NCBI GenBank assembly: GCA_963770595.1
Contig: CAVYQG010000002.1
Location: 155,866 to 219,865, forward strand
DNA from: an uncultured Actinomycetes bacterium
GTDB lineage: Bacteria > Actinomycetota > Thermoleophilia > Gaiellales > Gaiellaceae
Length of the DNA stretch: 64,000 bases
Direction of reading: 5' to 3'
Part shown: positions 1 to 64,000 of the stretch, one piece after another
How positions within the stretch are numbered: position 1 is the first letter of the stretch
Layout: every line of letters starts with the position of its first letter
The notes under the pieces: generated by a model
What the model was told of the DNA's origin: nothing
What the model saw: only the letters and a program-made list of their open reading frames with translations
Database searches by the model: none
Translations under genes and position numbers: made by a program

Positions 1-18856: not shown

Positions 18857-20087
18857 ATGAGCGCCGCGCCCGTCCGGAAGAAGCGCCGTCTCCGCGCTCG
18901 TCACCGCCGAGGTCTTCTCCGTCCTCGGCACGCGCATGACGTACCTGGCGCTCCCGTGGTTCGTGCTCGTCACGACGGGCTCGCCGGGGAAGATGTCGCT
19001 CGTCCTCGCGGCCGAGCTCGCGCCGATGGCCGTCCTCGGCATCCCGAGCGGCGCGCTCGTCCAGCGGCTGGGGGCGCGGAACACGATGCTGCTCGCCGAC
19101 TTCGCGCGCGCGCCGATCCTCGCCTCGATCCCGCTCCTGCACGCGGCCGACATGCTGAGCTTCCCCCTGCTCCTCGGCCTCGTCGCGCTCCTCGGCTGCT
19201 TCATGCCGGCGTACTTCGCCTCGCAGCGCGTGATCCTGCCGGAGCTCGTCGGCGAGGACGAGCGCACGATGTCGCAGGCGAACAGCCTCATCGAGGGCGG
19301 CAGCGCGTTCGCGGCGCTCATCGGGCCGGCGCTCGCGGGGCTCCTCATCCCGTTCATCGGCGCACCGAACGTCCTCTACGTCGACGCCGCGACCTACGTC
19401 GTGGCCTTCCTCCTCGTTCTCGTCTTCGTCCCTCGGCGAAAGCCGGTCGTGGCGGAGCAGACCGGCGGAGTGCTCGACGGTGTCCGGTTCCTGCGCCGGG
19501 ACAGCCTCCTCGCACCGATCGCCGGGATCGTCGTCGCGACGGGGTTCCTCGGAGCGGGGATGTCGGCGGGGCTCCCCGTCTACGCCTACTCCGAGTTCGA
19601 CGGGAGCTCCCGGATCGCCGGGCTGTTCTACGCTGCGCTCGGGGCGGGGGCGGTCGTCGGCAGCATCGCCGCGGTCATGGCCGTCCGGAAGGTCGCGCCG
19701 CTCAGGCTCGCCGGCCTCGCGATCCTCGCCTTCGTCGTGCCGATCTGGGTGCTCCCGTTCCTGCCGCCGTGGCCGCTCGTCGTCGCGGCGCTGTTCGTCG
19801 CGATGTTCTTCACACCGCTCATCAACGGCCCGTTCTTCGCCGTTCTCACGTCACGTACGCCGGAGGCGCTGCGCGCCAAGGTCATGACCGCGGTGATCTC
19901 GGTCAACACGCTCGCCGCGCCGCTCGGCTTCCTCCTCGCGGGCCAGGTGCTCGAGCGCTTCGGCGTCGCGACGCTGTTCACGCTGGTCGCCGTGGGCATG
20001 ACGCTGGCCGCGCTCTCGTTCGCCGCGATCGCGCTGCGCTTCCGCGAGCTCGACCTCGCACCCGAGCCCGAGCCGGCAGTGCCCTGA
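18857..20087 (+). CDS. MFS transporter (EntS/MFS_3-like); probable frame break near 18890
   Basis: ATG 18857 gives MSAAPVRKKR. The next frame then gives ALVTAEVFSVLGTRMTYLALPWFVLVTTGSPGKMSLVL..., a typical MFS_3 N-terminus. 12-TM-like hydrophobic pattern to 20087. Confidence 0.8.
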
Positions 20088-20102
20088 CCACGGACGCCGA
20101 GC

Positions 20103-20131
20103 GCCGGCGCGGGGCCGTGGCCCGCGCCGGC
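20103..20131. terminator. Bidirectional GC hairpin between convergent genes
   Basis: GCCGGCGCGGGGCC-GT-GGCCCGCGCCGGC (13-bp stem with one bulged G). Lies between the MFS stop (20087) and the end of the minus-strand gene at 20156. Confidence 0.5.
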
Positions 20132-20155
20132 GGTCGGCGTGTGTGCCCCTCCCCG

Positions 20156-20632
20156 TTACCGGAGGCAGGTGGCGTAGGTGGTCACGGTCGCCGGAGCCGT
20201 GTCGCTGGCGTTGCCGAGGAACATGCTCCAGCTCGAGTCGCTCGCCGGGTACGAGTCGAACCCGAGGACGAGCTCGTTGGTCGAGAAGCCGCCGCCCAGG
20301 ACCTTCTGGCCGGCGTCGCACGCCACGGTGAACTGCTGAATCGCGCCGGGACCGATGGTGCCGGAGCCCGTCTTGATCGCGACCAGCCCGGCAGCGCTGC
20401 TCGCCGGGCCGGGCGCCCGGGCCGCGGCCTGAGCCGCCCTGACGGCGGCCGCGTTGAGCTGAGCGGCGGTCTGGCCGCCGACCTTCTTCGCGTTGTCGGC
20501 GACGAGCGCCCGCTTGGCGAGCGGCACCGCCTGGGTCGCGACGGCGCCGGCCGTGCCACCGAGGGCGACGAACAGCGCGATCATCGCCACGACGAAGGCG
20601 GGAGTCGGCCGCCTCGTCCGCTTTCCGTCCAT
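20156..20632 (-). CDS. Membrane-anchored/secreted hypothetical protein
   Basis: Start chosen at MDGKRTRRPTPAFVVAMIALFVALGGTAGA, because the longer ORF start at 20707 would overlap the upstream promoter repeats. Ordinary composition; C-terminal Cys pair. Confidence 0.6.
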   Translation of the reverse strand: MDGKRTRRPTPAFVVAMIALFVALGGTAGAVATQAVPLAKRALVADNAKKVGGQTAAQLNAAAVRAAQAAARAPGPASSAAGLVAIKTGSGTIGPGAIQQFTVACDAGQKVLGGGFSTNELVLGFDSYPASDSSWSMFLGNASDTAPATVTTYATCLR

Positions 20633-20686
20633 TCCGAACCTCGCTTTCTGCGCCTTTCCTCCGTGTCGGCGCGTCGTGTCGAGACG

Positions 20687-20718
20687 AGCATCCGAGCGGG
20701 CGCTCAAGAAACGCTCAA
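20687..20718 (-). promoter_or_regulatory. Type I heptad-repeat promoter (TTGAGCG-N4-TTGAGCG-N8-GATGCT)
   Basis: Read on the minus strand. Heptads at 20712-20718 and 20701-20707 (11-bp phase), an 8-nt gap, then hexamer at 20687-20692. Upstream of gene 20156..20632. Confidence 0.55.
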
Positions 20719-20720
20719 GT

Positions 20721-20749
20721 GGACAGGCCGCCTCCCCGGCGGCCTGTCC
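20721..20749 (-). terminator. Terminator hairpin after gene 20765..21613
   Basis: Perfect 12-bp stem GGACAGGCCGCC/GGCGGCCTGTCC with 5-nt loop, 16 nt past the stop codon. Confidence 0.65.
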
Positions 20750-20764
20750 ACGCCTGGCCGCGAC

Positions 20765-21613
20765 TCAGCGGACGCGGTAGGAGAACGCCCTCGTCACCGG
20801 CGGCGCGTCGTCCGTCGAGACCGTGAGCGTCCCGCGCAGCGTCTTCCCCTTCGCGGTCTTCGGGAGTCGCATGGCGCAGCGCGCCGCACCACCCGAGACC
20901 GTGCCCGCGGAGCGGAGCGACGCCGTTCCGACGCGTGCCTTGCAGGACACCTTCCCCGTGAGAAAGGCCTGTGCGTCGCTTCGCGTGACCGCTGCGGAGA
21001 CCGCGAACGGCTTGCCTGCGACCGGGCGGGCCGGGTTCGCCCTCGGCGAGCCCACCGTGAGGGTCAGCGGGAAGAGCGAGTACTCGTACAGGGGCGCCGC
21101 ATCCGGCGCGAAGTCGGCGTCGTTCGGCGTCGCATCGTTCTCGTCGTCCCGCTCGGCCTCGACGAGGAACGTGAACTTCTCCACGTCGGAGAGGTCGCTG
21201 CGGTTGATCTGCGCGGTCAGGACTCCACCGGCGTAGCTCGAGGTGAGCGTAGACGTGAAGTCGATGATGATGAAGTTGCCGCTCACGGAGAATAGGAACC
21301 CCGTGCCGAGCTCCCCGCTGTGGCCGAAGAAGTGGTCCGCGCCGAGCCCGCGAATCGGGAACCCGGTGGCGGGATCTCGGTCGGAGTCGACGTAGACGTA
21401 GATCGACGCGGTGGGATCCAGCACTGCCTGGTTCGTGGTCACGGCGAACGTGAGCGTGCCGCCTGCGTCGTGCGACACCCGAACCGCGGTCGTGTCGGGT
21501 GCTGTCCCGGAGTCGCCCGCGGGATCGGCGTACGACCGATCGGCGTAGGCGCCGGGGACGGTGAGGAGCGCGAGCGCTCCGGCAAGGATCGAGGCGATCG
21601 TGAGCTTGTTCAT
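20765..21613 (-). CDS. Secreted hypothetical protein
   Basis: GGAGG 6 nt upstream of the ATG. Sec signal MNKLTIASILAGALALLTVPGAYA. Balanced composition. Confidence 0.7.
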   Translation of the reverse strand: MNKLTIASILAGALALLTVPGAYADRSYADPAGDSGTAPDTTAVRVSHDAGGTLTFAVTTNQAVLDPTASIYVYVDSDRDPATGFPIRGLGADHFFGHSGELGTGFLFSVSGNFIIIDFTSTLTSSYAGGVLTAQINRSDLSDVEKFTFLVEAERDDENDATPNDADFAPDAAPLYEYSLFPLTLTVGSPRANPARPVAGKPFAVSAAVTRSDAQAFLTGKVSCKARVGTASLRSAGTVSGGAARCAMRLPKTAKGKTLRGTLTVSTDDAPPVTRAFSYRVR

Positions 21614-21633
21614 CGGGGCCTCCTTTCGCGACG

Positions 21634-21665
21634 ATCGTCGGCGCGCGCGCTCAAGGGACGCTCAA
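21634..21665 (-). promoter_or_regulatory. Type I heptad-repeat promoter (TTGAGCG-N4-TTGAGCG-N8-GACGAT)
   Basis: Heptads at 21659-21665 and 21648-21654; hexamer at 21634-21639. Upstream of gene 20765..21613. Confidence 0.55.
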
Positions 21666-21681
21666 GGGGGTGGGGTCGGCG

Positions 21682-22077
21682 TCACTCCTCGACGAACTCG
21701 ACGGTCGTGCGCCCGGAGACGACGAGCCGCCCGCGGTCGTACCAGCGGCCCTCGAAGCGGTGCCAGCCGGCCGCGAGGCCGCCGGGAAAGTCCGCGAAGC
21801 TGTGCTTGCTCACGGGCCGCCCGCTCTCGACGCGGAGATCGGTGACGAGCACGATGCGCTCGCCGTCCACCTCGAGCTCGAACCGCGTGTCGTCGTCGAG
21901 TGCGGACACGTCGTCGTCCGCGTCGCCCGGCTCGCGGGCGAACCCGTAGCCGATCCAGAACGGTGCGCCGGCGGGGTAGACGGCGGGCGTGACGGAGCCG
22001 GGGAAGATCCCGATCCGGTCTCCGGGACGGCCTGCGAGCTCCGATCCGGGTGGCGTGACGAGGACGAAGGCTGCCAT
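21682..22077 (-). CDS. Hypothetical cytoplasmic protein downstream of the S8 protease gene
   Basis: 131-aa ORF of normal composition with no signal peptide, 86 nt after the protease stop and without a heptad promoter of its own. Confidence 0.55.
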   Translation of the reverse strand: MAAFVLVTPPGSELAGRPGDRIGIFPGSVTPAVYPAGAPFWIGYGFAREPGDADDDVSALDDDTRFELEVDGERIVLVTDLRVESGRPVSKHSFADFPGGLAAGWHRFEGRWYDRGRLVVSGRTTVEFVEE

Positions 22078-22163
22078 GTGTCGGGTCCTTTCGGTCGGTG
22101 TGAGTGATCCGGAAGCGGGTGCGGGCGACGGCCCGGGAGCCGCCGCCCGCAGTCGAGCGTGTG

Positions 22164-24141
22164 TCAGCGGAGCGAGATCGACGCGCAGCTCTGCGCGCTG
22201 GTGTTCCCCGCGCGATCGAACGCACGGACGCAGTGCTGGTACCGCCCGCCGGCCTTCACCGGCGCGCGCCAGCCGAGCGTCACCCTGGTGGCGCCCGAGC
22301 CCTTGATGAACCCGCGCCGGAGCGTTGCGACCACGCGCCCGTTTCGCTTCACCTGTGCCTCGACGCGGAACTCGCCGGACTCGTCCGCGATCCGCGAGGC
22401 GAGCGAGACCATGCGTCCGTGCCGTCCCTTGCCAGCGAGAGCGATCGCCCGAGGCGCCACGAGGTCCGGGGCCTTCGGCATGCGGAGCTCGCCTGCGCCG
22501 TACACGCTGTCCGCCGCGGGTGCGCCCAGGTCACGGGCGCTCCGCATGAGGAACGCCTGGAGCTCGGCCGGCCCGAGCGACGGGTAGGCCTGCTCGACGA
22601 GCGCCGCGGCTCCGGCGACCTCCGGGGACGACGCCGACGTGCCCGCGAACCCGCTCGGGCAGCCGATGAACGGCCCGTACGTCGCGCTGGAGACGCTGTC
22701 GTGCCCCACGAGCTCGGGCTTCATGCGCCCGTCGATCGTCGGCCCCTGCGAGCTGTACGGCTCGAGCTGCCCGCTCTGCCAGCAGAGCGCGCCGACCGCG
22801 AGCGCCGCGCCGGACGTCGCCGGGTCGACGACGCTTCCCGCCGCGACCGCATACTGGAGCGGCGGGCTGTAGCTGAACAGGTCGAGCCGCGGATTCGACT
22901 TCACGTCGTAGCCGACGATCGCCCAGTAGACGACGAGGTCGCGTCCGCTGGACTGCCCGACGCACAGGGCCTCGAACGGAGGCTGGCTGCCCGTCTGGTA
23001 CTCCTCGGAGATCGCGACGAGCTCGTTCGACCCCGACTCGACGAGCGCGAGGTCGAAGTCGGAGACCGCACCGGGCCACTCGTCCCACTTGAGGAACCCG
23101 CAGATCTCGGAGTCGTCCGGCCAGATGAACGAGTTGCCCTCGTCGCCGTTCGGCGCCCAGTCGTGAATGCGGTCACCACCGCCGGAGAACGTCCCCGACC
23201 AGTGGGTCTCGCCTTCGTTCCCGGCAGCGTTCACCCACAGGATCCCGTTCGCGCGGGCGTCCGCGACGAGCGAGCCGATGTAGCCGGTCCCGTCGCCGCG
23301 CGACGGCCCGAACCAGCCCACCGAGTGGTTCACGATCGCGACGCCCTGGCTCTTGGCGTACGCGACGGCTGCGGCGAGGTCGACCTCCGTGCTCATGCAG
23401 ACGAGGTAGAGCTGCGCCTCCGGAGCCATCTCGTGGACGATCTCCGCGACGCCGGTGCCGTGGTCGGTCGCACTCGCGTGCTTCCCGCCGCAGAAGTCGA
23501 CGTTGACGACGTTCGCGGGCAGGTCGCCCTCGGCCTGCCGCTGGGCGAGCCCGGCGAAGCCGCCGTCGATGATCGCGACCTTGACGCCCTTGCCCCTCAG
23601 GCCGGCCGCGTGCCAGGCCTGCGCGAGCGTCGTCGCCGCGGACTCGCCCGACACCGCCTGCTCCACGTGCCGGTAGGGCGCGCGGACGAGGTCCACCGCT
23701 AGCCGAGCGCGAGAGCGAGACGAGCCCGCCCTGCGGGATCACGGCCTGCAGGAGCCCCGTCGACGAGCGCTCTACGCGACCCCCGGCCGCGCGAACTGCC
23801 CGGCGGGCGGCCTCGGGGTTGCGGGTCTCGAGGACGACGCGCACGTTCCCGCCACCCGCGGCGACTCCCGCCGTGCTCGGCCGGAACCTGCGCGGGCCCC
23901 GCTCGAGCGCGAGCGCGGCGAGGCGTGCGTCGAGCTTTCCCGCAAAGCGATTGCCGTTGGATTCGAGCGTCAGGCTGTCCTGCATGCGAACGGGCTGCCC
24001 GCGAGCAAGATCTCCGGTCAGGAGCGGTCGTGCCTGGGCCGGGCGGCCCGAGGCCGAGGGGGACGCGGCGACCACGAGGGCCGCGAGGACGGCGACCGCG
24101 AGAGCCGCGGGCGCCGGGACGAGTGAGCGAGTGCCGAACAT
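22164..24141 (-). CDS. Secreted subtilisin-like serine protease (S8) with N-terminal propeptide; one frame break near 23699
   Basis: AAGGAGG SD. Signal MFGTRSLVPAPAALAVAVLAALVVAASPSASG. I9-like propeptide (VRVVLETRNPEAARRAVRAAGGRVE...). After the break come catalytic D (VKVAIIDGGF), H (DHGTGVAEIV) and S (GTSASSPEVAGAAAL). Confidence 0.85.
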
Positions 24142-24170
24142 CGGATGCCTCCTTGGTGGTTGGAGGCTTC

Positions 24171-24202
24171 ACGGTGCGTCCGGTCACTCAAGAAACGTTC
24201 AA
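24171..24202 (-). promoter_or_regulatory. Type I heptad-repeat promoter (TTGAACG-N4-TTGAGTG-N8-CACCGT)
   Basis: Heptads at 24196-24202 and 24185-24191; hexamer at 24171-24176. Upstream of the S8 protease, in the intergenic region shared with the divergent SARP-cyclase gene. Confidence 0.5.
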
Positions 24203-24263
24203 GCGCGGGGGGGTAGCGACCTCGTGTGCGCCATGACAAGCTACGCCCGTCGACCGGCGAGGA

Positions 24264-27200
24264 GTGGCAATGGGTGCAGAGCGCCGGGCAGGCGATGACG
24301 AGCTCGAGATCAGGCTTCTCGGCCCGCTGGAGGCGCTGAGAGGCGGAAGCGCGGTCGCGCTCGGCGGCCAGAAGCCGCGGGCGCTTCTCGCGGCGCTCGC
24401 GCTGGACACCGGCCGCGTCGTCTCAGTGGACGCTCTGATCGAGGATCTGTGGCCGGGCGAGGCGCCGGAGACGGCCCCGCACGCCGTGCAGGTGTACGTG
24501 TCGCAGCTCCGCAAGGCGCTCGGGCCGGTCATCGCGACGCGCCCGCCCGGCTATGCGCTCGAGCTCGAGCGCGACCGGATCGACGTCCACCGCTTCCAGC
24601 GGCTGGGCGATGACGGCCGCGCCGCACTGAACGCCGGCAGCCCCGAGCTCGCCGAGGGCGCGCTCCGCGACGCTCTCGCGCTCTGGCGCGGCCCCGCGCT
24701 CGCCGACTTCCTGTACGAGCCGTTCGCGCAGAACGAGATCGCGCGGCTCGAGGAGCTCCGCACGGTCGTGCTCGAGGAGCGGATCGACGCCGACCTCGCC
24801 CTCGGCCGCCACGCCGAGCTCGTCTCCGAGCTCGAGGGCCTCGTCGCGCGCGCAGCCGCTGCGGGAGCGGCCGCGCGCGCAGCTCATGCTCGCGCTCTAT
24901 CGCTCCGGCCGGCAGGCAGATGCGCTGGCCGCGTACCGCACGGCGCGCGAGACTCTCGATCGAGGAGCTCGGCATCGACCCCGGCCCGGAGCTCCGCGAG
25001 CTCGAGGCCGCGATCCTGCGCCAGGACGAGTCGCTGCTCCTCCCCGAGACGGCGCCGGTCAAGCCCGCGATGCAGTTCCGCCGGCTCGTCACGATCCTCT
25101 TCGTCGACGTCGTCGAGTCGATGGCACTGGCGGAGGCGCTCGACCCGGAGGCGCTCGGACGCGTGCTCCAGAGCTACTTCGAGACCGTGTCTGCGGCGCT
25201 CACCCGGCATGGCGGGACGGTGGAGAAGTACGCGGGTGACGCCGTGATGGCCGCGTTCGGTATTCCCGTCTCGCACGAGGACGACGCGCTGCGCGCCGCA
25301 CGCGCTGCCCTCGACATCCGGGTCGGGATCGCGGCGCTCAACGAGCAGCTCGTGCAGAAGCACGGAGTCGGGCTCGAGATCAGCGTCGGGATCGAGGCCG
25401 GTGAGGTCGTCGCCACGCCGACCGACGCGCGGCAACGCCTCGTGACAGGCGAGGCCGTGGGGATCGCGGCGAAGCTCGAGCAGGCGGCCGCTGCGGACGA
25501 GATCGTCGTCGGCGCTCTGGCCGGCCGGCTGATCGACCACGTCGCGACGCTCGAGCCGCTCGGAGAGATCGCGATCAAGGGCAAGCGTGATCCGGTGACC
25601 GGCGTACCGGCTGGTCGAGTTGCGCCCCGTCGGGTCGGCCTTCGACGAGCGCCAGGACGCGCGACTCGTCGGCCGCAAACGCGAGCTCGCGACGCTGCGG
25701 AGGACACTCAAGCGCTCGGTCGACGGCGCGGCCGTCAGCGTCGCGGTCGTCGTCGGTCCGCCCGGAGTCGGCAAGTCGCGCCTCGCCGCGGAGCTCACCG
25801 GCCGCGCCAAGGGCGTCACGACGCTGTGGGGCCGCTGCCTCTCCTATGGCGAGGGCATCACGTACTGGCCGCTGCGCGAGGCGCTCGAGCAGGCGGGCGC
25901 GGGGGAAGAGCGTGACGCAGTCCTCGCGGCGCTCGACGCCGAGACGCCCCCGTCCGGCGCCCGAGACCGCGTGGCTCTTCCGCCGCTTCTGCGAGGCGAC
26001 CGCCGGCGAGAAGCCGCTCGTCCTCGTCCTCGACGACGTCCACTGGGCCGAGCCGACCTTTCTCGAACTCGTCGAGCACCTTACGGACAAGGGCGTGGGG
26101 CCGATCGCCGTGGTCTGCCTCGCGCGCGAGGAGCTCCTCGAGGACCGCCCCGCGTTCCTCGAGGGGCGCGTGAACGTCGATCGAATCGTGCTCGACGCGC
26201 TCTCTGCGGAGGACACCGACTCGCTCCTCGACGGCCTCGGCGGGACGGTCCTCGAGTCGGATCAACGCGTCCGCATCGTCGAGACCGCGGAGGGGAATCC
26301 GCTCTTCGTCGAGCAGCTCCTCGCGCTCGCGCTCGAGGGCGGCCTCGCCGAACGTCCGCTTCCTGCGACGATCCAGGCCCTGCTGGCGGCGCGCCTCGAC
26401 CGGCTCGGCCCCGGCGAGCGCGCGGTGCTCGAACGCGGATCGATCGTGCTCAGGAACTTCACCCTGGACGACGTCGCGGCGCTGGTCGAGCCCGAGGCCG
26501 CGCCGACCGTAGGGGCGCACCTCGATGCCCTCGTGGCTCGCGGCTTCCTGCGTCCCCTCGCGGACGATGCCTTCCGCTTCCGCCACGTCCTCGTCCAGGA
26601 GGCGGTCTATCGCGCCGCTCCGAAGCGGCTGCGGGCGGAGCTGCACGAGCGCTTCGCAGGCCGGCTGGACGCCGACGTGCCGGATCTCGCCGACCTCGAC
26701 GAGTTCGTCGGCTACCACCTCGAACGGGCGTATCGGCTGCGGGTCGAGCTGGGCGAGTCCGATCGGCGCGTACAGTCGCTGGCCGAGGACTCGGGCCGAC
26801 GGCTCGGCGCTGCGGGCTTCCGCGCGCTCAAGCGCGGAGACATGTCCGCGACGGTGAACTTGCTCGACCGCGCTGTTGACCTGCTTCCGCGCGGCGACGA
26901 GGCGCGTCACGAGCTCCTGTGCGAGCTCGGGATCGCGCGCGATGCCTCGGGCGACCTTGAACGTGGCACCGACGACTTTCTGGCCGCGATCGACGGCGCT
27001 CGGGCCGCAGGGCAACGGCGGGTCGAGCTTCGGGCTCGCATCGAGGCGGCATATGCGCGGCTCCTCGGCGAGCCAGAAGGAGCGGCACGGGATCTGCTCG
27101 TCCTGGCGAAGGACGCTGTCCCGACGTTCGAGGCACTCGGCGATGAGCGAGGGCTGGCGCGCGCGTGGCTCCTGATCGGTTACGTGCGCGGAGGGATTCA

Positions 27201-28032
27201 CGGAGACCATGCTGCGTGGGAGCAGGCGGAGGAGCGTGCGCTCGGCTACTACCGAAGCACTGGGTTCCCACCCGCGACGTGCATGCAGCAGATCGCTGCA
27301 GCCGTCTACTGGGGTCCGACTCCCGTGGCGCACGGGATCGAGAAGTGCTCGAACTTGCTCGAGGAGCACGCCGCTGGCCAGTTCGGACGCGCGGCGGTCA
27401 TACCGTTCCTCGGCGGGCTCCACGCACAGGCTGGCGACTTCACGGAGGCGCGCCTGCTCATAGACGAGGCAGCCGGGACACTCACCGATCTCGGCGCCGC
27501 TGCGACCGTGATGGTCTTCTGTGGAACCGTGCGAGCGGACGTCGAGCTACTCGCCGGCGAGCTCGAGGCCGCGGAGGCGACGCTGCGCGAGCAATGCGAG
27601 TTCTTCGAACGGATGCGGAATCGTGGCACCTTGGCGGTCAGAGCAGCGAAGCTCGCCGAGGCGCTCTACCGGCAGGGACGGCTCGAGGATGCCGAGCAAT
27701 GGGCAGACGTCGCCCGATCCAACACGTCGAGCGACGATCAGAGCGCTCTGCTGGTCCTCGGCCCCGTGGAAGCGAGGCTTCTTGCACGACGCGGCGAGCT
27801 CTCCGAGGCTCGCGACCTGGCCGAAGAGGCTGTGCGCCTCGCGGACCGCACCGACGGGCTGAATCTGATCGCCTTCGCGCGGCTTGCGCTTGCCGAGGTG
27901 CTCGGCGCAGCCGATCTCGTCGACGAGGCTCAGCGTACGATCGCGGAGGCGATCGATCTGTTCGAACGGAAGGGCAACGTTGTCGCGGCCTCGCAGGCTC
28001 GTGCGCTCCTGGGCGTCGAGGTCACCACATGA
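24264..28032 (+). CDS. Multidomain regulator: SARP wHTH + BTAD + class III adenylate/guanylate cyclase + AAA/STAND ATPase + TPR; four frame breaks (~24850, ~24956, ~25601, ~25958)
   Basis: The ATG at 24270 has a GAGGAG SD. wHTH: IRLLGPLEALRGGSAVALGGQKPRALLAALAL...VYVSQLRKAL. BTAD: ALALWRGPALADF...LMLALYRSGRQADALAAY...LGIDPGPELRELEAAIL. Cyclase: VTILFVDVVES...GGTVEKYAGDAVMAAFG. Walker A VVVGPPGVGKSRL; Walker B LVLVLDDVHWAE. Long helical repeat C-terminus. Confidence 0.8.
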
Positions 28033-28063
28033 CGAGGGAGGCCCAACGAGCGGGCCTCCCTCG
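28033..28063. terminator. Bidirectional terminator hairpin between the regulator and the convergent mini-gene
   Basis: Perfect 12-bp stem CGAGGGAGGCCC/GGGCCTCCCTCG with 7-nt loop. It begins 1 nt after the regulator's TGA and ends 20 nt beyond the mini-gene stop. Confidence 0.7.
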
Positions 28064-28083
28064 TAGCTTCAGTGTGTCGCGCA

Positions 28084-28194
28084 CTACCCGCCCTGCGGGC
28101 CGCCGTCGGCATATGCGACGAACGGAGCCGCGAGCGCGAGCAGACCGACTGCGAGCACGACGAGCGTGCGGTGCAGTGAAGTGACCTGGCGCAT
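28084..28194 (-). CDS. 36-codon secreted pre-peptide (MRQVTSLHRTLVVLAVGLLALAAPFVAYA|DGGPQGG)
   Basis: Strong SD GAGAGGAGGG 5 nt before the ATG. Canonical n-h-c signal peptide with an AxA site that leaves a 7-residue tail. It has its own heptad promoter and its own terminator. Confidence 0.5.
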   Translation of the reverse strand: MRQVTSLHRTLVVLAVGLLALAAPFVAYADGGPQGG

Positions 28195-28230
28195 CGTTCC
28201 CTCCTCTCGGGTTCTCTGGGTGCGCCGGTC

Positions 28231-28284
28231 ACGCTCGAGCCGACCGCTAACCGCCCGACCACAGACGGCTAACGGATCGCTAAT
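28231..28284 (-). promoter_or_regulatory. Type II phased-heptad promoter (ATTAGCG / GTTAGCC / weak / GTTAGCG -N8- GAGCGT)
   Basis: Minus-strand heptads at 28278-84, 28267-73, 28256-62 (weak) and 28245-51, all on an 11-bp phase. Hexamer at 28231-36. Upstream of the mini-gene. Confidence 0.5.
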
Positions 28285-28370
28285 AACTCGTGTCGCGTCA
28301 ATGCAATTCCGGCGCTCGATTTCCATGCGCCGGATGCTCGAATTTCACGAGCTATTTCACATCGGAATAA

Positions 28371-28398
28371 TCATGATTTCTCGTCGGAGAAACCATGA
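28371..28398 (-). terminator. Hairpin downstream of the GtrA operon
   Basis: TCATGATTTCTC-GTCG-GAGAAACCATGA (12-bp stem, one mismatch), 32 nt after the gtrA-like stop and followed on the minus strand by TTATTCC. Confidence 0.45.
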
Positions 28399-28429
28399 TC
28401 TTGAGCGAGTGAGGAGGTAGGGAAATGTC

Positions 28430-28828
28430 CTACGCGGCGTCCGGGCCAAGCCGGAAGGCGAAGCGCTTGCTCAGCACGAAGGAGAGTGGGACGAGGAGCG
28501 TTAGTGCGAGCGCCTGGGCGGGCCTCGGGTCGATCTCGAGGGCCTCGACGAGTCCCGCGAGCAGGACGACCGTGAGGCACGCGACGACCGCGCCGACCGC
28601 GACGTACCGGACGTAGGCGCCCACGAAGCCGTCGCGGGAGAGCCCGAACGTGAAGTAGCGGTTCCCCAGGTACATGGCCGTGTTCGAGACGACGTAGGCG
28701 AGAACCGATGCGGCGAGGTACCAGGTTCCGAGGCCGAACAGCGCGGTGAACGCGAGCACGTTGAGTGCGAAGCCGCCGCTTCCCACGACGACGAACCTGG
28801 CCGGCTGAGCGAGCCGCAACGCCATCAC
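28430..28828 (-). CDS. GtrA family membrane protein
   Basis: RFVVVGSGGFALNVLAFTALF...YVVSNTAMYLGNRYFTF...LSFVLSKRFAF, with four TM segments typical of the GtrA family. Confidence 0.85.
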   Translation of the reverse strand: MMALRLAQPARFVVVGSGGFALNVLAFTALFGLGTWYLAASVLAYVVSNTAMYLGNRYFTFGLSRDGFVGAYVRYVAVGAVVACLTVVLLAGLVEALEIDPRPAQALALTLLVPLSFVLSKRFAFRLGPDAA

Positions 28829-29721
28829 GCGATCGACGGTCGCAGCGCGCGCACGGGCTCCGAGCGCGACGCCTGGCGGAGCGTCCGGTCGAGCAGTGCG
28901 ACCAGGCGGGCGAGCCCCGGGCGAACGCGTGGCTGCACGTGGAGGAGTGCCGGGGTCACGGTCAGGCGAACGTCGCGTCCGGCCTCGGTGAGCGCGAGCG
29001 ACTCGTCGACGGGGAAGAACGGGTCGTGCGGAGACGACGCGAGCTCGACCGGAGCCGTCACGGCGCCGATGCGCGAGAGCGGCGAGAGCTCCTCGACGAG
29101 CGCTCGCGTTTCGGGCGAAAGCGCGGCGTAGAGCTCGTCGAAGCGTGCGGGATCGCGGTTGGCCAGGAGGTCATGGACAGCGGCGTCGTCCGGCGCCGAC
29201 ACGGCGAGCGATCGCGTCGCCGCGCGCGCGAGCAGCGGCGCGGCATCGAAGGGGCGGTCGCCGTAGAAGCCCGTGGTCGCGAGCCGCAGGACGTTCCGGA
29301 GGCTCGCAAAAGGGGCGATCCCCGCCACCGCCGTCACGCGGTCCGCGAGCCTCGGGTCGCCGGCCGCGAGGATCGCGAGCCCGGCTCCCGTCGACGCGCC
29401 GATGAGCGCGACCTCCTGGCTCGCCGCCCGCGCGACCGAGACGAGCGCGTCGATCGTCTCCGGTGTGACCTCGCCTTCGCGCACGCGTGGGAGCTCCGGC
29501 GCGACGGCGACGAAACCTGCGTCGGCGAGTGCGCCGAGGAAGCGCCCGACCGCGGGCTGCTCGACCCCGAGCGGCGTTGCGGCATTCACGTACACGACCA
29601 CCGGCCCAGAGCCGCGTCGGGGCCGCGCGACGAGCGCCTCGACACCTGCGACGTGACCGCGCTCGCACGCGCGAGCGTTGCCGTGCAACGTCGCGGCGAG
29701 AACGGTGAGCGCGCGGATCAC
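28825..29721 (-). CDS. Alpha/beta hydrolase fold protein (dienelactone-hydrolase-like)
   Basis: GTGA overlap with the upstream FAD gene stop (start VIRALTVLAA). VVVYVNAATPLG...ALIGASTGAGLA (nucleophile-elbow-like GxSxG)...SSPHDPFFP. The longer ORF to 29991 is an out-of-frame overlap. Confidence 0.65.
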   Translation of the reverse strand: MIRALTVLAATLHGNARACERGHVAGVEALVARPRRGSGPVVVYVNAATPLGVEQPAVGRFLGALADAGFVAVAPELPRVREGEVTPETIDALVSVARAASQEVALIGASTGAGLAILAAGDPRLADRVTAVAGIAPFASLRNVLRLATTGFYGDRPFDAAPLLARAATRSLAVSAPDDAAVHDLLANRDPARFDELYAALSPETRALVEELSPLSRIGAVTAPVELASSPHDPFFPVDESLALTEAGRDVRLTVTPALLHVQPRVRPGLARLVALLDRTLRQASRSEPVRALRPSIA

Positions 29722-31079
29722 GCGGCCGCCTCGAGCTCGATGGTCGAGCGCAGCCAGCGATACCAGTCGCTCTGGAGGAGCTCGCTCGGGTCGTGCTCGT
29801 GCTTCGCACCCAGGAACTCCGGCAGCTGCGGATAGGCGCCGAGCAGCTGGCGCTGTGTCGCCCAGCGGTGGTACGTGAGGTAGAAGCTCCCACCGCGTTC
29901 GAGCGCGAGGTCGATGAGCCGTCGGAAGGCGACTGCGGCGTGCTCGATCCCCGTCGTCGTGTGCTCGACGTGGAGGTTCAGGACGACGCACGCCCAGGGC
30001 TCACGCGCCCAGGCGAGCAGCGTCTCGTCGTCGCGCTCGATGAGCCGGACGGTGCCGTAGACGACGTCGGCCTCGAGCGCGCGCAGATCGCGTGCGGCCG
30101 CCGCGAGGAAGTCCGCGAGGAGCGGCCGCGGAACGTACAGCTCGGTGATCATCTCGCTCGACCCCGTCCAGTGGTAGCCGGGCACGTAGCGGGCGAGCTG
30201 GTGCCGGTCGGAGAGGTAGACCTGGCCGGACGAGGCGAGGTAGTGGGCCGCGTACAGCTCGTAGGCACGTGCCTTGTCCGAATGGGCCAGATGCAGCAGC
30301 CGGCTCCAGTCCTCGGCGGAGAGCGTGGCCTCGGCGTCGAGCCGCGTCTCGTCGGGGACGGGGCGGTAGCACGAGCAGATCCCGCGCTGGAGGAACCCGG
30401 GCGAGGCAGGGTCGACCTCGAACTGGAAGTCGCCGTAGAGGTAGCCGCCGTCGATCCGTTGCGCGAAGAGCTCCTCGAGCTCGTGCGCGTGGGCGAGGCG
30501 CACCACGCGCTCGACCTTCCGGCGGCGATCGAGCCGAAGGGTGGCCGAGTGAATGACGCCGAAGAGGCCGTAGCCGCCGCAGACGAGGCGGAACAGGTCG
30601 GCGTTCTCGTCGCGTGAGCAGCGCCGCGCGGCGCCGTCCGGCCCCACGACGACGAGGCTCTCGAGGTCGGCGACGAGCGGGCCGTACCCCAGCCCGCGCC
30701 CGTGGGCGTTGGCCGAGACGGCGCCGCCGATGCAGAGGTCGTCCGCACCGGTCTGCTTCTGGCGGATCGCCCAGGGCGTGTCCTCGAGCGCGTCGACGAG
30801 GGCGGGCCACTGGATGCCGGCTTCGACCTCGACCAGCCCGCGCTCCTCGTCGATTGAGAGGACCCGGGACATCGGGCGGGTATCGAGGACGACACCGCCC
30901 GCGCGGAACTGCTGCCCGCCCATGGCGTGGCGCCCGCCGGCGATCGAGACCGGACGGCCGGACGAGCGGGCGAGATCCATGGCCGCGCCGATCGACTCGA
31001 GCGAGTCGACAGGCACGACCGCGCCGACGTCGGTCTCGTTCAGCCGGGAATGGACATCGTTGACGACGACGCCGGTCAT
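29718..31079 (-). CDS. FAD-binding oxidoreductase (PCMH/FAD_binding_4 type)
   Basis: SIAGGRHAMGGQQF...VEVEAGIQWPALV...IGGAVSANAHGRG...DLFRLVCGGYGLFGVIHSATLRL. 453 aa uninterrupted. Confidence 0.85.
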   Translation of the reverse strand: MTGVVVNDVHSRLNETDVGAVVPVDSLESIGAAMDLARSSGRPVSIAGGRHAMGGQQFRAGGVVLDTRPMSRVLSIDEERGLVEVEAGIQWPALVDALEDTPWAIRQKQTGADDLCIGGAVSANAHGRGLGYGPLVADLESLVVVGPDGAARRCSRDENADLFRLVCGGYGLFGVIHSATLRLDRRRKVERVVRLAHAHELEELFAQRIDGGYLYGDFQFEVDPASPGFLQRGICSCYRPVPDETRLDAEATLSAEDWSRLLHLAHSDKARAYELYAAHYLASSGQVYLSDRHQLARYVPGYHWTGSSEMITELYVPRPLLADFLAAAARDLRALEADVVYGTVRLIERDDETLLAWAREPWACVVLNLHVEHTTTGIEHAAVAFRRLIDLALERGGSFYLTYHRWATQRQLLGAYPQLPEFLGAKHEHDPSELLQSDWYRWLRSTIELEAAA

Positions 31080-31264
31080 CGGGGCCTGAGCGTGAGGTCG
31101 AACGGGACGAACGAGAAGAGCGCGAACCAGGCGACGGCGACGGCTGCGAGGGCGACGAGCACGAGGACGACCTCTGCAGTCTTCCGCCCGATCTGACGCG
31201 CGGTCACGGAGCTCGTGAGGGCGCCGTGACGCAACGGATGGGTGCTGTGTGTGGCCATGCCCAC
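31076..31264 (-). CDS. Small single-TM protein, first gene of the FAD/hydrolase/GtrA operon
   Basis: ATGA overlap with the FAD gene start. TM helix VVLVLVALAAVAVAWFALFSFVPF. Confidence 0.4.
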   Translation of the reverse strand: MGMATHSTHPLRHGALTSSVTARQIGRKTAEVVLVLVALAAVAVAWFALFSFVPFDLTLRPR

Positions 31265-31390
31265 GACGCTAGGCCGCAGGGCGAGCCCTGGTAACCGGGC
31301 GCGCTCGGGACTCGTCTCGGGGTTCTCCCCGATCTTCTGACCGGGGCGCGCCCCCTGGTTTGGGCCCGAGCACTATGTGACGATGCGCAT

Positions 31391-33145
31391 GTGAGCGGAA
31401 CCCGCCTCGTTCAGGCAGTTCTCGCGACGACAGGCCTGATCCTCGGTGTCGTCGCGTACCAGAGTCAGGTCAACAATCTCGGCCTCTACACGACGCCTCT
31501 CCGGTCGTTCGCGATCGCCGCAGTGGGCTTGTCGTTCCTCGCCGCCGGCCTCGTGGCGTGGTCGCGGCGCTCGGACAATCGCATGGGGCCGCTGATGATC
31601 GCCGCCGGCTTCGCGCTGCTCCTGCGGCAGCTCCGGTACGGCCACGACCCGGCGGCATTCACGGTGTTCTTCGCGCTCGGAAACCTCGGCTACGCGCTCG
31701 TCGGGCACTCGGTGCTCGCGTATCCGTCGGGGCGCGTCACGGATCGGTACGAGCGGGCACTTGTCCGCGTCGGCTACGCGACGGTGCTCGCGTTCCCGCT
31801 GGCCGTGCTGCTCTTCGTCGACGCGGTGCAGCCGCTCGACGAGTTCCCGACGCCGCGTCGGAGCGCACTGTCCATCTTCGCCGAGGCCGGCGTCGTCGAC
31901 GCGCTCCAGAAGGCGTTCGTGATCGTGTTCTACGGCGTCCTGGCCACGCTCTTCATCGCGCTCGTCGCCCGCCGGCTGGTGCGCGCGACGCGGCGTGAGC
32001 GGCGGATCCTCGCCCCGCTCCTGCTCTTCGCGATCGCGCTCGCGCTCCGGGCAGTGTACGAGTGCGTGTCGACCTTCGTCGACCAGCGACTCGCCTACGA
32101 CTACCTCTTCTGGTGGCAGATCATCGGTTTCATCGCTCTCCCGCTGGCGCTGCTGGCGGGCCTGCTGCGTGCCCGGCTCGCCCGCGTGCACGTGGGCGAG
32201 CTCGTCGTGCATCTCGAGCAGACCCCGGTCGAGGGGATTCGCGACGAGCTCGCCGAGGCGCTCGACGACGAGACCCTCGCGCTGGGCCTCTGGCTTCCGG
32301 AGCGTGGCGAGTACGTCGATGCCGGCGGGCGCGCGCTGGTCGTGCCGGACGACGGCCCGACCAGGGCCGTGACCTGGATCGAGCACGAAGGCGAGCCACT
32401 CGCTGTCCTCGTCCACGATCCCTCGCTGCGCGAGGAGCCGAGGCTCGTCGAGGCTGTTGCCGCGGCGGCCCGTTTCGCGCTCGTGAACGCGCGTCTCCAC
32501 GCCGAGGTGCGTGCACAGCTCGAGACGGTGAAGGAGTCCCGGGCACGGATCGCCACCGCTGCCGACACCGAGCGGCGGCGCATCGAGCGCGACTTGCACG
32601 ACGGTGCGCAGCAGCGGCTCGTCGCGCTCGCGCTCGAGCTCCGGAGCGCGCAGCGCGGGCTCGGCGAGGGCGCGGACCCCGAGCTCGACCTTCTCCTCGC
32701 GTCCACCGCCGACGAGCTCCACGTCGCCGTCGAGGAGCTGCGCTCGCTTGCGCACGGCATTCATCCGGGCGCGCTGACGCAGGCCGGGCTGGCCTCTGCG
32801 CTCGAAGCGCTGGCGGCGCGGGCTCCCATTCCGGTCGCGGTCGATGCGACGACGGAGCGCTTCCCGCCCGAGGTCGAGGTGACCGCCTACTTCGTCGCGA
32901 GCGAAGCGCTGACGAACGTCGTCAAGCATGCGCAGGCGTCGAAGGCCGCCGTCCGCGCCAGCCGTGAGGCCGCGACGCTCGTCATCGAGGTCTCCGACGA
33001 CGGCGTGGGCGGCGCGGCCGCCGACAACGGCTCCGGGCTGCACGGTCTCGCCGACCGCGTCGAGGCGCAAGGCGGTCGGCTCTCGGTCGACAGCGCACGG
33101 GGAGCGGGCACGCGCGTCCGAGGGGAGATTCCGTGCGCGTCGTGA
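31391..33145 (+). CDS. Sensor histidine kinase (HisKA_3 / NarX-DesK type) with polytopic N-terminal sensor
   Basis: Multiple TM helices. ERRRIERDLHDGAQQRLVAL (H box). HATPase motifs SDDGVGG...GSGLHGLADRVEAQGGRL. GACGAT lies 6 nt before the GTG. Confidence 0.88.
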   Translation: MSGTRLVQAVLATTGLILGVVAYQSQVNNLGLYTTPLRSFAIAAVGLSFLAAGLVAWSRRSDNRMGPLMIAAGFALLLRQLRYGHDPAAFTVFFALGNLGYALVGHSVLAYPSGRVTDRYERALVRVGYATVLAFPLAVLLFVDAVQPLDEFPTPRRSALSIFAEAGVVDALQKAFVIVFYGVLATLFIALVARRLVRATRRERRILAPLLLFAIALALRAVYECVSTFVDQRLAYDYLFWWQIIGFIALPLALLAGLLRARLARVHVGELVVHLEQTPVEGIRDELAEALDDETLALGLWLPERGEYVDAGGRALVVPDDGPTRAVTWIEHEGEPLAVLVHDPSLREEPRLVEAVAAAARFALVNARLHAEVRAQLETVKESRARIATAADTERRRIERDLHDGAQQRLVALALELRSAQRGLGEGADPELDLLLASTADELHVAVEELRSLAHGIHPGALTQAGLASALEALAARAPIPVAVDATTERFPPEVEVTAYFVASEALTNVVKHAQASKAAVRASREAATLVIEVSDDGVGGAAADNGSGLHGLADRVEAQGGRLSVDSARGAGTRVRGEIPCAS

Positions 33146-33777
33146 TCGCCGAGGACTCGGTGCTGCTGCGCGAGGGCCTCGCACGGGTGCTCGCCGAGGG
33201 CGGCTTCGAGGTAATCGCTCAGGCGGCGAACGCGGACGAACTCAAGAAGGCAGTGCGCCGCTTCAAGCCGGACGTCGCCGTGGTGGACGTGCGCATGCCC
33301 CCGACGCAGACGGACGAGGGCGCGCAGGCGGCGGTCGAGATCCGCGCCGAGCAGCCCGACGTGGCGGTGCTCCTCCTCTCGCAGGTCGTGGAGGCGACAC
33401 ATGCGCTCGCGCTCGTCAGCGAGAAGCCGGAGGGGTTCGGCTACCTGCTCAAGGACCGCGTGCTCGAGATCGACGACTTCCTCGACGCCGTCTGGCGCGT
33501 GGGAAAGGGCGGGACCGCCATCGACCCGGTGGTCATCGGACAGCTCATCGGTCGCCGTCGGGAGGACGACCCGCTCGACGAGCTGACGGCCCGTGAGCGC
33601 GAGGTGCTCGAGCTCATGGCGCAGGGGCTGTCCAACAAGGGCATCTGCGAGAAGCTCTTCGTGAGCCCGAAGACCGTCGAGACGCACGTGGGCTCGATCT
33701 TCGGGAAGCTCGGTCTCCTGCCGGCACAGGACGAGCACCGCCGCGTGCTGGCGGTGCTCGCATTCCTGCGTTCCTAG
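33133..33777 (+). CDS. Response regulator, NarL/LuxR family
   Basis: REC domain VVIAEDSVLLREG...DVAVVDVRMPP. LuxR HTH LTAREREVLELMAQGLSNKGICEKLFVSPKTVETHV. Overlaps the kinase gene end. Confidence 0.92.
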   Translation: MRVVIAEDSVLLREGLARVLAEGGFEVIAQAANADELKKAVRRFKPDVAVVDVRMPPTQTDEGAQAAVEIRAEQPDVAVLLLSQVVEATHALALVSEKPEGFGYLLKDRVLEIDDFLDAVWRVGKGGTAIDPVVIGQLIGRRREDDPLDELTAREREVLELMAQGLSNKGICEKLFVSPKTVETHVGSIFGKLGLLPAQDEHRRVLAVLAFLRS

Positions 33778-33971
33778 TGAGGTCCGACGTCGAAGCGCAG
33801 CGAGCCGGGGAGCAGTCGGCCGGCGAGGGGCATCGGGGCGGAGACCGCCGCGGAGGCCTCGGGCCGCCAGCTCGGTTCGCAGCCGGCTGCGCGGAAGACG
33901 TCCACCGCGGCAAGGTAGCGCGTGATCTCGTCGATCAGCGTCTTGGTATCGGTGTCGAGCGTCAGGGTCAT
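33774..33971 (-). CDS. Small hypothetical protein (65 aa)
   Basis: Start chosen at ATG 33971 (MTLTLDTDTKTLIDEITRYLAAV...). The heptad promoter places a -10-like GACCAT 6 nt upstream, implying a leaderless transcript. Confidence 0.45.
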   Translation of the reverse strand: MTLTLDTDTKTLIDEITRYLAAVDVFRAAGCEPSWRPEASAAVSAPMPLAGRLLPGSLRFDVGPH

Positions 33972-33977
33972 GGCGGC

Positions 33978-34009
33978 ATGGTCTCCAGCCGCGCTCAAGG
34001 TCGGCTCAA
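33978..34009 (-). promoter_or_regulatory. Type I heptad-repeat promoter (TTGAGCC-N4-TTGAGCG-N8-GACCAT)
   Basis: Heptads at 34003-34009 and 33992-33998; hexamer at 33978-33983. The ATG lies 6 nt downstream. Confidence 0.5.
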
Positions 34010-34012
34010 CGC

Positions 34013-35038
34013 TCACGGCCGTCCGCCTTCGTTCTGGACGCTGAAGCCGAGCCGGCCGACGTCCCGGTTCCCGGCCGTGTCGCTCGCCACCACGACCAGC
34101 TCGTAGTCGCCGTTACGGAGCGCGCTCGTGTCGAAAGTGGAAAGCCTGAACAGGTACCGGCCGGTGAGGAAGCGCTCCTTGCGTCCGGAGAAGACGGGCC
34201 AGTTCTGGTGCGTGCCGCGCGCGAACGTCGTCCAGAAGCCGTCGTTCTTCGGCACGACGCGGCGAACGTCGCGCGCTATCCGCCGACCGACGACGACGCG
34301 CCCCGAGGCGTCCTCGATGCTCCACGCGACGAGTGCCGGGGTGACCGGGAAGCCGTGCCAGCGCCCGGGGACGGGCAGCGCGGGCATGTCGATCGCCTCG
34401 GCCGCGAGGACGACCCGGCCCCGCACGTGCTCCGCTCCGCCCGCGCCGCGAATCGAGACTCCGACGACCTGCGGGACGGTCGAGTCGCGGTACGGCGTCA
34501 GGCGTCCGGAAGCGAGCGGGCTCACGGCGCGATTTCGCTCGAGGTGCGTCAGGTGCACGTGCTCGCGCTTCTGCTGGACGAAGCCGAGGAGGGTCTTGCC
34601 GGCGACGGCGTGCTGTCCCACCCGCGCTGCCGGATCGATGTGCCAGTACTGGAACGAGCGTCCGTTCCCGCAGTCCACGGTAACGCGGCCGCCGCGCGCC
34701 CGGACGACCGTGCCCGAGCTGACGGCGTAGACGGGCGACCCGTCGGGCGCCGAGATGTCGAGGCCCTGGTGGAACGAGAAGCCGCCCCGGCCCTGGAGGA
34801 TCGTTCGCTCCGAGCGCTCACCACGGAACACCGTGCGGGGATCGCCGAACGAGCCCCTGATCGGGTGCGCGCGGTCGAACGGCTTGACGGGCCAGCCGTA
34901 GGCGCCGGTGCAGCCGGTGCCCGTCGAGACCGCCAGTGCGGAGGTCGCGACGGCGAGGCCGAGGAGCGCGATCAGGACGGCGAGCGCGGTCGATGCGACG
35001 AGGGCTCTTGCGGTTGAGGTGGTGCGTGCGGTAGCCAT
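34013..35038 (-). CDS. Secreted M23 family metallopeptidase (paralog 1)
   Basis: Signal MATARTTSTARALVASTALAVLIALLGLAVATSALA. FHQGLDISAP (HxxxD) and EHVHLTH (HxH) motifs. Conserved C-terminal extension shared with paralog 2. Confidence 0.8.
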   Translation of the reverse strand: MATARTTSTARALVASTALAVLIALLGLAVATSALAVSTGTGCTGAYGWPVKPFDRAHPIRGSFGDPRTVFRGERSERTILQGRGGFSFHQGLDISAPDGSPVYAVSSGTVVRARGGRVTVDCGNGRSFQYWHIDPAARVGQHAVAGKTLLGFVQQKREHVHLTHLERNRAVSPLASGRLTPYRDSTVPQVVGVSIRGAGGAEHVRGRVVLAAEAIDMPALPVPGRWHGFPVTPALVAWSIEDASGRVVVGRRIARDVRRVVPKNDGFWTTFARGTHQNWPVFSGRKERFLTGRYLFRLSTFDTSALRNGDYELVVVASDTAGNRDVGRLGFSVQNEGGRP

Positions 35039-35045
35039 GGCCCGC

Positions 35046-35099
35046 ACGCTCGGAGGGGCCCCAAACCGGCCGGCAACCGCCCCCTAACCGCTCGCTAAC
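35046..35099 (-). promoter_or_regulatory. Type II phased-heptad promoter (GTTAGCG / GTTAGGG / GTTGCCG / GTTTGGG -N8- GAGCGT)
   Basis: Heptads at 35093-99, 35082-88, 35071-77 and 35060-66 (11-bp phase). Hexamer at 35046-51, 7 nt before ATG 35038. Confidence 0.55.
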
Positions 35100-35115
35100 G
35101 CCGGCCGGCGGGCGC

Positions 35116-36102
35116 TCAGCGCCCCAGCACGAGCGGAACCCGCCGGGTCGCGGTGTTTCCCCGCGTGTCGCGCACGGAGACCTCGACGAGGTACGCGCCC
35201 CCGCGGAAGCGGGCGACATCGCGGCTGAGGACGACCCTGTACCGGCCCGGTGCCCGGACGTGGTTCTGACTCGTCCCGGGCGCCCACACGTCGTCGAAGG
35301 CCGAGGCGGGCGGGATCGTGAGCCTGACGTCGAGGGCGGTGCTCCAGTCGGAAACCGGCCGGCGCTTCGCGTCGAGCAGGCGCCAGCGGACGAGCGCGGG
35401 CATGACCGGGAGGTCGTGCCACGGCCTCGGAACCGCGAGCGGCGTCTCGTCGTACGCCTCGGCGACCAGGTGCCTGCCGTCGGTGGCGACCGATCCGACG
35501 GTCGGCCTCGTTCGGTCGACGTACGGGCCCAGTGCGCCCGCTCGGAGCGGGTTCAGGTAGCGGCCGTGGCGCATCTCCGAGAAGTGCACGTGCGCGTACG
35601 GGGCCTCGATGTGACCGATCAGGGTCCTGTACGCGACCACCCGCTGGCCGGTCCTCACGGTCGGGACGACGTGCCAGTAGCTGAACTCGGCCCCGTCCGG
35701 CCCGGAGATCAGGACGGTCGTGTCGTGGAGCGGGTGGATCGACGCGGTGCCGGTCAGCGTTGCGTACACGGGCGTCGCGTTCGGCGCGGAGATGTCGACG
35801 CCGAAGTGGAACTGCCTCGACTGCTGGTGGTTCGAGATGCGCGGGTCGCCGAAGAAGCCCCGGACGGGGTGCTGTGCGCGGAACGGCTTGACGGGCCAGG
35901 CGTATGCGTACGGAGCGGCGCTCGCACTCCGCGCCAGGCGTGGAGCTGCGGGGCGGTCGTGCGGTGCGGCGAGCAGGCCCGCTCCCACCGCAGTCTGCGT
36001 GGGCACGAGTTGCGCGGCCATCAGGACGGCGCCCGCGGTGGCGACCGCGGCGCCGGTGAGAACGATCGGCCGAGACGTGAGACGTACGCGTGGAGTCGTC
36101 AT
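35116..36102 (-). CDS. Secreted M23 family metallopeptidase (paralog 2)
   Basis: Start at ATG 36102 (MTTPRVRLTSRPIVLTGAAVATAGAVLMAA). FHFGVDISAP and AHVHFSE motifs. Collinear with paralog 1 throughout. Confidence 0.8.
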   Translation of the reverse strand: MTTPRVRLTSRPIVLTGAAVATAGAVLMAAQLVPTQTAVGAGLLAAPHDRPAAPRLARSASAAPYAYAWPVKPFRAQHPVRGFFGDPRISNHQQSRQFHFGVDISAPNATPVYATLTGTASIHPLHDTTVLISGPDGAEFSYWHVVPTVRTGQRVVAYRTLIGHIEAPYAHVHFSEMRHGRYLNPLRAGALGPYVDRTRPTVGSVATDGRHLVAEAYDETPLAVPRPWHDLPVMPALVRWRLLDAKRRPVSDWSTALDVRLTIPPASAFDDVWAPGTSQNHVRAPGRYRVVLSRDVARFRGGAYLVEVSVRDTRGNTATRRVPLVLGR

Positions 36103-36109
36103 GCCCGGC

Positions 36110-36163
36110 ACGGTCGGAGGGGGCTCCAACCGGCCGGCAATGGCCGACTAACCGGGGGCTAAC
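36110..36163 (-). promoter_or_regulatory. Type II phased-heptad promoter (GTTAGCC / GTTAGTC / ATTGCCG / GTTGGAG -N8- GACCGT)
   Basis: Heptads at 36157-63, 36146-52, 36135-41 and 36124-30. Hexamer at 36110-15, 7 nt before ATG 36102. Confidence 0.55.
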
Positions 36164-36192
36164 GGCCTCCGCCGGTCGGCCGTCCGGACGTC

Positions 36193-36224
36193 TTGAGCAC
36201 GCGTTGAGGGCGGGAGGCTTCGAT
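36193..36224 (+). promoter_or_regulatory. Type I heptad-repeat promoter on the plus strand (TTGAGCA-N4-TTGAGGG-N8-TTCGAT) upstream of the SARP-SIR2 gene
   Basis: Heptads at 36193-99 and 36204-10, an 8-nt gap, hexamer at 36219-24. Same geometry as the five minus-strand type I sites. Confidence 0.5.
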
Positions 36225-36291
36225 CTCCGCAACCCCGAACGGAGGCAGGTTCACGCATGCGGGTCTTTACATCGGTCCGCCGAGCGGTCTA

Positions 36292-37920
36292 GTGTCAGTT
36301 GTGACGTACGAGTTCAGGATCCTCGGTCCCCTCGAGGTCTCGGGTGAGACCGGTCCCGTCGCGCTCGGAGGGCAGCGGCAACGCGCGCTCCTCGCGGCGC
36401 TCCTGATCGAGGCCGGCCGCGTCGTGCCGACTGAGCGCCTCGTCGACCTCCTGTGGGGCGAGGCCGCGCCGAGGACCGCGACGACGTCGCTCCAGAACTC
36501 GATCTCACGGTTGCGGCGCGAGCTCGGCGCAGACCTCCTCGAGACGCGTGCGCCCGGCTACGTACTCCGCGTCGACCCGCAGCAGGTGGACGCGCATCGC
36601 TTCGAACGGCTTCTGCGCGACGCGCGCGGCTCGGAGGCCGCCGCGCGGCGCGAGACGCTGCGCGAGGCTCTCGCGCTCTGGCGAGGCCCCGCCCTCGCCG
36701 AGTTCGCCTTCGAGCCGTTCGCGCAGGCGGAGATCCGCCGGCTCGAGGAGCTCCGGCTCGTCGCGCTCGAGGAGCGGATCGATGCCGACCTCGAGCTGGG
36801 CCGCCACGAGCGACGTCGTGGGCGAGCTCGAGGCACTCGTCGGCGAGCATCCGCTGCGGGAGACCTTCAGACGGCAGCAGATGCTCGCGCTCTACCGATC
36901 GGGCCGCCAGGCGGAGGCGCTCGACGCGTACCAGGACGCTCGCTCCCGCTTCGTCGAGGAGCTCGGCATCGAGCCCGGGCCGGAGCTCAAGCGTCTCCAG
37001 GCGGAGATCCTCGGCAGGAGGCGGGAATCGCCGCGCCCGGCGCGACCTCGCCCGACGACCGACGACGAAGCCGAGATCGTGGCGGCGCTCCTCGCCGGCC
37101 GGGTCGTGCCCGTGCTCGGGCTCGACGGCGTCGGCGACCTCGCCGCGCACCTCGCGTCGGCGTTCTCCGTCCCCGACGACCGGCCGGTCGACCTCGCGCG
37201 CGTCTCGCAGTACGTCGCGACGATGCAGGGCTCGGGGCCGCTGTACGACGAGCTGCACGCGCTCTTCGAGGCCGCCACCGAGCCGAGCGCGCTGCACCGC
37301 TTCCTCGCCCAGCTGCCCGCGCTCCTCCGCGAGCGTGGCGCGCCGCACCAGCTCATCGTGAGCACGAACTACGACCTCGCGCTCGAGCGGGCGTTCGAGG
37401 ACGCGGACGAGGAGCTCGACATCGTCACGTACGTCGCCAGCGGTCCGCATCGCGGTCGCTTCTGGCATCGGCCGCCCGGCGAGCCGCCGCGCCCGATCGA
37501 CGTTCCCAACACGTACGCGACGGAGCTCTCGCTCGAGCAGCGGACGATCCTGCTCAAGCTCCACGGTGCCGTCGACCCGCTCCCCGAGCGCGAGTGGGAG
37601 AGCTTCGTCATCACCGAGGACGACTACATCGACTACCTCGGGCAGCTCCGAGCTGGCGGCAGTCGTCCCCGTGTCGCTGGCCGCCAAGCTGCGGCGCAGC
37701 CACTTCCTCTTCCTCGGCTACGAGATGGCCGACTGGAACCTGCGCCTGATCCTCAACCGCCTCTGGGGGGAGCGGCCGATCGCGCTATCGCTCGTGGGCG
37801 GTGCAGAGCTCGCCGAGCCCGCTCGCGCAGGCGTTCTGGCGCCGATACGACGTGACGCCGCTCGACGTCGAGCCCGAGGCGTACGTCGCGCTGCTCGGAC
37901 GGAGGCTGGAGGCGGCATGA
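36292..37920 (+). CDS. SARP wHTH + BTAD + SIR2-like (SIR2_2 type) domain protein; three frame breaks (~36808, ~37645, ~37790)
   Basis: wHTH: FRILGPLEVSGETGPVALGGQRQRALLAALL. BTAD: ALALWRGPALAEF...QMLALYRSGRQAEALDAY...LGIEPGPELKRLQAEIL. SIR2-like: GRVVPVLG, HQLIVSTNYDLALERAF, ILLKLHGAV, FVITEDDYIDY, HFLFLGYEMADWNLRLIL. Ends ...LGRRLEAA with TGA 37918-37920. Confidence 0.75.
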
Positions 37921-40900
37921 GCGCCGACGCGCCGTTCGCCCGTACAAGGGCCTGAGCGCGTTCGAGGACTCGGAGGTCGACGCGCTCCTCTTCTTCGGCC
38001 GCGAGCGCGAGCGGGAGATCGTGGTCGCGAACCTGATCGCCTCGCGGCTGACGGTCCTGTACGGACCGAGCGGCGTCGGCAAGTCGTCGCTGCTCCGCGC
38101 GGCGGTCGCGCGCTCGCTGCGTGAGCTCCCCGAGCAGCCGCTCGTCGTCGTCTTCTCGCGCTGGAGCGACGATCCGGCCGCCGCGCTCGCCGAGACCGTT
38201 GCCGAGGCCGGTCGGAGGGGGGACGAACGGCACGGCTGCCGAGGCGCTCGCGCGAGCACAGGTCGACCGCGACGTCTACCTCGTGCTCGACCAGGCGGAG
38301 GAGTACTTCCTCTACCACGCCGACGACGGTGGCATCGGCTCGTTCGCGGAGGCGCTGCCGGCGCTGCTCGCGGCGCCGCGCCGCGTCAACGTCCTCGTCT
38401 CGCTGCGCGAGGACTCGCTCGCGAAGCTCGACCGCTTCACGGGCCGGATTCCCGGGCTCTTCGCCAACACCTCCGCCTCGACCGCCTCGACCGCGACTCG
38501 GCGCAGCGCGGCGATCGTGCGGCCCGCTCGAGCGCTTCGCCGAGCTGACGGGTGACGACGTCACGGTCGAGCCGGCGCTCGTCGAGCGGGTGCTCGACGA
38601 GGTCGGCGCGGGCCAGATCGAGCCTCGCGCTCGGCGGGCTCGGAGCCGTCGAGGGCGCCGAGCGACGCGGCGCGGATCGAGGCGCCGTACCTCCAGCTCG
38701 TCATGCAGCGGATCTGGGAGGAGGAGCGAGCGGCCGGCTCGGACGTGCTCGCGGCTCGAGACGCTCGAGCGGCTCGGCGGCGGCGCAGCGCATCGTCGAG
38801 GAGCACCTCGACGGGCGCTCTCGACGAGCTGTCGCCCGCGCAGCAAGGACGTCGCCGCGCGCCTGTTCAACCACCTCGTGACGCCGTCGGGAACGAAGAT
38901 CGCGCACGAGGTCTCGGACCTCGCCGACTTCGGCGGCGTTCGCCGTGGACGAGGTCAAGCCGGTGCTCGCGAGTCGCTCGCCGAGCGGCGGATCCTGCGC
39001 TCGCGTCGAGGAGGGCGGCGGGGTCCGGTACGAGATCTTCCACGACGTGCTCGCGGAGCCGTGCTCGCCTGGCGCGTCGAGCGCACGAGGCCGAGCGCGA
39101 CCTCGAGCTGCAGAAGCGCGACTCCGACCGTCGGCATCGGCGCTTGCTCGGCGTCATCGCCGTCGGGGCGGTGCTTCTCGCGACGATGGGCGCGATAACG
39201 GCGTTCGCGCTCACGCAGCGCTCCGAGGCCAGGAACCAGGCGCGCGCGTCGAAGGCGAACGAGCTCGTGGCGGTGTCCGGCGCCGAGCGCGCTCGCGACC
39301 CGGAGCTCAGCCTCGCTCTCGCGCTCGAGGCGTCCCGCCTCGATCCGAGCGAGAGCTCCGAGCAGGCGCTGCGCCAGGCGCTCAACCAGTCGCGCATGCG
39401 AGGCGTCGTGGACCTCGGTGAGCCGGTGGTGGGCGCAGCTCCGCTCGGGCGCCTCGTTCTGGGTGTCTCCGAGAGCGGGGAGCTCGTGGAGGCGAATCCG
39501 GCCACCGGCGAGATCCTGGGGCGCGTGGACACGGGCAGCCCGGCCGCCGATGTGTCGTTCTCGACCGACGGGACGCCGCTCGTCACGGGCCGAGACGGCA
39601 GCGTGCTGCTGGTCCGGGGAGGCGACGCGATCGCCGTCCCCGGGGTCACGGAGGCTCGAGCGGCGTCGATCTCGCCCGACGGCAGCCTCGCGGCGGTCGT
39701 CGAGCCTCGCGGCGTGCGGCTCGTCGACGTCGAGTCCGGCTCGGTGCTCGAGTCGTACGACCATCCAGGCGCGATCTCGGCGGCCGTGTCGTACGACAAC
39801 CGGCGGGTGGCGACGGGAGGGGCGGACGATCAGGTTCACATCTGGTCGGGTCAGAGCGGTCGCCGCGTCCACACGCTCACCGAGCACGACGGGAACGCGG
39901 TCGCGCTCGAGTTCAGCCCTGACGGCGCCCGTGTCGCGACCGCCTCGAGCGACGGCGTCGGCCGGCTCTTCCGTACCGCCGACTGGGGCCTCTCGTCCGT
40001 CGTCACCGGCCACACGCACTCGTTGCGGGACATCGCGTTCAGCTCCGACAGCGAGCACGTCGTCACCGCGGGCGAGGACGGGACGGCGCAGGTCTTTCAC
40101 GTAGACACCGGAGACCAGCTCGTCGTCCTCGCGGGCAGCGACGACTGGGTGATGTCCGCGGCCTTCGCAGGCGGGGTCGGGAGCCCGATCGTCACGGCAG
40201 GCCGGGACGGGACGATCCGCGTCTGGGATTCCGTCTTCCAGCCGGAGCTTGAGCTGCTCACCGAGCTTCCGAGCGCGGTGGTGTACGTCGAGTTCGACGA
40301 CGACGGCCGGCTTCGCGCGACGACGGACGTCGGGCGCGCACACATCCTCGACCCGGCTACCGGCGAGGTCCTGGAGGTCGTGCGGGGCGCGAAGCCGAGA
40401 CGCGACCAGGGACCGAGCGGGGAGGTCGCGACGATCCGCGGAAAGACGGTCGTCCTCCGGACGGGGTCGGGCACCCGGACGCTCGAAGGGCATCGCGACC
40501 GCGTCACGGGCGTCGACTTTTCCCCGGACGGTGCGCTGCTCGTCACGTCGAGCAGGGACAGCGACGCTCGCATCTGGAGGGTCGCCGACGGCGAGTCGAT
40601 CCAGGCTCTGCAGCACAACACGGCCGTGCACGACGCCCGGTTCAGCCCGGACGGGAAGTGGGTCGTCACGGCTGCGTTTCGCGGCAGCCTGTGGGACGTG
40701 AGTGACGGCTCCAACCTCTTGCGCCTGCAGGGCCACGACGGGACGCTCACGACCGCGACCTTCGACCCCACGGGACACACGGTGTTCACGGGCGGGGTCG
40801 ACGGCACCGTGCGGACCTACGAGTGCGGGCTATGCGGCGGCCTCGACGAGCTCGTCTCGCTGGCGGAGGCGCGCCTGGCTGCCACCCGCCGCGGCCTGAC

Positions 40901-40931
40901 GCCGGACGAGCGCGAGCGGTATCTCCGCTAG
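37917..40931 (+). CDS. nSTAND-like P-loop NTPase + TM helix + WD40 repeat protein; about 17 frame breaks between 37932 and 39080, none afterwards
   Basis: ATGA overlap with the upstream stop. RPYKGLSAFEDSEVDALLFFGREREREIV. Walker A LYGPSGVGKSSLL; Walker B VYLVLDQAEEYF. PYLQLVMQRIWEEE. TM LLGVIAVGAVLLATMGAITAFAL. WD40 blades (HDGNAVALEFSPDGARVATASSDGVGRLF, GHTHSLRDIAFSSDSEHVVTAGEDGTAQVF, GHRDRVTGVDFSPDGALLVTSSRDSDARIW, GHDGTLTTATFDPTGHTVFTGGVDGTVRTY). Confidence 0.8.
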
Positions 40932-41653
40932 CGCCGGCAGTGGGTGCGAGGCAGGAGCCCTAGCGCGCACAGCTCGGGCTGCGGCGCCCGGATCGCGAAC
41001 GCGCTCCTGAGCTCCCGCGTGAACCAGACGTGCAGCATCTCGCTCGCGCCCTGCTGGAGGCGGGCGCCGGGCGGGCAGCGTCCACCGGCGAGCGGCTTCA
41101 GGCCGCGCTTCGCACCGTGCTTGCACACGATGTGCGAATGCCAGCGCATGATCGGGCCGGCGGGGGTCGGGCCGAGCTCGCCGTCGCGCGTGCTCCACAT
41201 GGCGCCGACGAGGACGAGCGGCCGCCCGCGCGCGTTGGCGTAGATGAGCGCCTTGGGCCGCGTCGGGTCCAGGATTCCCGCGCGCCGCGGCTCCTGGTGC
41301 CGTTCCGCGTGGAAGAAGTCGACCCTGGTCGCGCCCAGGCGCCTGGGGGCCGTCCGCGTGTCGTAGCCGGCACGCCTCGCCGCCTGGACGCTCCTCCAGT
41401 TCCCGCGGTCGGCGGCGGAGACGAGCTGTTCGAGTATCGACCTCGCGCGGGCTCGCTGGCGCGAGGTCGCGAGCCGGACTTGTGGGTACTGCGGCAGGTG
41501 GTCGACCAGCCCACGCCGCGCGGTGGCAGGAAGGAGGTCGGCGCCCTGCGGTGGCTTGCAGACGAGGATGGGAGGCGCAGCGGTTCCCGCCTCGCCGGCC
41601 GACACCAGCGCGACGGCCAGGATCGCGACGATGCCGACGCGAGCGCTCGTCAT
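40928..41653 (-). CDS. Secreted hypothetical protein
   Basis: Start MTSARVGIVAILAVALVSAGEAG at 41653. Ordinary composition with several Cys/His. Last gene of the PD40/DMF-like operon. Its stop overlaps the WD40 gene stop (CTAG at 40928-40931). Confidence 0.6.
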   Translation of the reverse strand: MTSARVGIVAILAVALVSAGEAGTAAPPILVCKPPQGADLLPATARRGLVDHLPQYPQVRLATSRQRARARSILEQLVSAADRGNWRSVQAARRAGYDTRTAPRRLGATRVDFFHAERHQEPRRAGILDPTRPKALIYANARGRPLVLVGAMWSTRDGELGPTPAGPIMRWHSHIVCKHGAKRGLKPLAGGRCPPGARLQQGASEMLHVWFTRELRSAFAIRAPQPELCALGLLPRTHCRR

Positions 41654-41688
41654 GTGCGCGATCCTAGTGCCGTAGCGCACGAGTCGCA

Positions 41689-43022
41689 TCACCGTGCCAG
41701 CCGCGCCCACAGGTTCTCCAGCATCCGCCAGACGACGGGGTCCGACGTGATCGAGCGGGTGAGGTGGAACGCGCCCGCGGCGAACACGTTCGCACCTTCG
41801 CTCGTGCGGTAGAAGGTCATCTGCGCGGTCTGACCCGGGCCGAAGAGGTCCGGGATCTCTGCGACGACCTGCACGTTCGCCGGCGACTCGGGTGCGACCT
41901 CGTCGATCTCGACGCCGCCGCGCGCGAACCGCGAGCCCGCGTGCAGCCCGGTTCCCGCGAAGATCCATCTGCTCGCCGCGGTCCGCCGGACGACCCAGGC
42001 CGCACGTGGCGAGCGCTGGTGCGCGAAGTACTGGACGCCGACGAGGGCAGCTTCGGGCCGGCGGACGGCGCGCCAGCGGTTCTTCTTCACCATGGCGTCG
42101 TCCTCCCGTTCGACGCGCCAGAAGAAGTTGTTCGCCGACAGGAACATGAGGTTGCCACCGAGATCGCGGTAGCCCTCGACGAGGTCGTACTCGTGCTCCG
42201 TCACGTACTCGTGGTGGCCGGCGAACACGATCAGGTCGTAGGCGCGGGCGAGCGTGGAGGCGCTTCCGACCTGCTCGAGGTCCCACTGCGAGAGGTAGTC
42301 GACCTCCTTCCCGGTCCAGTGCGAGCCAGTTCAGGAAGCCGAGGTGGTAGCGGAACCCGTACGGCACGCCCCGGTCGAGGTGCGCCCGACCCAGTCGGAC
42401 GGTTTCGAGGAACTTGCTCGCGTACCACGAGTCCGGCTGCCCGTCGCCGTCGTCGTCCCGGAAGTTGTACGCCTGCCACGTCAGGGTCGGGAGGACGACC
42501 GCGACGCGGCGCTCGCCGACTCGCTGCGGTGCCACCACGAACGGTGCGAAGCCGATGCGCCCGTCCGGCGCCGTCAGCCGGGCGAAGTAGAGCCCACTCT
42601 CCCAGTCCCCGACTCTGAGGGTCAAGGTGCGACGCCCGCCGACCGTCCTGATCGTCCGCCTCGACGTGACGGCGACGCCCTTCATGACGCCCTCGGTCCG
42701 GGTCGCGACCCGCTCGGGCCCCGCCTGGAAGATCCGGATCGTCAGCCGGGGTGACGGATCGTCGATCACGAGCCGCGCCCGCTGACCGGGGCGATAGCTC
42801 TCGTGCTGGTAGGCGGCCTCGACCGCGGGGACGAGCCGTCCGGACACCTTCGGAGTCGCGTCCCTCGACCGGATGCTCCGAGACCGAGGTTGCCGCGACG
42901 ACGAGCACGCCTGCGGCTGCGCCGACGACAATCGCTCGAGCGGTGATCGCTCGCTGGACCACGCCCGCAACGTAAGCGAACTTGCCCAGGGCGCGCTCGA
43001 CGACGGAGGACGCGGATGACAT
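41689..43022 (-). CDS. N,N-dimethylformamidase large-subunit-like (DUF-type amidotransferase-like) protein, membrane-anchored; two frame breaks (~42855, ~42330)
   Basis: N-terminal anchor AIVVGAAAGVLVVAA, then YRPGQRARLVIDD...GLYFARL...VVLPTLTWQAYNF...HWTGKEVDYLSQWDLE...IVFAGHHEYVTEHEYD...NLMFLSANNFFW. I recognise this as the DMFase-beta-like family. Confidence 0.55.
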
Positions 43023-43038
43023 GGGCGCTGGGTGCCGT

Positions 43039-43936
43039 TCAGCTCACGGGCGGTAGCCAGGCGGCGTCGCTCTTCGGCTCTCCGGCAGGCTCGACGCGAC
43101 GAGCGTCGGTGCCGTCCGCGCGGACGAGCCGGATGCCCCGGCCGGCGTCGAACGCGATCCACTTCCCATCCGGCGACCACGCCGGGTCCCCGACGGCGCC
43201 ACGGGCGATCCGCCGCCTGTCGCGGCCATCGGGACGCGCGACGACGATGCCGGTGCTGTCACCCCATTCGTCGACGGACGTGAACGCGAGACGCCGACCG
43301 TCGGGCGACCACGCCGGGTCGCGCGACTGTCCCAGAGGCACCTGCAGGCTGTTCGCCGTCTCGGTCGCGAGCGACGACTCTCACGTAGAGCCCGAACTCG
43401 CACTCGTCGTAGTACTCCGAGAACGCGAGGGCTCTGCCGTCCGGCGACGGCGCGACATCGAGAGCGCAGTAGCCGCGGTACGTCGGCGCTGCTCGAACGA
43501 CCTGCTGCACGCCGGTCCCGTCGGCTCGGACGCGGAGGATCCCGACCGACCACTCCCGGTGGCCGCGTCCGCGCCGGTAGCGACTGAAGTAGACGTACCT
43601 GCCGTCGGGGGACCAGGCGGGGGAGAGCGCGGCCGCCGCTCGCGTCAGCCGCCTCGCCCGCGTACCGTCCCGGTGCACGATCCAGATGTGTCCACGTCGG
43701 ACGAACGCGATCTCCGTCGCGTCGTTCGAGACAGCAGGGGACGAGGCGTCCCGCACCAGCAGACGGGCGTCGGATCCGTCGCTCGAAGCGACGTAGAGGT
43801 CGGCTCCCCGCTCGAAGACGAGCTCGGCGCTCGGTAGCGCGGCGTCCTTCGTCGTGCTCGCGATACCCATGGCACCTGCGCCGACAGCCGCGATCACGAC
43901 CACGGCGAGCGGGTACCTCCACGAGCGGCGTGTCAT
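43039..43936 (-). CDS. TolB-like PD40 beta-propeller repeat protein, secreted; one frame break near 43375
   Basis: GGAGG SD. Signal/anchor [17 protein letters not shown]. Repeated AWSPDG motifs ([48 protein letters not shown]). Confidence 0.75.
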
Positions 43937-43964
43937 CGAGCCTCCTCGACCGATCGACTCGCGG

Positions 43965-43997
43965 AGCGTCGGGAAGAGCGCTCAACGGAGCGCTCAA
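43965..43997 (-). promoter_or_regulatory. Type I heptad-repeat promoter, 12-bp spacing variant (TTGAGCG-N5-TTGAGCG-N8-GACGCT)
   Basis: Heptads at 43991-97 and 43979-85; hexamer at 43965-70. Upstream of the PD40/DMF-like/secreted-protein operon and divergent from uvrB. Confidence 0.5.
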
Positions 43998-44029
43998 AGT
44001 GCGCGTCACTCGGCGGCTACGCTGCGCCG

Positions 44030-46042
44030 ATGGCTCGCGCCTTCCGCACCACCGACGAGTACGCGCCGATGGGCGACCAGGCGCGCGCGATCGAGGAGAT
44101 CGCCGCCTCCGTCGCGGCCGGGAACCGCTTCCAGACGCTCCTCGGCGCGACCGGTACCGGCAAGACCGCCACGATGGCGTGGACGATCGAGAAGCTCCAG
44201 CGGCCAGCGCTCGTCATCGCGCACAACAAGACGCTCGCCGCGCAGCTCTGCAACGAGTTCCGCGAGTTCTTCCCCGAGAACGCCGTCGAGTACTTCGTCT
44301 CGTACTACGACTACTACCAGCCCGAGGCGTACGTCCCGCAGGCCGACCTCTACATCGAGAAGGACTCGTCCCAGAACGACGACATCGCGCGGCTCCGGCT
44401 GTCGGCGACCTCGTCGCTGATGACGCGGCGCGACGTCGTCGTGGTCGCCTCGGTCTCGTGCATCTACGGCCTCGGCTCGCCCGAGGAGTGGCGCGAGCGC
44501 GTGCTCATCCTCGAGGTGGGGGAGGAGCACGACCGCGACGCCGTGCTGCGGAAGCTCGTCGAGAGCCAGTACGTCCGCAACGACACCGTGCTCGGCCGGG
44601 GCCGGTTCCGGGTCAAGGGCGACATCGTGGAGGTGCAGCCGGCGAACGTCGAGACCGCCTACCGCGTCTCGTTCTTCGGGGACGAGGTGGAGCAGATCAC
44701 GCATTTCAACCCGCTCTCGGGCGAGGTGTACGCGCGCCTCGACAACCTCGTCGTCTGGCCCGCGACCGAGTACGTGACCTCGACGCCGACGATCGAGCGT
44801 GCGATCGACGAGATCCGCGCCGAGCTCGAGGAGCAGGTCGCGAAGTTCGAGGCCGACGGGCGGATGCTCGAGGCCCACCGCATCCGCCAGCGCACCGAGT
44901 ACGACATGGAGATGCTCAAGGAGCTCGGGTTCACGAGCGGGATCGAGAACTACTCGCGCGTCCTCGAAGGGCGAGCGCCCGGCACGCACCCGTTCACGCT
45001 CATCGACTACTTCCCGGACGACCTCGTCGTCTTCGTCGACGAGTCGCACCAGACGGTGCCGCAGCTCGGCGGCATGTACGAGGGCGACCGCTCGCGGAAG
45101 CAGACGCTCGTCGACTACGGCTTCCGGCTCCCGTCCGCGCTCGACAACCGGCCGCTCCGCTTCGACGAGTTCCTCGGCAAGGTGGACCAGCTCGTCTTCG
45201 TGTCCGCGACGCCGGGCGCGTTCGAGCTATCGCGCTCGAAGGTGATCGCGGAGCAGCTCATCCGTCCCACCGGGATCGTCGACCCCGAGATGGAGCTTCG
45301 CCCGACGCGCAACCAGATCGACGACCTGCTCAACGAGATCCGCCATCGCGAGGAGGCGGGCGAGCGGACGCTCGTCACGACGCTGACGAAGAAGATGGCC
45401 GAGGACCTGACCGACTACCTCCTCGAAGCAGGAGTTCGCGCGCGCTACCTCCACTCCGAGATCGACACGCTCGACCGCATCGCGATCATCCGCGAGCTCC
45501 GGCTCGGCGAGTACGACGTCCTCGTCGGGGTCAACCTCCTGCGCGAGGGGCTCGACCTGCCCGAGGTCTCGCTCGTCGCCGTCCTCGACGCCGACAAGGA
45601 GGGCTTCCTGCGCGGGAAGACGGCGCTCGTGCAGACGACCGGCCGCGCGGCCCGCAACGTGAACGGGAAGGTGCTGCTCTACGCGGACAAGCGCACGGAG
45701 GCGATCAACGGCGCGCTCGAGGAGACCAACCGCCGCCGCGCCTACCAGCTCGCCTACAACGAGGAGCACGGGATCGTGCCCGAGACGATCGTGAAGGGCG
45801 TCTCCGACATCGCCGAGCTGCTCGCGCTCGAGTCACCGCACGTGCCGAAGTCGCGCCGACGGCGCGGGAAGGCCGAGGTCGAGGGCATGTCGCGCGACGA
45901 GCTCGAGAAGCTCGTCGTCACGCTCGAGGAGGAGATGTACCTCGCCGCCGAGGAGCTCCGGTTCGAGTACGCCGCGAAGCTGCGCGACGAGATCAAGGAG
46001 CTGCGGCGCGAGCTGAACGCGTTCGCGGAGACGTCCTCCTGA
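44030..46042 (+). CDS. uvrB: Excinuclease ABC subunit B
   Basis: [10 protein letters not shown], Walker [20 protein letters not shown]-terminal UVR domain [18 protein letters not shown]. 670 aa uninterrupted. TACGCT lies 6 nt before the ATG. Confidence 0.96.
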
Positions 46043-46132
46043 GCGAGCGCGAAGAGCCGATCTCGGCTCGATGACCCCGAGCACCGGGCGAGGCGTGCAT
46101 CGCGGGTGACGTCTCCCGGTAGCCTGGGCGGC

Positions 46133-46408
46133 ATGTGCCGGAACATCAAGACTCTCCACAACTTCGAGCCCCCCGCCACGACCGACGAGGTCCAGGCCGC
46201 TGCGCTCCAGTACGTCCGCAAGGTGAGCGGGTCGACGAAGCCGTCGAAGGCGAACGAGGCCGTGTTCGGCCGGGCGGTGGACGACATCGCCGCGATCACG
46301 CGACGCCTGCTCGGCGAGCTCGTCACCGCGGCGCCTCCGCGCGACCGTGAGGTCGAGGCCGCGCGGGCGCGCGCACGGGCCGAGAAGCGGTTCGGACGCG
46401 CGGCGTAG
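46133..46408 (+). CDS. DUF2277 family protein
   Basis: MCRNIKTLHNFEPPATTDEVQAAALQYVRKVSG is the characteristic N-terminus of this family. TAGCCT lies 7 nt before the ATG, which supports this start over 46106. Confidence 0.7.
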   Translation: MCRNIKTLHNFEPPATTDEVQAAALQYVRKVSGSTKPSKANEAVFGRAVDDIAAITRRLLGELVTAAPPRDREVEAARARARAEKRFGRAA

Positions 46409-46414
46409 GCGGCG

Positions 46415-47906
46415 TCAGACCGTCGCGGCGGTCGCGAGCTTGTCGCGCAGGTACGCGAGGTACGGCTCGGGGTCGATCGGGCCGCCGGCGACGCGCTCGA
46501 TCGTCTCGGCCGGGGTGTACTTCGACCCGAGCGCGTAGAGGTTCTCGCGCAGCCAGCCGTGCAGCTCGGCGAAGTCGCCGCGCTCGATCTGCTCCTCGAC
46601 GTCCGGGATCGCCTCCTTCGCGCGCTCCCAGATCTGGACCGAGAGGACGCTGCCGAGGAGGTAGGTCGGGAAGTAGCCGAAGCCGCCGCCGGCCCAGTGC
46701 GAGTCCTGAAGGACGCCGAGCTTGTCGTCCGGGACAGCGGAGCCCGATCAGCTCCTCGAAGCGCGTCTTCCATGCGTCGGGCAGGTCCTTGACCGCCAGC
46801 CGTCCCGCGACGAGCTCCTGCTCGAGCTCGAAGCGCAGGATGATGTGGAGGCCGTAGCTCGTCTCGTCGGCGTCCACCCGGATGTAGCTGCGGCGAGCGC
46901 GGTTCACGGCGCGATGGAACTCCTCGACGCGGACGCCGCCGAAGTGGTCGGAGAACGTCTCCTGCAGGCGCGGGTAGAACCACCGCCAGAACGGCAGCGA
47001 GCGGCCGACGACGTTCTCCCACATCCGGCTCTGGGACTCGTGCAGCGCGGAGGACACTCCGTGCTGGAGCGGGGTGCGGTCGAGCGCGCGGTCGATGCCG
47101 TGCTCGTACAGCCCGTGGCCGGCCTCGTGCATCGCGGTGAAGAGCGAGTTGACGTCGTCCTCCGCGTAGCGCGTCGTGAGCCGGACGTCGCCGGCGCCGA
47201 ACGTGACCTCGAACGGGTGCACGGTGAGGTCGAGCCGGAACTCGTTCCAGTCCACGCCGAAGCGCCCGATGACCTCGCGCGAGAGTGCGTCCTGGAGGTC
47301 GGTCGGGAACGAGCCGTGCAGGATGTCTCCGTCGTCGTCCGACGCGTGCTCGGCGACGAGCGCCGTCAGCTCCGGCTGGAGCCGCGCGAAGATCGTCCTC
47401 ACCTCGTCGGTCTTCATGCCCTGCTCGAAGTCGTCGAGGAGGACGTCGTACGGGTCGTCGTACGGCGCGAAGAACTCGACGTACTCGCGGCGCAGCTCGA
47501 GCATCCGCTCGAGCCACGGCCGGAAGGCGGCGAAGTCGTCGTTCTCGCGGGCCGTGACCCACGCCTGGTAGGAGCGTGCCTGAGCCTCGGTGAACTCGGC
47601 GGTCCACTCGGTCGGGATCCGGCGGGCCTTGTCCCACTCGTACCGTGCCAGACGCACGAGGCAGCGGTCGTCGTCGTCCGCCGGGAGCGTCTCGGCCGAC
47701 GGCTCGACCGCGTCGAGGAGCTCGCCGATGCGGTCGGAGGTCGAGCGGTCGTGGATGATCGCCGCGAGCGTCGCGAGCTGCTTCGAGCGTGCTGCGCCGC
47801 CGCCGGGAGGCATCCAGACCTCCATGTCCCAGTGCAGGACGCTCTGTGCGCGACCGAGGTCCTCGATCTCCGCGAGGTGGGTCTTCAGCTCGGCGAGGGC
47901 CGGCAT
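46415..47906 (-). CDS. Carboxypeptidase M32 (Taq-type thermostable carboxypeptidase family); one frame break near 46740
   Basis: HWDMEVWMPPGG, HPF, zinc site HEAGHGLYE, IRVDADETSY. After the break: GVLQDSHWAGGGFGYFPTYLLGS...LRDKLATAATV with stop at 46415. Confidence 0.88.
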
Positions 47907-47998
47907 CGGTCGCCACGGCGGGCACTCTAGTCACGCGCTGCAGGTGCTCGTCGGGCCAGGGGCTCGGTCACCTCCGAGGGCGGCTATACACTGAAAAC

Positions 47999-48244
47999 GT
48001 GGCGAACGAGTCGCCGGAGCTCTTCGACGACATCTACCTCGGACTCCAGGCGGGTGGGGCCGTGCGCAAGCAGCGCCGCGGGGAGCCGCTCTCGGCCGAG
48101 GAGGAAGAGGTCCTGGGGCGCTGGCAGCGGCTCTCGCTCTGGCGCAAGTTCATCGCGGTCGGCGCGTTCGCGCTCGGCACGTTCGGGCTCGGGTTCACGG
48201 TCGGCGGCCTCGTGTTCGGTCGCTGGCGCACCGCGCGCCGCTGA
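47999..48244 (+). CDS. Small membrane protein (81 aa), hypothetical
   Basis: GTG 47999 is preceded by TACACT at 6 nt (leaderless pattern). One TM segment [24 protein letters not shown]. Confidence 0.4.
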
Positions 48245-48252
48245 CGACGCCG

Positions 48253-48609
48253 CTACGCGAAGGCCCCGATCTGCTCGGAGTAGTACTGCATCTGCTGCTG
48301 GAGCCGTCCTTCGAGATCGGCGCCGACCACGCCCAGGCCGTCGACGATGAAGCCCGCGCGGATCATGAGCTGCGCGAACTCGTCGCTGACACGGATCGCG
48401 GCGAGCTTGTCGGCGTCTCCGCGAGCGAGGATGAACCCGTCGAGGTCGCCGCCGTGCGGCTCGAGGAAGACGGGCTCGAAGCTCGCGATCGCGCCCTCCT
48501 CCTGCTGACGCGCGAAGAACGAGATCGTCTCGTCGAAGACCTCGAGGGCCGCGGTCTCGCGGCCGCGCACGACCGCGCCCCACCCGATGAAGAGACCAGC
48601 GTCCGCCAT
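48253..48609 (-). CDS. Conserved hypothetical protein (118 aa)
   Basis: GGAGG 7 nt upstream of the ATG. Balanced composition ([27 protein letters not shown]...). Confidence 0.6.
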
Positions 48610-48669
48610 GTCCTACCTCCGTTCGAAGCTGACCTCGCGGAGGATGGCAGGCGACCAGCCCACGTGCTA

Positions 48670-48685
48670 TCGAACGTCTGTTCGA
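48670..48685 (+). promoter_or_regulatory. LexA (SOS) box TCGAAC-GTCT-GTTCGA upstream of uvrA
   Basis: Perfect match to the actinobacterial/Gram-positive SOS operator TCGAAC-N4-GTTCGA. It sits 5 nt upstream of a -10-like TACACT (48691-96) and 21 nt before the uvrA ATG. Confidence 0.7.
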
Positions 48686-48705
48686 CCGGCTACACTGACC
48701 GGTCG

Positions 48706-51549
48706 ATGAACGCGGCCGAGCTCGTCGTCCACGGGGCGCGAGAGCACAACCTGAAGAACGTCACCGTGAGCGTCCCGCGGAACGCTCTCGTGTGCGTGAC
48801 CGGGCTCTCCGGCTCCGGCAAGTCGTCGCTCGCGTTCGACACGATCTACGCGGAGGGCCAGCGCCGCTACGTCGAGTCGCTGTCCGCGTACGCGCGCCAG
48901 TTCCTGCAGATGATGGAGAAGCCCGACGTCGACTCGATCGACGGCCTCTCCCCGGCGATCTCGATCGACCAGAAGACGACCTCGCGCAACCCGCGCTCGA
49001 CGGTCGGCACGGTGACCGAGATCTACGACTACCTGCGCCTCCTGTACGCGCGCATCGGGCGCCCGCACTGCCCGATCTGCGGCCGGCCGATCGCGGGGCA
49101 GTCGCTCGACCAGATCGTCGAGCAGGTGCTGCGGCTCGACGAGGGCACGAAGTTCACGGTCAACGCGCCGGTCGTCCGCGACCGCAAGGGCGAGTACAAG
49201 GACGTCCTCGAGGAGCTGCGCCGCGACGGGTTCACGCGCGTGAAGGTCGACGGCGAGGCACGGCTGCTCGAGGAGGAGATCGAGCTCGACAAGAAGTTCA
49301 AGCACACGATCGAGGTGGTCGTCGACCGGCTCGTGATGAAGGCCGACCTGCGGCAGCGGCTCACGCAGTCGATCGAGACCGCGACCTCGCTCGCCGAGGG
49401 GCTCGTCGGTCATCGACGTCGTCGACGGTGAGTCGATGACGTTCTCCGAGAACTTCGCGTGCCCCGAGCACGGCGTCTCGCTGCCGGAGCTCGAGCCGCG
49501 GGTCTTCTCGTTCAACTCGCCGCACGGCGCGTGCCCGCGCTGCACCGGCCTCGGCTCGCAGCTCGAGATCGACCCGGAGCTGCTCGTCCCCGACGGCTCG
49601 GTGTCGATCGAGGAGGGCGCGCTCGTGCCCTGGACGATCGGGAGCCAGAGCTTCTACGACAGCGTCATCGAGGCGATCGCGGAGCGGTACGAGATCCCGC
49701 TCGACGACCCCTGGCGCGAGCTCACCCCCGAGCAGCAGGACAAGTTCCTGTACGGGACCGGCGGCGACAAGATCTTCGTGACCTACCGCAACCGCATGGG
49801 ACGCAAGCGCCAGTACACGATGGCGTTCGAGGGGCTCGTGACGAACCTCGAGCGCCGCTACAAGGAGACGGACTCGTCGCAGCAGCGCGAGCGGATCGAG
49901 GAGTACATGAGCTTCCGTCCCTGCCCGACCTGCGGCGGGGCGAGGCTCAAGCCCGAGGTCCTCGCGGTGACGATCGGCGAGAAGTCGATCCACGAGTTCA
50001 CGCGCATGTCGGTGACGCGCGCGCTGCTCTTCCTCGACGAGCTCGAGCTGACGAAGACCGAGGAGCTGATCGGGAGGCGGATCGTGAAGGAGGTGCGCGA
50101 GCGGCTCACGTTCCTCGACAACGTCGGCGTCGGCTACCTCCAGCTCGACCGCGCGGCGAAGACGCTGTCGGGCGGCGAGGCGCAGCGGCTCCGGCTCGCG
50201 ACGCAGATCGGGTCGCAGCTCGTCGGGCGTCCTGTACATCCTCGACGAGCCCTCGATCGGGCTCCACCAGCGGGACAACGGCAGACTGATCGCGACGCTC
50301 GAGCGGCTCCGCGACCTCGGGAACACCGTGCTCGTCGTCGAGCACGACGAGCAGATGATGCGGTCGGCCGACTGGCTGGTGGACATGGGCCCGGGCGCGG
50401 GCGAGCACGGCGGCGAGGTCGTCGCGGACGGGACGGCGGACGACGTCGCGGCGACCGAGGGATCGATCACGGGCCAGTTCCTGAGCGGCGAGCGGCGCAT
50501 CGCGGTGCCGCCGCGGCGCGGCGACGACGGCCGCGGCTGGTTCGGCGTGCGCGGCGCGTCGATGCACAACCTCAAGGACGATCGACGTCGACTTCCCGGT
50601 CGGGCGCTTCGTCGCGGTCACGGGCGTGTCGGGCTCGGGGAAGTCGACGCTCGTGAACGAGGTGCTCTTCAAGGCGCTCGCGAACCGGCTCAACCGGACG
50701 CGGGTCAAGCCCGGCGACCACGAGGACGTCGTCGGCATCGACTGCTTCGACAAGGTCATCGACATCGACCAGAGCCCGATCGGCCGAACGCCCCGCTCGA
50801 ATCCCGCAACGTACACCGACCTCTTCACGCACGTGCGCGAGCTCTACTCGCTGACACCGGAGGCGAAGATCCGCGGCTACAAGCCGGGCCGCTTCTCGTT
50901 CAACGTGCGCGGCGGGCGCTGCGAGGCATGCAAGGGCGACGGCACGATCAAGATCGAGATGCACTTCCTTCCCGACGTCTACGTCCCCTGCGAGACGTGC
51001 CACGGGCGGCGGTACAACAAGGAGACGCTCGAGGTGCGCTTCAAGGGCAAGTCGATCGCGGACGTGCTCGAGATGTCCGTGGAGGAGGCGCTCGAGTTCT
51101 TCGCGAAGATCCCGAAGATCCGCCGTCGTCTGCAGACGCTGCACGACGTCGGGCTCGACTACGTCAAGCTCGGCCAGCCCGCGACGACGCTCTCGGGCGG
51201 CGAGGCGCAGCGCGTGAAGCTCGCGGCGGAGCTCTCGAAGGTCGCGACCGGGAAGACGCTCTACATCCTCGACGAGCCGACGACGGGCCTCCACTTCGCG
51301 GACATCGAGAAGCTTCTGGAGGTCCTGCAGCGGCTCGTGGACTCCGGGAACACGGTGCTCGTGATCGAGCACAACCTCGACGTGATCAAGCAGGCCGACT
51401 GGATCGTCGACCTCGGCCCCGAGGGCGGCGAGGCCGGCGGCGAGATCATCGCCGCGGGGACTCCCGAGGACGTCGCCGGCGTCGAGGACTCCGCGACCGG
51501 CCACTTCCTGCGCGGCGTCCTCGCGGAGCCGGCAGCGGCCGCGGCCTAG
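48706..51549 (+). CDS. uvrA: Excinuclease ABC subunit A; three frame breaks (~49412, ~50232, ~50583)
   Basis: [44 protein letters not shown], zinc modules CPICG / CPEHG...CPRCTG / [21 protein letters not shown], second P-loop [23 protein letters not shown]. At two of the breaks an extra G in a G run restores the frame. Confidence 0.95.
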
Positions 51550-51561
51550 GCAGTCACCGGC

Positions 51562-52870
51562 TCAGGTCGTGCGGCAGCCGCGGCAGCCGGCGTTCTCGAG
51601 CGCGTAGATCCGACCCTTTCCGATCAGGAGCGCGCGCTCTCCGGCGACGACGAGGGGGGAGTACTGACCGTCGGCGAAGCGCCACGTCGAGCTCGCCCGT
51701 CGTCGCGTCGAGGACGGAGATCTCCTGCGCCTTCGTCGCGACGTACACGCGGCCGTTCGTCACCGTCGGCGAGCCGAGGATCTTCCCGCCGAGCTCCTGC
51801 TTCCAGAGCACGCTCCCGTCCCGCGCAGACAGGGCGTAGAAGCTGCCTGCGAGCGTCCCGACGTACACCGTTCGCTGCCAGACGGCTGCGGAGCCGTAGA
51901 TCGGCCCGTCGAGCTCGCGGCTCCAGCGGTGGATGCCCGTGCGCGCGTCGAACGCCGAGAACACGCCGTCGATCGTGCCGAGGAAGGCGCGCTTGTACGC
52001 GACGGCGGGCGTCGCGTAGTACCCGCCCTCGGACCACGAGCGACGGCTGAGCAGGCTGCGGACGCCGAGCAGCAGCCGCACTTCGGCGTCGTCCGAGAAA
52101 GCCGTGGCGTTCCAGCGCAGCCGGCCGGTCCTCGTCGCGAAGCCGTAGAGGTTGCGGTCGTACGCAGACACGAAGACCGTCCCGCCCACGACGGCGGGGC
52201 TCGACGCGACCTTGCTCGCGATCGGCGCGCTCCACAGGATCTTCCGCGGACGGCTCAGCTGCATCGCGAACACCCGCGAGTCGCTGCGACTCATGAACGA
52301 CGAGAAGTAGAGGATGTCGCCGACGATCGCCGGGCTGGCCTCGACGTTCCCCGGGTTGAACCGCCACAGCAGCTCTCCGGTCTCGAGGCTCAGCGCCGCG
52401 ATGCCGCCGCGGTCACGCTCGCCGCGCCGGCACGGCGCTGGGCCCGACCAGCCGATGTAGACGATCCCGCCCCGCAGCGCGGGCGCCGATGCGATGCACC
52501 CTCCGAGGCTCGTGGACCACGCCGGCGCCCCGTCCGAGACGCGAAAGCTCGTGACGAAGCCGTCGTGCGTGCCGAAGACGACGCGCCCCCGCGCGACTGC
52601 GGGTGGCATCTCGATCAGGCTCCCTCCGGGGAACGTGTAGACGAGCCGGAATGGCGGCCGGAGCTTCGAGGGCACGAAGCGCGTGCGCGCCGGGGAGCCG
52701 CCGAACATCGGCCAGCTCGCCTCTGGAAGCGCGTTGCGGCTCGAGCGGTGGGCACCGGCGGGCGTCTGCCGATCCGCCGCGAACGCCCCGGCGACCCCCG
52801 CGCGCAACGGCACGAAGTCGAACACGAGCCAGGCGCTCGCGCTCGCGAGCACGGCGAGCGCCACGAGCAT
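51562..52870 (-). CDS. PQQ-like (BamB-type) beta-propeller repeat protein, membrane-anchored; one frame break near 51695
   Basis: Anchor [17 protein letters not shown]. Repeated G.lyalda.tG...W units ([71 protein letters not shown]). The tail continues as [30 protein letters not shown]. Confidence 0.75.
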
Positions 52871-53099
52871 CGCCAGGCACGTGACGCCAGTGTCGGGGCC
52901 ACCGCCTCACGGCCCGACTCTAGTGACAGGCGTCGATCCGAGCGCCGTACAACGTGACCGTGCGCGGTGGTCGAGCTTGCATCGGCCGCGAGGGCCAGGC
53001 GGGCACGACCCCTACACGTCTGCAGCGGTCGGCGCCAGGAGACGGTCGAGCTCCACCTGAGCCGCGTCTGGAGGATCGAGGCCCGGCTACGCTCACGGT

Positions 53100-53759
53100 G
53101 TGACCTTCCTCGACACGGCGGGCTCGCGGGACGCGCTCTCGCCGGATCGCGCGTGGTGGCTCCGCGTGCCGGCGGTGCTCATCTCGCCGCGCCCCGTGTT
53201 CCATGCGCTCCGCGACGAGGATCCCGACGAGGTCTACGCGCGGGCCGAGCCGATCCTGCTCGTCACCTGGCTCGCCGGAGCGGCGGCCGTGCTCGCGACG
53301 CCGACCGCGGCCGGGCTGCTCGACAACCCGGACTACGACGTCCTGCTGTTCGCCGTATGGGCCTTCATCGCGGGCGGGATCTACGGCGCGGTCGGGTACT
53401 TCCTGCTCGGCTTCGCCCTGTTCTTCGGCGCGCGGCTGCTCGGGAGCCTCGGGAGCTTCCGGCGCGAACGGCAGATCGTCGGCTTCGCGCTCGTCCCGCT
53501 CGCGCTCTCGCTCGTCGTGCTCCTGCCGCTCCGGCTCGCGCTCTACGGCGGAGACACCTTCCGCGAGGGCGGCGCGGACGAGGGGGCGGGGGAGGCTGTG
53601 CTGCTCGCGCTCCAGCTCGGCTTCGCCGCCTGGTCGCTCGCGCTGCTGCTCGTGGGCGTGAAGGTCGTCCACGGCTGGAGCTGGCCGCGCTCGCTCGCGG
53701 CGGTCGGCGGGGCCGTGCTCCTGCTCGCCGCCATCGTCGGCGTGTTCGCGCTGATCTAG
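53100..53759 (+). CDS. Yip1-domain-like polytopic membrane protein
   Basis: Five hydrophobic segments. TACGCT lies 6 nt before GTG 53100. Confidence 0.6.
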   Translation: MTFLDTAGSRDALSPDRAWWLRVPAVLISPRPVFHALRDEDPDEVYARAEPILLVTWLAGAAAVLATPTAAGLLDNPDYDVLLFAVWAFIAGGIYGAVGYFLLGFALFFGARLLGSLGSFRRERQIVGFALVPLALSLVVLLPLRLALYGGDTFREGGADEGAGEAVLLALQLGFAAWSLALLLVGVKVVHGWSWPRSLAAVGGAVLLLAAIVGVFALI

Positions 53760-53764
53760 GTGCT

Positions 53765-54664
53765 CTAGCCGGACTTCGCCGGTGCGCCGGCGCCCTGCTC
53801 GAAGACCTCGAGCTCCTCCGCCGGCATCGCGTACGTGTGCTGCTCCTCCGGGAAGCGGCGCTCGCGCACGTCCGACGCGAATGCCTCGAGGGCGGAGCGG
53901 ATCGTCTCGCCGACCTCGGCATAGCGCTTGACGAAGCGAGCGGCGCGCCCGTCGTAGAGCCCGAGCAGGTCGTGCCACACGAGCACCTGGCCGTCGCAGT
54001 CCGCACCCGCGCCGATGCCGATCGTCGGGATCGTGGAGCTGCTCGGAGACGCGCCTCGCGACCGGCGCGGGGACGGCCTCGAGGACGATCGAGAAGCAGC
54101 CGGCCGCTTCGAGCGCGCGCGCGTCGGCGAGCAGCGCGAGCGCCTTCTCCGCGGTACGGCCCTGCGCCTTGAAGCCGCCGAGCGCGGTCGCCGACTGCGG
54201 GGTGAGGCCGATGTGGCCCATGACCGGGATCCCGGCGCCGACGATCGCGCGGACGCGCGACAGCATCGGGCCGGCGCCTTCGAGCTTCACGGCGTCGGCG
54301 CCCGCCTCCTTGACGAAGCGGATCGCGTTCCGCACGGCGTCCTCGTCGGTGACCTGGAACGAGCCGAACGGCATGTCGGCGATGACGAGCGGCCGCCGCG
54401 CGCCGCGCGTCACGGCCGCGGTCAGCATGAGCATCTCGTCCATCGTCGCGGGCACGGTCGAGTCGTGGCCGAGGACGGTCATCGCGGCCGAGTCGCCGAC
54501 GAGCACGAGGTCGGCGCCCGCCTGGTCGGCGAGCCGTCCGCCGGGTGCGTCGTACGCCGTCACCATGACGATCGGCTGGCGCCGCGCCTTCATCTCTGCG
54601 AGCTCGGTGACGGCGAGCTTGCCGGGAGCGGGGGTGGCCGGGGCGGGCTGCTGCGGTCGGATGC

Positions 54665-54668
<4 letters not shown>
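53765..54668 (-). CDS. panB: 3-methyl-2-oxobutanoate hydroxymethyltransferase; one frame break near 54035
   Basis: [36 protein letters not shown]...ADMPFGS...AVKLEGG...[10 protein letters not shown], then [12 protein letters not shown] in the next frame. Confidence 0.9.
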
Positions 54669-56165
<1,497 letters not shown>

Positions 56166-56227
56166 GGTTTCTCATGCTCCAGTTCCCACTCGGGGATACC
56201 GGGCACGTCCGAGTGTAGCCCCTGGCC

Positions 56228-56818
56228 TCAGGTGATGGATTCCAGCCTGCTTCGGAGGGCAGCCTCCACCGCCGGCCAGTCGTCGTCGGTCACCGAGTAC
56301 CAGGCGCTGTCCCGGTTCTCGCCGCCGCGGACGAGCATGTGCTTGCGGTGGACGCCCTCGAACGTCGCCCCGAGCGCCTCGAGCGCCCCGCGCGACCGCT
56401 CGTTCAGCGCGTCGGTCTTGAACTCGACCGTGCGGCAGCCCCATGACTCGAACGCGTGCCGCATCTGCAGCAGCTTCGCCTCGACGTTCGCGCCGGTGCC
56501 CCACGCGGACGGGTGCAGCCACGTCCAGCCGATCTCGACCGAGCCGTGCTCCGGCCGGAGCGTGAGGAAGCGCGTCGAGCCGACGACCTCTCCGTCTCGG
56601 ACGGTCACGAGCGGGATCTCCGTCCCGGCGGCCTCCTGCGCGAGCGCCTGCTCCACGAACGAGTGCCAGTCGTCACGGCTCTCCGGCTGCACGACGCTCA
56701 GCCAGCGCCAGGTCCGCGGGTCGCGCGAGGCCTCCCAGAGCTCGTCCTCCCGCTCCGGCGAGAGCGGCTCGAGCCGGACGATCCGGCCTTCGAGCACCGG
56801 GACGGTCCATCGCTCCAC
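56228..56818 (-). CDS. GNAT family N-acetyltransferase (RimJ/RimL-like)
   Basis: LEGRIVRLEPLSPEREDELWEA...GSVEIGWTWLHPSAWGTGANVEAKLLQMRHAFE...RTVEFKTDALNERSRGALEALGATFEGV. Confidence 0.8.
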   Translation of the reverse strand: MERWTVPVLEGRIVRLEPLSPEREDELWEASRDPRTWRWLSVVQPESRDDWHSFVEQALAQEAAGTEIPLVTVRDGEVVGSTRFLTLRPEHGSVEIGWTWLHPSAWGTGANVEAKLLQMRHAFESWGCRTVEFKTDALNERSRGALEALGATFEGVHRKHMLVRGGENRDSAWYSVTDDDWPAVEAALRSRLESIT

Positions 56819-56843
56819 CGGCTCCGACAGTACACTCGGCAGC

Positions 56844-57062
56844 GTGCCGATCTACGAGTACGCGTGCATGGAGTGCGAGTCGCACTTCGAGGAGCTCGTC
56901 CGCAGCGAGTCGCAGGCCGTGACCTGTCCCGAGTGCGGCGCGGCGAAGGTCCTCAAGCAGTTCTCGTCGTTCGCCGTCCACGGCGCCCAGGCGAAGCCGA
57001 GCTTCGCCGGCCCGACGGGCGCCGGCGGCGGGTGCTGCGGCGGCTCCTGCGGCTGCGGCTGA
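56844..57062 (+). CDS. FmdB-family CxxC zinc-ribbon protein
   Basis: VPIYEYACMECESHFEELV...CPECGAAKV signature with a Gly/Cys-rich tail. TACACT lies 7 nt before the GTG. Confidence 0.75.
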   Translation: MPIYEYACMECESHFEELVRSESQAVTCPECGAAKVLKQFSSFAVHGAQAKPSFAGPTGAGGGCCGGSCGCG

Positions 57063-57114
57063 GCTGGGAGAGCCTCCCGCGGCCTATCCGGCTCGGGCCG
57101 TAGACTGGCCTCCG

Positions 57115-57775
57115 ATGGATGCGGTCGAGCGTGCAGCCGCCCTCCGGGACTACGCCGACGCGACCGCCACGTGCACCCGCTGCGCGCTCGCCGAGGGCCG
57201 GACGCAGGTCGTGTTCGGCTCCGGAAGCCCGGACGCGGATCTCATGTTCGTGGGCGAGGCGCCCGGCTTCCACGAGGACCAGCAGGGCGTCCCGTTCGTC
57301 GGGCAGGCCGGCAAGCTGCTCGAGCGCCTGCTCGAGGGCATCGGCCTGTCCCGCGCGGACGTGTACATCGCGAACGTCCTGAAGTGCCGGCCTCCCGGGA
57401 ACCGCGACCCGCTGCCGGAGGAGATCGCGTCGTGCGAGCCGCACCTCTTCCGGCAGATCGAGCTGATCGAGCCGAAGCTCGTCGCGACGCTCGGGCAACT
57501 TCGCGACGAAGCTGCTGTCCGGCAAGCCGGCGGGGATCACGAACGTGCACGGGTACGAGCAGGAGGTCACGCTCGGCACCCGCACCGTGCTCCTGTACCC
57601 GATCTACCACCCCGCGGCCGCGCTCTACACGCCGTCGATGCTGAAGGTGCTCGAGGAGGACTTCGCCCGCATCCCGGGGCTGCTCGACCGCGTGATCGAG
57701 CCTGTCGCGGCGCCTCCCGAGCCGCCCGAGCCGGCTCACGTCGAGCCCGAGTCGGTCCAGCTCGGCCTCTTCTGA
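57115..57775 (+). CDS. Uracil-DNA glycosylase, family 4; one frame break near 57494
   Basis: [18 protein letters not shown]...[24 protein letters not shown]...[14 protein letters not shown], then GNFATKLL...YPIYHPAA in the next frame. TAGACT lies 8 nt before the ATG. Confidence 0.85.
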
Positions 57776-57776
57776 C

Positions 57777-58222
57777 GTGCGCGTGACGGTGGCGTCGGCC
57801 TCGGCGGAGGAGACCGAGGCCGTCGCCGGACGGCTCGCCGCTCGGGCTCCGGCCGGGCGACGTCGTCACGGTGTCGGGCGAGCTCGGGACGGGGAAGACG
57901 ACCTTCGTCCGCGGCGCGTGCCGCGCGCTCGGCGTCTCCGGCCCGGTCACGAGCCCGACGTTCACGATCGGCCATCGCTACACGGGCGCGGTCGACGTCT
58001 CGCACCTCGACCTCTATCGCTTCACGGGCGTCTCGGCCGCCGAGTGGGGCGATCTCGAGCCGTACTTCGACGACGCGATCGTCTTCGTCGAGTGGCCCGA
58101 GGCGGGGGTCGGCGTGCTCCCGGCGCCACGTGCCGCGGTCCGGCTGGACGCATGCCGGCGGAGATCGCCGCCGGATCGAGCTCGCGGCCGACGAGAGCGC
58201 GCTGCTAGAAGGCATCGACTGA
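57777..58222 (+). CDS. tsaE: tRNA t6A biosynthesis ATPase TsaE; two frame breaks (~57845, ~58150)
   Basis: GDVVTVSGELGTGKTTFVRG...SPTFTIGHRY...HLDLYRF. Operon with tsaB-rimI-tsaD. Confidence 0.8.
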
Positions 58223-58814
58223 TGCTGGTCCTGGCCTTCGACACGGCGACCGACGTGGCCACGAGCGCGCTCCTCGACGACGGGGAGGTGCTCGGCGAGC
58301 GCGAGTCCGTCGCGGGCCGGTTGCTCGAGGACGTGCGACGAGCTCCTCACTACGGCCGGGCGCAGCGCTGGCGAGCTCGACGCGCTCGTCGTCGGGACGG
58401 GCCCGGGGAGCTTCACGAGCACGAGGATCGGGCTCGCGGTCGCACGCGGGCTCGCGCTCGCGCTCGACCTGCCCGTCGCGGGGGTCTCCACGCTCGACGC
58501 GCTCGGGACGTCCCGCGAGGGCGCGTACCCGGTCGTCGACGCGAGGCGGCGCGAGGTCTTCGTCCCGGGGCCGCTGGCCCTCGGGCCGGACGACGTCGAG
58601 CTCGACCCGGGTGTCCTCTGCATCGGCAGCGGCGCGGTGCGCTACCGGTCGACGTTCGAGGACAAGGGCGCGGTCGTTCCCGCCCGACGACGACCCGGTC
58701 CACCTGCCGCACGCCCGGCTCCACGCAGCGCTCGCCGGCGACCCGGAGGACGTCGAGCTGCTGCTTCCCGTCTACGTCCGCGCGCCGGACGCGAAGGCGC
58801 GGAGCACGACGTGA
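58222..58814 (+). CDS. tsaB: tRNA t6A biosynthesis protein TsaB; two frame breaks (~58335, ~58680)
   Basis: MLVLAFDTATDVATSALL...LDALVVGTGPGSFTSTRIGLAVARGLALAL. TGATG overlap with tsaE. Confidence 0.8.
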
Positions 58815-59306
58815 CCGTGGAGCTCCGCCGCCTCGATCAGCGCGACCTCGACTGCCGTCGAGGAGATCGAGCGGGCGTCGTACCCGACGCCGTGGTCGCA
58901 CGCGATGTTCGCGGCCGAGCTCCGGAAGCAGAGCTCGCTCGCGCTCGGCGCGTTCGGCGAGGACGGGTGAGCTCGTCGGCTATCGCGTTCGTCTCGCGCT
59001 ACGTCGACGCCTGGCACGTCATGAACGTCGCCGTCATCCCCGAGCACCGCCGGCACGGGATCGCGACCGCGCTCCTCGAGCGCCTGTTCGAGGTCACCGC
59101 GTCGGACGCCGCGACGCGGCTACACGCTCGAGGTGCGGGTGTCGAACGCAGACGCCATCCGGCTCTACGAGCGCCTCGGCTTCGAGCCCCGCGGCATCCG
59201 GCGCGGGTACTACACCGACAACCGTGAGGACGCCGTGATCATGTGGCGAGAGCCAGCTTCCGCCGACGCGGAAGCGGCTGACGGGGAGCGCGCCGTCGGT
59301 GGGTGA
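58811..59306 (+). CDS. rimI: Ribosomal-protein-alanine N-acetyltransferase RimI; about four frame breaks
   Basis: [17 protein letters not shown]...[35 protein letters not shown]...[35 protein letters not shown] overlaps at both ends. Confidence 0.8.
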
Positions 59307-60282
59307 CTCCTCTGATCCTCGGGATCGAGACCTCGTGCGACGAGACTGCCGCGGCCGTCGTCACGGACGGAGGGCGACGTGCTCTCGTCCGTCGTCTCGT
59401 CGCAGGCGGACCTGCACGCGCGCTACGGCGGCGTCGTGCCCGAGATCGCGTCACGACGCCATCTCGAGCTCGTGTCCCCGGTCGTGCGCGAGTCGCTGGC
59501 CGGGGCGGGCGCGACGCTGGACGACGTCGAGAGCGTCGCCGTGACGCAGGGCCCGGGCCTCGTCGGCGCGCTGCTCGTCGGGATCTCGGTCGGCAAGGCG
59601 ATCGCCTGGGCGCGCAGAAGCCGCTCGTCCCCGTCGACCACCTCGAGGGCCACGTCGCGTCGCTCTACCTCGGGCGACGATCCGCTCGAGCCTCCGTTCG
59701 TGTGCCTCCTCGCGAGCGGCGGCCACACGCTGCTGCTCGCCGTCCGCGAGCGCGGGAGCTCCGAGCGGCTCGGCACGACCCTGGACGACGCGGCCGGCGA
59801 GGCCTTCGACAAGGGCGCGCGGCTGCTCGGGCTCGGCTATCCGGGCGGCGCGGCGATCGACGCGCTCGCGCAGGACGGCGACCCCGGCGCGTTCGACGTT
59901 CCCGGTGGCGCGCGTCCCCGGTCTCGACTTCTCGTTCTCCGGGCTGAAGACGGCGCTCCTGTACACGGTGCGCGACCTCGGCGAGGACGAGGCTCGCGCG
60001 GCGGAGGGCCGACCTCGCGGCCTCGTACCAGCACGCGATCGTGCGCGCGCTCGCGGAGCGGGCGCGGCAGGCGTCGGAGGAGACCGGCCTCGGGACGATC
60101 GCGGTCGTCGGCGGCGTCGCGGCGAACTCCTCGCTGCGCGCGGCGCTGCCCGACGCCGCGCTTCGCGCCGCTCGCGTACTGCACGGACAATGCCGCGATG
60201 ATCGCGTCCGCCGCGCGGTTCACGCCTGCCGATCCCGTATCCCGGCTACCTCGCGCTCGACGCGTATGCCTCGCTCTCGTAG
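59303..60282 (+). CDS. tsaD: tRNA N6-adenosine threonylcarbamoyltransferase TsaD; seven frame breaks
   Basis: [111 protein letters not shown]. Fragments alternate between frames. Confidence 0.9.
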
Positions 60283-62808
60283 CCTCGGGCTGCGGCTGCT
60301 CGGCGCCGTCGCGCTGGCCGCGCTCCTCGCCGCGCGGGCGCGGGGGCGCAGGAGCCGTCGGTGTCGTCGCTCGACGAGGCGGGCTGGCAGGGCGTCCTCG
60401 GCGTCCGCGACTCCGGTCTCGACCGCGCAGCGGTACGTCGTCCTGCTCGACGAGCCGTCGCTCGCGGAGCGCGTCCGAGACGCGGGCGGGACTGCGACCG
60501 AGGCGCAGCATGCGCGCGCTGGACCGCCGCCGCGATCGCGCTCCAGGAGCAGTTCCTGGCGCGGCTGGCCGCCGCGGGTGCGCGCGTCTCGCCCGAGTAC
60601 CGCTACGTCCGCGTGCTGAACGGGTTCTCGGCCCGCCTCGACCCGACCTCGCTCGCCCTTCTCGAAGAGCGACCCCGAGGTCGCGGGCGTGTACCCGGTC
60701 CGCATCGCCTATCCCGCGCAGACCGGCGGACGCGCAGGGCGTCGCTCCGTCGGCCGTCGAGGGGCTCGAGGTCCCGGGTCTCGACGGCTCCGGCGTCACG
60801 GTCGCGCTGCTCGACACCGGCGTCGACCCGTCGCACCCGTATCTCCGCGGCAGCGTGCTCCCGGGAGTCGACGTGATCGACCCGGGCAGCGGGGCAGTCT
60901 CGCAGCCGCACCCGACGATCCCCGGCCGTCCCGAGCGGCACGGAACCGAGCTCGCCGGGATCATCACCGGCGACGACGGGCCGGACGGCCTCCACGGAGT
61001 CGCGCCGGGAGCGATCGATCCTCCCGGTCCGCGTCGCCGGCTGGCAGCCGGACTCCGAGGGCGGCTACACCGTGTACTCCCGCACCGATCAGGTGCTCGC
61101 CGGCCTCGAGGCCGCAGTCGATCCGAACACGGACGGCGACACGCTGCGACGCCGCTCGCGTCGCGCTGATCGGCGTCGTCGAGCCGTACGCGTCCTTCCC
61201 CGAGCGGGCCGCTCGCGCAGGCGATCGAGGACGCGACGACGCTCGACACGCTCGTCGTCGTCCCGGCCGGGAACGACGGCCGGGCCGGGCCTGCGTATCG
61301 GCAGCATCGCCGGGCCCGGGCGGCGCGCCGGAGGCGCTCACGGTCGCGGCGACCGACGCGCGGATCGCGACGCCCACCGTGCGTGTCCAGGTCCGCGCGG
61401 GCCTCCGCGTGCTCTTCGAGGGCCCGCTGCCGCTCGGCGGCTCGCCGACGCGACACCGTCACCGCCGGCGTGGCTGCCGGTGACCCGCGCGACCGCCGCG
61501 CGCGGCGTCGCGGGGCTCTTCACCGAGGACGGGCTCAGCATCGTCGCGGGCGTGCCGCGCTGCTGCCGCGCGGCGTGCTCTCGGAGGAGACCGTCGAGGA
61601 AGCGATGACGGCGGGTCGCGTCGCGTGCTCGTCGACGGGCCGCTCCCGGCCGGCGCCTTCAGCCTCGACGTGCCCGGTCGGCATCCCGGTCGTGGGCCTG
61701 CCCGGCTCTCTCGTCCGCGAGATTCGCGCCATGCTCGCGGCGGGCGTTCCGGTCACGGTCGCGGTCGGCGCGGTCGACGTCGTCGAGAACGAGGAGTCGG
61801 GCTCGGTCGCCGTCTTCTCGTCGCGTGGTCTCGCGTTCGGCGGCCTCCTGAAGCCCGGAGCTCGTCGCGGCCGGAGTCGCCGTCCCGACGTCGGAGCCGA
61901 GCCGGAGCGACGAGGGTGAGGTGCGGTTCGGGACGGTCAGCGGAACGAGCGCCGCCGCGGCGGTCGTCGCCGGCGCCGCTGCGGTCCTCGCAGAGGGGCG
62001 ACCGCGTGTCGCGAGCGGCCGGGCTCCGGGGCCTCCTCGTCGGCTCGGCGCAGCGAACGCGACCTCGATGCCGCCGCGTCCGGAGCGGGCCTCGTCGACC
62101 TCCGGACTCGGCGGTCCAGCAGGAGATCGCCGCGAGCCCGCCGCTGCTCTCGTTCGGCGCTGCGACGGCGGGCACGCTCTCGATCGAGCAAGGCGCTCCG
62201 GTCCGCAACCTCTCGACCCGACCGCTCACCGTCTCGAGCCTCGAGTCGGTCGCCCTCGCGCCGAAGGGCGTCTCGATCACGTTCGACCCGCCGCGCGTGC
62301 GCCTCCGCCCGGGCCGGAGCGCCGACGTCGTCGTCACGCGCGAACACGCGCGATCTCTCGGACGAGGCCGGCGCCGCGACGGGCGAGCTCGTCCTTCGCG
62401 TCGGCGGCGCGGAGGAGGCGCACGTCCCGTGGGCGGTGGCCGTCCCGGCGCGCGGAGCCGATCTGCTCTCTCGCGCGTCTCGATCCGGACGACCGGAGGT
62501 CGCGGACGGGTCTCGGATGTGACGCCCGCCATCCTCAGCCTCGTCGCCGGCTCGATCACCGCGACGCCGGATCCCCAGGTGCGCGCGCTCGCGATCGCTC
62601 GACGTGCAGCTCTCCGCGACGGCGACGAGCGCTCGGCGTGCTCGCACGACGTCGCGAGCTCCTTCCCGGCCGGTACACGTTCGGCCTCACGGGACGTGGC
62701 CCGGACGGCGAGCGCCTCCGTCGCGGGGCCTACGTCGATGCGGGTCGTGGCCCGCTCGGACGACGGCACCAGGCGCAGGTCGAGTCCGTCCGCTACGACG
62801 TTCGGTAG
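60266..62808 (+). CDS. Secreted subtilisin-like serine protease (S8) with propeptide and PA-like insert; at least eight frame breaks
   Basis: Signal [23 protein letters not shown]. Propeptide YVVLLDEPSLAERV...YRYVRVLNGFSARL. Catalytic D (VTVALLDTGVD), H (HGTELAGIITG), N region (VVVPAGNDG), S (FGTVSGTSAAAAVVAGAAAVL). C-terminal Ig-like part. The start overlaps the tsaD end. Confidence 0.75.
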
Positions 62809-62866
62809 CGGCGCTGGTCGGTCGTATACTCGCGACCGTCCACTCGAGCCAGGAGGCATTCGGCCC

Positions 62867-64000
62867 ATGTCGACAGCTGAGGCGACGACTCACCTTCGCG
62901 AGAACCCGTTCGAGCTGGCGAAGACGCAGCTCCGCAGGGTGGGCGAGATCTTCGCGATCGACCCGAACCTGATCCGCGTCCTCTCGCAGTGCAAGAAGGC
63001 GGTCGAGGTCTCGATCCCCGTGCGATGGACGACGGGTCGATCGAGGTGTACATCGGGTATCGCGTGACGCACAACATCGCGCGCGGCCCGTCGAAGGGCG
63101 GCATGCGCTACCACCCGGACGGTCACGCGGGACGAGGTCAAGTCGCTGGCGATGTGGATGACGTGGAAGTGCTCGCTGATGGGCCTGCCGTTCGGCGGCG
63201 CCAAGGGCGGCGTCATCTGCGACCCGAAGCGCCTCTCGCCGAAGGAGCTCGAGCGCATGACGCGGCGCTTCACGAGCGAGATCATCAACGACATCGGGCC
63301 CGAGCGGGACATCCCCGCTCCGGACGTCGGCACGGACGGCCGGGTCATGGCCTGGATCTTCGACACGTACTCGATGAACAAGGGCCACTCGGTGCTCGGC
63401 GTCGTCACGGGGAAGCCGCTCTCGATCGGCGGCTCGCTCGGGCGGGAGGAGGCGACCGCGCGCGGCTCGCTCTACTGCATCCAGGCCGCGGCGGGCAAGG
63501 AGGGCCGGCGCATCTCCGACTACACCGTCGCGATCCAGGGGTTCGGGAACGTCGGCGCGAACCTCGCGCGCCTCCTCCACCTCGAGGGCTCCAAGGTCGT
63601 CGCGGCGTCCGACTCGCAGGGCGGCGTCCACAACCCGAACGGCATCGACGTCCCGTGGCGCTCGCGTACAAGCAGGAGCACGGGACGCTCGCCGGGCTCC
63701 CGAACGCAGAGCCGGTGACGAACGAGGAGCTGCGTCGAGCTCCAGTGCGACATCCTCGCCCCGTGCGCGCTCGAGCAGGTGATCACCGAGGAGAACGCCG
63801 ACCGCGTCAAGGCGGCCTCATCTGCGAGGGCGCGAACGGCCCCGTGACGCCCACAGCGGACGCGATCCTCGAGGATCGCGGCATGCTCGTCCTCCCGGAC
63901 GTCCTCGCGAACGCAGGCGGCGTCGTCGTCTCGTACTTCGAGTGGGTGCAGGGCCTCCAGGAGTACTTCTGGCGCGAGGAGGAGGTCAACGCGAAGCTCC
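62867..64000 (+). CDS. gdh: Glutamate dehydrogenase (Glu/Leu/Phe/Val dehydrogenase family), 3' end outside window; at least five frame breaks
   Basis: AGGAGG SD and a TATACT -10 at 62825-30. [66 protein letters not shown]. Confidence 0.9.

Follow-up and report, generated by a model that had tools for sequence, protein, structure and literature searches.

The window analyzed here is a 64,000-nt stretch of DNA from an uncultured soil actinobacterium of the family Gaiellaceae. The six promoters that concern us all lie in one gene island of ~24 kb, flanked by an MFS transporter gene on one side and uvrB on the other. Two genes on the plus strand encode proteins with SARP heads: SARP-A (24270..28032) carries Trans_reg_C and BTAD domains, a guanylate-cyclase-like region, an AAA_16 ATPase, and TPR repeats (Pfam), and SARP-SIR2 (36301..37955) carries Trans_reg_C, BTAD, and SIR2_2 domains. 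SARP-SIR2 is followed by an overlapping gene for an nSTAND1 NTPase with WD40 repeats (37940..40931, plus strand; start approximate), which is frameshifted here. The two SARP genes carry frameshifts of their own in this assembly; SARP-A is broken at least three times and is a single 1264-aa ORF in the orthologous locus L016, and SARP-SIR2, broken at ~36806 and ~37600, is intact at 538-550 aa in other assemblies. Because uvrA, panC, and tsaD are broken as well, these frameshifts are probably assembly errors.

Each of the six promoters (T1) is a TTGAGCG-N4-TTGAGCG tandem, with N5 in one case, followed by N8 and then a hexamer. Promoter 1 (20687..20718, minus strand; TTGAGCG-TTTC-TTGAGCG-N8-GATGCT) lies 54 nt from the ATG of a gene for a 158-aa protein (20156..20632, minus strand) whose N-terminus carries a hydrophobic anchor or signal sequence and which matches nothing in Pfam. 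A terminator-like hairpin (20751-20719) directly abuts this promoter on its upstream side. Promoter 2 (21634..21665, minus strand; TTGAGCG-TCCC-TTGAGCG-N8-GACGAT) is 20 nt from the ATG of a gene for a 282-aa secreted protein (20765..21613, minus strand) with a signal peptide and no Pfam match; between promoter and ATG is a Shine-Dalgarno sequence, aaggagg. Promoter 3 (24171..24202, minus strand; TTGAACG-TTTC-TTGAGTG-N8-CACCGT) sits in the 122-bp divergent intergenic region common to SARP-A and an S8 subtilase gene, 29 nt from the protease ATG. The protease gene (22164-24141, one frameshift) forms a predicted operon (21682..24141, minus strand) with a gene for a 131-aa protein (21682-22077).

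Promoter 4 (33978..34009, minus strand; TTGAGCC-GACC-TTGAGCG-N8-GACCAT) precedes a gene for a 65-aa protein (33774..33971, minus strand), whose mRNA is predicted to be leaderless because the hexamer is only 6 nt from the ATG. Promoter 5 (43965..43997, minus strand; TTGAGCG-CTCCG-TTGAGCG-N8-GACGCT) is divergent from uvrB and lies 28 nt from a PD40-repeat gene (43259-43936), which makes up a predicted operon (40928..43936, minus strand) with one or more fragmented DMFA2_C-like genes (40928-43180). Its N5 spacer gives a 12-nt phase; since the uvrB-proximal equivalents in other loci have N4, the extra base may be an assembly indel. Promoter 6 (36193..36224, plus strand; TTGAGCA-CGCG-TTGAGGG-N8-TTCGAT) is 76 nt from the GTG of SARP-SIR2.

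All six sites have the coordinates and sequences given in the original prediction, and its claim of an invariant 8-nt gap and a hexamer ending in T holds in six of six. The second hexamer position is A in five; the exception is promoter 6, the weakest site, which also has the weakest hexamer. As claimed, all of them lie between genes in the correct orientation, but the proposed range of 20-90 nt to the start codon is too narrow, given the 6 nt of the 65-aa gene (all distances here are counted from the hexamer). Their flanks and spacers are unrelated, so duplication of a single segment does not account for the six.

The T1 motif is real and far above chance. Searching the window for the N4 pattern with up to two mismatches yields six matches, namely five T1 sites and one spurious coding match (48983-49000); shuffled sequences give 0.62 on average and reached six in 0 of 100 shuffles. 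Half of the 14 exact copies of TTGAGCG in the window lie inside the T1 tandems. The near-match noted in polA (12195) consists of a single heptad, with no tandem. We also scored the window with a weight matrix trained solely on sites from other genomes. The five N4 sites, promoters 1, 2, 3, 4, and 6, score 40.9, 36.0, 30.0, 29.6, and 19.6 bits; the next-best match, at 12.0 bits, overlaps site 4 in a shifted register, and Markov shuffles yield ~0.1 match at 15 bits or more.

Comparison with 72 orthologous Gaiellaceae loci shows that, in dozens of species, T1 tandems precede the corresponding orthologues, in agreement with the regulon membership originally proposed. The same site precedes the 158-aa gene in ~10 loci, the 282-aa gene in L022 and L053, and the 65-aa gene, with identical spacing, in ~22. 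To the proposed members we add the 131-aa gene. It has no T1 site in this window but is directly preceded by one in 24 other loci; in other genomes it is a core member of the regulon, and in this one it probably shares a transcript with the S8 protease gene. T1 is confined to the island between the MFS gene and uvrB, with 98 sites inside and none in 263 kb of flanking DNA. Only 5 of 177 sites fall within long ORFs, compared with 370 of 2000 random positions.

To look at the hexamer independently, we took from these 72 loci 180 non-identical TTGAG-N6-TTGAG tandems chosen on the heptads alone, with the hexamer playing no part in selection. A is found at +27 in 71% and T at +31 in 88%, which places a NANNNT hexamer exactly 8 nt past the second heptad; A is again enriched another 7 nt beyond it. 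Upstream of SARP-SIR2, a T1 tandem is found ~80 or ~122 nt from the gene in 38 of 72 orthologues. Because the hexamers at these sites (TTCGAT, TGATCT, TCTCAT) all lack A at position 2, the one at SARP-SIR2 may not belong to the same promoter type as the others. The gene has in addition a canonical promoter, P2 (36266..36303, plus strand; TTTACA-N18-TAGTGT-N5-GTG), with an mRNA predicted to be leaderless; the form TGGACA-N18-TA(A/G)(G/T)GT-N5-GTG is found in 30 of 70 orthologous loci.

These promoters bear on the idea that an alternative sigma factor reads T1 directly as a -35-like element, with no activator. TTGAGC does resemble TTGACA, and the hexamers are promoter-like. Yet this reading leaves two equally conserved copies at an 11-nt phase unexplained, the distances from these copies to the hexamer (9 and 20 nt) fall outside the 16-18-nt range, and the same gene family has a separate canonical promoter, TGGACA-N18-TANNNT, with normal spacing. 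We consider it very improbable.

The layout of T1 is that of a SARP box, in which repeats recur every 11 or 22 bp and 8 bp separate the 3' repeat from the -10 element (PMC10936776). Indeed, in every feature that can be checked from sequence the sites agree with such a box, combining 11-bp-phase repeats, the 8-bp offset, and a correctly oriented intergenic position with SARP heads encoded in the same island. Both heads are genuine SARP heads, matching AfsR (8hvr, 8k60; E 1e-43 and 1e-28) as well as EmbR (2fez). We therefore judge it likely that the six sites are SARP-type, activator-dependent promoters of a conserved local regulon in Gaiellaceae.

Among the closest known systems is AfsR of Streptomyces coelicolor on the afs box of the afsS promoter (PDB 8hvr, 8jke, 8k60), where the -10 hexamer is CACTGT and the protein contacts T-38 and T-27 (PMC10936776). 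Like T1, the afs box has two 11-bp direct repeats over the -35 region, with conserved T's at -38 and -27, and the same 8-bp distance between the 3' repeat and a weak -10 (CACTGT there, CACCGT or GACGCT here); its TTCAGC is comparable to TTGAGC. By analogy, two SARP protomers would sit side by side on the TTGAGCG heptads, one helical turn apart; with the hexamer at -12 to -7, the two heptads would begin with T's at -38 and -27, matching the AfsR-afsS complex. The SARP pair would substitute for the absent -35 contact and bring RNA polymerase to the weak NANNNT -10, with transcription predicted to start ~7 nt past the hexamer. AfsR also resembles the regulators here in fusing its SARP head to NTPase and repeat domains. 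In contrast, the heptads are not identical, the host is an uncultured member of the class Thermoleophilia, and the NB-ARC-TPR C-terminus of AfsR is replaced by cyclase-AAA_16-TPR, or by SIR2 with a separate nSTAND1-WD40 partner. Whereas afsS encodes a small regulator of antibiotic synthesis, the predicted T1 targets are exported proteins and peptidases.

Which SARP binds T1? If the binder is a SARP at all, SARP-A is the most likely one. All 36 heads that carry its recognition helix, the invariant HAVQVYVSQLRK, are accompanied by a T1 tandem no more than 200 nt away on the divergent strand, and none by a GTTNG array; a metagenomic SARP-A orthologue with 65% identity (L089) keeps both the helix and the divergent tandem. 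Paralogues at the same position with another helix (..VQN.VSRLR) have T1 in 0 of 15 cases and GTTAG/GTTGG heptads instead. This assignment is a phyletic correlation, confounded by phylogeny, as one clade has both SARP-A and T1.

SARP-SIR2 heads adjoin GTTNG arrays in both clades, and the occurrence of a second promoter class, T2, tracks the SARP-SIR2 protein. T2 consists of four GTTRGNN heptads, N8, GACCGT, N7, and ATG, and stands ahead of both M23 peptidase genes, which it presumably controls. For the first gene (34013-35038) the promoter (35036..35099, minus strand) reads GTTAGCG-N4-GTTAGGG-N4-GTTGCCG-N4-GTTTGGG-N8-GAGCGT-N7-ATG; for the second (35116-36102) it is divergent from SARP-SIR2 (36100..36163, minus strand) and reads GTTAGCC-N5-GTTAGTC-N4-CATTGCC-N4-GTTGGAG-N8-GACCGT-N7-ATG. 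Related loci hold 54 such four-heptad arrays. It is more likely that the SARP-SIR2 protein reads this class.

The alternative is that T1 sites are SARP boxes bound by SARP-SIR2, which would autoregulate and also turn on the genes for exported proteins, with SARP-A reading something else. The tandem upstream of SARP-SIR2 here and in its orthologues fits this, as do L035 and L062, loci of the other clade that have SARP-SIR2 and a uvrB-proximal T1 site and lack SARP-A within 10 kb. In addition, the arginine by which AfsR touches the first T of each repeat (R92; PMC10936776) has a counterpart in SARP-SIR2 and not in SARP-A. On the other hand, some 30 orthologues from that other clade, with the helix almost unchanged, have no T1 in the island and adjoin GTTRG arrays, and T1 adjoins every SARP-A-type head. 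We regard binding by SARP-SIR2 as unlikely. The original prediction of a local regulon for one of the two SARPs is supported; the phyletic pattern favors SARP-A over SARP-SIR2 as the binder. If SARP-A binds T1, the T1 site of SARP-SIR2 marks a cascade rather than autoregulation.

Regulators of the OmpR/PhoB type likewise recognize direct repeats with an 11-bp period that overlap the -35 region, and PHO-box-like sites share the 7+4 repeat structure. An unlinked winged-helix regulator of this kind could bind T1, with the neighboring SARP genes a coincidence, but this is improbable: T1 is restricted to the SARP-encoding island and always present in the divergent intergenic region of SARP-A, and a spacing of exactly 8 nt to the -10 is the hallmark of SARPs. 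Moreover, the island yielded no response regulator other than one of the LuxR/NarL type, and using the two SARP heads to search the window detected no further Trans_reg_C head.

The small SARPs ActII-ORF4, DnrI, and RedD reportedly recognize TCGAGC(G/C), one base from TTGAGCG, with the same 11-bp phase and 8-bp offset from the -10; unlike the T1 regulators and sites, they are ~300 aa, lie within antibiotic clusters, and often have three heptads. SARP-A also resembles the 'SARP-LAL' regulators PimR, SanG, and PolR (PMC3367932, PMC5930380, PMC10972967), sharing their domain order of SARP head, guanylate-cyclase-like region, and AAA ATPase and the lack of a LuxR HTH. They also share with the putative T1 system 4-nt heptad spacers, a regulator divergent from its target, and a cascade onto a second regulator gene. 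PimR, with its SARP-cyclase-ATPase architecture, has three copies of CGGCAAG, with 4-nt spacers and no overlap with the -35 (PMC3367932), whereas T1 has two copies of TTGAGCG in the classical position. PimR has a single target; the T1 regulator would have many, and the island showed no genes for polyketide or nucleoside biosynthesis.

We propose a two-tier cascade in which SARP-A would act on T1 and SARP-SIR2, itself a predicted T1 target, would act on the four GTTRGNN heptads at the two M23 genes. The remaining members, mostly exported, would be the 158-aa, 282-aa, and leaderless 65-aa proteins, the S8 protease with the 131-aa protein, and the PD40/DMFA2_C-like operon. The SARP-box promoter layout is already known; what is unusual in this organism is the cast of regulators and targets, with a layout that probably switches on exported proteins and peptidases.

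The original prediction described six promoters with a SARP-style architecture, a class that we call T1, and all six were found: at 20718-20687, 21665-21634, 24202-24171, 34009-33978 and 43997-43965 on the minus strand and at 36193-36224 on the plus strand. Each consists of a TTGAGCG-like heptad, 4 nt (5 nt at 43997), a second heptad, 8 nt, and a hexamer. In the same order, the hexamers are GATGCT, GACGAT, CACCGT, GACCAT, GACGCT, and TTCGAT; position 6 is T in all six and position 2 is A in five. The heptads were expected to repeat every 11 bp, and they do so in five of the six sites, with 12 bp at 43997; the phase is 11 bp in nearly all orthologous T1 sites as well. The gap from the second heptad to the hexamer is, as claimed, exactly 8 nt in every site. 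The start codons lie 54, 20, 29, 6, 28, and 76 nt from the hexamers, so that the proposed range of 20-90 nt applies to five genes and fails for the 65-aa gene, which is predicted to be leaderless (GACCAT-6 nt-ATG). Four leaders downstream of T1 sites contain an obvious Shine-Dalgarno sequence.

These sites stand out clearly from the background of the window, which has a G+C content of 71%. Exact copies of TTGAGCG occur 14 times in the 64 kb, 7 of them in T1 tandems. A search for the tandem with a 4-nt spacer, allowing up to two mismatches, returned 6 matches compared to 0.62 expected, and none of 100 shuffled sequences reached 6. Five of these matches are T1 sites; the sixth, TCGAGCG..TTGCGCG at 48983-49000, is a chance match within a coding region. 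A weight matrix trained solely on T1 sites from other genomes scores the five sites with 4-nt spacers at 19.6-40.9 bits and everything else in the window at 12 bits or less, while Markov shuffles yield about 0.1 match at 15 bits or more. Scanning the window with two weight matrices revealed no additional weak T1 sites above 12 bits, and none before the gene for a 131-aa protein (21682-22077, minus strand). We also considered a duplicated promoter cassette as the origin of the six sites and ruled it out; because their spacers and flanks are unrelated, they are not copies of one segment.

To look for T1 in other genomes, we scanned 185,579 species genomes once with the repaired head of SARP-SIR2, one of the two SARP proteins in the window, as the query. 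The scan yielded 72 orthologous loci, every one from a Gaiellaceae, Gaiella, or Thermoleophilia MAG. In 38 of the 72, the SARP-SIR2 orthologue is preceded by a TTGAGCG-N4-TTGAG tandem, at a distance of about 80 or about 122 nt. Tandems are also found in front of orthologues of the 65-aa gene (about 22 loci, with the leaderless spacing kept) and the 131-aa gene (24 loci), and they precede orthologues of the 158-aa, 282-aa, S8, and PD40 genes. When 180 non-identical tandems were picked by TTGAG-N6-TTGAG alone (at most one mismatch), A was present at +27 in 71% and T at +31 in 88%, revealing NANNNT exactly 8 nt past the second heptad; there is further enrichment of A 7 nt beyond the hexamer, and the two heptads have equal information content. 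Within islands, the regions between the MFS gene and uvrB, we counted 98 T1 sites, with 0 in 263 kb outside. T1 sites fall in long ORFs with high GC3 in 5 of 177 cases compared to 370 of 2000 random positions. These comparative counts argue that T1 is a conserved, island-restricted promoter element. The proposal of a local regulon is borne out in dozens of Gaiellaceae species: the same motif precedes orthologues of the same genes and is restricted to the island.

In SARP target promoters the direct repeats have a spacing of 11 or 22 bp, and 8 bp separate the 3' repeat from the -10 element (PMC10936776). The AfsR-afsS initiation complex contains two adjacent protomers bound to two 11-bp repeats, where they contact T-38 and T-27 (PMC10936776). 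The -10 hexamer of afsS is a weak CACTGT (PMC10936776). When the T1 hexamer is placed at -12 to -7, the T's that open the heptads fall at exactly -38 and -27, as in afsS, where TTCAGC stands in place of the TTGAGC of T1. At distances of 9 and 20 nt from the hexamer, neither T1 heptad can be a normal -35 element. We infer that the hexamer functions as a -10 element. Judged by its sequence, the T1 architecture is that of a textbook SARP promoter, and the reading of the six sites as SARP boxes is supported by the repeats, their phase, the 8-nt offset, and the conservation of the motif among loci; the comparative data also refine it. Strong analogy together with comparative genomics suggests a mechanism in which a SARP dimer forming on the DNA would activate T1 promoters by sigma adaptation, with a predicted transcription start about 7 nt past the hexamer. 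PHO boxes, which are bound by a response regulator, also have 11-nt repeat units, but their core is GTTCACC and not TTGAGCG. We found no response regulator of the OmpR type in the island, and the sole one there is of the LuxR type.

As predicted, the window encodes two SARP-headed proteins, and we found no further SARP heads in it. Both heads have an N-terminal Trans_reg_C domain (an OmpR-type winged helix) followed by BTAD, and in phmmer searches they match AfsR (8hvr, 8k60; E values of 1.9e-43 and 7.7e-28) and EmbR (8e-35 and 5e-23). SARP-A (24270-28032, plus strand) has the order Trans_reg_C-BTAD-Guanylate_cyc-AAA_16 and then TPR-like repeats, both in its fragments in the window and in the intact orthologue from L016; neither contains a GerE domain (LuxR HTH). 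This is the architecture of the 'SARP-LAL' class of PimR, without the LuxR HTH (PMC3367932, PMC10972967). PimR, SanG, and PolR share a CGGCAAG heptad, whereas the SARP-A gene adjoins TTGAGCG; membership in the PimR/SanG architectural class holds, but identity of specificity with that class does not. Between the end of SARP-A and a GtrA-like gene lies an A+T-rich 22-nt direct repeat, ATTTCACATCGGAAAAACCATG, in two copies followed directly by one lone TTGAGCG heptad (28354-28407).

The second protein, SARP-SIR2 (36301-37955, plus strand), has the order Trans_reg_C-BTAD-SIR2_2, and its gene is succeeded by one for nSTAND1-WD40. We ruled out a single giant SARP-SIR2-STAND-WD40 protein given that two independent short-read MAGs (L009, 9953-14631; L016, 9965-14646) carry two overlapping genes in different frames, with open frames that overlap by up to about 320 nt. 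The corresponding junction in the window lies at about 37900-37960. The true overlap is probably short; if so, translation of the two genes may be coupled. The SARP-SIR2 gene also has a canonical promoter at 36266-36303 (plus strand), TTTACA-N18-TAGTGT-N5-GTG, kept as TGGACA-N18-TA(A/G)(G/T)GT-N5-GTG in 30 of 70 orthologous loci; this points to a leaderless start at the GTG at 36301 and to two promoters for the gene.

Many genes in the window are broken by frameshifts, island and housekeeping genes alike. In the island these include SARP-A, the S8 gene (22164-24141), SARP-SIR2, and the DMFA-like gene; elsewhere they include uvrA (48706-51549, three ORFs), an ABC transporter (8492-10012), panC (54822-55445), and tsaD (from 59379). 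A pseudogenised, decaying island was rejected as the default explanation, since uvrA, panC, tsaD, and the ABC transporter genes are broken too. Orthologues are intact in short-read MAGs and JGI assemblies: SARP-A is one 1264-aa ORF and SARP-SIR2 has 538-550 aa, with an overlapping STAND-WD40 gene, in short-read MAGs, and soil metagenomes contain hundreds of intact 538-aa SARP-SIR2 proteins. Because housekeeping genes are broken and short-read and metagenomic orthologues are intact, we take the frameshifts as assembly indels; the assembly probably carries the indel errors expected of a long-read MAG. A second Peptidase_S8 fragment (60790-61015, plus strand) forms one long ORF with a TsaD fragment and has no TTGAGCG tandem upstream; it is probably another frameshift artefact fusing two genes.

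Two of the genes downstream of T1 encode proteins of 158 and 282 aa that have signal or anchor sequences at the N terminus and match no Pfam family. The others encode a subtilase of family S8, the 65-aa protein, a PD40-repeat protein with DMFA2_C-like ORFs behind it, and SARP-SIR2. A perfect hairpin with a 14-bp stem, GTGGACAGGCCGCC-GGGGA-GGCGGCCTGTCCAC (20719-20751, minus strand), ends at the first heptad of the 20718 site; it probably terminates the upstream 282-aa gene, in which case the 158-aa gene would be a separate transcription unit. Among the island ORFs, Pfam detects S8 and M23 peptidases, PD40, DMFA2_C, GtrA, an FAD oxidase, a two-component system, and proteins with no match; no PKS or NRPS domains were found. 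The most consistent T1-linked gene in other genomes is that for the 131-aa protein, always divergent from SARP-A there. Its family has at least 215 hypothetical homologues, no Pfam domain, and no signal peptide, and an identical protein is present on an ENA contig. The model of this protein (pLDDT 70.6) is a beta-sandwich, for which Foldseek returned weak Ig-like matches alone, with TM below 0.5 and no functional clue.

Outside the island, a 124-bp unit is present in three tandem copies, 98% identical (3892-4256), between the phosphofructokinase gene and tRNA-Leu(CAA) (4298-4381). Every unit holds a GGGGGAACCCCATGGTTCCCCC palindrome. Rfam gave no match to this repeat and, across the window, detected a single tRNA and nothing else.

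A second, SARP-like class of promoters, T2, lies at 35036-35099 and 36100-36163 (both minus strand), in front of the two M23 peptidase genes. It is built of GTTAGCG, GTTGGCC, GTTGCCG, and GTTGGAG with N4 spacers, then N8, GA(C/G)CGT, N7, and ATG, a spacing that implies leaderless mRNA. The 72 loci contain 54 copies of T2 arrays, which are kept even in the clade without TTGAGCG tandems; in six loci of this more distant clade (L042, L043, L054, and L066-L068), GTTAGCG-N4-GTTAGTG lies upstream of SARP-SIR2 on the coding strand. A T2 array adjoins the T1 tandem of SARP-SIR2, in phase with it. At the uvrB-proximal operon, some Gaiella genomes carry T2, as in L041 (15303) and L059 (15321), and others carry T1, as does the window (43965-43997).

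Which SARP reads which heptads? The recognition helix of SARP-A, HAVQVYVSQLRK, is invariant, and that of SARP-SIR2 is TATxSLQN..RLR. In the distant 'Gaiella sp.' clade, a paralogue, A', occupies the position of SARP-A and has the helix ..VQN.VSRLR. Each of the 36 A-type heads has a T1 tandem no more than 200 nt away, in divergent orientation, and none has a GTTNG array; in contrast, none of the 15 A'-type heads has T1, with GTTAGCG-N4-GTTGGCG-N8-CAGGGT in its place. SARP-SIR2 heads adjoin GTTNG arrays in both clades; T1 accompanies them solely in the clade with SARP-A. In a metagenomic SARP-A orthologue with 65% identity (L089), helix and T1 are both retained. A SARP-cyclase-ATPase paralogue with 52% identity (L088) has the helix AKIVQGYVSQLRR and, instead of T1, GGTGGAC x4; these four GGTGGAC/GGTCGAG heptads repeat every 11 nt in front of the paralogue's gene (about 1120-1180). 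The L088 heptads suggest a third heptad specificity.

This association of helices with heptads leads us to favour SARP-A as the reader of T1, SARP-SIR2 as the reader of T2, and SARP-A as a driver of the SARP-SIR2 gene. Phylogeny is a confounder of the correlation, however, and two observations count against SARP-A: loci L035 and L062 have a T1 site with no SARP-A in reach, and R92 of AfsR is kept in SARP-SIR2 but not in SARP-A. We tried the AfsR base contacts (R92, T88) as a guide to the T1 binder, with an ambiguous outcome. Weighing these comparisons, we consider SARP-A the probable binder of T1, SARP-SIR2 an unlikely one, and some other factor less likely still.

To our knowledge, SARP regulators are known almost solely as antibiotic-cluster switches in Streptomyces. 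Our literature searches found no paper linking Gaiella with SARPs; no conserved SARP regulon in uncultured Thermoleophilia; no SARP targets that are exported proteins or peptidases rather than biosynthetic genes; no SARP-SIR2 fusion paired with a STAND-WD40 gene; no two heptad classes co-varying with two helix classes; and no orthologous promoters switching between two heptad classes, as in L041 and L059. A search for the TCGAGCG consensus returned primer sequences alone. Here, the classical SARP-box geometry is kept across dozens of uncultured soil Gaiellaceae species, before exported proteins and peptidases. The signalling domains of the regulators are unusual: an adenylate/guanylate-cyclase-like domain for SARP-A and, for SARP-SIR2, a SIR2 domain partnered by STAND-WD40. 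With two heptad classes, two recognition-helix classes, and orthologous promoters rewired between them, the system offers a testable specificity code.

The combination of SIR2, STAND, and WD40 is otherwise typical of conflict and immunity systems. One reading, which we consider less likely than not, is that the island is the transcriptional output module of two STAND-like sensors, wired as a cascade, with heptad codes matched to helices. SARP-A may read TTGAGCG x2 and SARP-SIR2, with its adjacent nSTAND1-WD40 NTPase, GTTRGNN x4; the helix code may be V/Q versus N/R at AfsR positions 88/92; and the output may be exported lytic enzymes, namely S8 and M23 peptidases and, in some genomes, polysaccharide deacetylase. 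If true, this would be an immunity-type sensor with a gene-expression output, instead of or besides NAD+ depletion, and the clade swaps between T1 and T2 in orthologous promoters would amount to a natural experiment in how specifically SARPs recognise DNA. For a lineage in which functional genetics is almost absent, these results delimit a predicted regulon and, if the SIR2/STAND link holds, would tie the sensors of conflict systems to transcriptional control.

Follow-up and report, generated by a model that had tools for sequence, protein, structure and literature searches.

The region from position 24270 to 28032 (plus strand) of the window, the 64,000-nucleotide stretch of DNA that was analysed, probably carries a single gene that is intact in the organism and encodes a cytoplasmic SARP-LAL-type activator of transcription, in which a STAND NTPase would be the ligand-gated switch and a cyclase homology domain would be a joint. 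By bridging four +1 frame changes, the region was read as one chain of approximately 1252 amino acids, and the five successive frame pieces carry, in this order, the Pfam domains of an OmpR-type winged helix, BTAD, a class III cyclase homology domain, an AAA_16 P-loop NTPase, and TPR. The pieces, all on the plus strand, are 24264-24833 (Trans_reg_C and BTAD), 24772-24999 (continuation of BTAD), 24968-25600 (Guanylate_cyc), 25599-26000 (AAA_16), and 25951-28029 (the C-part of AAA_16, and TPR_MalT/TPR_10). The Pfam matches confirm the domain order proposed in the earlier note, and all of its motifs were located: FVDVVES (25100-25120), EKYAGDAVM (25223-25249), GPPGVGKS (25755-25778), and LVLDDVHW (26023-26046).

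The repaired protein can be aligned over its full length with 93 intact relatives, and none of the pieces contains an in-frame stop. Using the closest intact homologue as the reference for DNA alignment (L035:10001-13756, 81.5% nucleotide identity), together with tblastn, exactly four one-base surpluses were identified in the window (24846..24852, 24957..24959, 25597..25604, and 25953..25956), and the remaining indels are all multiples of three. The intact relatives are 1246-1253 amino acids long with the identical set of Pfam domains, in agreement with the claim of one protein of about 1250 amino acids; they are abundant, mainly in Gaiellaceae-like MAGs, and the family to which the regulator belongs is frequent among uncultured soil actinobacteria. 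The start is likely to be the ATG at 24270 rather than the GTG at 24264, because GAGGAG is located five bases upstream and this position aligns with the starts of the relatives.

The four +1 breaks are most likely consensus errors of a long-read-style assembly, the gene itself being intact. The error level was probed by a composition HMM over the whole genome and by a homology test against a clean genome of the same genus (G006), in place of rpoB (approximately 3.6 kb), which contains no break. The HMM gave 789 frame-break candidates genome-wide, of which 617 (78%) are +1; their density is 29 per 100 kb, as against 3.5 per 100 kb in G006, an 8-fold difference. In the homology test, 35 of the 111 orthologues of G006 proteins were frame-broken, including such ordinary genes as those for glutamine synthetase and aspartokinase, and 48 of the 52 breaks were +1. 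The completeness of the genome is 73% although it consists of only four contigs, and the orthologues of the regulator in other fragmented genomes are broken at differing positions. The apparent breakage of the gene is therefore attributed to an assembly rich in single-base errors. A genuine pseudogene, inactivated in this strain by four independent one-base insertions, is very doubtful. All four breaks do lie within the first 1.7 kb, which is denser than the average over the genome (about 0.4 per kb), and the neighbouring SARP-SIR2/NTPase pair is likewise heavily broken; however, the identical lesion is present in about one-third of ordinary genes, its insertion bias is the signature of technical error rather than of mutational decay, and all the stop-free pieces fit the family consensus with dN/dS values of 0.03-0.29 across the five pieces (about 0.25). 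Programmed +1 frameshifting was also considered and rejected, since the four sites share no visible slippery motif and one in three unrelated genes carries the same lesion. For annotation, the regulator and about one-third of the genes of this genome should be read across +1 errors, and not as pseudogenes or split open reading frames.

The intact gene encodes an N-terminal head of the SARP type, as had been claimed from the letters alone. The OmpR-type winged helix (24369..24554, plus strand; PF00486, 41.7 bits against a cut-off of 26.2) is directly followed by BTAD (24579..25020, plus strand; PF03704), which is spanned by frame changes 1 and 2 and was matched in two pieces (profile positions 1-85 and 86-128, 79 and 53 bits), while the intact G006 orthologue, located at L048:12620-16633, gave 168 bits. 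In a comparison with PDB, the head matched AfsR and EmbR chains at E = 1e-27 to 8e-23, the best match (1e-27) being among the AfsR structures 8hvr, 8k60, and 8jke. No LuxR/GerE domain was detected by Pfam in the pieces of the window or in the intact orthologues.

The P-loop NTPase (STAND NOD) is located at 25662..26091 (plus strand; PF13191 in two pieces), and is crossed by frame change 4. Both its Walker A (GPPGVGKS) and Walker B (LVLDDVHW) motifs are conserved across 94 sequences. The STAND helical arm or winged helix comes next, and then a long TPR superhelix, the presumed sensor (26092..28029, plus strand; TPR_MalT and TPR_10 matches). The matches to Pfam TPR_MalT and to NCBIfam MalT are both weak, and a phmmer search of the C-terminal 728 amino acids against PDB gave no useful match and none to the NOD-TPR of AfsR. 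The AF2 model of a relative (P0007; pLDDT 82) is all-helical C-terminal to the NOD, and Foldseek matched it best with PH0952 (6mfv), a STAND-TPR protein (E = 7e-14 over 720 columns), and also with MalT (8bob; TM 0.57 on target). The P-loop and the TPR-like C-terminus read in the earlier note thus turned out to be an NTPase-TPR fold like those of the STAND proteins PH0952 and MalT.

A small gene of 36 codons is located 51 nucleotides past the stop of the regulator gene in convergent orientation (28084..28194, minus strand), and encodes a pre-peptide consisting of a signal peptide, AYA, and then DGGPQGG. In every one of the nine orthologous loci with sufficient flanking sequence, a secreted pre-peptide gene of this kind runs convergently towards the regulator. 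The perfect hairpin read between the two genes (28034..28062) is likely to be a bidirectional terminator. Upstream of the peptide gene, four heptads (ATTAGCG, GTTAGCC, GGTCGGG, and GTTAGCG) are arranged in 11-bp phase (28231..28284, minus strand) as a predicted SARP-type operator, and phased heptads were found ahead of this gene in the six promoters read (the window and five relatives). In the divergent promoter region, two hexamers, CTCAAG and TTCAAG, are located 11 bp apart (24187..24203), corresponding on the opposite strand to a heptad of the TTGAGCG type, and form the only near-invariant block among six aligned upstream regions. A strict scan for at least three heptads in 11-bp phase with at most one mismatch to GTTAGCS or TTGAGCG gave no hit; the arrays are too degenerate for such a scan, and visual inspection and alignment were used to read them. 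SARP-LAL regulators bind to heptamer direct repeats on one face of DNA with 4-bp spacers (PMC3367932, PMC10972967), and the phased heptads of this block are candidate operators for the SARP head.

Based on the analogy with AfsR, PolY, PimR, and MalT, the following mode of action is proposed. The TPR superhelix would keep the STAND NTPase, which is of the MalT type, at rest with ADP bound, and upon binding of a ligand to the TPR, the regulator would bind ATP and self-associate. Self-association would set at least two SARP heads on direct heptad repeats in 11-bp phase within promoters of the conserved block, where BTAD would recruit RNA polymerase. The candidate target promoters are those of the secreted-peptide gene, M23 wall peptidases, and an S8 protease group. 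The cyclase homology domain, located between head and NTPase, could serve in this assembly as a nucleotide-binding or dimerising joint. One extension of this scheme is quite unlikely as a whole: an undescribed peptide-signalling pair, in which the secreted heptapeptide DGGPxGG would be sensed by the TPR, either directly or after re-import, and the SARP head, acting at the phased heptads, would switch on the promoter of the peptide gene itself together with those of the wall-hydrolase and protease genes. If true, it would represent a circuit similar to quorum sensing in Thermoleophilia, based on a SARP-STAND receptor and not on an RRNPP protein.

The earlier note held that the module writes a cyclic nucleotide, and this claim was weakened. 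The class III cyclase homology domain (25085..25591, plus strand; PF00211 Guanylate_cyc, 65.7 bits) could be aligned with the PDB entries of Cya2, CyaB, and CyaC. One metal Asp is present in FVDVVES, and the substrate Lys and the second metal Asp in EKYAGD; both metal Asp residues (FVDVVES, AGDAVM) are invariant in 22 relatives, and the Lys is invariant as well. The Asn/Arg site, on the other hand, is G...K in GEAVGIAAKLEQ (25448-25483), so that the signature of this copy is D,K,D,L,G,K. Gly replaces the transition-state Asn in about 89 of the 94 SARP-fused family members. About 55 of the 94 retain the Arg, whose place is taken by Lys in this copy as well as in roughly one-third of the family. 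Head-less paralogues with the order Guanylate_cyc-AAA_16-TPR, plentiful in this genome and its relatives, were collected for comparison of catalytic residues by a scan of genome contigs (mostly 35-44% identity); in about 90 of their 104 cyclase domains the signature is D,K,D,[LFMI],N,R, with both Asn and Arg retained. The second substrate-specifying site, where a competent enzyme would be expected to have Asp, Thr, or Cys (with Lys or Glu at the first), is Leu in the regulator and L, F, M, or I in most of these paralogues. We propose that the cyclase homology domain of the regulator has been derived from the active-looking domain found in the head-less paralogues. Since the ligands for metal and triphosphate are kept but the transition-state Asn is lost, it is more likely a nucleotide-binding or dimerising joint than an efficient cyclic-nucleotide synthase, and synthesis is doubtful because of the Gly family-wide and the Lys in this copy.

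It is accordingly considered unlikely that the protein is a transcription factor fused to a functioning, signal-gated nucleotidyl cyclase, in which ligand-induced STAND assembly would dimerise the cyclase domains and produce cAMP, cGMP, or another cNMP beside transcription, even though the metal Asp pair and the Lys are invariant, the Arg is frequent among the relatives, and the domain scores over the Pfam cut-off and matches the Pycsar cyclase models. In addition, Rv0386, which has the common cyclase-ATPase core, is reportedly an active cyclase (Castro and colleagues, 2005). The M. avium enzyme Ma1120, a class III cyclase, is active although its Asn site holds Ala (PMC4215837), and a small residue at this site is thus no proof of inactivity. 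Against these points, the change from Asn to Gly is limited to the SARP-fused clade and thus looks like a relaxed catalytic constraint after the fusion, and more distant SARP-fused relatives give a weak (L050, 27.5 bits) or no (L120) Pfam cyclase signal. The characterised SARP-LALs have been described without a cyclase signature (PMC3367932). The same cyclase homology accounts for all the PADLOC matches (PycC cyclase domain only, 21-69 bits, residues 264-425), and STAND, SIR2, and cyclase domains are frequent in defence systems. The regulator could be one half of a paired conflict or immune system with the SARP-SIR2/NTPase-WD40 module at 36292-40931, with paralogous sensors and different effectors in a mobile accessory block. 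The two modules are in fact linked in all the long orthologous loci seen (G006, L035, L130, and L131, as obtained by searches for the encoding contigs and genomes, while the scan of genome contigs gave mostly head-less paralogues), and they share the order of head, effector, NTPase, and repeat. This proposal is nevertheless hardly credible: PADLOC gave no system-level match beyond generic cyclase homology, GC content is flat (about 72%), and the block is flanked by the same rpsA-coaE-SLT-TetR-MFS genes in relatives of 58-69% identity, which makes it a conserved chromosomal neighbourhood instead of the accessory block once suggested. The view of two paralogous designs stood with respect to the domain order but not to the parts: at about 57% identity, the two heads are not set apart from the other SARP heads of this genome (50-61%; nine heads in total), and are not sisters in the ML tree, with sisterhood not rejected by the AU test (p = 0.42), while the NTPase and sensor parts (AAA_16/TPR versus nSTAND1/WD40) are unrelated and gave no BLASTP match with each other. 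The presence of a transcription-activator head on both proteins and of neighbouring genes with predicted SARP-type operators points to gene regulation.

As a probable activator with a proposed ligand-gated STAND switch, the regulator belongs to a strictly conserved cassette that includes the convergent peptide gene with its predicted SARP-type operator, wall hydrolases, and the second SARP-headed module. This cassette gives a well-defined regulon that experiments can address, and it puts forward a candidate ligand for STAND transcription factors of this class. With respect to design, the protein resembles the SARP-LAL regulators PimR, PteR/FilR, ScnRI, SanG, and PolR of Streptomyces in having an N-terminal winged helix with BTAD and no LuxR HTH; the described SARP-LAL regulators are of approximately 1060-1200 amino acids. 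The design is not new, as this class has been described since 2004 (PMC3367932, PMC10972967) and thousands of database proteins have the same architecture. The assignment was made by this published architecture (an LAL-type P-loop ATPase, here AAA_16, and TPR_MalT repeats after the SARP head, and no GerE). The present family differs from the described members in that Pfam clearly recognises Guanylate_cyc, with the Lys and both metal Asp residues retained, and in that it lies in a conserved block with secreted hydrolases and a small peptide gene in Gaiellaceae-like bacteria and not in an antibiotic gene cluster.

The mycobacterial Mclx proteins (Rv0386, Rv1358, and Rv2488c) share the succession of a class III cyclase homology domain, an AAA/STAND ATPase, and helical repeats (PMC4452763), but their LuxR HTH is C-terminal, while the regulator family has an N-terminal SARP, no LuxR/GerE, and a lost Asn. 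AfsR and other large SARPs (PolY, RslR3) share the homologous head and the logic of SARP, STAND NTPase, and TPR; the NTPase of the regulator is, however, of the AAA_16/MalT type and not of the NB-ARC type as judged by Pfam, and a cyclase homology domain separates its BTAD from its NTPase. MalT and PH0952, with TPR or SUPR sensors, share the fold of NTPase, arm, and TPR, but the effector of MalT is a C-terminal LuxR domain in place of the N-terminal SARP and cyclase homology domain. The family may connect the experimentally known SARP-LAL antibiotic regulators with the cyclase-ATPase-TPR proteins, which are probably their ancestors, as an intermediate stage in which the cyclase domain is still recognisable but one transition-state residue is gone.

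On the plus strand of the window, four overlapping open frames were identified between 24237 and 28032, stepping 0, 1, 2, 0 and 1, and the Pfam matches of the regulator are distributed over five frame pieces in the order Trans_reg_C and BTAD positions 1-85 (piece 1), BTAD positions 86-128 (piece 2), Guanylate_cyc (piece 3), the first half of AAA_16 (piece 4), and the end of AAA_16 with TPR_MalT/TPR_10 (piece 5). P0002, the closest intact homologue (1251 aa), tiles its entire length across these pieces by tblastn. Upon global DNA alignment with the P0002 gene (L035:10001-13756, a locus of another assembly), the regulator showed 81.5% identity and exactly four one-base surpluses (24846-24852, 24957-24959, 25597-25604, and 25953-25956), all outside homopolymers, the remaining indels being all multiples of three. 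Pfam, tblastn and the DNA alignment thus agree in every detail with the earlier note, which had read one protein with this domain order after repair of four +1 breaks. The start is likely ATG at 24270, with GAGGAG five bases upstream, rather than GTG at 24264.

Three indirect tests point to a single gene, in which the breaks are assembly errors. A seven-state codon-position HMM was run over the whole genome holding the window (2.7 Mb, 4 contigs), a candidate break being a same-strand change of coding frame with both frames staying open. A total of 789 candidates were identified (617 of +1 and 172 of -1 type; about 29 per 100 kb), as compared with 14 in 400 kb (3.5 per 100 kb) by the same procedure for G006, a clean same-genus genome of 95% completeness. 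The window includes 26 candidates, 21 of them +1 (for instance, at 36810, 38210, 50225, and 58335). Of the intact proteins of G006, 111 had an orthologue-like match in the window genome, where 35 of them are split over frames, and 48 of the 52 breaks in these orthologues are one surplus base. Glutamine synthetase and aspartokinase are included in the frame-broken genes, and rpoB is unbroken. Over the genome, one surplus base is present in roughly 80-90% of the approximately 790 candidates, and about one in three ordinary genes is split.

There remains a small probability that the regulator is a true pseudogene, because its four breaks within 1.7 kb exceed the genome mean of about 0.4 per kb. 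No piece, however, contains a stop, the pieces agree nearly residue for residue with the consensus of 93 relatives, and dN/dS against the L035 gene is 0.03-0.29 in every piece; together with the HMM count and the homology test against G006, all these point to assembly error. The marker-gene completeness of 73%, low for a 4-contig assembly, fits the same picture. In other fragmented same-genus genomes, the regulator orthologues are broken at different places. The assembly-error reading implies that calls of “split gene” or “pseudogene” anywhere in this genome need a frame-error caveat. The genes for SARP-SIR2 and nSTAND1-WD40 proteins are called as short fragments at L035:16748-19811 and L130:15467-18491 in two other ENA assemblies, suggesting similar frame errors in these long-read assemblies.

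The design of the regulator is not new. With its C-terminal open frame alone, at least 7091 of the 8000 candidate proteins scored were matched at E<=0.001, and the best 120 of the 7091 are mostly of 1246-1264 aa with PF00486, PF03704, PF00211, and PF13191. These relatives are named “DNA-binding SARP family transcriptional activator” or “class 3 adenylate cyclase” by JGI and [quoted passage not shown] by NCBI. Matches were found in all 18 same-genus genomes sampled, and in G006 the orthologue is read in one frame, which extends over 1337 aa when counted from the farthest ATG and carries every domain. No NCBIfam model matched the regulator at cut-off; partial matches are AfsR (head), TOMM kinase/cyclase fusion (cyclase-ATPase), and MalT (tail).

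The proposal of an accessory block was not borne out, as the GC content is flat along the window and the same gene order is present in L130 and L131, loci that are only 58% and 69% identical to the regulator over the C-terminal 728 aa. The order is rpsA, coaE, SLT, TetR, MFS, a HemolysinCabind protein, an ORF of about 580-590 aa (with a Peptidase_S8 match in L131), a small ORF, the regulator, a convergent 36-37-aa ORF, M23 peptidase (L131) and polysaccharide deacetylase, SARP-SIR2, and nSTAND1-WD40. The gene order around the regulator also agrees in L035 and G006.

The resemblance to the SARP-SIR2 gene and its NTPase-WD40 partner, about 8 kb downstream, is fair as to the design, but “paralogous” is unsupported for NTPase and sensor, since the nSTAND1-type partner has no BLASTP similarity to the regulator family. 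The second SARP head (36310-37030) carries its own +1 break and shares about 57% identity with the regulator head, within the 50-61% of other SARP heads of this genome. In an ML tree of 30 SARP heads, of which the backbone is without resolution, the cyclase-type heads group together (99/95), as do the SIR2-type heads (100/100); neither clade is sister to the other, but forcing them together was not rejected (AU test, p=0.42). The NTPase-WD40 partner resembles the C-terminal part (NTPase, WD40) of a third SARP-headed design, encoded outside the window at G000:C4:244814-249838 as a single frame that stays open for at least 1675 aa, up to the contig end. In this protein, SARP-BTAD is combined with a class III cyclase whose signature is completely canonical (D,K,D,D,N,R), and a Ser/Thr kinase, an nSTAND-like P-loop, one TM segment, and WD40 are also present.

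In alignments to Cya2, CyaB, and CyaC, GEAVGIAAKLEQ of the regulator falls opposite the canonical ..VN.A.R motif, and the six-residue cyclase signature reads D, K, D, L, G, K. Among 94 family members, the Asn site is Gly in about 89, and the Arg is kept in about 55 and replaced by Lys in 32. Of 104 domains from the head-less paralogues, which are Guanylate_cyc-AAA_16-TPR proteins of about 1020-1080 aa lacking LuxR, about 90 read D, K, D, L/F/M/I, N, R; the Asn-Arg pair is thus kept in these proteins but lost in the SARP-fused clade. In more distant SARP-fused relatives the Pfam cyclase signal is weak (L050) or none (L120). Such a residue pattern would be expected had the cyclase lost its catalytic constraint after fusion of a cyclase-ATPase-TPR protein with a SARP head. 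Judged from these residues, cyclase activity of the regulator is doubtful, and is graded no lower because Ma1120 of M. avium is active with Ala at the Asn site, its activity being reduced upon restoration of Asn (PMC4215837). Head-less proteins of this type occur widely in MAGs of Actinomycetota, Chloroflexota, and Dormibacterota (loci L051-L129), with about a dozen copies in the window genome. This genome also encodes, outside the window (G000:C3:585093-587339), a 749-aa SARP-BTAD-cyclase protein whose signature, D,D,D,F,H,R, is non-canonical, and which has a C-terminal domain of about 300 aa without assigned identity.

The convergent gene (28084-28194, minus strand) encodes a 36-aa pre-peptide with a signal peptide, AYA, and DGGPxGG as the mature tail. 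Each of the nine orthologous loci that have enough flank contains this gene, 51-74 nt past the regulator stop in five copies measured, and in the window copy a perfect hairpin lies between the two genes. In each of the six promoter copies inspected (28231-28284 in the window), the gene is preceded by four heptads at 11-bp phase. In the divergent promoter region upstream of the regulator, two hexamers, CTCAAG and TTCAAG, 11 bp apart (24187-24203), form the only nearly invariant block across six aligned intergenic regions; on the other strand they read TTGAGCG-like, toward a minus-strand ORF of about 130 aa and the S8 protease group. Both features fit the SARP operators described for PimR, SanG, and PolR (PMC3367932), and as candidate operators they suggest that the secreted hydrolases and the peptide of this block are controlled by its two SARP-headed proteins.

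The regulator head is similar to AfsR structures (E=1e-27) and EmbR (E=8e-23). The NTPase-TPR part, with Walker A and Walker B kept across the family, gave no sequence-level match in PDB. An AlphaFold model of the relative P0007, made from 32 aligned sequences (pLDDT 82, pTM 0.79), was matched best by Foldseek to 6mfv, a STAND-TPR protein (720 columns, E=7e-14), and also to MalT (8bob). By analogy with AfsR, MalT, and PimR, a ligand would bind the TPR, ATP would drive association of the STAND part, and paired SARP heads would settle on the phased heptads; a role as receptor of the secreted peptide is a possibility. No LuxR/GerE domain was detected by Pfam in the regulator pieces or the intact relatives searched. 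The regulator is probably a member of the SARP-LAL kind, as are PimR, SanG, and PolR, with a recognizable but probably weakened cyclase domain.

Follow-up and report, generated by a model that had tools for sequence, protein, structure and literature searches.

A conserved gene for a predicted 36-residue pre-peptide, paired with an AfsR/MalT-type STAND regulator in uncultured Gaiellaceae: a possible peptide signal and its receptor

The mini-gene at positions 28084–28194 of the window (the whole 64-kb stretch of DNA analysed here) is a real conserved gene of uncultured soil Gaiellaceae. It faces a large regulator whose C-terminal sensor, together with the last codons of the mini-gene, forms one hypervariable cassette. 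The explanation that we tentatively prefer is that the mini-gene encodes a secreted, polymorphic peptide and the regulator is its AfsR/MalT-type STAND receptor; the pair would work in an RRNPP-like manner while not belonging to RRNPP.

Results

The mini-gene and its conservation

The following features of the mini-gene were defined:

28084–28194, minus strand: mini-gene CDS, 36 codons and TAG, product MRQVTSLHRTLVVLAVGLLALAAPFVAYADGGPQGG; public assemblies contain an identical gene call
28199–28208, minus strand: Shine-Dalgarno site GAGAGGAGGG, 5 nt before the mini-gene ATG; all loci keep GGAnnGGAGGGAAC
28108–28194, minus strand: predicted Sec/SPase-I signal peptide, codons 1–29 (n-region MRQVTSLHR, h-region TLVVLAVGLLALAA, c-region PFVAYA)
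28087–28107, minus strand: hypervariable tail DGGPQGG, putative mature heptapeptide, from a comparison of the tails of 105 representatives

The ATG occupied positions 28194–28192 and the TAG positions 28086–28084. Independent calls of the ORF exist in public assemblies. The homologue search, in which the query was the 36-aa product padded with 7 upstream residues, gave approximately 167 database relatives with a size of 33–37 aa; none of them has a name, and they come from Gaiellaceae MAGs and soil metagenomes. With such a short query, peptide-alignment scans of metagenomes and genomes gave few loci (6 and 4, respectively). The Pfam and NCBIfam searches with the peptide returned no match. Purifying selection was apparent over codons 8–29, with a dN/dS of 0.18, and the changes in length among relatives were indels that preserved the reading frame. 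For the CDS pS was 0.24, half the silent-site divergence of the regulator. A tandem paralogue was present in other loci, with its own Shine-Dalgarno site and hairpin; its n- and h-regions differed and its end, ...LLALAAPLVA[LY]A followed by DGGPTGG, was the same.

A mechanical ORF reached upstream to an ATG at 28326 (80 aa). This extended form and the 76-aa versions present in databases were rejected, as they correspond to conserved promoter DNA translated. The 36-aa form alone is supported because of its Shine-Dalgarno site and its conservation. The ORF, the Shine-Dalgarno site, the ATG and the phased-repeat promoter had been described beforehand in a sequence-only reading of this DNA, and all four were recovered at the same coordinates. 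That the mini-gene is non-functional, whether as an ORF arisen by chance in GC-rich DNA or as the decaying remnant of a signal peptide, is close to refuted. Its length of only 36 codons, the abundance of spurious ORFs in GC-rich genomes and the frameshifts of the neighbouring regulator within the window would be in keeping with this idea, but the 167 relatives keep start, frame, stop, Shine-Dalgarno site, promoter and hairpin, and the dN/dS value, the in-frame indels and the tandem paralogue also contradict it.

Signal peptide and variable tail

The n-region MRQVTSLHR had a charge of +2 and was followed by an h-region of 14 aa with a mean Kyte-Doolittle hydropathy of 2.7 (rule-based anatomy check). 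A proline was present at position -6 and the residues A-Y-A at -3 to -1, then the 7-aa tail. By the same kind of rules the charge of the n-region, an h-region within 7–15 residues and small residues at -3 and -1 agreed with export by Sec and processing by SPase I. The alanines at -3 and -1 were found in all of the 105 representatives, whereas position -2 varied among Y, L, S, C, N and T. The n-h-c signal peptide with an AxA site and a heptapeptide left behind, as proposed in the sequence-only reading, is thus borne out: the anatomy is canonical and A-x-A is invariant (n = 105). Signal peptidase I would be expected to cleave after A-Y-A. A lipobox cysteine at +1 and a twin-arginine motif were looked for in the mini-gene product, which contained no Cys and no RR.

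The 22-aa core of the signal peptide existed in only 17 variants among the 105 representatives, which displayed 68 distinct tails of 7–8 aa built on a D-G-G-P-x-x-G-like scaffold. Identical tails were encoded by different DNA: the 8 codons of DGTGPGPG showed 4 silent differences, and DGGPKGG and TGPGPSGG each existed in 3 DNA versions. The tail is not unconstrained, because its length is fixed at 7–8 residues, a scaffold is kept and the peptide is preserved across silent changes within classes. The hydrophobic signal sequence was conserved more strongly than the tail, which is unusual for a mere export signal and counts against the pheromone reading.

This conservation, far above that of usual signal peptides (17 variants versus 68 tails, dN/dS 0.18), would be expected of an uncleaved single-pass membrane protein, N-terminus in and tail out, the almost invariant helix of which would bind and modulate a membrane partner: the multi-pass HisKA_3 kinase, an M23 enzyme, or a factor for secretion or insertion. 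Kinases are known to be modulated by small membrane proteins such as MgrB and SafA, and a pair made of a HisKA_3 kinase and a GerE-type regulator was found divergent from, or near, the mini-gene in about half of the loci. We nevertheless consider a membrane anchor clearly improbable. The invariant alanines at -3 and -1, the free position -2 and the proline at -6 form the pattern of a cleavage site, which an anchor does not require. In the paralogue the h-region differed while the c-region and tail were the same. Many loci had no such kinase, and no co-variation of its sensor part was seen.

The histidine kinase was likewise rejected as the main receptor candidate, being absent from many loci and having a membrane/sensor part that is not hypervariable; the kinases of loci L003 and L013 were 83–90% identical although the tails differ. 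A RiPP/TOMM precursor was also rejected: no modification enzyme was a conserved neighbour, the upstream genes varied, and the tails were rich in Gly and Pro and devoid of Cys. The sole link to such systems was a sub-threshold TIGR03903 match to the NTPase region of the regulator (67.7 bits for a cut-off of 705).

Architecture of the regulator

Two features concern the regulator:

24264–28032, plus strand: regulator with SARP (Trans_reg_C + BTAD), class III cyclase, AAA_16 and TPR regions, from Pfam and orthologues
26740–28107, unstranded: hypervariable cassette, spanning the regulator's final ~430 codons (TPR sensor), the hairpin and the codons for the mini-gene tail

In the window the regulator showed four frame switches, near positions 24848, 24957, 25600 and 25954, which are probably assembly errors. 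Orthologues were intact, with a size of 1220–1252 aa. An intact orthologue matched the Pfam families Trans_reg_C, BTAD, Guanylate_cyc, AAA_16 and TPR, the AAA_16/AAA_22 matches lying at residues 464–617; weak TPR_MalT matches were also found. The class III cyclase domain was inserted between the SARP and NTPase domains. The best PDB matches of the SARP domain were the AfsR structures 8hvr, 8k60 and 8jke (E = 1e-27).

The C-terminal sensor was modelled by AF2 as a TPR superhelix of 21 helices with a pLDDT of 96.5. Foldseek aligned this model with a peptide-binding TPR protein, APPBP2 bound to a degron (TMq 0.72), and with domain III of MalT (1hz4; TMq 0.59, TMt 0.66), and the top 50 matches were generic TPR superhelices (LGN, APC, Tom70, APPBP2, MalT). 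No RRNPP protein was found by phmmer against PDB sequences or among the Foldseek top 50. Judged from its sequence, domains and predicted fold, the regulator is an AfsR/MalT-type STAND NTPase and not a member of RRNPP.

An obligatory pair with a hypervariable cassette

The mini-gene was convergent with the SARP-cyclase-AAA-TPR regulator of approximately 1250 aa in 21 of the 21 informative loci, those with flanking sequence, while its upstream neighbour varied (GtrA, histidine kinase, M23, HYR, deacetylase or DMFA2_C). The mini-gene is therefore tied to the regulator and to no other neighbour. The pairing persisted in locus L007, where the M23 genes, the SARP-SIR2 gene and the phased repeats were absent. 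The sequence-only reading had described the convergence with a TPR regulator and had taken as its check the conservation of the ORF and of its position; the arrangement holds in all the informative loci, and the ORF in some 167 relatives.

The cassette covered about 1.3 kb and started at the predicted cleavage site of the peptide, with both flanks conserved. Between loci L010 and L017 the DNA identity was 78–86% up to +78 of the peptide gene, 40–60% up to about +1400, and then 91–95%. The DNA breakpoints were sharp and corresponded to peptide codon ~28–30 and regulator residue ~820. In protein sliding windows, residues 1–800 of the regulator were 62–88% identical between loci. The last ~400 residues fell into deep classes, with identities of 35–47% between classes and 55–78% within them. 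The distances calculated for the N-terminal and C-terminal parts were uncorrelated (r = 0.03).

The sensor classes matched the tail types, as DGG(L)P tails were present in 8 of the 8 class I loci and in no others. The co-variation of tail and sensor was modest (Mantel r = 0.30, p = 0.028), and in a partial Mantel test controlling for N-terminal relatedness it was not significant (r = 0.23, p = 0.11). Physical linkage confounds this co-variation, because any recombination block would carry both tail and sensor. Tail and sensor lay within 50–290 bp of each other, a linkage of 300 bp or less. Similar tails were also seen with distant sensors: L013 (DGTGPGVG) had a sensor only 40% identical to that of L015/16 (DGTGPGPG), and in an earlier, noisier comparison L004 and L019 combined similar tails with very different sensors. 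Between classes the dN/dS of the sensor was 0.3–0.55 with silent sites near saturation, a range in which positive selection is not demonstrable.

Promoter, hairpin and neighbouring genes

The DNA elements and genes around the pair were as follows:

28231–28284, minus strand: phased-repeat promoter of the mini-gene, GTTAG direct repeats in 11-nt phase at 28284–28241
28309–28333, minus strand: palindrome CCGGCGC-N11-GCGCCGG, located upstream of the promoter and kept by most loci (L007 and L023 among them), with a compensatory variant in L015
28373–28396, minus strand: AT-rich inverted repeat ATGGTTTCTC-CGAC-GAGAAATCAT, kept in the L001, L002, L004/5, L010 and L012 group
28032–28064, unstranded: GC-rich hairpin with a 14-bp stem between the two convergent genes, abutting the regulator TGA at 28030–28032
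35038–35099, minus strand: phased-repeat promoter of M23 peptidase gene 1 (34013–35040), PWM score 57.6
36101–36163, minus strand: phased-repeat promoter of M23 peptidase gene 2 (35116–36103), PWM score 61.8
36292–37855, plus strand: SARP(BTAD)-SIR2_2, a second SARP-domain protein, divergent from M23 gene 2 and split over two frames in the window
21682–22077, minus strand: conserved 131-aa ORF, found at every locus on the 5' side of the regulator

The four repeats of the mini-gene promoter, ATTAGCGATCC, GTTAGCCGTCT, GTGGTCGGGCG and GTTAGCGGTCG, succeeded each other on the minus strand at 28284–28241 in an 11-nt phase. A -10-like GAGCGT (28236–28231) was located 8 bp past the 3' heptamer GTTAGCG (28251–28245), and the transcription start was predicted near 28223. 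The triple-TTAG pattern had an expectation of 0 matches in 100 shuffles, and a search with single decamers was at chance level. The -10 may lie within a 5-bp stem, for which L006, L014 and L019 showed compensatory changes. The AT-rich inverted repeat at 28373–28396 may be an operator.

The hairpin had a folding energy of -35.3 kcal/mol with z = -2.8 (RNAfold, 71 nt). It was at the same place in every locus, with a different sequence in each. A simple terminator scan found no U-tract terminator and detected one weak sigma-70-like site on the opposite strand. Of the bidirectional terminator proposed in the sequence-only reading, the stem-loop between the genes stands and the T run is lacking. 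The Rfam scan of 27500–29000 found no RNA family at E <= 1.

Within the 64 kb, the phased-repeat promoter was present only in front of the peptide gene and of the two M23 genes, whose PWM scores compare with a maximum of about -15 in shuffles. The ATG of M23 gene 1 was 7 nt after the -10, and its mRNA is probably leaderless. In other loci the same promoter preceded M23 and polysaccharide deacetylase genes. In SARP-controlled promoters the repeats are 11 or 22 bp apart and the 3' repeat is 8 bp from the -10 (PMC10936776). The geometry of the mini-gene and M23 promoters matched this rule. The second SARP protein was encoded nearby, which makes it a rival candidate for the binding of the GTTAG repeats; its orthologues were intact, 530–555 aa, and followed by an nSTAND1-WD40 gene. 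The phased repeats were absent from L007-9 and L023, where the pair of mini-gene and regulator persists, so that an autoinduction loop through the SARP domain of the regulator is doubtful. The product of the 131-aa ORF was predicted to be an Ig-like beta sandwich (AF2, pLDDT 80). Its best Foldseek match had E 3e-3 with TM < 0.5, and there was no match among PDB sequences, Pfam or NCBIfam.

The shared promoter allows another explanation, in which the mini-gene is an output only, as afsS is. Together with the M23 and deacetylase genes it would form part of a SARP regulon and encode a small secreted or membrane factor acting on the envelope, with no feedback on the regulator. The diversification of the sensor would have a different cause, for example a ligand that is foreign or not yet known, and the weakly constrained tail would hitch-hike within the recombination cassette. 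This agrees with the promoter common to the peptide and M23 genes here and to M23 and deacetylase genes in other loci, with its SARP geometry, with the activation of the adjacent afsS by AfsR, with a co-variation explained by linkage and not significant in the partial Mantel test, and with the defence-like genes SARP-SIR2 and nSTAND1-WD40 at the locus. Against it stand the constraint on the tail (7–8 residues, a scaffold, and preservation across silent changes within classes), the pairing maintained in L007 without M23, SARP-SIR2 or repeats, and the fact that no PADLOC STAND-defence model matched the regulator. On balance, we hold an output-only role to be somewhat unlikely.

The PADLOC search detected only a similarity of the cyclase domain (PycC) and a weak one of SIR2 (ThsA), and none of its models matched the WD40 protein or the peptide. 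These results bear on a further idea, that of a membrane-damaging toxin (type I toxin-like or holin-like) acting as an abortive-infection effector switched on by the STAND regulator. The product is short, hydrophobic and tightly regulated, it is encoded beside a STAND NTPase with a hypervariable sensor, and SIR2 and WD40-STAND genes are in the neighbourhood. We consider it very improbable: no antisense RNA, antitoxin or conserved antisense promoter was noticed and Rfam gave no match (E <= 1), the cleavage site is canonical, PADLOC matched neither STAND nor toxin models to the regulator and the peptide, and both the strength of the Shine-Dalgarno site and the co-regulation with cell-wall enzymes better fit secretion.

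Discussion

Comparison with known systems

A close likeness was found with AfsR-AfsS, where the small gene afsS lies next to afsR, is activated by AfsR and encodes a protein to which AfsR binds (PMC10832544). Both regulators have a SARP domain and the layout of a STAND NTPase with C-terminal TPRs, both are followed immediately on the 3' side by a very small gene, and the promoter of this small gene has 11-bp phased direct repeats 8 bp from a weak -10. The differences are also clear. AfsS is a cytoplasmic, repeat-built protein of 63–87 aa encoded in the same direction as afsR, whereas the mini-gene product has 36 aa, a signal peptide and a 7-residue tail, and its gene is convergent; the two show no sequence similarity. 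The regulator described here has an additional class III cyclase domain and matches AAA_16 instead of the NB-ARC Pfam family, and a sequence search with its TPR region did not match AfsR. Allelic cassettes, as seen at the present locus, are not described for AfsR/AfsS.

With the RRNPP systems (PlcR-PapR, Rap-Phr, NprR-NprX, AimR-AimP), the pair shares the proximity of a small gene for a predicted secreted pro-peptide and of a gene for a predicted cytoplasmic TPR receptor, a putative mature peptide of 5–8 residues from the C-terminal end, a receptor that is or controls a transcription factor, and the diversification of peptide and receptor into types, which here would be specificity types. RRNPP receptors are devoid of a STAND NTPase, a SARP domain and a cyclase, and the regulator has all three; in addition there is no sequence match or preferential fold match, and the gene orientation is convergent. 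RRNPP-type systems are not described in Actinomycetota (PMC10075063). The RRNPP-like pair suggested by the sequence-only reading is retained in part: the gene is conserved, the pairing holds and the cassette is shared, but by phmmer, Foldseek and domain content the receptor is not of the RRNPP family. That reading overlooked the frame switches of the regulator, the AfsR-AfsS precedent, the promoter shared with the M23 genes and the tandem paralogue.

The agrBDC and comQXP systems show pherotype polymorphism, and their receptors are membrane histidine kinases sensing peptides modified by an enzyme from the variable block. They resemble the present locus in having a sharply bounded hypervariable segment over the signal and sensor parts, with conserved flanks, and deep allelic classes incongruent with the rest of the locus. 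In contrast, the receptor candidate here is cytoplasmic and no modifying enzyme was seen. The STAND-TPR proteins related to MalT have in common with the regulator an alpha-alpha superhelix as sensor, and ligand-gated oligomerisation is the mechanism of this family. MalT differs in binding maltotriose, in having its LuxR-type HTH at the C-terminus and in lacking a partner peptide gene.

A model for the pair

We propose that the mini-gene and the convergent regulator constitute a two-gene signalling module of Gaiellaceae. In this model, the 36-aa product would enter the membrane by its signal peptide, and the cut by signal peptidase I after A-Y-A would free a Gly/Pro-rich peptide of 7–8 residues, DGGPQGG in the window. 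The freed peptide would build up outside the cell, then be re-imported and bind the regulator on the concave face of its C-terminal TPR superhelix. As in other STAND switches, the binding of the ligand would permit the ATP-dependent oligomerisation of the regulator. This would bring together the SARP domains, as side-by-side dimers on the 11-bp phased repeats, as well as the class III cyclase domains, which depend on dimerisation. The output would be the transcription from phased-repeat promoters and the synthesis of a cyclic nucleotide. Among the targets may be the peptide gene's own promoter and those of the nearby M23 peptidase and polysaccharide deacetylase genes. Tail and sensor would diversify jointly as exchangeable, pherotype-like specificity alleles.

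Some observations count against the pheromone reading. As a ligand, a heptapeptide rich in Gly and Pro is chemically bland. Beside the M23 promoters another SARP protein is encoded, and the regulator of the window contains four frame switches.

Significance

Peptide quorum sensing through cytoplasmic receptors is generally viewed as a speciality of Firmicutes, with small molecules as the presumed signals of Actinomycetota (PMC10075063). The large SARP/AfsR-like regulators of NLR type number in the thousands in Actinomycetes, and the activating signals of AfsR-like proteins are unknown, so that silent gene clusters must be forced on by mutation (bioRxiv 10.64898/2026.09.02.748808). The module supplies a candidate ligand in the form of an unmodified heptapeptide that can be synthesised, with dozens of natural allele pairs and a confidently modelled TPR domain. 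Even if the ligand idea fails, a new conserved family of small proteins, a new cis-regulatory motif with a small regulon and a new SARP-cyclase-STAND architecture are defined.

A wider proposal, possible though doubtful, is that the locus represents the first genetically encoded peptide-pheromone system of Actinomycetota. For the first time, the activating ligand of an AfsR-like NLR/STAND protein would then be a self-made, secreted and unmodified 7–8-mer, freed by signal peptidase and sensed by the TPR region, specificity would be exchanged as pherotype cassettes, and the output would comprise cyclic nucleotides and cell-wall-lytic enzymes in a control of kin-specific lysis or competition. For the Gaiellaceae, an abundant uncultured family of soil, the locus points to a pherotype-like evolution of cassettes, and its link with cell-wall hydrolases hints at kin discrimination or competition.

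Sequence and Conservation of the Mini-Gene

The elements described in the sequence-only reading, namely a Shine-Dalgarno sequence, an ATG at 28194, a 36-codon frame with its stop at 28084 and an n-h-c signal peptide with an AxA motif, were all present at these positions. The features at and beyond the gene were:

28208-28199, minus strand: Shine-Dalgarno sequence GAGAGGAGGG (window sequence), 5 bases before the ATG
ATG 28194 to TAG 28086-28084, minus strand: mini-gene CDS, 36 codons, product MRQVTSLHRTLVVLAVGLLALAAPFVAYADGGPQGG
28064-28032, downstream of the mini-gene: GC stem of 14 bp, its far end at the stop codon (TGA) of the regulator, which lies on the plus strand

By rule-based inspection, the peptide has an n-region with a charge of +2, an h-region of 14 residues, a proline at -6, A-Y-A at -3 to -1 and a tail of 7 residues. 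The mechanical ORF reached an upstream ATG at 28326 (80 aa), but this extension was rejected as translated promoter DNA. The bidirectional terminator previously placed at the gene end was recovered in part: the GC stem was there, in a 71 nt stretch folding at -35.3 kcal/mol (z = -2.8), and a terminator scan found no U tract.

The peptide, padded to 43 aa, was used as a query and retrieved 167 proteins, all unnamed or called "hypothetical protein"; a genome scan assigned the relatives to Gaiellaceae MAGs. The true products measure 36–37 aa, the database entries of 50–76 aa being the same ORF called from an in-frame start further upstream, and public assemblies contain a gene called with exactly the product of the mini-gene. 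The ORF proved to be conserved: when 16 loci were aligned by codons, start, frame and stop were preserved and length differences were whole codons. The dN/dS ratio (22 distinct sequences) was 0.18 for codons 8–29 and 0.77 for codons 1–7. The 22-residue core HRTLVVLAVGLLALAAPLVAYA existed in 17 variants across 105 cluster representatives, one variant accounting for 61 cases, and the tail of 7–8 residues in 68 variants. Alanine occupied -3 and -1 in every representative, with Y, L, S, C, N or T at -2, as is classical for signal peptidase I. By these several lines of evidence the mini-gene is a genuine gene, and the notion that it is not a gene at all can be set aside with hardly any reserve.

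The signal-peptide codons (28108-28194) showed a silent-site divergence (pS) of 0.24, about half the value of the conserved N-terminal part of the regulator (24264-26700; 0.43–0.55), and their rare A/T-ending codons (GGT, TCA, ACT, GCA) were preserved between loci, which points to a nucleotide-level constraint or a recent homogenisation. The low pS, together with a hydrophobic segment conserved to an unusual degree, would also speak for an uncleaved membrane mini-protein modulating a partner, an explanation that we consider improbable. A membrane toxin serving as the STAND effector is less probable still.

A second, tandem mini-gene was found in five loci, between the first mini-gene and the regulator, with its own Shine-Dalgarno sequence GGAGGAGGTG and hairpin; the window has no such copy. 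The paralogue (33–34 aa, e.g., MKARALMLFFTLVALLALAAPLVALADGGPTGG) differs in its n/h-region and shares the c-region and tail scaffold:

L002/L003 8223-8324; L016 8224-8325; L029/L030 6245-6349: tandem paralogue
L023 about 1400-1490: 5'-truncated remnant of the tandem copy

(GT)n or (TG)n microsatellites lie just 5' of the second copy (L029, about 6170-6200) or of the remnant (L023, about 1385-1400). Phase variation is one possible effect of these microsatellites; alternatively, they may be the trace of the deletion behind the truncated L023 copy.

A Stable Pair beside a Variable Island

Thirty loci carrying the mini-gene (L001–L030, about 22 distinct) were recovered. Wherever a locus extended 400 bp or more past the mini-gene stop, the neighbour was the convergent 3' end of the regulator, a protein of about 1250 aa with Trans_reg_C, BTAD, Guanylate_cyc, AAA_16 and TPR domains. 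The gene 5' of the mini-gene differed by locus: an FAD-oxidase/hydrolase/GtrA operon in the window, and elsewhere a divergent HisKA_3 kinase with a GerE-type response regulator, an M23 peptidase, an HYR protein, a polysaccharide deacetylase, Wzy_C plus a discoidin-domain protein, or DMFA2_C. As the regulator is constant and the upstream neighbour variable, the stable unit consists of the mini-gene and the regulator, beside a variable island of cell-envelope genes that extends from M23 to the mini-gene (window 28430-34000 and equivalents elsewhere). The histidine kinase is an unlikely receptor: many loci lack it, and where present its sensor part fails to track the tail.

Two further elements were noted in the neighbourhood:

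21682-22077, minus strand: 131-aa ORF, on the other (5') side of the regulator in all loci
36292-37855 and 38703-40931, plus strand: a SARP(BTAD)-SIR2_2 protein and, after it, an nSTAND1-WD40 protein; the pair is conserved on the upstream side of M23 and also occurs in L014-L019, L026 and L028

The 131-aa ORF had 215 relatives, all of about 130 aa, and no Pfam or NCBIfam match; its AF2 model was an Ig-like beta sandwich (pLDDT 80) for which structural comparison gave no informative match. The SARP-SIR2_2/nSTAND1-WD40 pair has a defence-type SIR2/STAND likeness plus a DNA-binding SARP domain; PADLOC returned weak ThsA-type SIR2 matches only.

Integrity and Fold of the Regulator

Comparison with intact orthologues by tblastn located frame switches in the window regulator near 24848, 24957, 25600 and 25954, followed by 690 uninterrupted codons to 28029; in the public record only a 706-aa C-terminal protein is called. 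The SARP-SIR2 gene is likewise split across two frames, the near-identical metagenome contig L001 shows 226 gap positions relative to the window over 19 kb, clustered in the frame-switch stretch, and many of the recovered loci are long-read assemblies with fragmented gene calls. For these reasons the frame switches are more likely, if not proven, to be assembly indels than the mark of a pseudogene. Intact orthologues were present in L007-9, L014, L016, L017, L028 and L029. In the most divergent lineage (L007-L009, 8163-11825) the regulator has 1220 aa, its precomputed Pfam list lacks a cyclase match, and identity with the window over the cyclase position is as low as 46%.

The AF2 model of the sensor, the C-terminal TPR region (last 420 residues, 51 homologues), was a TPR superhelix of 21 helices with a pLDDT of 96.5. 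Foldseek matched it to the peptide-binding TPR proteins LGN, Tom70 and APPBP2 with its degron peptide (TMq 0.72), and to MalT domain III (TMq 0.59, TMt 0.66). No RRNPP receptor appeared among the top 50 Foldseek matches, and the sensor had no sequence relatives in the PDB. The SARP domain matched AfsR with E = 1e-27. Taken together, these matches describe a STAND switch of the AfsR/MalT type to which a class III cyclase has been added. The protein does not belong to the RRNPP family, as neither the defining receptor homology nor the architecture was found.

Phased Repeats and a Putative Small Regulon

The phased repeats reported upstream of the mini-gene were present; the same pattern recurred elsewhere, and other conserved repeats were located:

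28284-28241, minus strand: four 11-nt units ATTAGCGATCC, GTTAGCCGTCT, GTGGTCGGGCG and GTTAGCGGTCG, upstream of the mini-gene
35038-35099 and 36101-36163, minus strand: phased-repeat promoters of two M23 peptidase genes, directly before each gene
L006 2065; L010 8710; L014 6710; L016 3109, 4033; L017 6654; L019 5189; L028 3671, 4709: phased motif in other loci
28333-28309, minus strand: palindrome CCGGCGC-N11-GCGCCGG, kept even in L007-9/L023, with a compensatory variant in L015
28373-28396, minus strand: conserved AT-rich inverted repeat ATGGTTTCTC-N4-GAGAAATCAT, upstream of the promoter
28417-28433, minus strand: conserved inverted repeat GTAGGA-N-TCCCTAC, overlapping the GtrA stop

Phased GTTAG repeats were kept 5' of the mini-gene in most loci. 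In the window, the 3' heptamer GTTAGCG is followed after 8 bp by GAGCGT (A at position 2, T at position 6). SARP-dependent promoters have repeats 11 or 22 bp apart, the 3' repeat lying 8 bp from the -10 (PMC10936776), and the spacing of the predicted mini-gene promoter is that published geometry. The phased pattern had only two further sites in the 64 kb window, against none expected, and promoter PWM scores were 58–78 against a shuffle maximum of about -15. At the M23 promoters, the ATG lies 7 nt past a -10-like GA(G/C)CGT, which suggests leaderless mRNAs; translation of the two M23 genes would then begin with MATAR.. and MTTPR.., downstream of the GTG/TTG starts that the mechanical ORFs use. 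Elsewhere, the motif stands in front of M23 and polysaccharide deacetylase genes. Around the -10-like element (window 28230-28250), GTCGG...CCGGC is replaced by CCTCC...GGAGG in L006, L014 and L019; such an exchange would fit compensation within a 5-bp stem of DNA or RNA, or may be a coincidence.

Two SARP candidates could read the repeats, the adjacent regulator and the SARP-SIR2_2 protein divergent from M23. The GTTAG repeats were absent from L007-9 and L023, though the peptide-regulator pair was kept, and M23 and SARP-SIR2 were absent near the L007 mini-gene. With two candidates, and a pair that exists without repeats, the adjacent regulator as repeat reader, and hence an autoinduction loop, is only a candidate.

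A Hypervariable Cassette Links Tail and Sensor

Pairwise protein identity of the regulators was 62–88% over residues 1–800. Their last ~400 residues fell into deep classes, with 55–78% identity within and 35–47% between classes. Distances in the two parts were uncorrelated (Mantel r = 0.03), and the two parts have different histories. L007, an outlier in the N-terminal part, grouped with L010, L012 and L014 in the C-terminal part. The L010 and L017 regulators were 74–96% identical to residue ~800 and 35–51% beyond; their DNA was 78–86% identical over -100 to +78 of the peptide gene, 40–60% across a stretch that starts near codon 28 and takes in the hairpin and ~1.3 kb of the regulator 3' part, and jumped to 91–95% beyond. 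These profiles place the cassette limits at the predicted cleavage site and at regulator residue ~820. The sensor classes corresponded to tail types as follows:

Class I: DGGPxxG heptamers (window, L007, L010, L012, L014, L023, L025) and DGGLPTGH
Class II: DGTGPGPG, DGPGPGMG
Class III: GDGGPxxx, NTGGPNGS

Statistical support for tail-sensor matching was modest (Mantel r = 0.30, p = 0.028; partial, controlled for N-terminal distance, r = 0.23, p = 0.11), and with fewer than 300 bp between tail and sensor, co-inheritance would follow from linkage alone. The mini-gene could be an afsS-like, output-only member of a SARP regulon whose tail hitch-hikes in the cassette, which we regard as rather unlikely. 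Tail length and the D-G-G-P/G-P-G scaffold were preserved, and identical peptides, chosen as such for illustration and not as a test, were encoded by different DNA: DGTGPGPG with 4 silent differences in 8 codons, DGGPKGG and TGPGPSGG in 3 DNA versions each. This speaks for function rather than drift. Between classes, sensor dN/dS was 0.3–0.55 with silent sites near saturation; the classes are old alleles, in which positive selection is not demonstrable.

Known Systems and Proposed Mechanism

Polymorphism of the agr and com pherotypes is the known situation that the cassette resembles. The closest homologous system is AfsR-AfsS, in which a large SARP-STAND-TPR regulator has a small gene next to it; AfsR activates the adjacent afsS, and AfsS binds AfsR (PMC10832544). 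AfsS differs from the mini-gene product in being cytoplasmic, repeat-built and unrelated in sequence. RRNPP signalling is the closest functional analogue. Full-text literature searches found no description of a system like the mini-gene and its regulator in Gaiellales and no peptide ligands for STAND-TPR regulators in Actinomycetota, and the signals of AfsR-like regulators are unknown according to a 2026 preprint (bioRxiv 10.64898/2026.09.02.748808).

The analysis puts four things on firm ground: the gene family, its pairing with the regulator, the cassette and the promoter shared with the M23 genes. What we infer is the ligand-receptor step between the 7–8-mer and the TPR sensor. Class III cyclase domains require dimerisation. 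SARP domains work as side-by-side dimers (PMC10936776). We tentatively propose, as the best reading at roughly even odds or slightly below, that the mini-gene product is the precursor of a cognate ligand of the sensor. In this model, signal peptidase would free the 7–8-mer, which would bind the TPR sensor; binding would license STAND oligomerisation, and oligomerisation may in turn activate both the SARP and the cyclase domains.

Follow-up and report, generated by a model that had tools for sequence, protein, structure and literature searches.

The window, that is, the whole 64-kb stretch of DNA analysed here, carries two genes for regulators with a SARP head, both on the plus strand. Regulator A (24264..28032) combines its SARP head (match to AfsR with E = 6e-28) with a guanylate-cyclase-like domain (Guanylate_cyc, above the Pfam cut-off), AAA_16 and a TPR region, for which Pfam returns MalT-like TPR and TPR_12 only. 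Regulator B (36292..37955) consists of a SARP head (Trans_reg_C plus BTAD; match to AfsR, 8hvr, with E = 4e-21) followed by SIR2_2. Trans_reg_C and BTAD exceed the Pfam cut-offs in both A and B and both proteins also match EmbR; judged by these domains, both heads are true SARP domains. The preliminary description had likewise counted two SARP heads in this block, and their recognition helices are indeed conserved within each orthologue group and different between the groups. In the window, A is split over four overlapping reading-frame segments and B over three reading frames, whereas relatives encode them as single ORFs of 1252 and 538 aa, respectively. Because uvrA is likewise frame-broken in the window, the breaks are probably long-read indel errors; it is possible that A and B are pseudogenes in this genome. 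The only two-component pair of the block is of the HisKA_3/LuxR type and is missing from many related loci that retain the promoter arrays described below.

The 3' end of regulator A is convergent with a mini-gene on the minus strand (28084..28194, ATG at 28194), with a hairpin 3' of its stop codon. Its product of 36 aa, MRQVTSLHRTLVVLAVGLLALAAPFVAYA followed by DGGPQGG, is predicted from sequence to comprise a Sec-type signal peptide with an AxA site and a Gly/Pro-rich tail of seven residues. Twenty-eight distinct DNA versions of the mini-gene differ at 58/49/154 first, second and third codon positions, a distribution that points to selection on a coding sequence. An S8 subtilase gene is located on the other side of regulator A. 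Two tandem M23 peptidase genes follow on the minus strand: paralogue 1 (34013..35038; 341 aa, with an N-terminal signal/anchor) and paralogue 2 (35116..36102; 328 aa), which reach Peptidase_M23 scores of 39.9 and 30.6 bits, respectively, against a Pfam gathering cut-off of 28.7. Regulator B is divergent from paralogue 2.

Each of these three minus-strand genes is preceded by four heptads on the same strand, organized as direct and not as inverted repeats, which we refer to as a class-2 array. The array of the mini-gene (28245..28284, minus strand) reads ATTAGCG (28284-28278), GTTAGCC (28273-28267), GTGGTCG (28262-28256) and GTTAGCG (28251-28245) and is followed, after N8, by the hexamer GAGCGT (28231..28236, minus strand); 36 nt including a GAGGAGG Shine-Dalgarno sequence then separate the hexamer from the ATG. 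Upstream of M23 paralogue 1 (35060..35099, minus strand) the units are GTTAGCG, GTTAGGG, GTTGCCG and GTTTGGG, starting at 35099, 35088, 35077 and 35066, and N8 leads from the fourth heptad to GAGCGT (35046..35051, minus strand), 7 nt before the ATG at 35038. Paralogue 2 has the same arrangement (36124..36163, minus strand) with GTTAGCC, GTTAGTC, ATTGCCG and GTTGGAG starting at 36163, 36152, 36141 and 36130, N8, and GACCGT (36110..36115, minus strand) 7 nt before the ATG at 36102. A base-by-base check thus bears out the array coordinates given in the preliminary description, the exact 11-nt distance between heptad starts and the 8-nt gap to the hexamer at all three sites. The consensus GTTAGCS proposed there proved too narrow: the general unit is GTT-R-G-C-G with G1-T2-T3 as its invariant part, and the complete layout can be written as four GTTRGCG units with an 11-bp period, N8 and GAsCGT. 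Within this layout the heptads are position-specific before the M23 genes (GTTGCCG as third and GTTkGrG as fourth unit), and the third heptad of the mini-gene is weak but conserved as GTG(G/A)yyG.

The divergent intergenic region between M23 paralogue 2 and regulator B holds, besides the class-2 array of paralogue 2, a second type of repeat, class 1, placed back to back with that array. Class 1 consists here of the pair TTGAGCA-N4-TTGAGGG (36194..36211, plus strand) followed by N8 and TTCGAT, is oriented toward the SARP-SIR2 gene, and is kept in relatives as CGCTCAAG-N3-GCTCAAG. Read in the same register, the two families give TTGAGCG and GTTRGCG, in agreement with the earlier proposal that they are distinct.

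The class-2 arrays are far beyond chance expectation. GTTAG-N6-GTTAG with at most one mismatch occurs three times in the window, only at the three array sites (0.26 expected; 0 of 100 shuffles reached three), and all four occurrences of GTTAGC in the 64 kb fall within these arrays. A weight matrix of the generic heptad and hexamer, trained solely on sites of other genomes, scores the promoters of M23 paralogue 1, M23 paralogue 2 and the mini-gene at 43.0, 40.0 and 35.1 bits, respectively, compared to 0.2 bits for the next non-overlapping match in the window and a maximum of 13.4 bits over 100 Markov-1 random windows. In the spacing control, arrays are found at 11 bp only, with a best score of at most 5 for 9, 10 or 12 bp; a 21-bit match at 13-bp spacing was rejected, being an unrelated 13-bp tandem repeat at 6186-6220. 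The array sites contain no match to the sigma-70 consensus promoter, as expected for activator dependence. The hexamer GAsCGT retains only A2 and T6 of TANNNT and makes a poor -10; it is regarded as a putative weak -10 solely on account of its conserved spacing from start codons.

A metagenome search with a pattern that included no start codon yielded 131 matches, about 27 of them false positives caused by tandem repeats. Of the 104 non-repeat matches, 103 have a start codon downstream at a stereotyped distance and the remaining one runs off its contig, so that phased GTT arrays are strongly enriched just upstream of genes, as the initial reading of the locus had anticipated. The matches fall into two layouts, either leaderless, with 6-7 nt from hexamer to ATG, or with a Shine-Dalgarno leader. 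The 63 leaderless sites with an ATG 6-7 nt past the hexamer belong to at least five protein families, the targets including M23 peptidases, Polysacc_deac_1 polysaccharide deacetylases, secreted DMFA2_C-like proteins and an alpha/beta hydrolase, while about 36 leader-type sites precede small Gly/Pro-rich peptide genes. These peptide genes have a Shine-Dalgarno sequence, but none is evident by eye before the leaderless ATGs in the sequences listed. Together with the short distance to the ATG, this supports the suggestion that both M23 genes of the window are expressed from a leaderless mRNA, as we predict here. The target set in related uncultured Gaiellaceae-like Actinomycetota looks like one of exported cell-envelope enzymes and a small Gly/Pro-rich peptide.

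The M23 peptidases have 622 homologues. A search for sites in relatives required phased GTTs alone, without the hexamer, yet every true match also had N8 and GAsCGT. Arrays are retained upstream of homologues with just 60-75% identity, where the flanking intergenic DNA is not alignable, indicating that they are conserved under selection. With phase, 8-nt gap and weak third heptad unchanged, the array of the mini-gene recurs at eight genome loci (L001, L002, L003, L012, L013, L016, L018 and L020) and at about 24 metagenome loci, and its hexamer GAGCGT is invariant in all mini-gene sites; the site is thus conserved in relatives, a point on which the preliminary description had made its reading depend. 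M23 paralogues located elsewhere, also within the MAG of L001, have neither a SARP neighbour nor a full array; L010 carries a partial remnant of two heptads.

These data also bear on the view that the arrays have no regulatory function and owe their similarity to compositional repeats or to common descent by tandem duplication with recent divergence. In favour of this view, the M23 genes are a tandem pair of paralogues, and tandem repeats do account for the false positives mentioned above. However, an identity of just 39% between the two proteins contrasts with promoters that are almost alike (about 80% of positions kept) and that match promoters of distant genomes. Tandem duplication does not explain this likeness; the preliminary description had allowed for it at the two M23 sites while pointing to the mini-gene site as independent DNA. 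In addition, the array recurs before the mini-gene and before genes of unrelated families, with a fixed distance to the start codon and no conservation of the intergenic DNA around it, and it scores more than 20 bits above the null models. An absence of function, which the comparative data contradict, is scarcely credible. The recurrence in about 100 related metagenome sequences rather indicates that the three promoters would form one regulon under a shared control circuit.

According to the published rule for SARP sites, direct repeats are 11 or 22 bp apart and the 3' repeat is 8 bp from the -10 (PMC10936776). This rule is obeyed by all three sites of the window and by all sites in relatives. 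For PimR, three heptamers with 4-bp spacers are bound cooperatively by one monomer per unit (PMC5930380). We propose that the GTT-heptad arrays are operators of SARP-type, activator-dependent promoters, in which four SARP DNA-binding heads would be aligned on one helix face, one per 11-bp unit, with the last unit ending 8 bp before GAsCGT as the weak -10. Once bound, the heads would replace the missing -35 and recruit RNA polymerase, for which AfsR provides a structural precedent. Transcription of the M23 genes would start at or beside the A of the ATG and produce leaderless mRNAs, whereas the mini-gene transcript would have a leader of about 30 nt with its Shine-Dalgarno sequence.

The genomic neighbourhood fits this proposal. 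Where enough upstream sequence is available, a SARP head is encoded divergently and no more than 450 nt away at 58 of 74 leaderless sites, regulator B being the best match for 54 of these 58 heads; the other 16 sites mostly precede the second gene of a tandem pair. The tightness of this linkage has to be weighed against binding of the arrays by an OmpR/PhoB-family response regulator encoded elsewhere, PhoP-like or MtrA-like, with the SARP neighbours being coincidental. Streptomyces PHO boxes are built from directly repeated 11-nt units with the core GTTCACC, and the 11-bp period and the GTT core of class 2 resemble such units. MtrA controls cell-wall hydrolases in Actinobacteria, so that wall-remodelling targets would be MtrA-like biology. 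AfsR and PhoP, moreover, bind overlapping sequences (PMC10936776). However, class 2 agrees with the PHO box in G1-T2-T3 only and departs from it at positions 4-7 (RGCG), a gap of 8 bp to the -10 is a published hallmark of SARP sites, the only response regulator of the block is of the LuxR/NarL type and dispensable in relatives, and the SARP linkage is very tight across three clades with changing target genes. We therefore consider such a binder very unlikely. The arrays are probably SARP-dependent promoters, with the SARP-SIR2 protein B as the likely binder and the TTGAGCG family then belonging to regulator A.

The assignment of each head to its heptad family is inferred from clade distribution and recognition residues. 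In a sister clade (26 loci, 185 kb), SARP-SIR2 occurs with WD40 and a class-2 array, no class-1 site is seen and, within the roughly 10 kb that these short contigs cover, no A-type regulator; elsewhere, 57 class-1 sites are present in 717 kb. Every SARP seen adjoining a class-2 array shares the helix motif SLQN, which puts Asn at the position of AfsR T88. In AfsR this residue contacts heptamer position 3, an invariant T:A pair in class 2; SLQN heads are not uniform at the position of AfsR R92, where they carry R, Q or A. Conversely, A might bind class 2 and B the TTGAGCG family including its own promoter, which would amount to autoregulation, given that TTGAGCG lies directly before the B gene. 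The Arg through which AfsR contacts T at heptamer position 1 is retained in B, and this position is T in class 1 and G in class 2. Class-2 peptide genes always adjoin regulator A and not B, being convergent to an A-type regulator at 35 of 44 sites, and in the tiny-peptide clade (iii) the only SARP visible on the contigs near the class-2 site has the A architecture, with a class-1-like array on one side and a class-2 array on the other, so that proximity gives no decision between A and B. Yet this clade iii protein has the B-like SLQN helix instead of QVYVSQ as in A, the sister clade with SARP-SIR2 alone on its contigs has class-2 arrays and zero class-1 sites, and class-2 arrays occupy the divergent region beside SARP-SIR2 genes whatever the target. 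Taken together, the exchanged assignment appears unlikely. With B on class 2 and A on class 1, a cascade would result, with A switching on B, which in turn would activate the hydrolases and the peptide.

The position of the mini-gene raises a further idea. At 35 of the 44 leader-type class-2 sites, the 3' end of the A-type TPR regulator is convergent within 700 nt; the nine exceptions are for the most part false positives from repeats or leader-bearing DMFA2_C genes, and include two tiny-peptide loci (L040 and L059) with no TPR match above threshold. In every clade examined the peptide gene is paired with a TPR-regulator gene, even in some relatives whose peptides of 11-16 aa lack a signal peptide. 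The export signal of the peptide is conserved and its tail variable, as in pherotype diversification. Mini-gene and regulator A might accordingly constitute an RRNPP-like peptide-signalling pair on a SARP-STAND-TPR receptor in Actinomycetota, a notion that we advance tentatively from analogy and regard as doubtful on balance. Phr peptides are matured by proteases of the S8 subtilase class. In such a loop, the propeptide would be exported and cleaved after AxA, the neighbouring S8 subtilase could trim it further, and the variable Gly/Pro-rich tail would be sensed by the TPR module of A, with the cascade from A to B feeding back on the class-2 promoter of the peptide itself and turning on the secreted cell-wall hydrolases. 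Signals of Actinomycetota have been described as small molecules, not peptides (PMC10075063). If the link between peptide and TPR regulator is true, it would represent a kind of ribosomal-peptide signalling that the literature surveyed here does not describe for this phylum.

To our knowledge, SARPs are known almost exclusively as antibiotic-cluster switches in Streptomyces. Here, promoters of the same logic appear to govern a conserved regulon, made up of exported enzymes active on peptidoglycan and a tiny peptide, in an abundant, uncultured soil lineage (Gaiellaceae-like Thermoleophilia), with SARP heads joined to unusual modules, SIR2 in B and cyclase-AAA-TPR in A. The result is a precise, testable operator model (four GTT units, N8, a weak -10 and a leaderless start) with a list of targets, and the closely related families TTGAGCG and GTTRGCG form a natural pair for studying how SARP heads discriminate DNA.

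Streptomyces SARP operators, such as the afs box of AfsR at afsS and those of ActII-ORF4 and DnrI, are likewise built from heptamers repeated directly every 11 bp on the transcribed strand; a usable -35 is absent, and 8 bp separate the 3' repeat from a sub-optimal -10. The heads in the window are homologous to the SARP domain of AfsR and to EmbR. The heptamer consensus of ActII-ORF4 and DnrI is TCGAGCG, to which class 1 (TTGAGCG) corresponds at six of seven positions in the same register; with TTCAGC of AfsR it shares five of six. Class 2, in contrast, has a GTT core (G1-T2-T3) in place of T-x-G-A-G, four units instead of the two or three of characterised SARPs, and leaderless exported wall-enzyme genes plus a mini-peptide as targets instead of antibiotic clusters; the heads fused to SIR2 or cyclase-AAA-TPR and the uncultured Gaiellaceae-like host differ from Streptomyces SARPs as well. 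Regulator A has the module order of the SARP-LAL regulators (PimR, SanG and PolR), namely a SARP head, a guanylate-cyclase-like region and a large ATPase, and PimR heads a cascade by activating PimM, which parallels the proposed step from A to B. However, PimR recognises the heptamer CGGCAAG in an operator that does not overlap the -35, PimR is described without an N-terminal guanylate-cyclase signature while A has Guanylate_cyc and terminal TPR repeats, and the SARP-LAL targets are different from those of class 2. As for the RRNPP quorum-sensing pairs of Firmicutes (Rap/Phr, PlcR/PapR and NprR/NprX), they share with our locus a propeptide gene beside the gene for a cytoplasmic TPR regulator, a propeptide built from a signal peptide and a short variable C-terminal tail, and a propeptide promoter controlled by the same circuit, as proposed for the mini-gene; the S8 subtilase beside A is of the protease class of Phr maturation. 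The candidate receptor here is of the STAND type (SARP-cyclase-AAA-TPR) and its likeness to RRNPP receptors is one of gene layout, with peptide binding being hypothetical, whereas the lineage is Actinomycetota and the peptides of some relatives have 11-16 residues with no signal peptide.

Pfam scans of the window (71.5% G+C) place a SARP block of about 24 kb (window ~20100-43900) between polA/coaE (11588-17653) and uvrB/uvrA (43838-51549), and the block seems to have been inserted among housekeeping genes. On the plus strand it encodes regulator A, in which a SARP head is followed by guanylate-cyclase-like, AAA_16 and TPR domains (24264-28032), and regulator B, a SARP head with a SIR2_2 domain (36292-37955). 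An S8 subtilase (22164-23696), a mini-gene for a small secreted peptide (28194-28084) and two M23 peptidases (ATG at 35038 and 36102) are found on the minus strand. The same scans assign to the block a GtrA protein, an ORF without assignment and an FAD oxidase, a HisKA_3 kinase with a LuxR-type response regulator, a WD40 protein, and PD40 and DMFA2_C-like proteins. Regulators A (24264-28032) and B (36292-37955), the DMFA2_C-like gene (40928-43180) and uvrA (47995-51549) are split over two to four frames, the latter two as judged from Pfam domains spread across frames. Since the housekeeping gene uvrA is broken too and the regulators are intact single ORFs in relatives (1252 aa for A, 538 aa for B), the likely source of these breaks is indel error in the assembly, not decay into pseudogenes. 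The related genome loci come mostly from Microflora Danica (MFD) MAGs.

The preliminary description had reported three arrays of GTTAGCS heptads (here class 2), and our reading of the minus strand returned the same bases at the same coordinates for each of them. In front of the mini-gene, ATTAGCG (28284), GTTAGCC (28273), GTGGTCG (28262) and GTTAGCG (28251) are followed after N8 by the hexamer GAGCGT (28236-28231) and a 36-nt leader with GAGGAGG before ATG 28194. M23 #1 is preceded by GTTAGCG (35099), GTTAGGG (35088), GTTGCCG (35077) and GTTTGGG (35066), again with N8, then GAGCGT (35051-35046) 7 nt from ATG 35038, and M23 #2 by GTTAGCC (36163), GTTAGTC (36152), ATTGCCG (36141), GTTGGAG (36130), N8 and GACCGT (36115-36110) 7 nt from ATG 36102. 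The class-2 arrays are real and not explained by chance. Allowing one mismatch, the window holds three copies of GTTAG-N6-GTTAG, one at each array (0.26 expected; 0/100 shuffles gave as many), and every one of the four GTTAGC words in its 64 kb falls within a class-2 array. A weight matrix built from the hexamer and four copies of one generic heptad with starts 11 bp apart, trained on other genomes only, scored the sites at 43.0, 40.0 and 35.1 bits, compared to 0.2 bits for the next independent window position and 13.4 for the top of 100 Markov-1 random windows; by this measure the mini-gene site is an independent, highly significant motif instance. At spacings of 9, 10, 12 and 13 bp the matrix found no arrays in the window, the single 13-bp match being an unrelated tandem repeat. 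A sigma-70 consensus scan, which is weak for high-GC actinobacteria, detected no promoter at the sites in the three array regions, and this absence fits activator dependence.

Two other elements of the window deserve mention. An unusually AT-rich stretch upstream of the mini-gene array (28290-28420, minus strand) contains a hairpin CCGGCGC-N12-GCGCCGG, kept in three relatives (L013, L016, L018) and probably the terminator of the GtrA/FAD operon. The same stretch has a near-palindrome, GAAATCATGATT, and, on the plus strand, a match resembling a promoter (28344-28371). The plus strand at 6186-6220 carries about 2.3 copies of a 13-bp tandem direct repeat, GTTGCCGATGGAC. TAGAGT lies downstream of it and, 6 nt further on, an ATG at ~6269; the arrangement resembles a further leaderless promoter served by a repeat operator of its own.

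M23 #1 has 622 homologues, the top non-self match being 73% identical. A genome scan retrieved 22 loci, chiefly from uncultured Gaiellaceae or Actinomycetes MAGs. A scan that demanded four phased GTT triplets only (window expectation 0.03) gave matches almost exclusively directly 5' of M23 start codons. Every true match carries N8, GAsCGT, 6-7 nt and ATG, although none of these was part of the pattern. The position-specific consensus reads GTTrGCG-N4-GTTAGcs-N4-GTTGCCG-N4-GTTkGrG-N8-GAsCGT, and the generic class-2 unit G(50/52) T(52/52) T(51/52) R G C G. When the divergent intergenic region is aligned, arrays and hexamers are conserved and the remainder is not alignable. M23 paralogues at other loci, two of them in the MAG of related locus L001, have neither a SARP neighbor nor a full array; locus L010 retains a two-heptad remnant. 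Two relatives, L012 (7030) and L020 (7027), show a class-1-like GTGAGCC as unit 2 of the class-2 array at their second M23 promoter, with the hexamer GAGGCT 6 nt from the ATG; this promoter may be a natural hybrid of class 1 and class 2.

The mini-gene site, previously proposed as an independent occurrence of the motif, is kept in relatives, with matrix matches in eight related loci (L001, L002, L003, L012, L013, L016, L018, L020). All eight retain the weak third unit (GTGGyyG or GTGACCG) and the hexamer GAGCGT; the leader, which contains GGAGG, is 36-39 nt long, and the ORF, of 36-37 codons, has a hairpin on its 3' side. Among 28 distinct DNA versions, deviations from the majority sequence number 58, 49 and 154 at codon positions 1, 2 and 3, so the ORF is under coding selection. 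Its N-terminus, M(R/H)QVTxxHRTLVVLAVGLLALAAPLVA(Y/S)A, is near-invariant, while the 7-8 residues beyond the AxA site are variable yet Gly/Pro-rich. In nine loci of more distant relatives (L040, L042, L059, L062, L080, L095, L100, L123, L131; e.g., L062 1080-1210), a class-2 array precedes tiny Gly-rich ORFs of 11-16 codons without signal peptide (MQKQPGGGGPGGSGG, MRKQPGGGGGNGGI), convergent to a SARP-cyclase-AAA-TPR gene wherever the flanking sequence matched sufficed. Lysostaphin-type M23 peptidases typically cut Gly-Gly bonds, and a link between the Gly-rich peptide tails and the M23 peptidases is conceivable.

The range of putative targets widens in metagenomes. The pattern GTTRG-N6-GTTRG-N17-RTTNG-N10-GASCGT, which includes no start codon, gave at least 131 matches (at least 120 contigs listed), 27 of those listed being tandem repeats, AT-rich DNA or otherwise unrelated. 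As anticipated from the window, phased GTT arrays are enriched upstream of genes: 103 of the 104 remaining matches listed precede a start codon at a stereotyped distance, and the single exception runs off its contig. Among the matches listed, leaderless genes (ATG 6-7 nt past the hexamer) encode DMFA2_C-like proteins (28, plus locus L091 with an ORF cut short), M23 peptidases (26), Polysacc_deac_1 proteins (5) and others including an alpha/beta hydrolase (4). Those with a leader comprise signal-peptide mini-genes (~24), tiny Gly-rich ORFs of 11-16 codons without signal peptide such as MQKQPGGGGPGGSGG (11), a 55-aa peptide (1) and DMFA2_C-like genes (3). Duplication or descent as the sole cause of the likeness between arrays is ruled out because unrelated gene families carry the same array. 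An RNA element is ruled out as well: the arrays lie 5' of where transcription is inferred to start, and leaderless mRNAs are predicted for the M23 genes.

The arrays are closely linked to SARP genes. Among the matches listed, a divergent SARP head lies within 450 nt at 58 of the 74 leaderless sites that have at least 450 nt of upstream sequence, with regulator B as best match for 54 of these 58 heads; the other 16 sites mostly belong to the second gene of a tandem pair, like M23 #1 in the window. At 35 of the 44 leader-type sites listed, an A-type TPR regulator gene runs convergently and has its 3' end within 700 nt, and the sites without one are mostly false positives. A sister clade (L028, L030, L057 and 23 further loci; e.g., L057 2330-2520) has a class-2 array before a leaderless secreted DMFA2_C-like protein of ~440 aa with a DDDDG motif. 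This array begins only ~40 nt away from where a divergent SARP-SIR2 gene starts, a gene that itself seems leaderless behind a TACAAA hexamer; unlike in the sister clade, the DMFA2_C-like gene of the window lies downstream of a class-1 promoter. Two loci, L130 (~9172-9225) and L136 (2515, reverse strand), present GTTAGCG-N4-GTTAGCC-N15-GTTAGCC beside a third kind of SARP head with the helix TAPTALHGHVS(N/S)LRK.

The class-1 family (TTGAGCG) is widespread, with 62 sites in 966 kb of related-locus DNA, typically of two and sometimes three units, and with the same N8 gap as class 2 before a hexamer (G/C/A)AnnnT. In the window, class-1 sites occur on the minus strand at 20701-20718, 21648-21665, 24185-24202, 33992-34009 and 43979-43997, and on the plus strand at 36194-36211, facing the gene of regulator B; no heptads stand in front of the regulator A gene. 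The site at 24185-24202 precedes the 24141-23173 ORF, which precedes and overlaps the S8 protease gene, and that at 33992-34009 belongs to a small leaderless protein (34016-33774, minus strand). Further targets include two secreted-looking proteins without assignment and one PD40 protein, and Pfam returned no family for the class-1 target proteins 20156-20707, 20765-21613 and the 43930-46074 reading. The proposed division into two heptad families holds when both are written in one register, T1-T2-G3-A4-G5-C6-G7 versus G1-T2-T3-R4-G5-C6-G7. The recognition helices are well kept inside each orthologue group and different between A, TA(A/P)HA(V/I)QVYVSQLRK, and B, TAT(A/T)SLQNS(I/V)xRLR(R/K).

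Judged from these sequence comparisons, regulator B is, by a modest balance of probability, the binder of class-2 arrays. The sister clade (26 loci, 185 kb) combines SARP-SIR2, WD40, a class-2 array and a DMFA2_C-like gene, and in these loci neither an A-type regulator nor a class-1 site was found; outside the sister clade, 57 class-1 sites occur in 717 kb. Class-2 arrays also still adjoin SARP-SIR2 genes when the target gene changes. All heads beside class-2 arrays have SLQN in common, with its Asn at the position of AfsR T88, which reads heptamer position 3, in class 2 an invariant T:A. Regulator A is a rather unlikely binder, favored by the peptide genes, which always adjoin A, whereas M23 genes adjoin B; proximity is thus an ambiguous guide. 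Moreover, the only visible SARP of the tiny-peptide clade has the A architecture, though with the SLQN helix, and sits between a class-1-like (G/A)TGAGCG array and a class-2 array. A further point against B is that the equivalent of AfsR R92 is R, Q or A among heads beside class-2 arrays, so that the Asn at the T88 position is the only constant and the helix alone is ambiguous for A versus B. Most of the remaining probability goes to a SARP that could be either regulator, or to A and B together.

With regulator B as the preferred binder, regulator A would bind the TTGAGCG promoters, including that of B and those of the 24141-23173 ORF and several small secreted proteins. The four-unit GTT arrays would in turn be occupied by B, activating the peptide gene together with the leaderless hydrolase genes. 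Feedback of the peptide on A is a speculation suggested by its constant pairing with the TPR end of A and by a conserved export signal with a variable tail; our literature searches found no comparable peptide/TPR system in Actinomycetota.

In promoters controlled by SARPs, direct repeats recur every 11 or 22 bp, and 8 bp separate the 3' repeat from the -10 element (PMC10936776). When AfsR is bound, every protomer occupies a single 11-bp repeat, with R92 touching the T of heptamer position 1 and T88 reaching position 3 of the template strand; the core promoter there is sub-optimal. PimR, which shares with regulator A the order SARP, cyclase-like domain and ATPase, binds cooperatively to three heptamers separated by 4-bp spacers (PMC5930380). 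Both window SARP heads match AfsR (E = 4e-21 for B, 6e-28 for A) as well as EmbR. The class-2 arrays show all the hallmarks of a SARP operator that sequence analysis can check, and are predicted operators of this type; the earlier SARP-operator interpretation is in this way supported on computational grounds. A PHO-box or MtrA-type site was rejected, as agreement with the consensus stops after GTT and the linked genes include no OmpR-type response regulator. The candidate class-2 operators would control a cell-envelope regulon and are associated with SARP heads whose partner domains are unusual. The class-2 element is of a known operator kind, and its heptad core, four units and leaderless targets are new.

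Follow-up and report, generated by a model that had tools for sequence, protein, structure and literature searches.

A widespread gene pair joins a SARP-headed SIR2-like protein to a predicted membrane-spanning STAND NTPase in Gaiellaceae

The 64,000-nucleotide stretch analysed here (the window), from an uncultured bacterium of the Gaiellaceae, carries a two-gene unit that is real, widespread and uncharacterised. We favour, with slightly less than even confidence, the reading that in this unit a SIR2-like domain couples a transmembrane STAND receptor to a SARP regulator, and that the unit derives from a SIR2-STAND conflict module. An earlier interpretation made from the letters of the DNA (the sequence-only reading) had proposed an NAD-targeting immune module. 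The conserved pair, its fusions and an NADase-like fold speak for that proposal, and the membrane helix, the altered NAD site and the genomic context, set out below, speak against it; its identity as an NAD-destroying immune system is less clear than was proposed.

Gene 1 (36301-37920; features lie on the forward strand unless stated) encodes a SARP, i.e., a winged helix plus BTAD, fused to a SIR2_2-type domain, as identified by Pfam and by aligning the gene, with frameshifts allowed, to its intact ortholog P0031. This architecture had been read correctly: the repaired protein matches the Pfam models Trans_reg_C, an OmpR-type winged helix (36373-36564, aa 28-91, E=1.9e-9), BTAD (36586-37010, aa 99-240, E=4.2e-47) and SIR2_2 (aa 354-522, E=1.4e-20). 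The start had been placed at 36292, which opens the longest reading frame (541 aa when repaired); GTG at 36301, as in orthologs, is likelier and yields about 538 aa. The best 120 homologs listed are 80-86% identical and are full-length proteins, most of them being 537-565 aa long. The TGA of gene 1 overlaps the ATG of gene 2 in the ATGA at 37917-37920, as first noted.

Gene 2 (37917-40931; about 1000 aa, 1002 aa in the repaired frame) encodes an nSTAND1 NTPase followed by a single transmembrane helix and a β-propeller. The NTPase module (37940-39090; PF20703, aa 9-390, E=2.6e-47) contains the PYKGL...FFGRERE motif (37940-38011), Walker A (GPSGVGKSS, 38063-38089) and Walker B (VYLVLDQAEE, 38274-38303); the helix, predicted from hydrophobicity, is LLGVIAVGAVLLATMGAITAFAL (39144-39212), with RRHRR just before it. 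These elements agree with the initial description. The propeller does as well (Pfam WD40, E=1.4e-43), but not its supposed eight or so blades, since the WD40-type region (39405-40800), predicted to be extracytoplasmic, comprises about 10-12 repeat units. The C-terminal tail (40818-40928), 70% identical to that of an ortholog, bears a CxxC motif (YECGLCGG) and a conserved helix (LTPDERERYL).

Both genes contain more single-base frame breaks than were recognised at first. Alignment to P0031 places five, rather than three, in gene 1, at about 36808 (+1), 37011 (-1), 37057 (+1), 37646 (+1) and 37785 (+1). Another 16, previously missed, lie in gene 2, all within 37936-39077 and one of them separating the ATG from the PYKGL motif; 39080-40931 is free of breaks. 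The breaks are patchy assembly errors, a reading adopted because the essential gene tsaD is broken likewise, with at least five breaks in 59.4-60.3 kb. That the 21 frameshifts are instead real, and the locus a dead pair in this genome, is in our opinion very improbable, even though 21 single-base indels crowd into 36808-39077 while the 2 kb of uvrB have none. Breaks are scattered in patches over the window, the large SARP and DMFA2_C also being hit, and 15 of the 21 are +1 insertions outside homopolymers. They end abruptly at 39080, although the remainder of gene 2 is its least constrained portion, and the broken parts are 78-91% identical in amino acids to intact orthologs, which is the same as for intact orthologs among themselves. 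Split genes of a similar kind occur in related long-read MAG contigs.

The SIR2 part of gene 1 forms a subfamily of its own. As a check of neighbour conservation in other genomes, a gene of this subfamily was found to be followed directly by an nSTAND1 gene on the same strand in 82 of 84 loci; these loci are phylogenetically related, and their counts represent non-independent events. The gap between the two genes ranges from -2 to +145 nt, with one locus at 548 nt. The pair spans at least six phyla (Actinomycetota, Acidobacteriota, Gemmatimonadota, Chloroflexota, Deltaproteobacteria and Verrucomicrobiota), and the SARP head is confined to Actinomycetota loci (58/84). Cultured Nonomuraea gerenzanensis and the one relative on a viral contig likewise carry the pair, at 30-34% SIR2 identity.

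Several of these observations suit a rival explanation, in which recognition of an invader makes the STAND protein oligomerise and activate the SIR2 NADase of gene 1, so that the unit acts by NAD+ depletion in abortive infection or immunity, the SARP head merely autoregulating expression or tethering the effector to DNA. We regard this as unlikely, though a serious contender. Proteins of this SIR2 subfamily also occur fused to partners typical of conflict systems: CHAT-TPR, protein kinase and, in other lineages, nSTAND1-HEAT (nSTAND1-HEAT-SIR2 in P0140, P0158, P0170 and P0181). In locus L048 the whole module is tandemly duplicated. Against the immune function, the module hardly occurs in viral and plasmid collections.

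The SIR2-like domain (37054-37917) is supported by Pfam, motif alignment, Foldseek and an AF2 model of the ortholog domain (pLDDT 88.5). The structures closest to this model are anti-phage NADases, with KomC, ThsA, DSR2 and Avs5 at the top and, together with SPARSA and SIR2-HerA, at E=6e-12 to 1e-6; canonical sirtuins come much further down the list (Sirt5, TM 0.41, E=7e-5). All SIR2 motifs quoted earlier are found in the repaired protein, including the Asn (37367-37369) of STNYD (37361-37375) and the His (37562-37564) of KLHG (37556-37567), which correspond in the alignment to TNYD and K[LFV]HG of three solved NADases, SeThsA, KomC and DSR2. Further along are ITEDDY (37610-37627) and FLFLGYEMADWN (37704-37739). 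These features, too, support the NADase interpretation.

The NAD site, however, is eroded specifically in SARP-headed proteins. The β1 loop of gene 1 reads VLGLDG (within 37097-37130), with GxD in place of GxG: where KomC and SeThsA carry GAG, gene 1 has GLD. GxG is retained in only 5/47 SARP-headed proteins, compared with 16/18 headless relatives. Likewise, 28/54 SARP-headed proteins keep the catalytic Asn (26/54 lost), compared with all 23 headless relatives, which also keep the His; 5/54 SARP-headed lineages have lost the His, while the rest of the domain remains conserved. This pattern counts against the immune reading. The window's own subclade nevertheless retains the Asn, the His, ITEDDY and the LFLGY..DWN motif. 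NAD+ cleavage may persist there because both catalytic residues are kept, and, given these motifs and a fold closest to NADases, gene 1 may have an enzymatic output in this genome, which counts against the favoured reading.

Conservation despite drifting catalytic residues would also suit a regulatory enzyme or ligand sensor that ties transcription to NAD status, the SIR2 domain deacylating or ADP-ribosylating the SARP head, the NTPase or another target, or binding an NAD-derived ligand. The family does belong to the SIR2 superfamily, and its fusions to kinase, HTH_31 and SARP domains suggest signalling. We nonetheless judge this reading improbable: the structural neighbours are NADases rather than deacylases, the altered GxG loop is needed for NAD binding, and a Pfam scan of the neighbourhood revealed no evident substrate gene.

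The evidence from gene 2 points towards the receptor reading favoured here. A helix after the NTPase, scored as a 19-aa Kyte-Doolittle mean of at least 2.07, is common to 66 of 67 nSTAND1 partners in all phyla and has an Arg-rich N-terminal flank. The sensor is placed outside the cytoplasm because this helix is conserved; hydropathy and the obligate cytoplasmic location of the ATPase together suggest that the propeller is probably outside the cell. The domains beyond the helix vary among partners (WD40, WD40 plus CARDB, TPR, P/T-rich linkers), in keeping with an exposed sensor. It should be noted that WD40 propellers are usually cytoplasmic, which counts against this placement; on the other side, an external sensor sits poorly with the immune reading, the sensors of characterised Avs-type systems being cytoplasmic. 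No part of the locus evolves faster than the propeller, which is 51% identical to that of the L002 ortholog, as against 78% for the NTPase; among Gaiellaceae loci its identity is mostly 32-57%, as against 85-97% for SIR2 and 85-99% for uvrB. A fast-evolving, domain-swapped sensor favours immunity, and such hypervariability is more in line with an arms race than with housekeeping signalling, which weighs against the favoured reading.

The promoter argues for transcriptional output. Two SARP-box-like heptads, TTGAGCA and TTGAGGG, 11 nt apart from start to start (36193-36210), are followed by a -10-like hexamer, TTCGAT (36219-36224), located 8 nt downstream of the 3' heptad. With one mismatch allowed, TTGAGNN-N4-TTGAGNN is present in the window and in 17/23 close orthologous loci (L001-L028), and at the corresponding position, likewise 8 nt away, orthologs have TCTCAT, TCTGAT, TCGAAT or TGTCAT. 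The layout proposed earlier for 36193-36224 thus recurs, although TTCGAT, a weak match to TANNNT, is only a putative -10 element. This geometry matches that of published SARP boxes, in which direct repeats recur every 11 bp and the 3' one lies 8 bp from the -10 element (PMC10936776). In the same divergent intergenic region, between an M23 peptidase gene and gene 1, lie four CTAACGG-like heptads (CAACCGG, CAATGGC, CTAACCG, CTAACGG; 36127-36165) at 10-11-nt spacing. Arrays of 3-4 units at 11-nt spacing precede most SARP-headed homologs, even at about 50-60% SIR2 identity. An offset of 11 gives the best promoter self-similarity in 32/54 SARP-headed loci, compared with 1/23 headless loci and 4/35 uvrB promoters, and just 0.4% of shuffles reach the observed median. 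These phased repeats, specific to SARP-headed promoters, lend weight to the gated transcription factor that had been offered as an alternative to immunity. The arrays could, however, be bound by the paralogous large SARP (24270-28032) instead of gene 1.

The genomic setting of the locus is that of a vertically inherited, syntenic, core-like position adjoining uvrB. Two M23 peptidase genes (34013-35047 and 35116-36129, reverse strand; Pfam) diverge from gene 1 and are possibly co-regulated targets. Most actinobacterial loci have an M23 gene upstream of the module, and the M23-module-uvrB order persists in SARP-headed loci down to about 50% SIR2 identity. The locus does not sit in a defence island: a Pfam scan found no defence genes in 24-48 kb and no TIR gene among the scanned neighbours; PADLOC called no system, its sole match being a 75-residue ThsA core (aa 416-490). 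This setting is unfavourable to the immune reading. Full-text literature searches found no paper describing the wHTH-BTAD-SIR2/nSTAND1-TM-propeller architecture, in keeping with the sequence-only reading, which knew of no such described system.

Among known systems, the arrangement resembles a split, membrane-anchored AfsR. AfsR-type large SARPs, such as S. coelicolor AfsR, combine a SARP with a NOD/NB-ARC STAND ATPase and TPRs; both systems tie a SARP head to a STAND NTPase with a repeat sensor and share the promoter geometry described above. Here, unlike in AfsR, the ATPase is a separate protein, predicted to span the membrane, of nSTAND1 rather than NB-ARC type, a propeller replaces the TPRs, and a SIR2-like domain is interposed between SARP head and ATPase partner. 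In EmbR-PknH and AfsK-AfsR, a membrane Ser/Thr kinase whose sensor domain lies outside controls a SARP regulator, and the present family, too, includes kinase fusions (P0110, P0127) and kinase neighbours (L058, L070, L072). The logic is alike, with a single-pass membrane sensor enzyme signalling from an extracytoplasmic domain to a cytoplasmic SARP via a C-terminal accessory domain, but the transducer here is a STAND NTPase instead of a kinase and the accessory domain is SIR2-like instead of FHA. Fungal HET-E/NWD NLRs similarly combine a STAND NTPase and a hypervariable WD40 sensor beside a conserved effector side, but are cytoplasmic, whereas gene 2 is predicted to span the membrane.

Of the immune systems, Avs5 (SIR2-STAND, AVAST type 5; Foldseek 9jap, 9nc9) shares the structural class of SIR2, a STAND NTPase and a variable C-terminal sensor, but is a single cytoplasmic polypeptide with an N-terminal SIR2; this locus has two genes, a STAND of nSTAND1 type with a transmembrane helix, an altered NAD loop and no match to a PADLOC Avs model. 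Thoeris ThsA, DSR2 and KomC (Kongming) share the SIR2_2-type fold, the TNYD Asn, the KxHG His and the LFLGY..D motifs, but gene 1 lacks a SLOG domain and a DSR2-type or KomB partner. The nSTAND1 domain was defined in predicted counter-invader systems, which accords with immunity, and these resemble the present locus in having a PF20703 NTPase, a repeat sensor and an adjacent effector-type gene; the portions of that work on nSTAND, SIR2, BTAD and wHTH domains describe effector-associated adaptor domains, but not a SIR2 partner of nSTAND1, a SARP head or a conserved post-NTPase helix (Kaur, Iyer, Burroughs, Aravind 2021, PMC8195603).

In the receptor reading, gene 2 would be a single-pass membrane STAND NTPase, with its ATPase in the cytoplasm and its fast-evolving propeller outside, and gene 1 would be its cytoplasmic partner, attached through the SIR2-like domain, the part that evolves together with the NTPase and, in some lineages, shares one protein with it. 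A ligand on the propeller would trigger nucleotide-dependent oligomerisation of the NTPase; the oligomers would cluster SARP-SIR2 protomers and so favour cooperative binding of SARP dimers at the tandem heptads, activating the operon and possibly the divergent M23 genes. The ancestral unit would have been a conflict or signalling module of SIR2 and membrane nSTAND1, whose headless form persists in many phyla. In Thermoleophilia/Gaiellaceae, the SIR2 protein would have gained its SARP head, along with a promoter of 11-bp-phased heptad arrays, and in this SARP-headed clade the SIR2 domain may serve mainly as a coupling domain.

Three-frame translation, combined with frameshift-aware protein-to-DNA alignment against an intact ortholog, recovers two co-directional genes at the locus. 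Gene 1 (plus strand) probably starts at GTG 36301, within a longest open reading frame from 36292, and ends at 37920; gene 2 (37917–40931, plus strand) begins with an ATG that overlaps the TGA of gene 1 as ATGA. Gene 1 has the SARP hallmark, an N-terminal OmpR-type winged helix (Trans_reg_C, aa 28–91, Pfam E = 1.9e-9) followed by BTAD (aa 99–240, E = 4.2e-47), and continues into a SIR2_2 domain (aa 354–522, E = 1.4e-20). In gene 2, nSTAND1 (PF20703) spans aa 9–390 (E = 2.6e-47, profile positions 1–354 of 379), with Walker A (GPSGVGKSS) and Walker B (VYLVLDQAEE) readable in the sequence; it is followed by one hydrophobic helix of 23 residues (39144–39212) and a WD40 propeller (E = 1.4e-43). Thus, the features of nSTAND1 membership found here are the family-model match with its Walker motifs, a C-terminal repeat sensor and an adjoining effector-type gene. 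The domains and coordinates of an earlier sequence-only reading hold, as do the motifs it quoted for gene 1 and the ATGA overlap, and the repaired proteins match all five Pfam models that it named. The propeller, however, comprises about 10–12 repeat units rather than the roughly eight blades it had counted.

That reading also reported three frame breaks in gene 1; the alignment finds five in this gene, one of which is a compensating pair, and sixteen in gene 2, all within 37936–39077. Such damage might be taken to mean that both genes are dead pseudogenes. However, the breaks are patchy across the window: the essential tsaD (59370–60330) switches frame at least five times over roughly 1 kb, the large SARP gene (24270–28032) has at least four breaks and the DMFA2_C gene (40937–42862) two, and the 57–63 kb region, including tsaE (57871–58150), is broken as well, while uvrB (44030–46042) and the M23 peptidase genes are intact. 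At the locus itself, 15 of the 21 breaks are +1 insertions outside homopolymers, and the breaks end abruptly at 39080, yet constraint is lowest in the rest of the propeller. Broken segments are 78–91% identical to intact orthologs, the same as intact orthologs among themselves, and similarly split genes appear in the closest relatives, which are soil MAG contigs from long reads. For these reasons, the breaks probably reflect patchy assembly or polishing error in a locally unpolished assembly rather than gene decay. Pseudogenisation, rejected as the main explanation, is in our opinion very improbable.

The SIR2 part of gene 1 (~aa 250–541) defines a SIR2_2 subfamily of its own, with 681 clusters at 50% identity in an exhaustive search (E ≤ 1e-30). 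Most members are stand-alone proteins of ~320–340 aa; in the others, the SIR2 domain lies C-terminal to SARP-BTAD, protein kinase, HTH_31, CHAT-TPR or nSTAND1-HEAT heads. The nSTAND1-HEAT-SIR2 fusions (P0140, P0158, P0170 and P0181) have no TM helix. A scan of one genome per species returned at least 430 loci, the best 80 of which were fetched and annotated with purpose-built HMMs. The neighbourhood that had suggested a module is conserved in this set: among the best 80 of at least 430 loci, a same-strand nSTAND1 gene directly follows the SIR2 gene in 82 of 84 cases, a count that includes related genomes and is not one of independent events. The gap between the two genes ranges from −2 to +145 nt, with a single case of 548 nt; of the two exceptions, one lies at a contig end and the other, L046, is a genuine orphan. 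The pair occurs in Actinomycetota, Acidobacteriota, Gemmatimonadales, Chloroflexota, Deltaproteobacteria and Verrucomicrobiota, and the cultured Nonomuraea gerenzanensis and the single viral-contig relative still have it at 30–34% SIR2 identity. At DNA level, the fetched locus nearest to the window is 84% identical across the pair and 90% in uvrB. Adjacency and fusion proteins together provide strong evidence that the SIR2 and nSTAND1 genes are functionally linked, and the link is probably also physical.

Several variants of the pair and of its fusions deserve mention. P0127, P0133, P0143 and P0152 are among the subfamily's kinase, HTH_31 and CHAT-TPR fusions, and a close ortholog of gene 1, P0110, carries a Ser/Thr kinase in front of SARP-BTAD-SIR2 in one fused protein. 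Ser/Thr kinase genes on the opposite (minus) strand lie upstream of pairs without a SARP head in three Acidobacteriota loci (L058 1435–2205, L070 6975–7745 and L072 6770–7540), immediately upstream in the latter two; these neighbours echo the kinase-SIR2 fusions. In L048, from a Thermoleophilia MAG, the whole SARP-SIR2/nSTAND1-TM-WD40 module is tandemly duplicated (3–5644 and 7227–12087); Arg replaces the catalytic His in both copies and the catalytic Asn is kept in neither. The pair of N. gerenzanensis (NZ_LT559118.1, L085 6920–8706, 7.49 Mb region; 34% SIR2 identity) has no SARP head and resides on an 11.85-Mb replicon that is almost without annotation and is filed as a plasmid in PLSDB.

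The SIR2 domain is confidently modelled (AF2, pLDDT 88.5) and, together with the Pfam match, the model and Foldseek place it in the defence-type SIR2_2 fold. Its nearest structures are the anti-phage NADases KomC, ThsA, DSR2, Avs5, SPARSA-SIR2 and SIR2-HerA, with TM scores of 0.62–0.67 to KomC, ThsA and DSR2; deacylase sirtuins score far lower. The catalytic Asn (37367–37369, in TNYD) and His (37562–37564, in KxHG) proposed from the sequence are both there and align with the NADase residues. Members without the SARP head (headless) retain Asn and His in 23/23 cases each. Among SARP-headed members, His is found in 49 of 54 but Asn in only 28 of 54, the others having S, R, A or G in its place. 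The GxG dinucleotide-binding loop after β1, which is GAG in KomC and SeThsA, is kept by 16/18 headless versus 5/47 headed members; 38 of the 47, gene 1 included, have G-x-Asp/Glu instead, with deletion of a ~25-residue loop as well. The window and its orthologs read VLGLDG at this position. Since the remainder of the headed SIR2 domain is still highly conserved while Asn and GxG erode, the pattern suggests that NAD chemistry was not kept by selection everywhere after SARP fusion, and that the fold was kept, as would be expected of a coupling domain. NADase activity is possible in the window's own subclade, and we lean somewhat against it. That the SIR2 protein acts as a regulatory enzyme or a sensor of an NAD ligand, a reading for which the conservation of the domain speaks and against which the loss of GxG counts, seems to us quite improbable.

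A strongly hydrophobic helix of 19–23 residues (Kyte–Doolittle mean 2.07–2.96), preceded by an Arg-rich cluster, lies right after the NTPase in 66 of 67 nSTAND1 partners from all phyla. The ATPase must be cytoplasmic and the helix is single; therefore the partner is predicted, from hydropathy only, to span the membrane with its C-terminal domain outside. Beyond the helix, different lineages carry different, swapped regions (WD40, WD40 with CARDB, TPR, P/T-rich linkers and unknown folds). The outer domain is also the fastest-evolving part of the locus: between the window and its ortholog in L002, identity is 78% for the NTPase and 51% for the propeller, and across Gaiellaceae loci it is 85–99% for uvrB, 85–97% for SIR2, 59–95% for SARP, 66–79% for the NTPase and mostly 32–57% for the ectodomain. 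Between L001 and L002, ectodomain DNA is unalignable and the flanks are 78–82% identical. We considered whether these represent near-identical genomes with very different receptors and rejected this, as their uvrB DNA differs by 8%; for the same reason, the divergence gradient is relative, not allelic. The propeller, predicted to be extracytoplasmic, ends with a CxxC motif (YECGLCGG, 40818–40841) and, after it, a conserved C-terminal helix (LTPDERERYL); the motif is kept in the L002 ortholog and could form a disulfide or a metal site.

Among the 84 SIR2 genes of the best 80 of at least 430 loci, 58 have the SARP head, all in Actinomycetota loci, 24 are clearly headless and two are cut by contig ends. 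Upstream of gene 1, heptads TTGAGCA and TTGAGGG (36193–36210) stand 11 nt apart, with N4 between them and 8 nt before TTCGAT. This layout (TTGAGCA-N4-TTGAGGG-N8-TTCGAT) is common to 17 close orthologous loci, in which the intergenic DNA is otherwise poorly conserved. In SARP boxes, direct repeats are spaced by 11 or 22 bp, and the 3′ one lies 8 bp from the −10 element (PMC10936776); the window promoter matches this rule as a putative binding site. Further upstream lies an array of four CTAACGG-like heptads (36127–36165) at 10–11-nt spacing, and similar arrays occur in most SARP-headed loci, distant ones too. Promoters were compared by pattern search and by an unbiased offset-periodicity test of self-similarity: the best offset is 11 in 32/54 headed promoters but in just 1/23 headless ones and 4/35 uvrB promoters of these loci, and the median observed is attained by only 0.4% of shuffles. 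The heptad promoter noted from the sequence is real, the 11-nt periodicity is specific to SARP-headed promoters, and the SARP head is an acquisition of one lineage, accompanied by matching repeats in the promoter. The binder of the arrays at 36127–36210 could equally be gene 1 or the large SARP paralog at 24.3 kb. The latter (plus strand) reads wHTH-BTAD-guanylate cyclase-AAA_16-TPR, is orthologous to a 1251-aa protein in L002 and, in many related loci, is found upstream of the module. SARP regulators switch on pathway genes; between 24 and 48 kb of the window there is no sign of a biosynthetic cluster.

In most SARP-headed loci, even at ~50% SIR2 identity to the reference, the module has divergent M23 peptidase gene(s) on one side and uvrB on the other. 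The window neighbours at 24–48 kb are the large SARP, an FAD oxidase, a histidine kinase with a LuxR-type regulator, two M23 peptidases, DMFA2_C, a PD40 protein, uvrB, DUF2277 and an M32 peptidase; no defence gene can be recognised among them. The kinase (HisKA_3) and its response regulator occupy 31391–33777 (plus strand), just upstream of the M23 genes. PADLOC, a check named in the sequence-only reading, matches neither protein at the system level. Scans of viral and plasmid collections were all but negative, with one distant viral match and one on the 11.85-Mb replicon. Thus, patchy spread, defence neighbours and phage or plasmid carriage, the hallmarks of mobile defence islands, were not found; given the uvrB/M23 synteny and the negative defence searches, the headed module behaves as a vertically inherited core locus. 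A Gaiellaceae MAG (L066, 5754–8684) carries a headless SIR2 gene with an nSTAND1-TM-WD40-CARDB partner, so headed core copies and headless copies can coexist within the family. It is rather unlikely, in our opinion, that the headed locus is a genuine immune module that depletes NAD+, with SARP as a mere autoregulator; the defence-type fold and aligned Asn and His fit this reading, and the core-locus context and eroded GxG count against it.

The closest systems are AfsR-type large SARPs, Avs5 SIR2-STAND, ThsA/DSR2/KomC and the nSTAND1 conflict systems of Kaur et al. 2021. The locus misses a defining feature of each. AfsR-type proteins unite SARP, NOD ATPase and TPR in one polypeptide, whereas here the ATPase has a gene of its own and belongs to the nSTAND1 clade, outside NB-ARC, with a TM helix and WD40. 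Avs/AVAST proteins likewise combine effector, Avs-clade STAND and sensor in a single polypeptide; here there are two genes, and gene 2 receives only P-loop-level PADLOC matches (E of 0.001 or weaker). Thoeris pairs ThsA, bearing a SLOG or TM sensor, with a ThsB TIR gene, but PADLOC ThsA matches to gene 1 span only the SIR2 core (aa 416–490), gene 1 has no SLOG, and a scan of neighbouring genes turned up no TIR domain. With the defence NADases ThsA, DSR2, KomC and Avs5, gene 1 has the fold, Asn and His in common but not the GxG loop. Full-text literature searches found no account of a BTAD-SIR2 protein or of a SIR2 + nSTAND1(TM) pair, in line with the earlier reading, to which no described system of such architecture was known; a hit on Domainator was an artefact of its reference list.

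All our functional statements are inferred from sequence, predicted structure and comparative genomics, and the readings overlap. The one we favour, tentatively and at a little under even chances, is that gene 2 is a transmembrane STAND receptor coupled via the SIR2-like domain to the SARP regulator encoded by gene 1. This would amount to an AfsR that is split in two and anchored in the membrane, with an ancestral SIR2 + nSTAND1 conflict module as its origin. Ligand binding would lead to oligomerisation of the gene 2 NTPase and clustering of SARP-SIR2, which would favour cooperative occupancy of the tandem heptads. An unlikely variant is an "outside-in" NLR-like receptor, in which the STAND protein with its hypervariable propeller would read extracellular or envelope ligands (possibly adsorbing phage, competitor molecules or kin markers) and signal via SIR2; there would be two outputs in Gaiellaceae, NAD+ cleavage and transcription driven by SARP from the 11-bp heptad arrays. 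If true, transmembrane topology and a direct transcriptional arm would be combined in one STAND immune receptor.

Immunity through SIR2-STAND proteins is already known, and so is SARP-STAND regulation, in AfsR. The locus unites the two types and adds a predicted membrane-spanning topology. At least 430 species-level genomes from soil phyla carry the headless SIR2 + nSTAND1(TM) pair, for which no described function was found in the literature; its presence in cultured N. gerenzanensis makes experiments feasible. If the sensor is truly extracytoplasmic, bacterial STAND/NLR-type sensing would reach beyond the cytoplasm. The SARP-headed clade resembles a natural experiment in domestication, in which an effector domain appears to lose its catalytic signatures while gaining a DNA-binding head and cognate promoter repeats.
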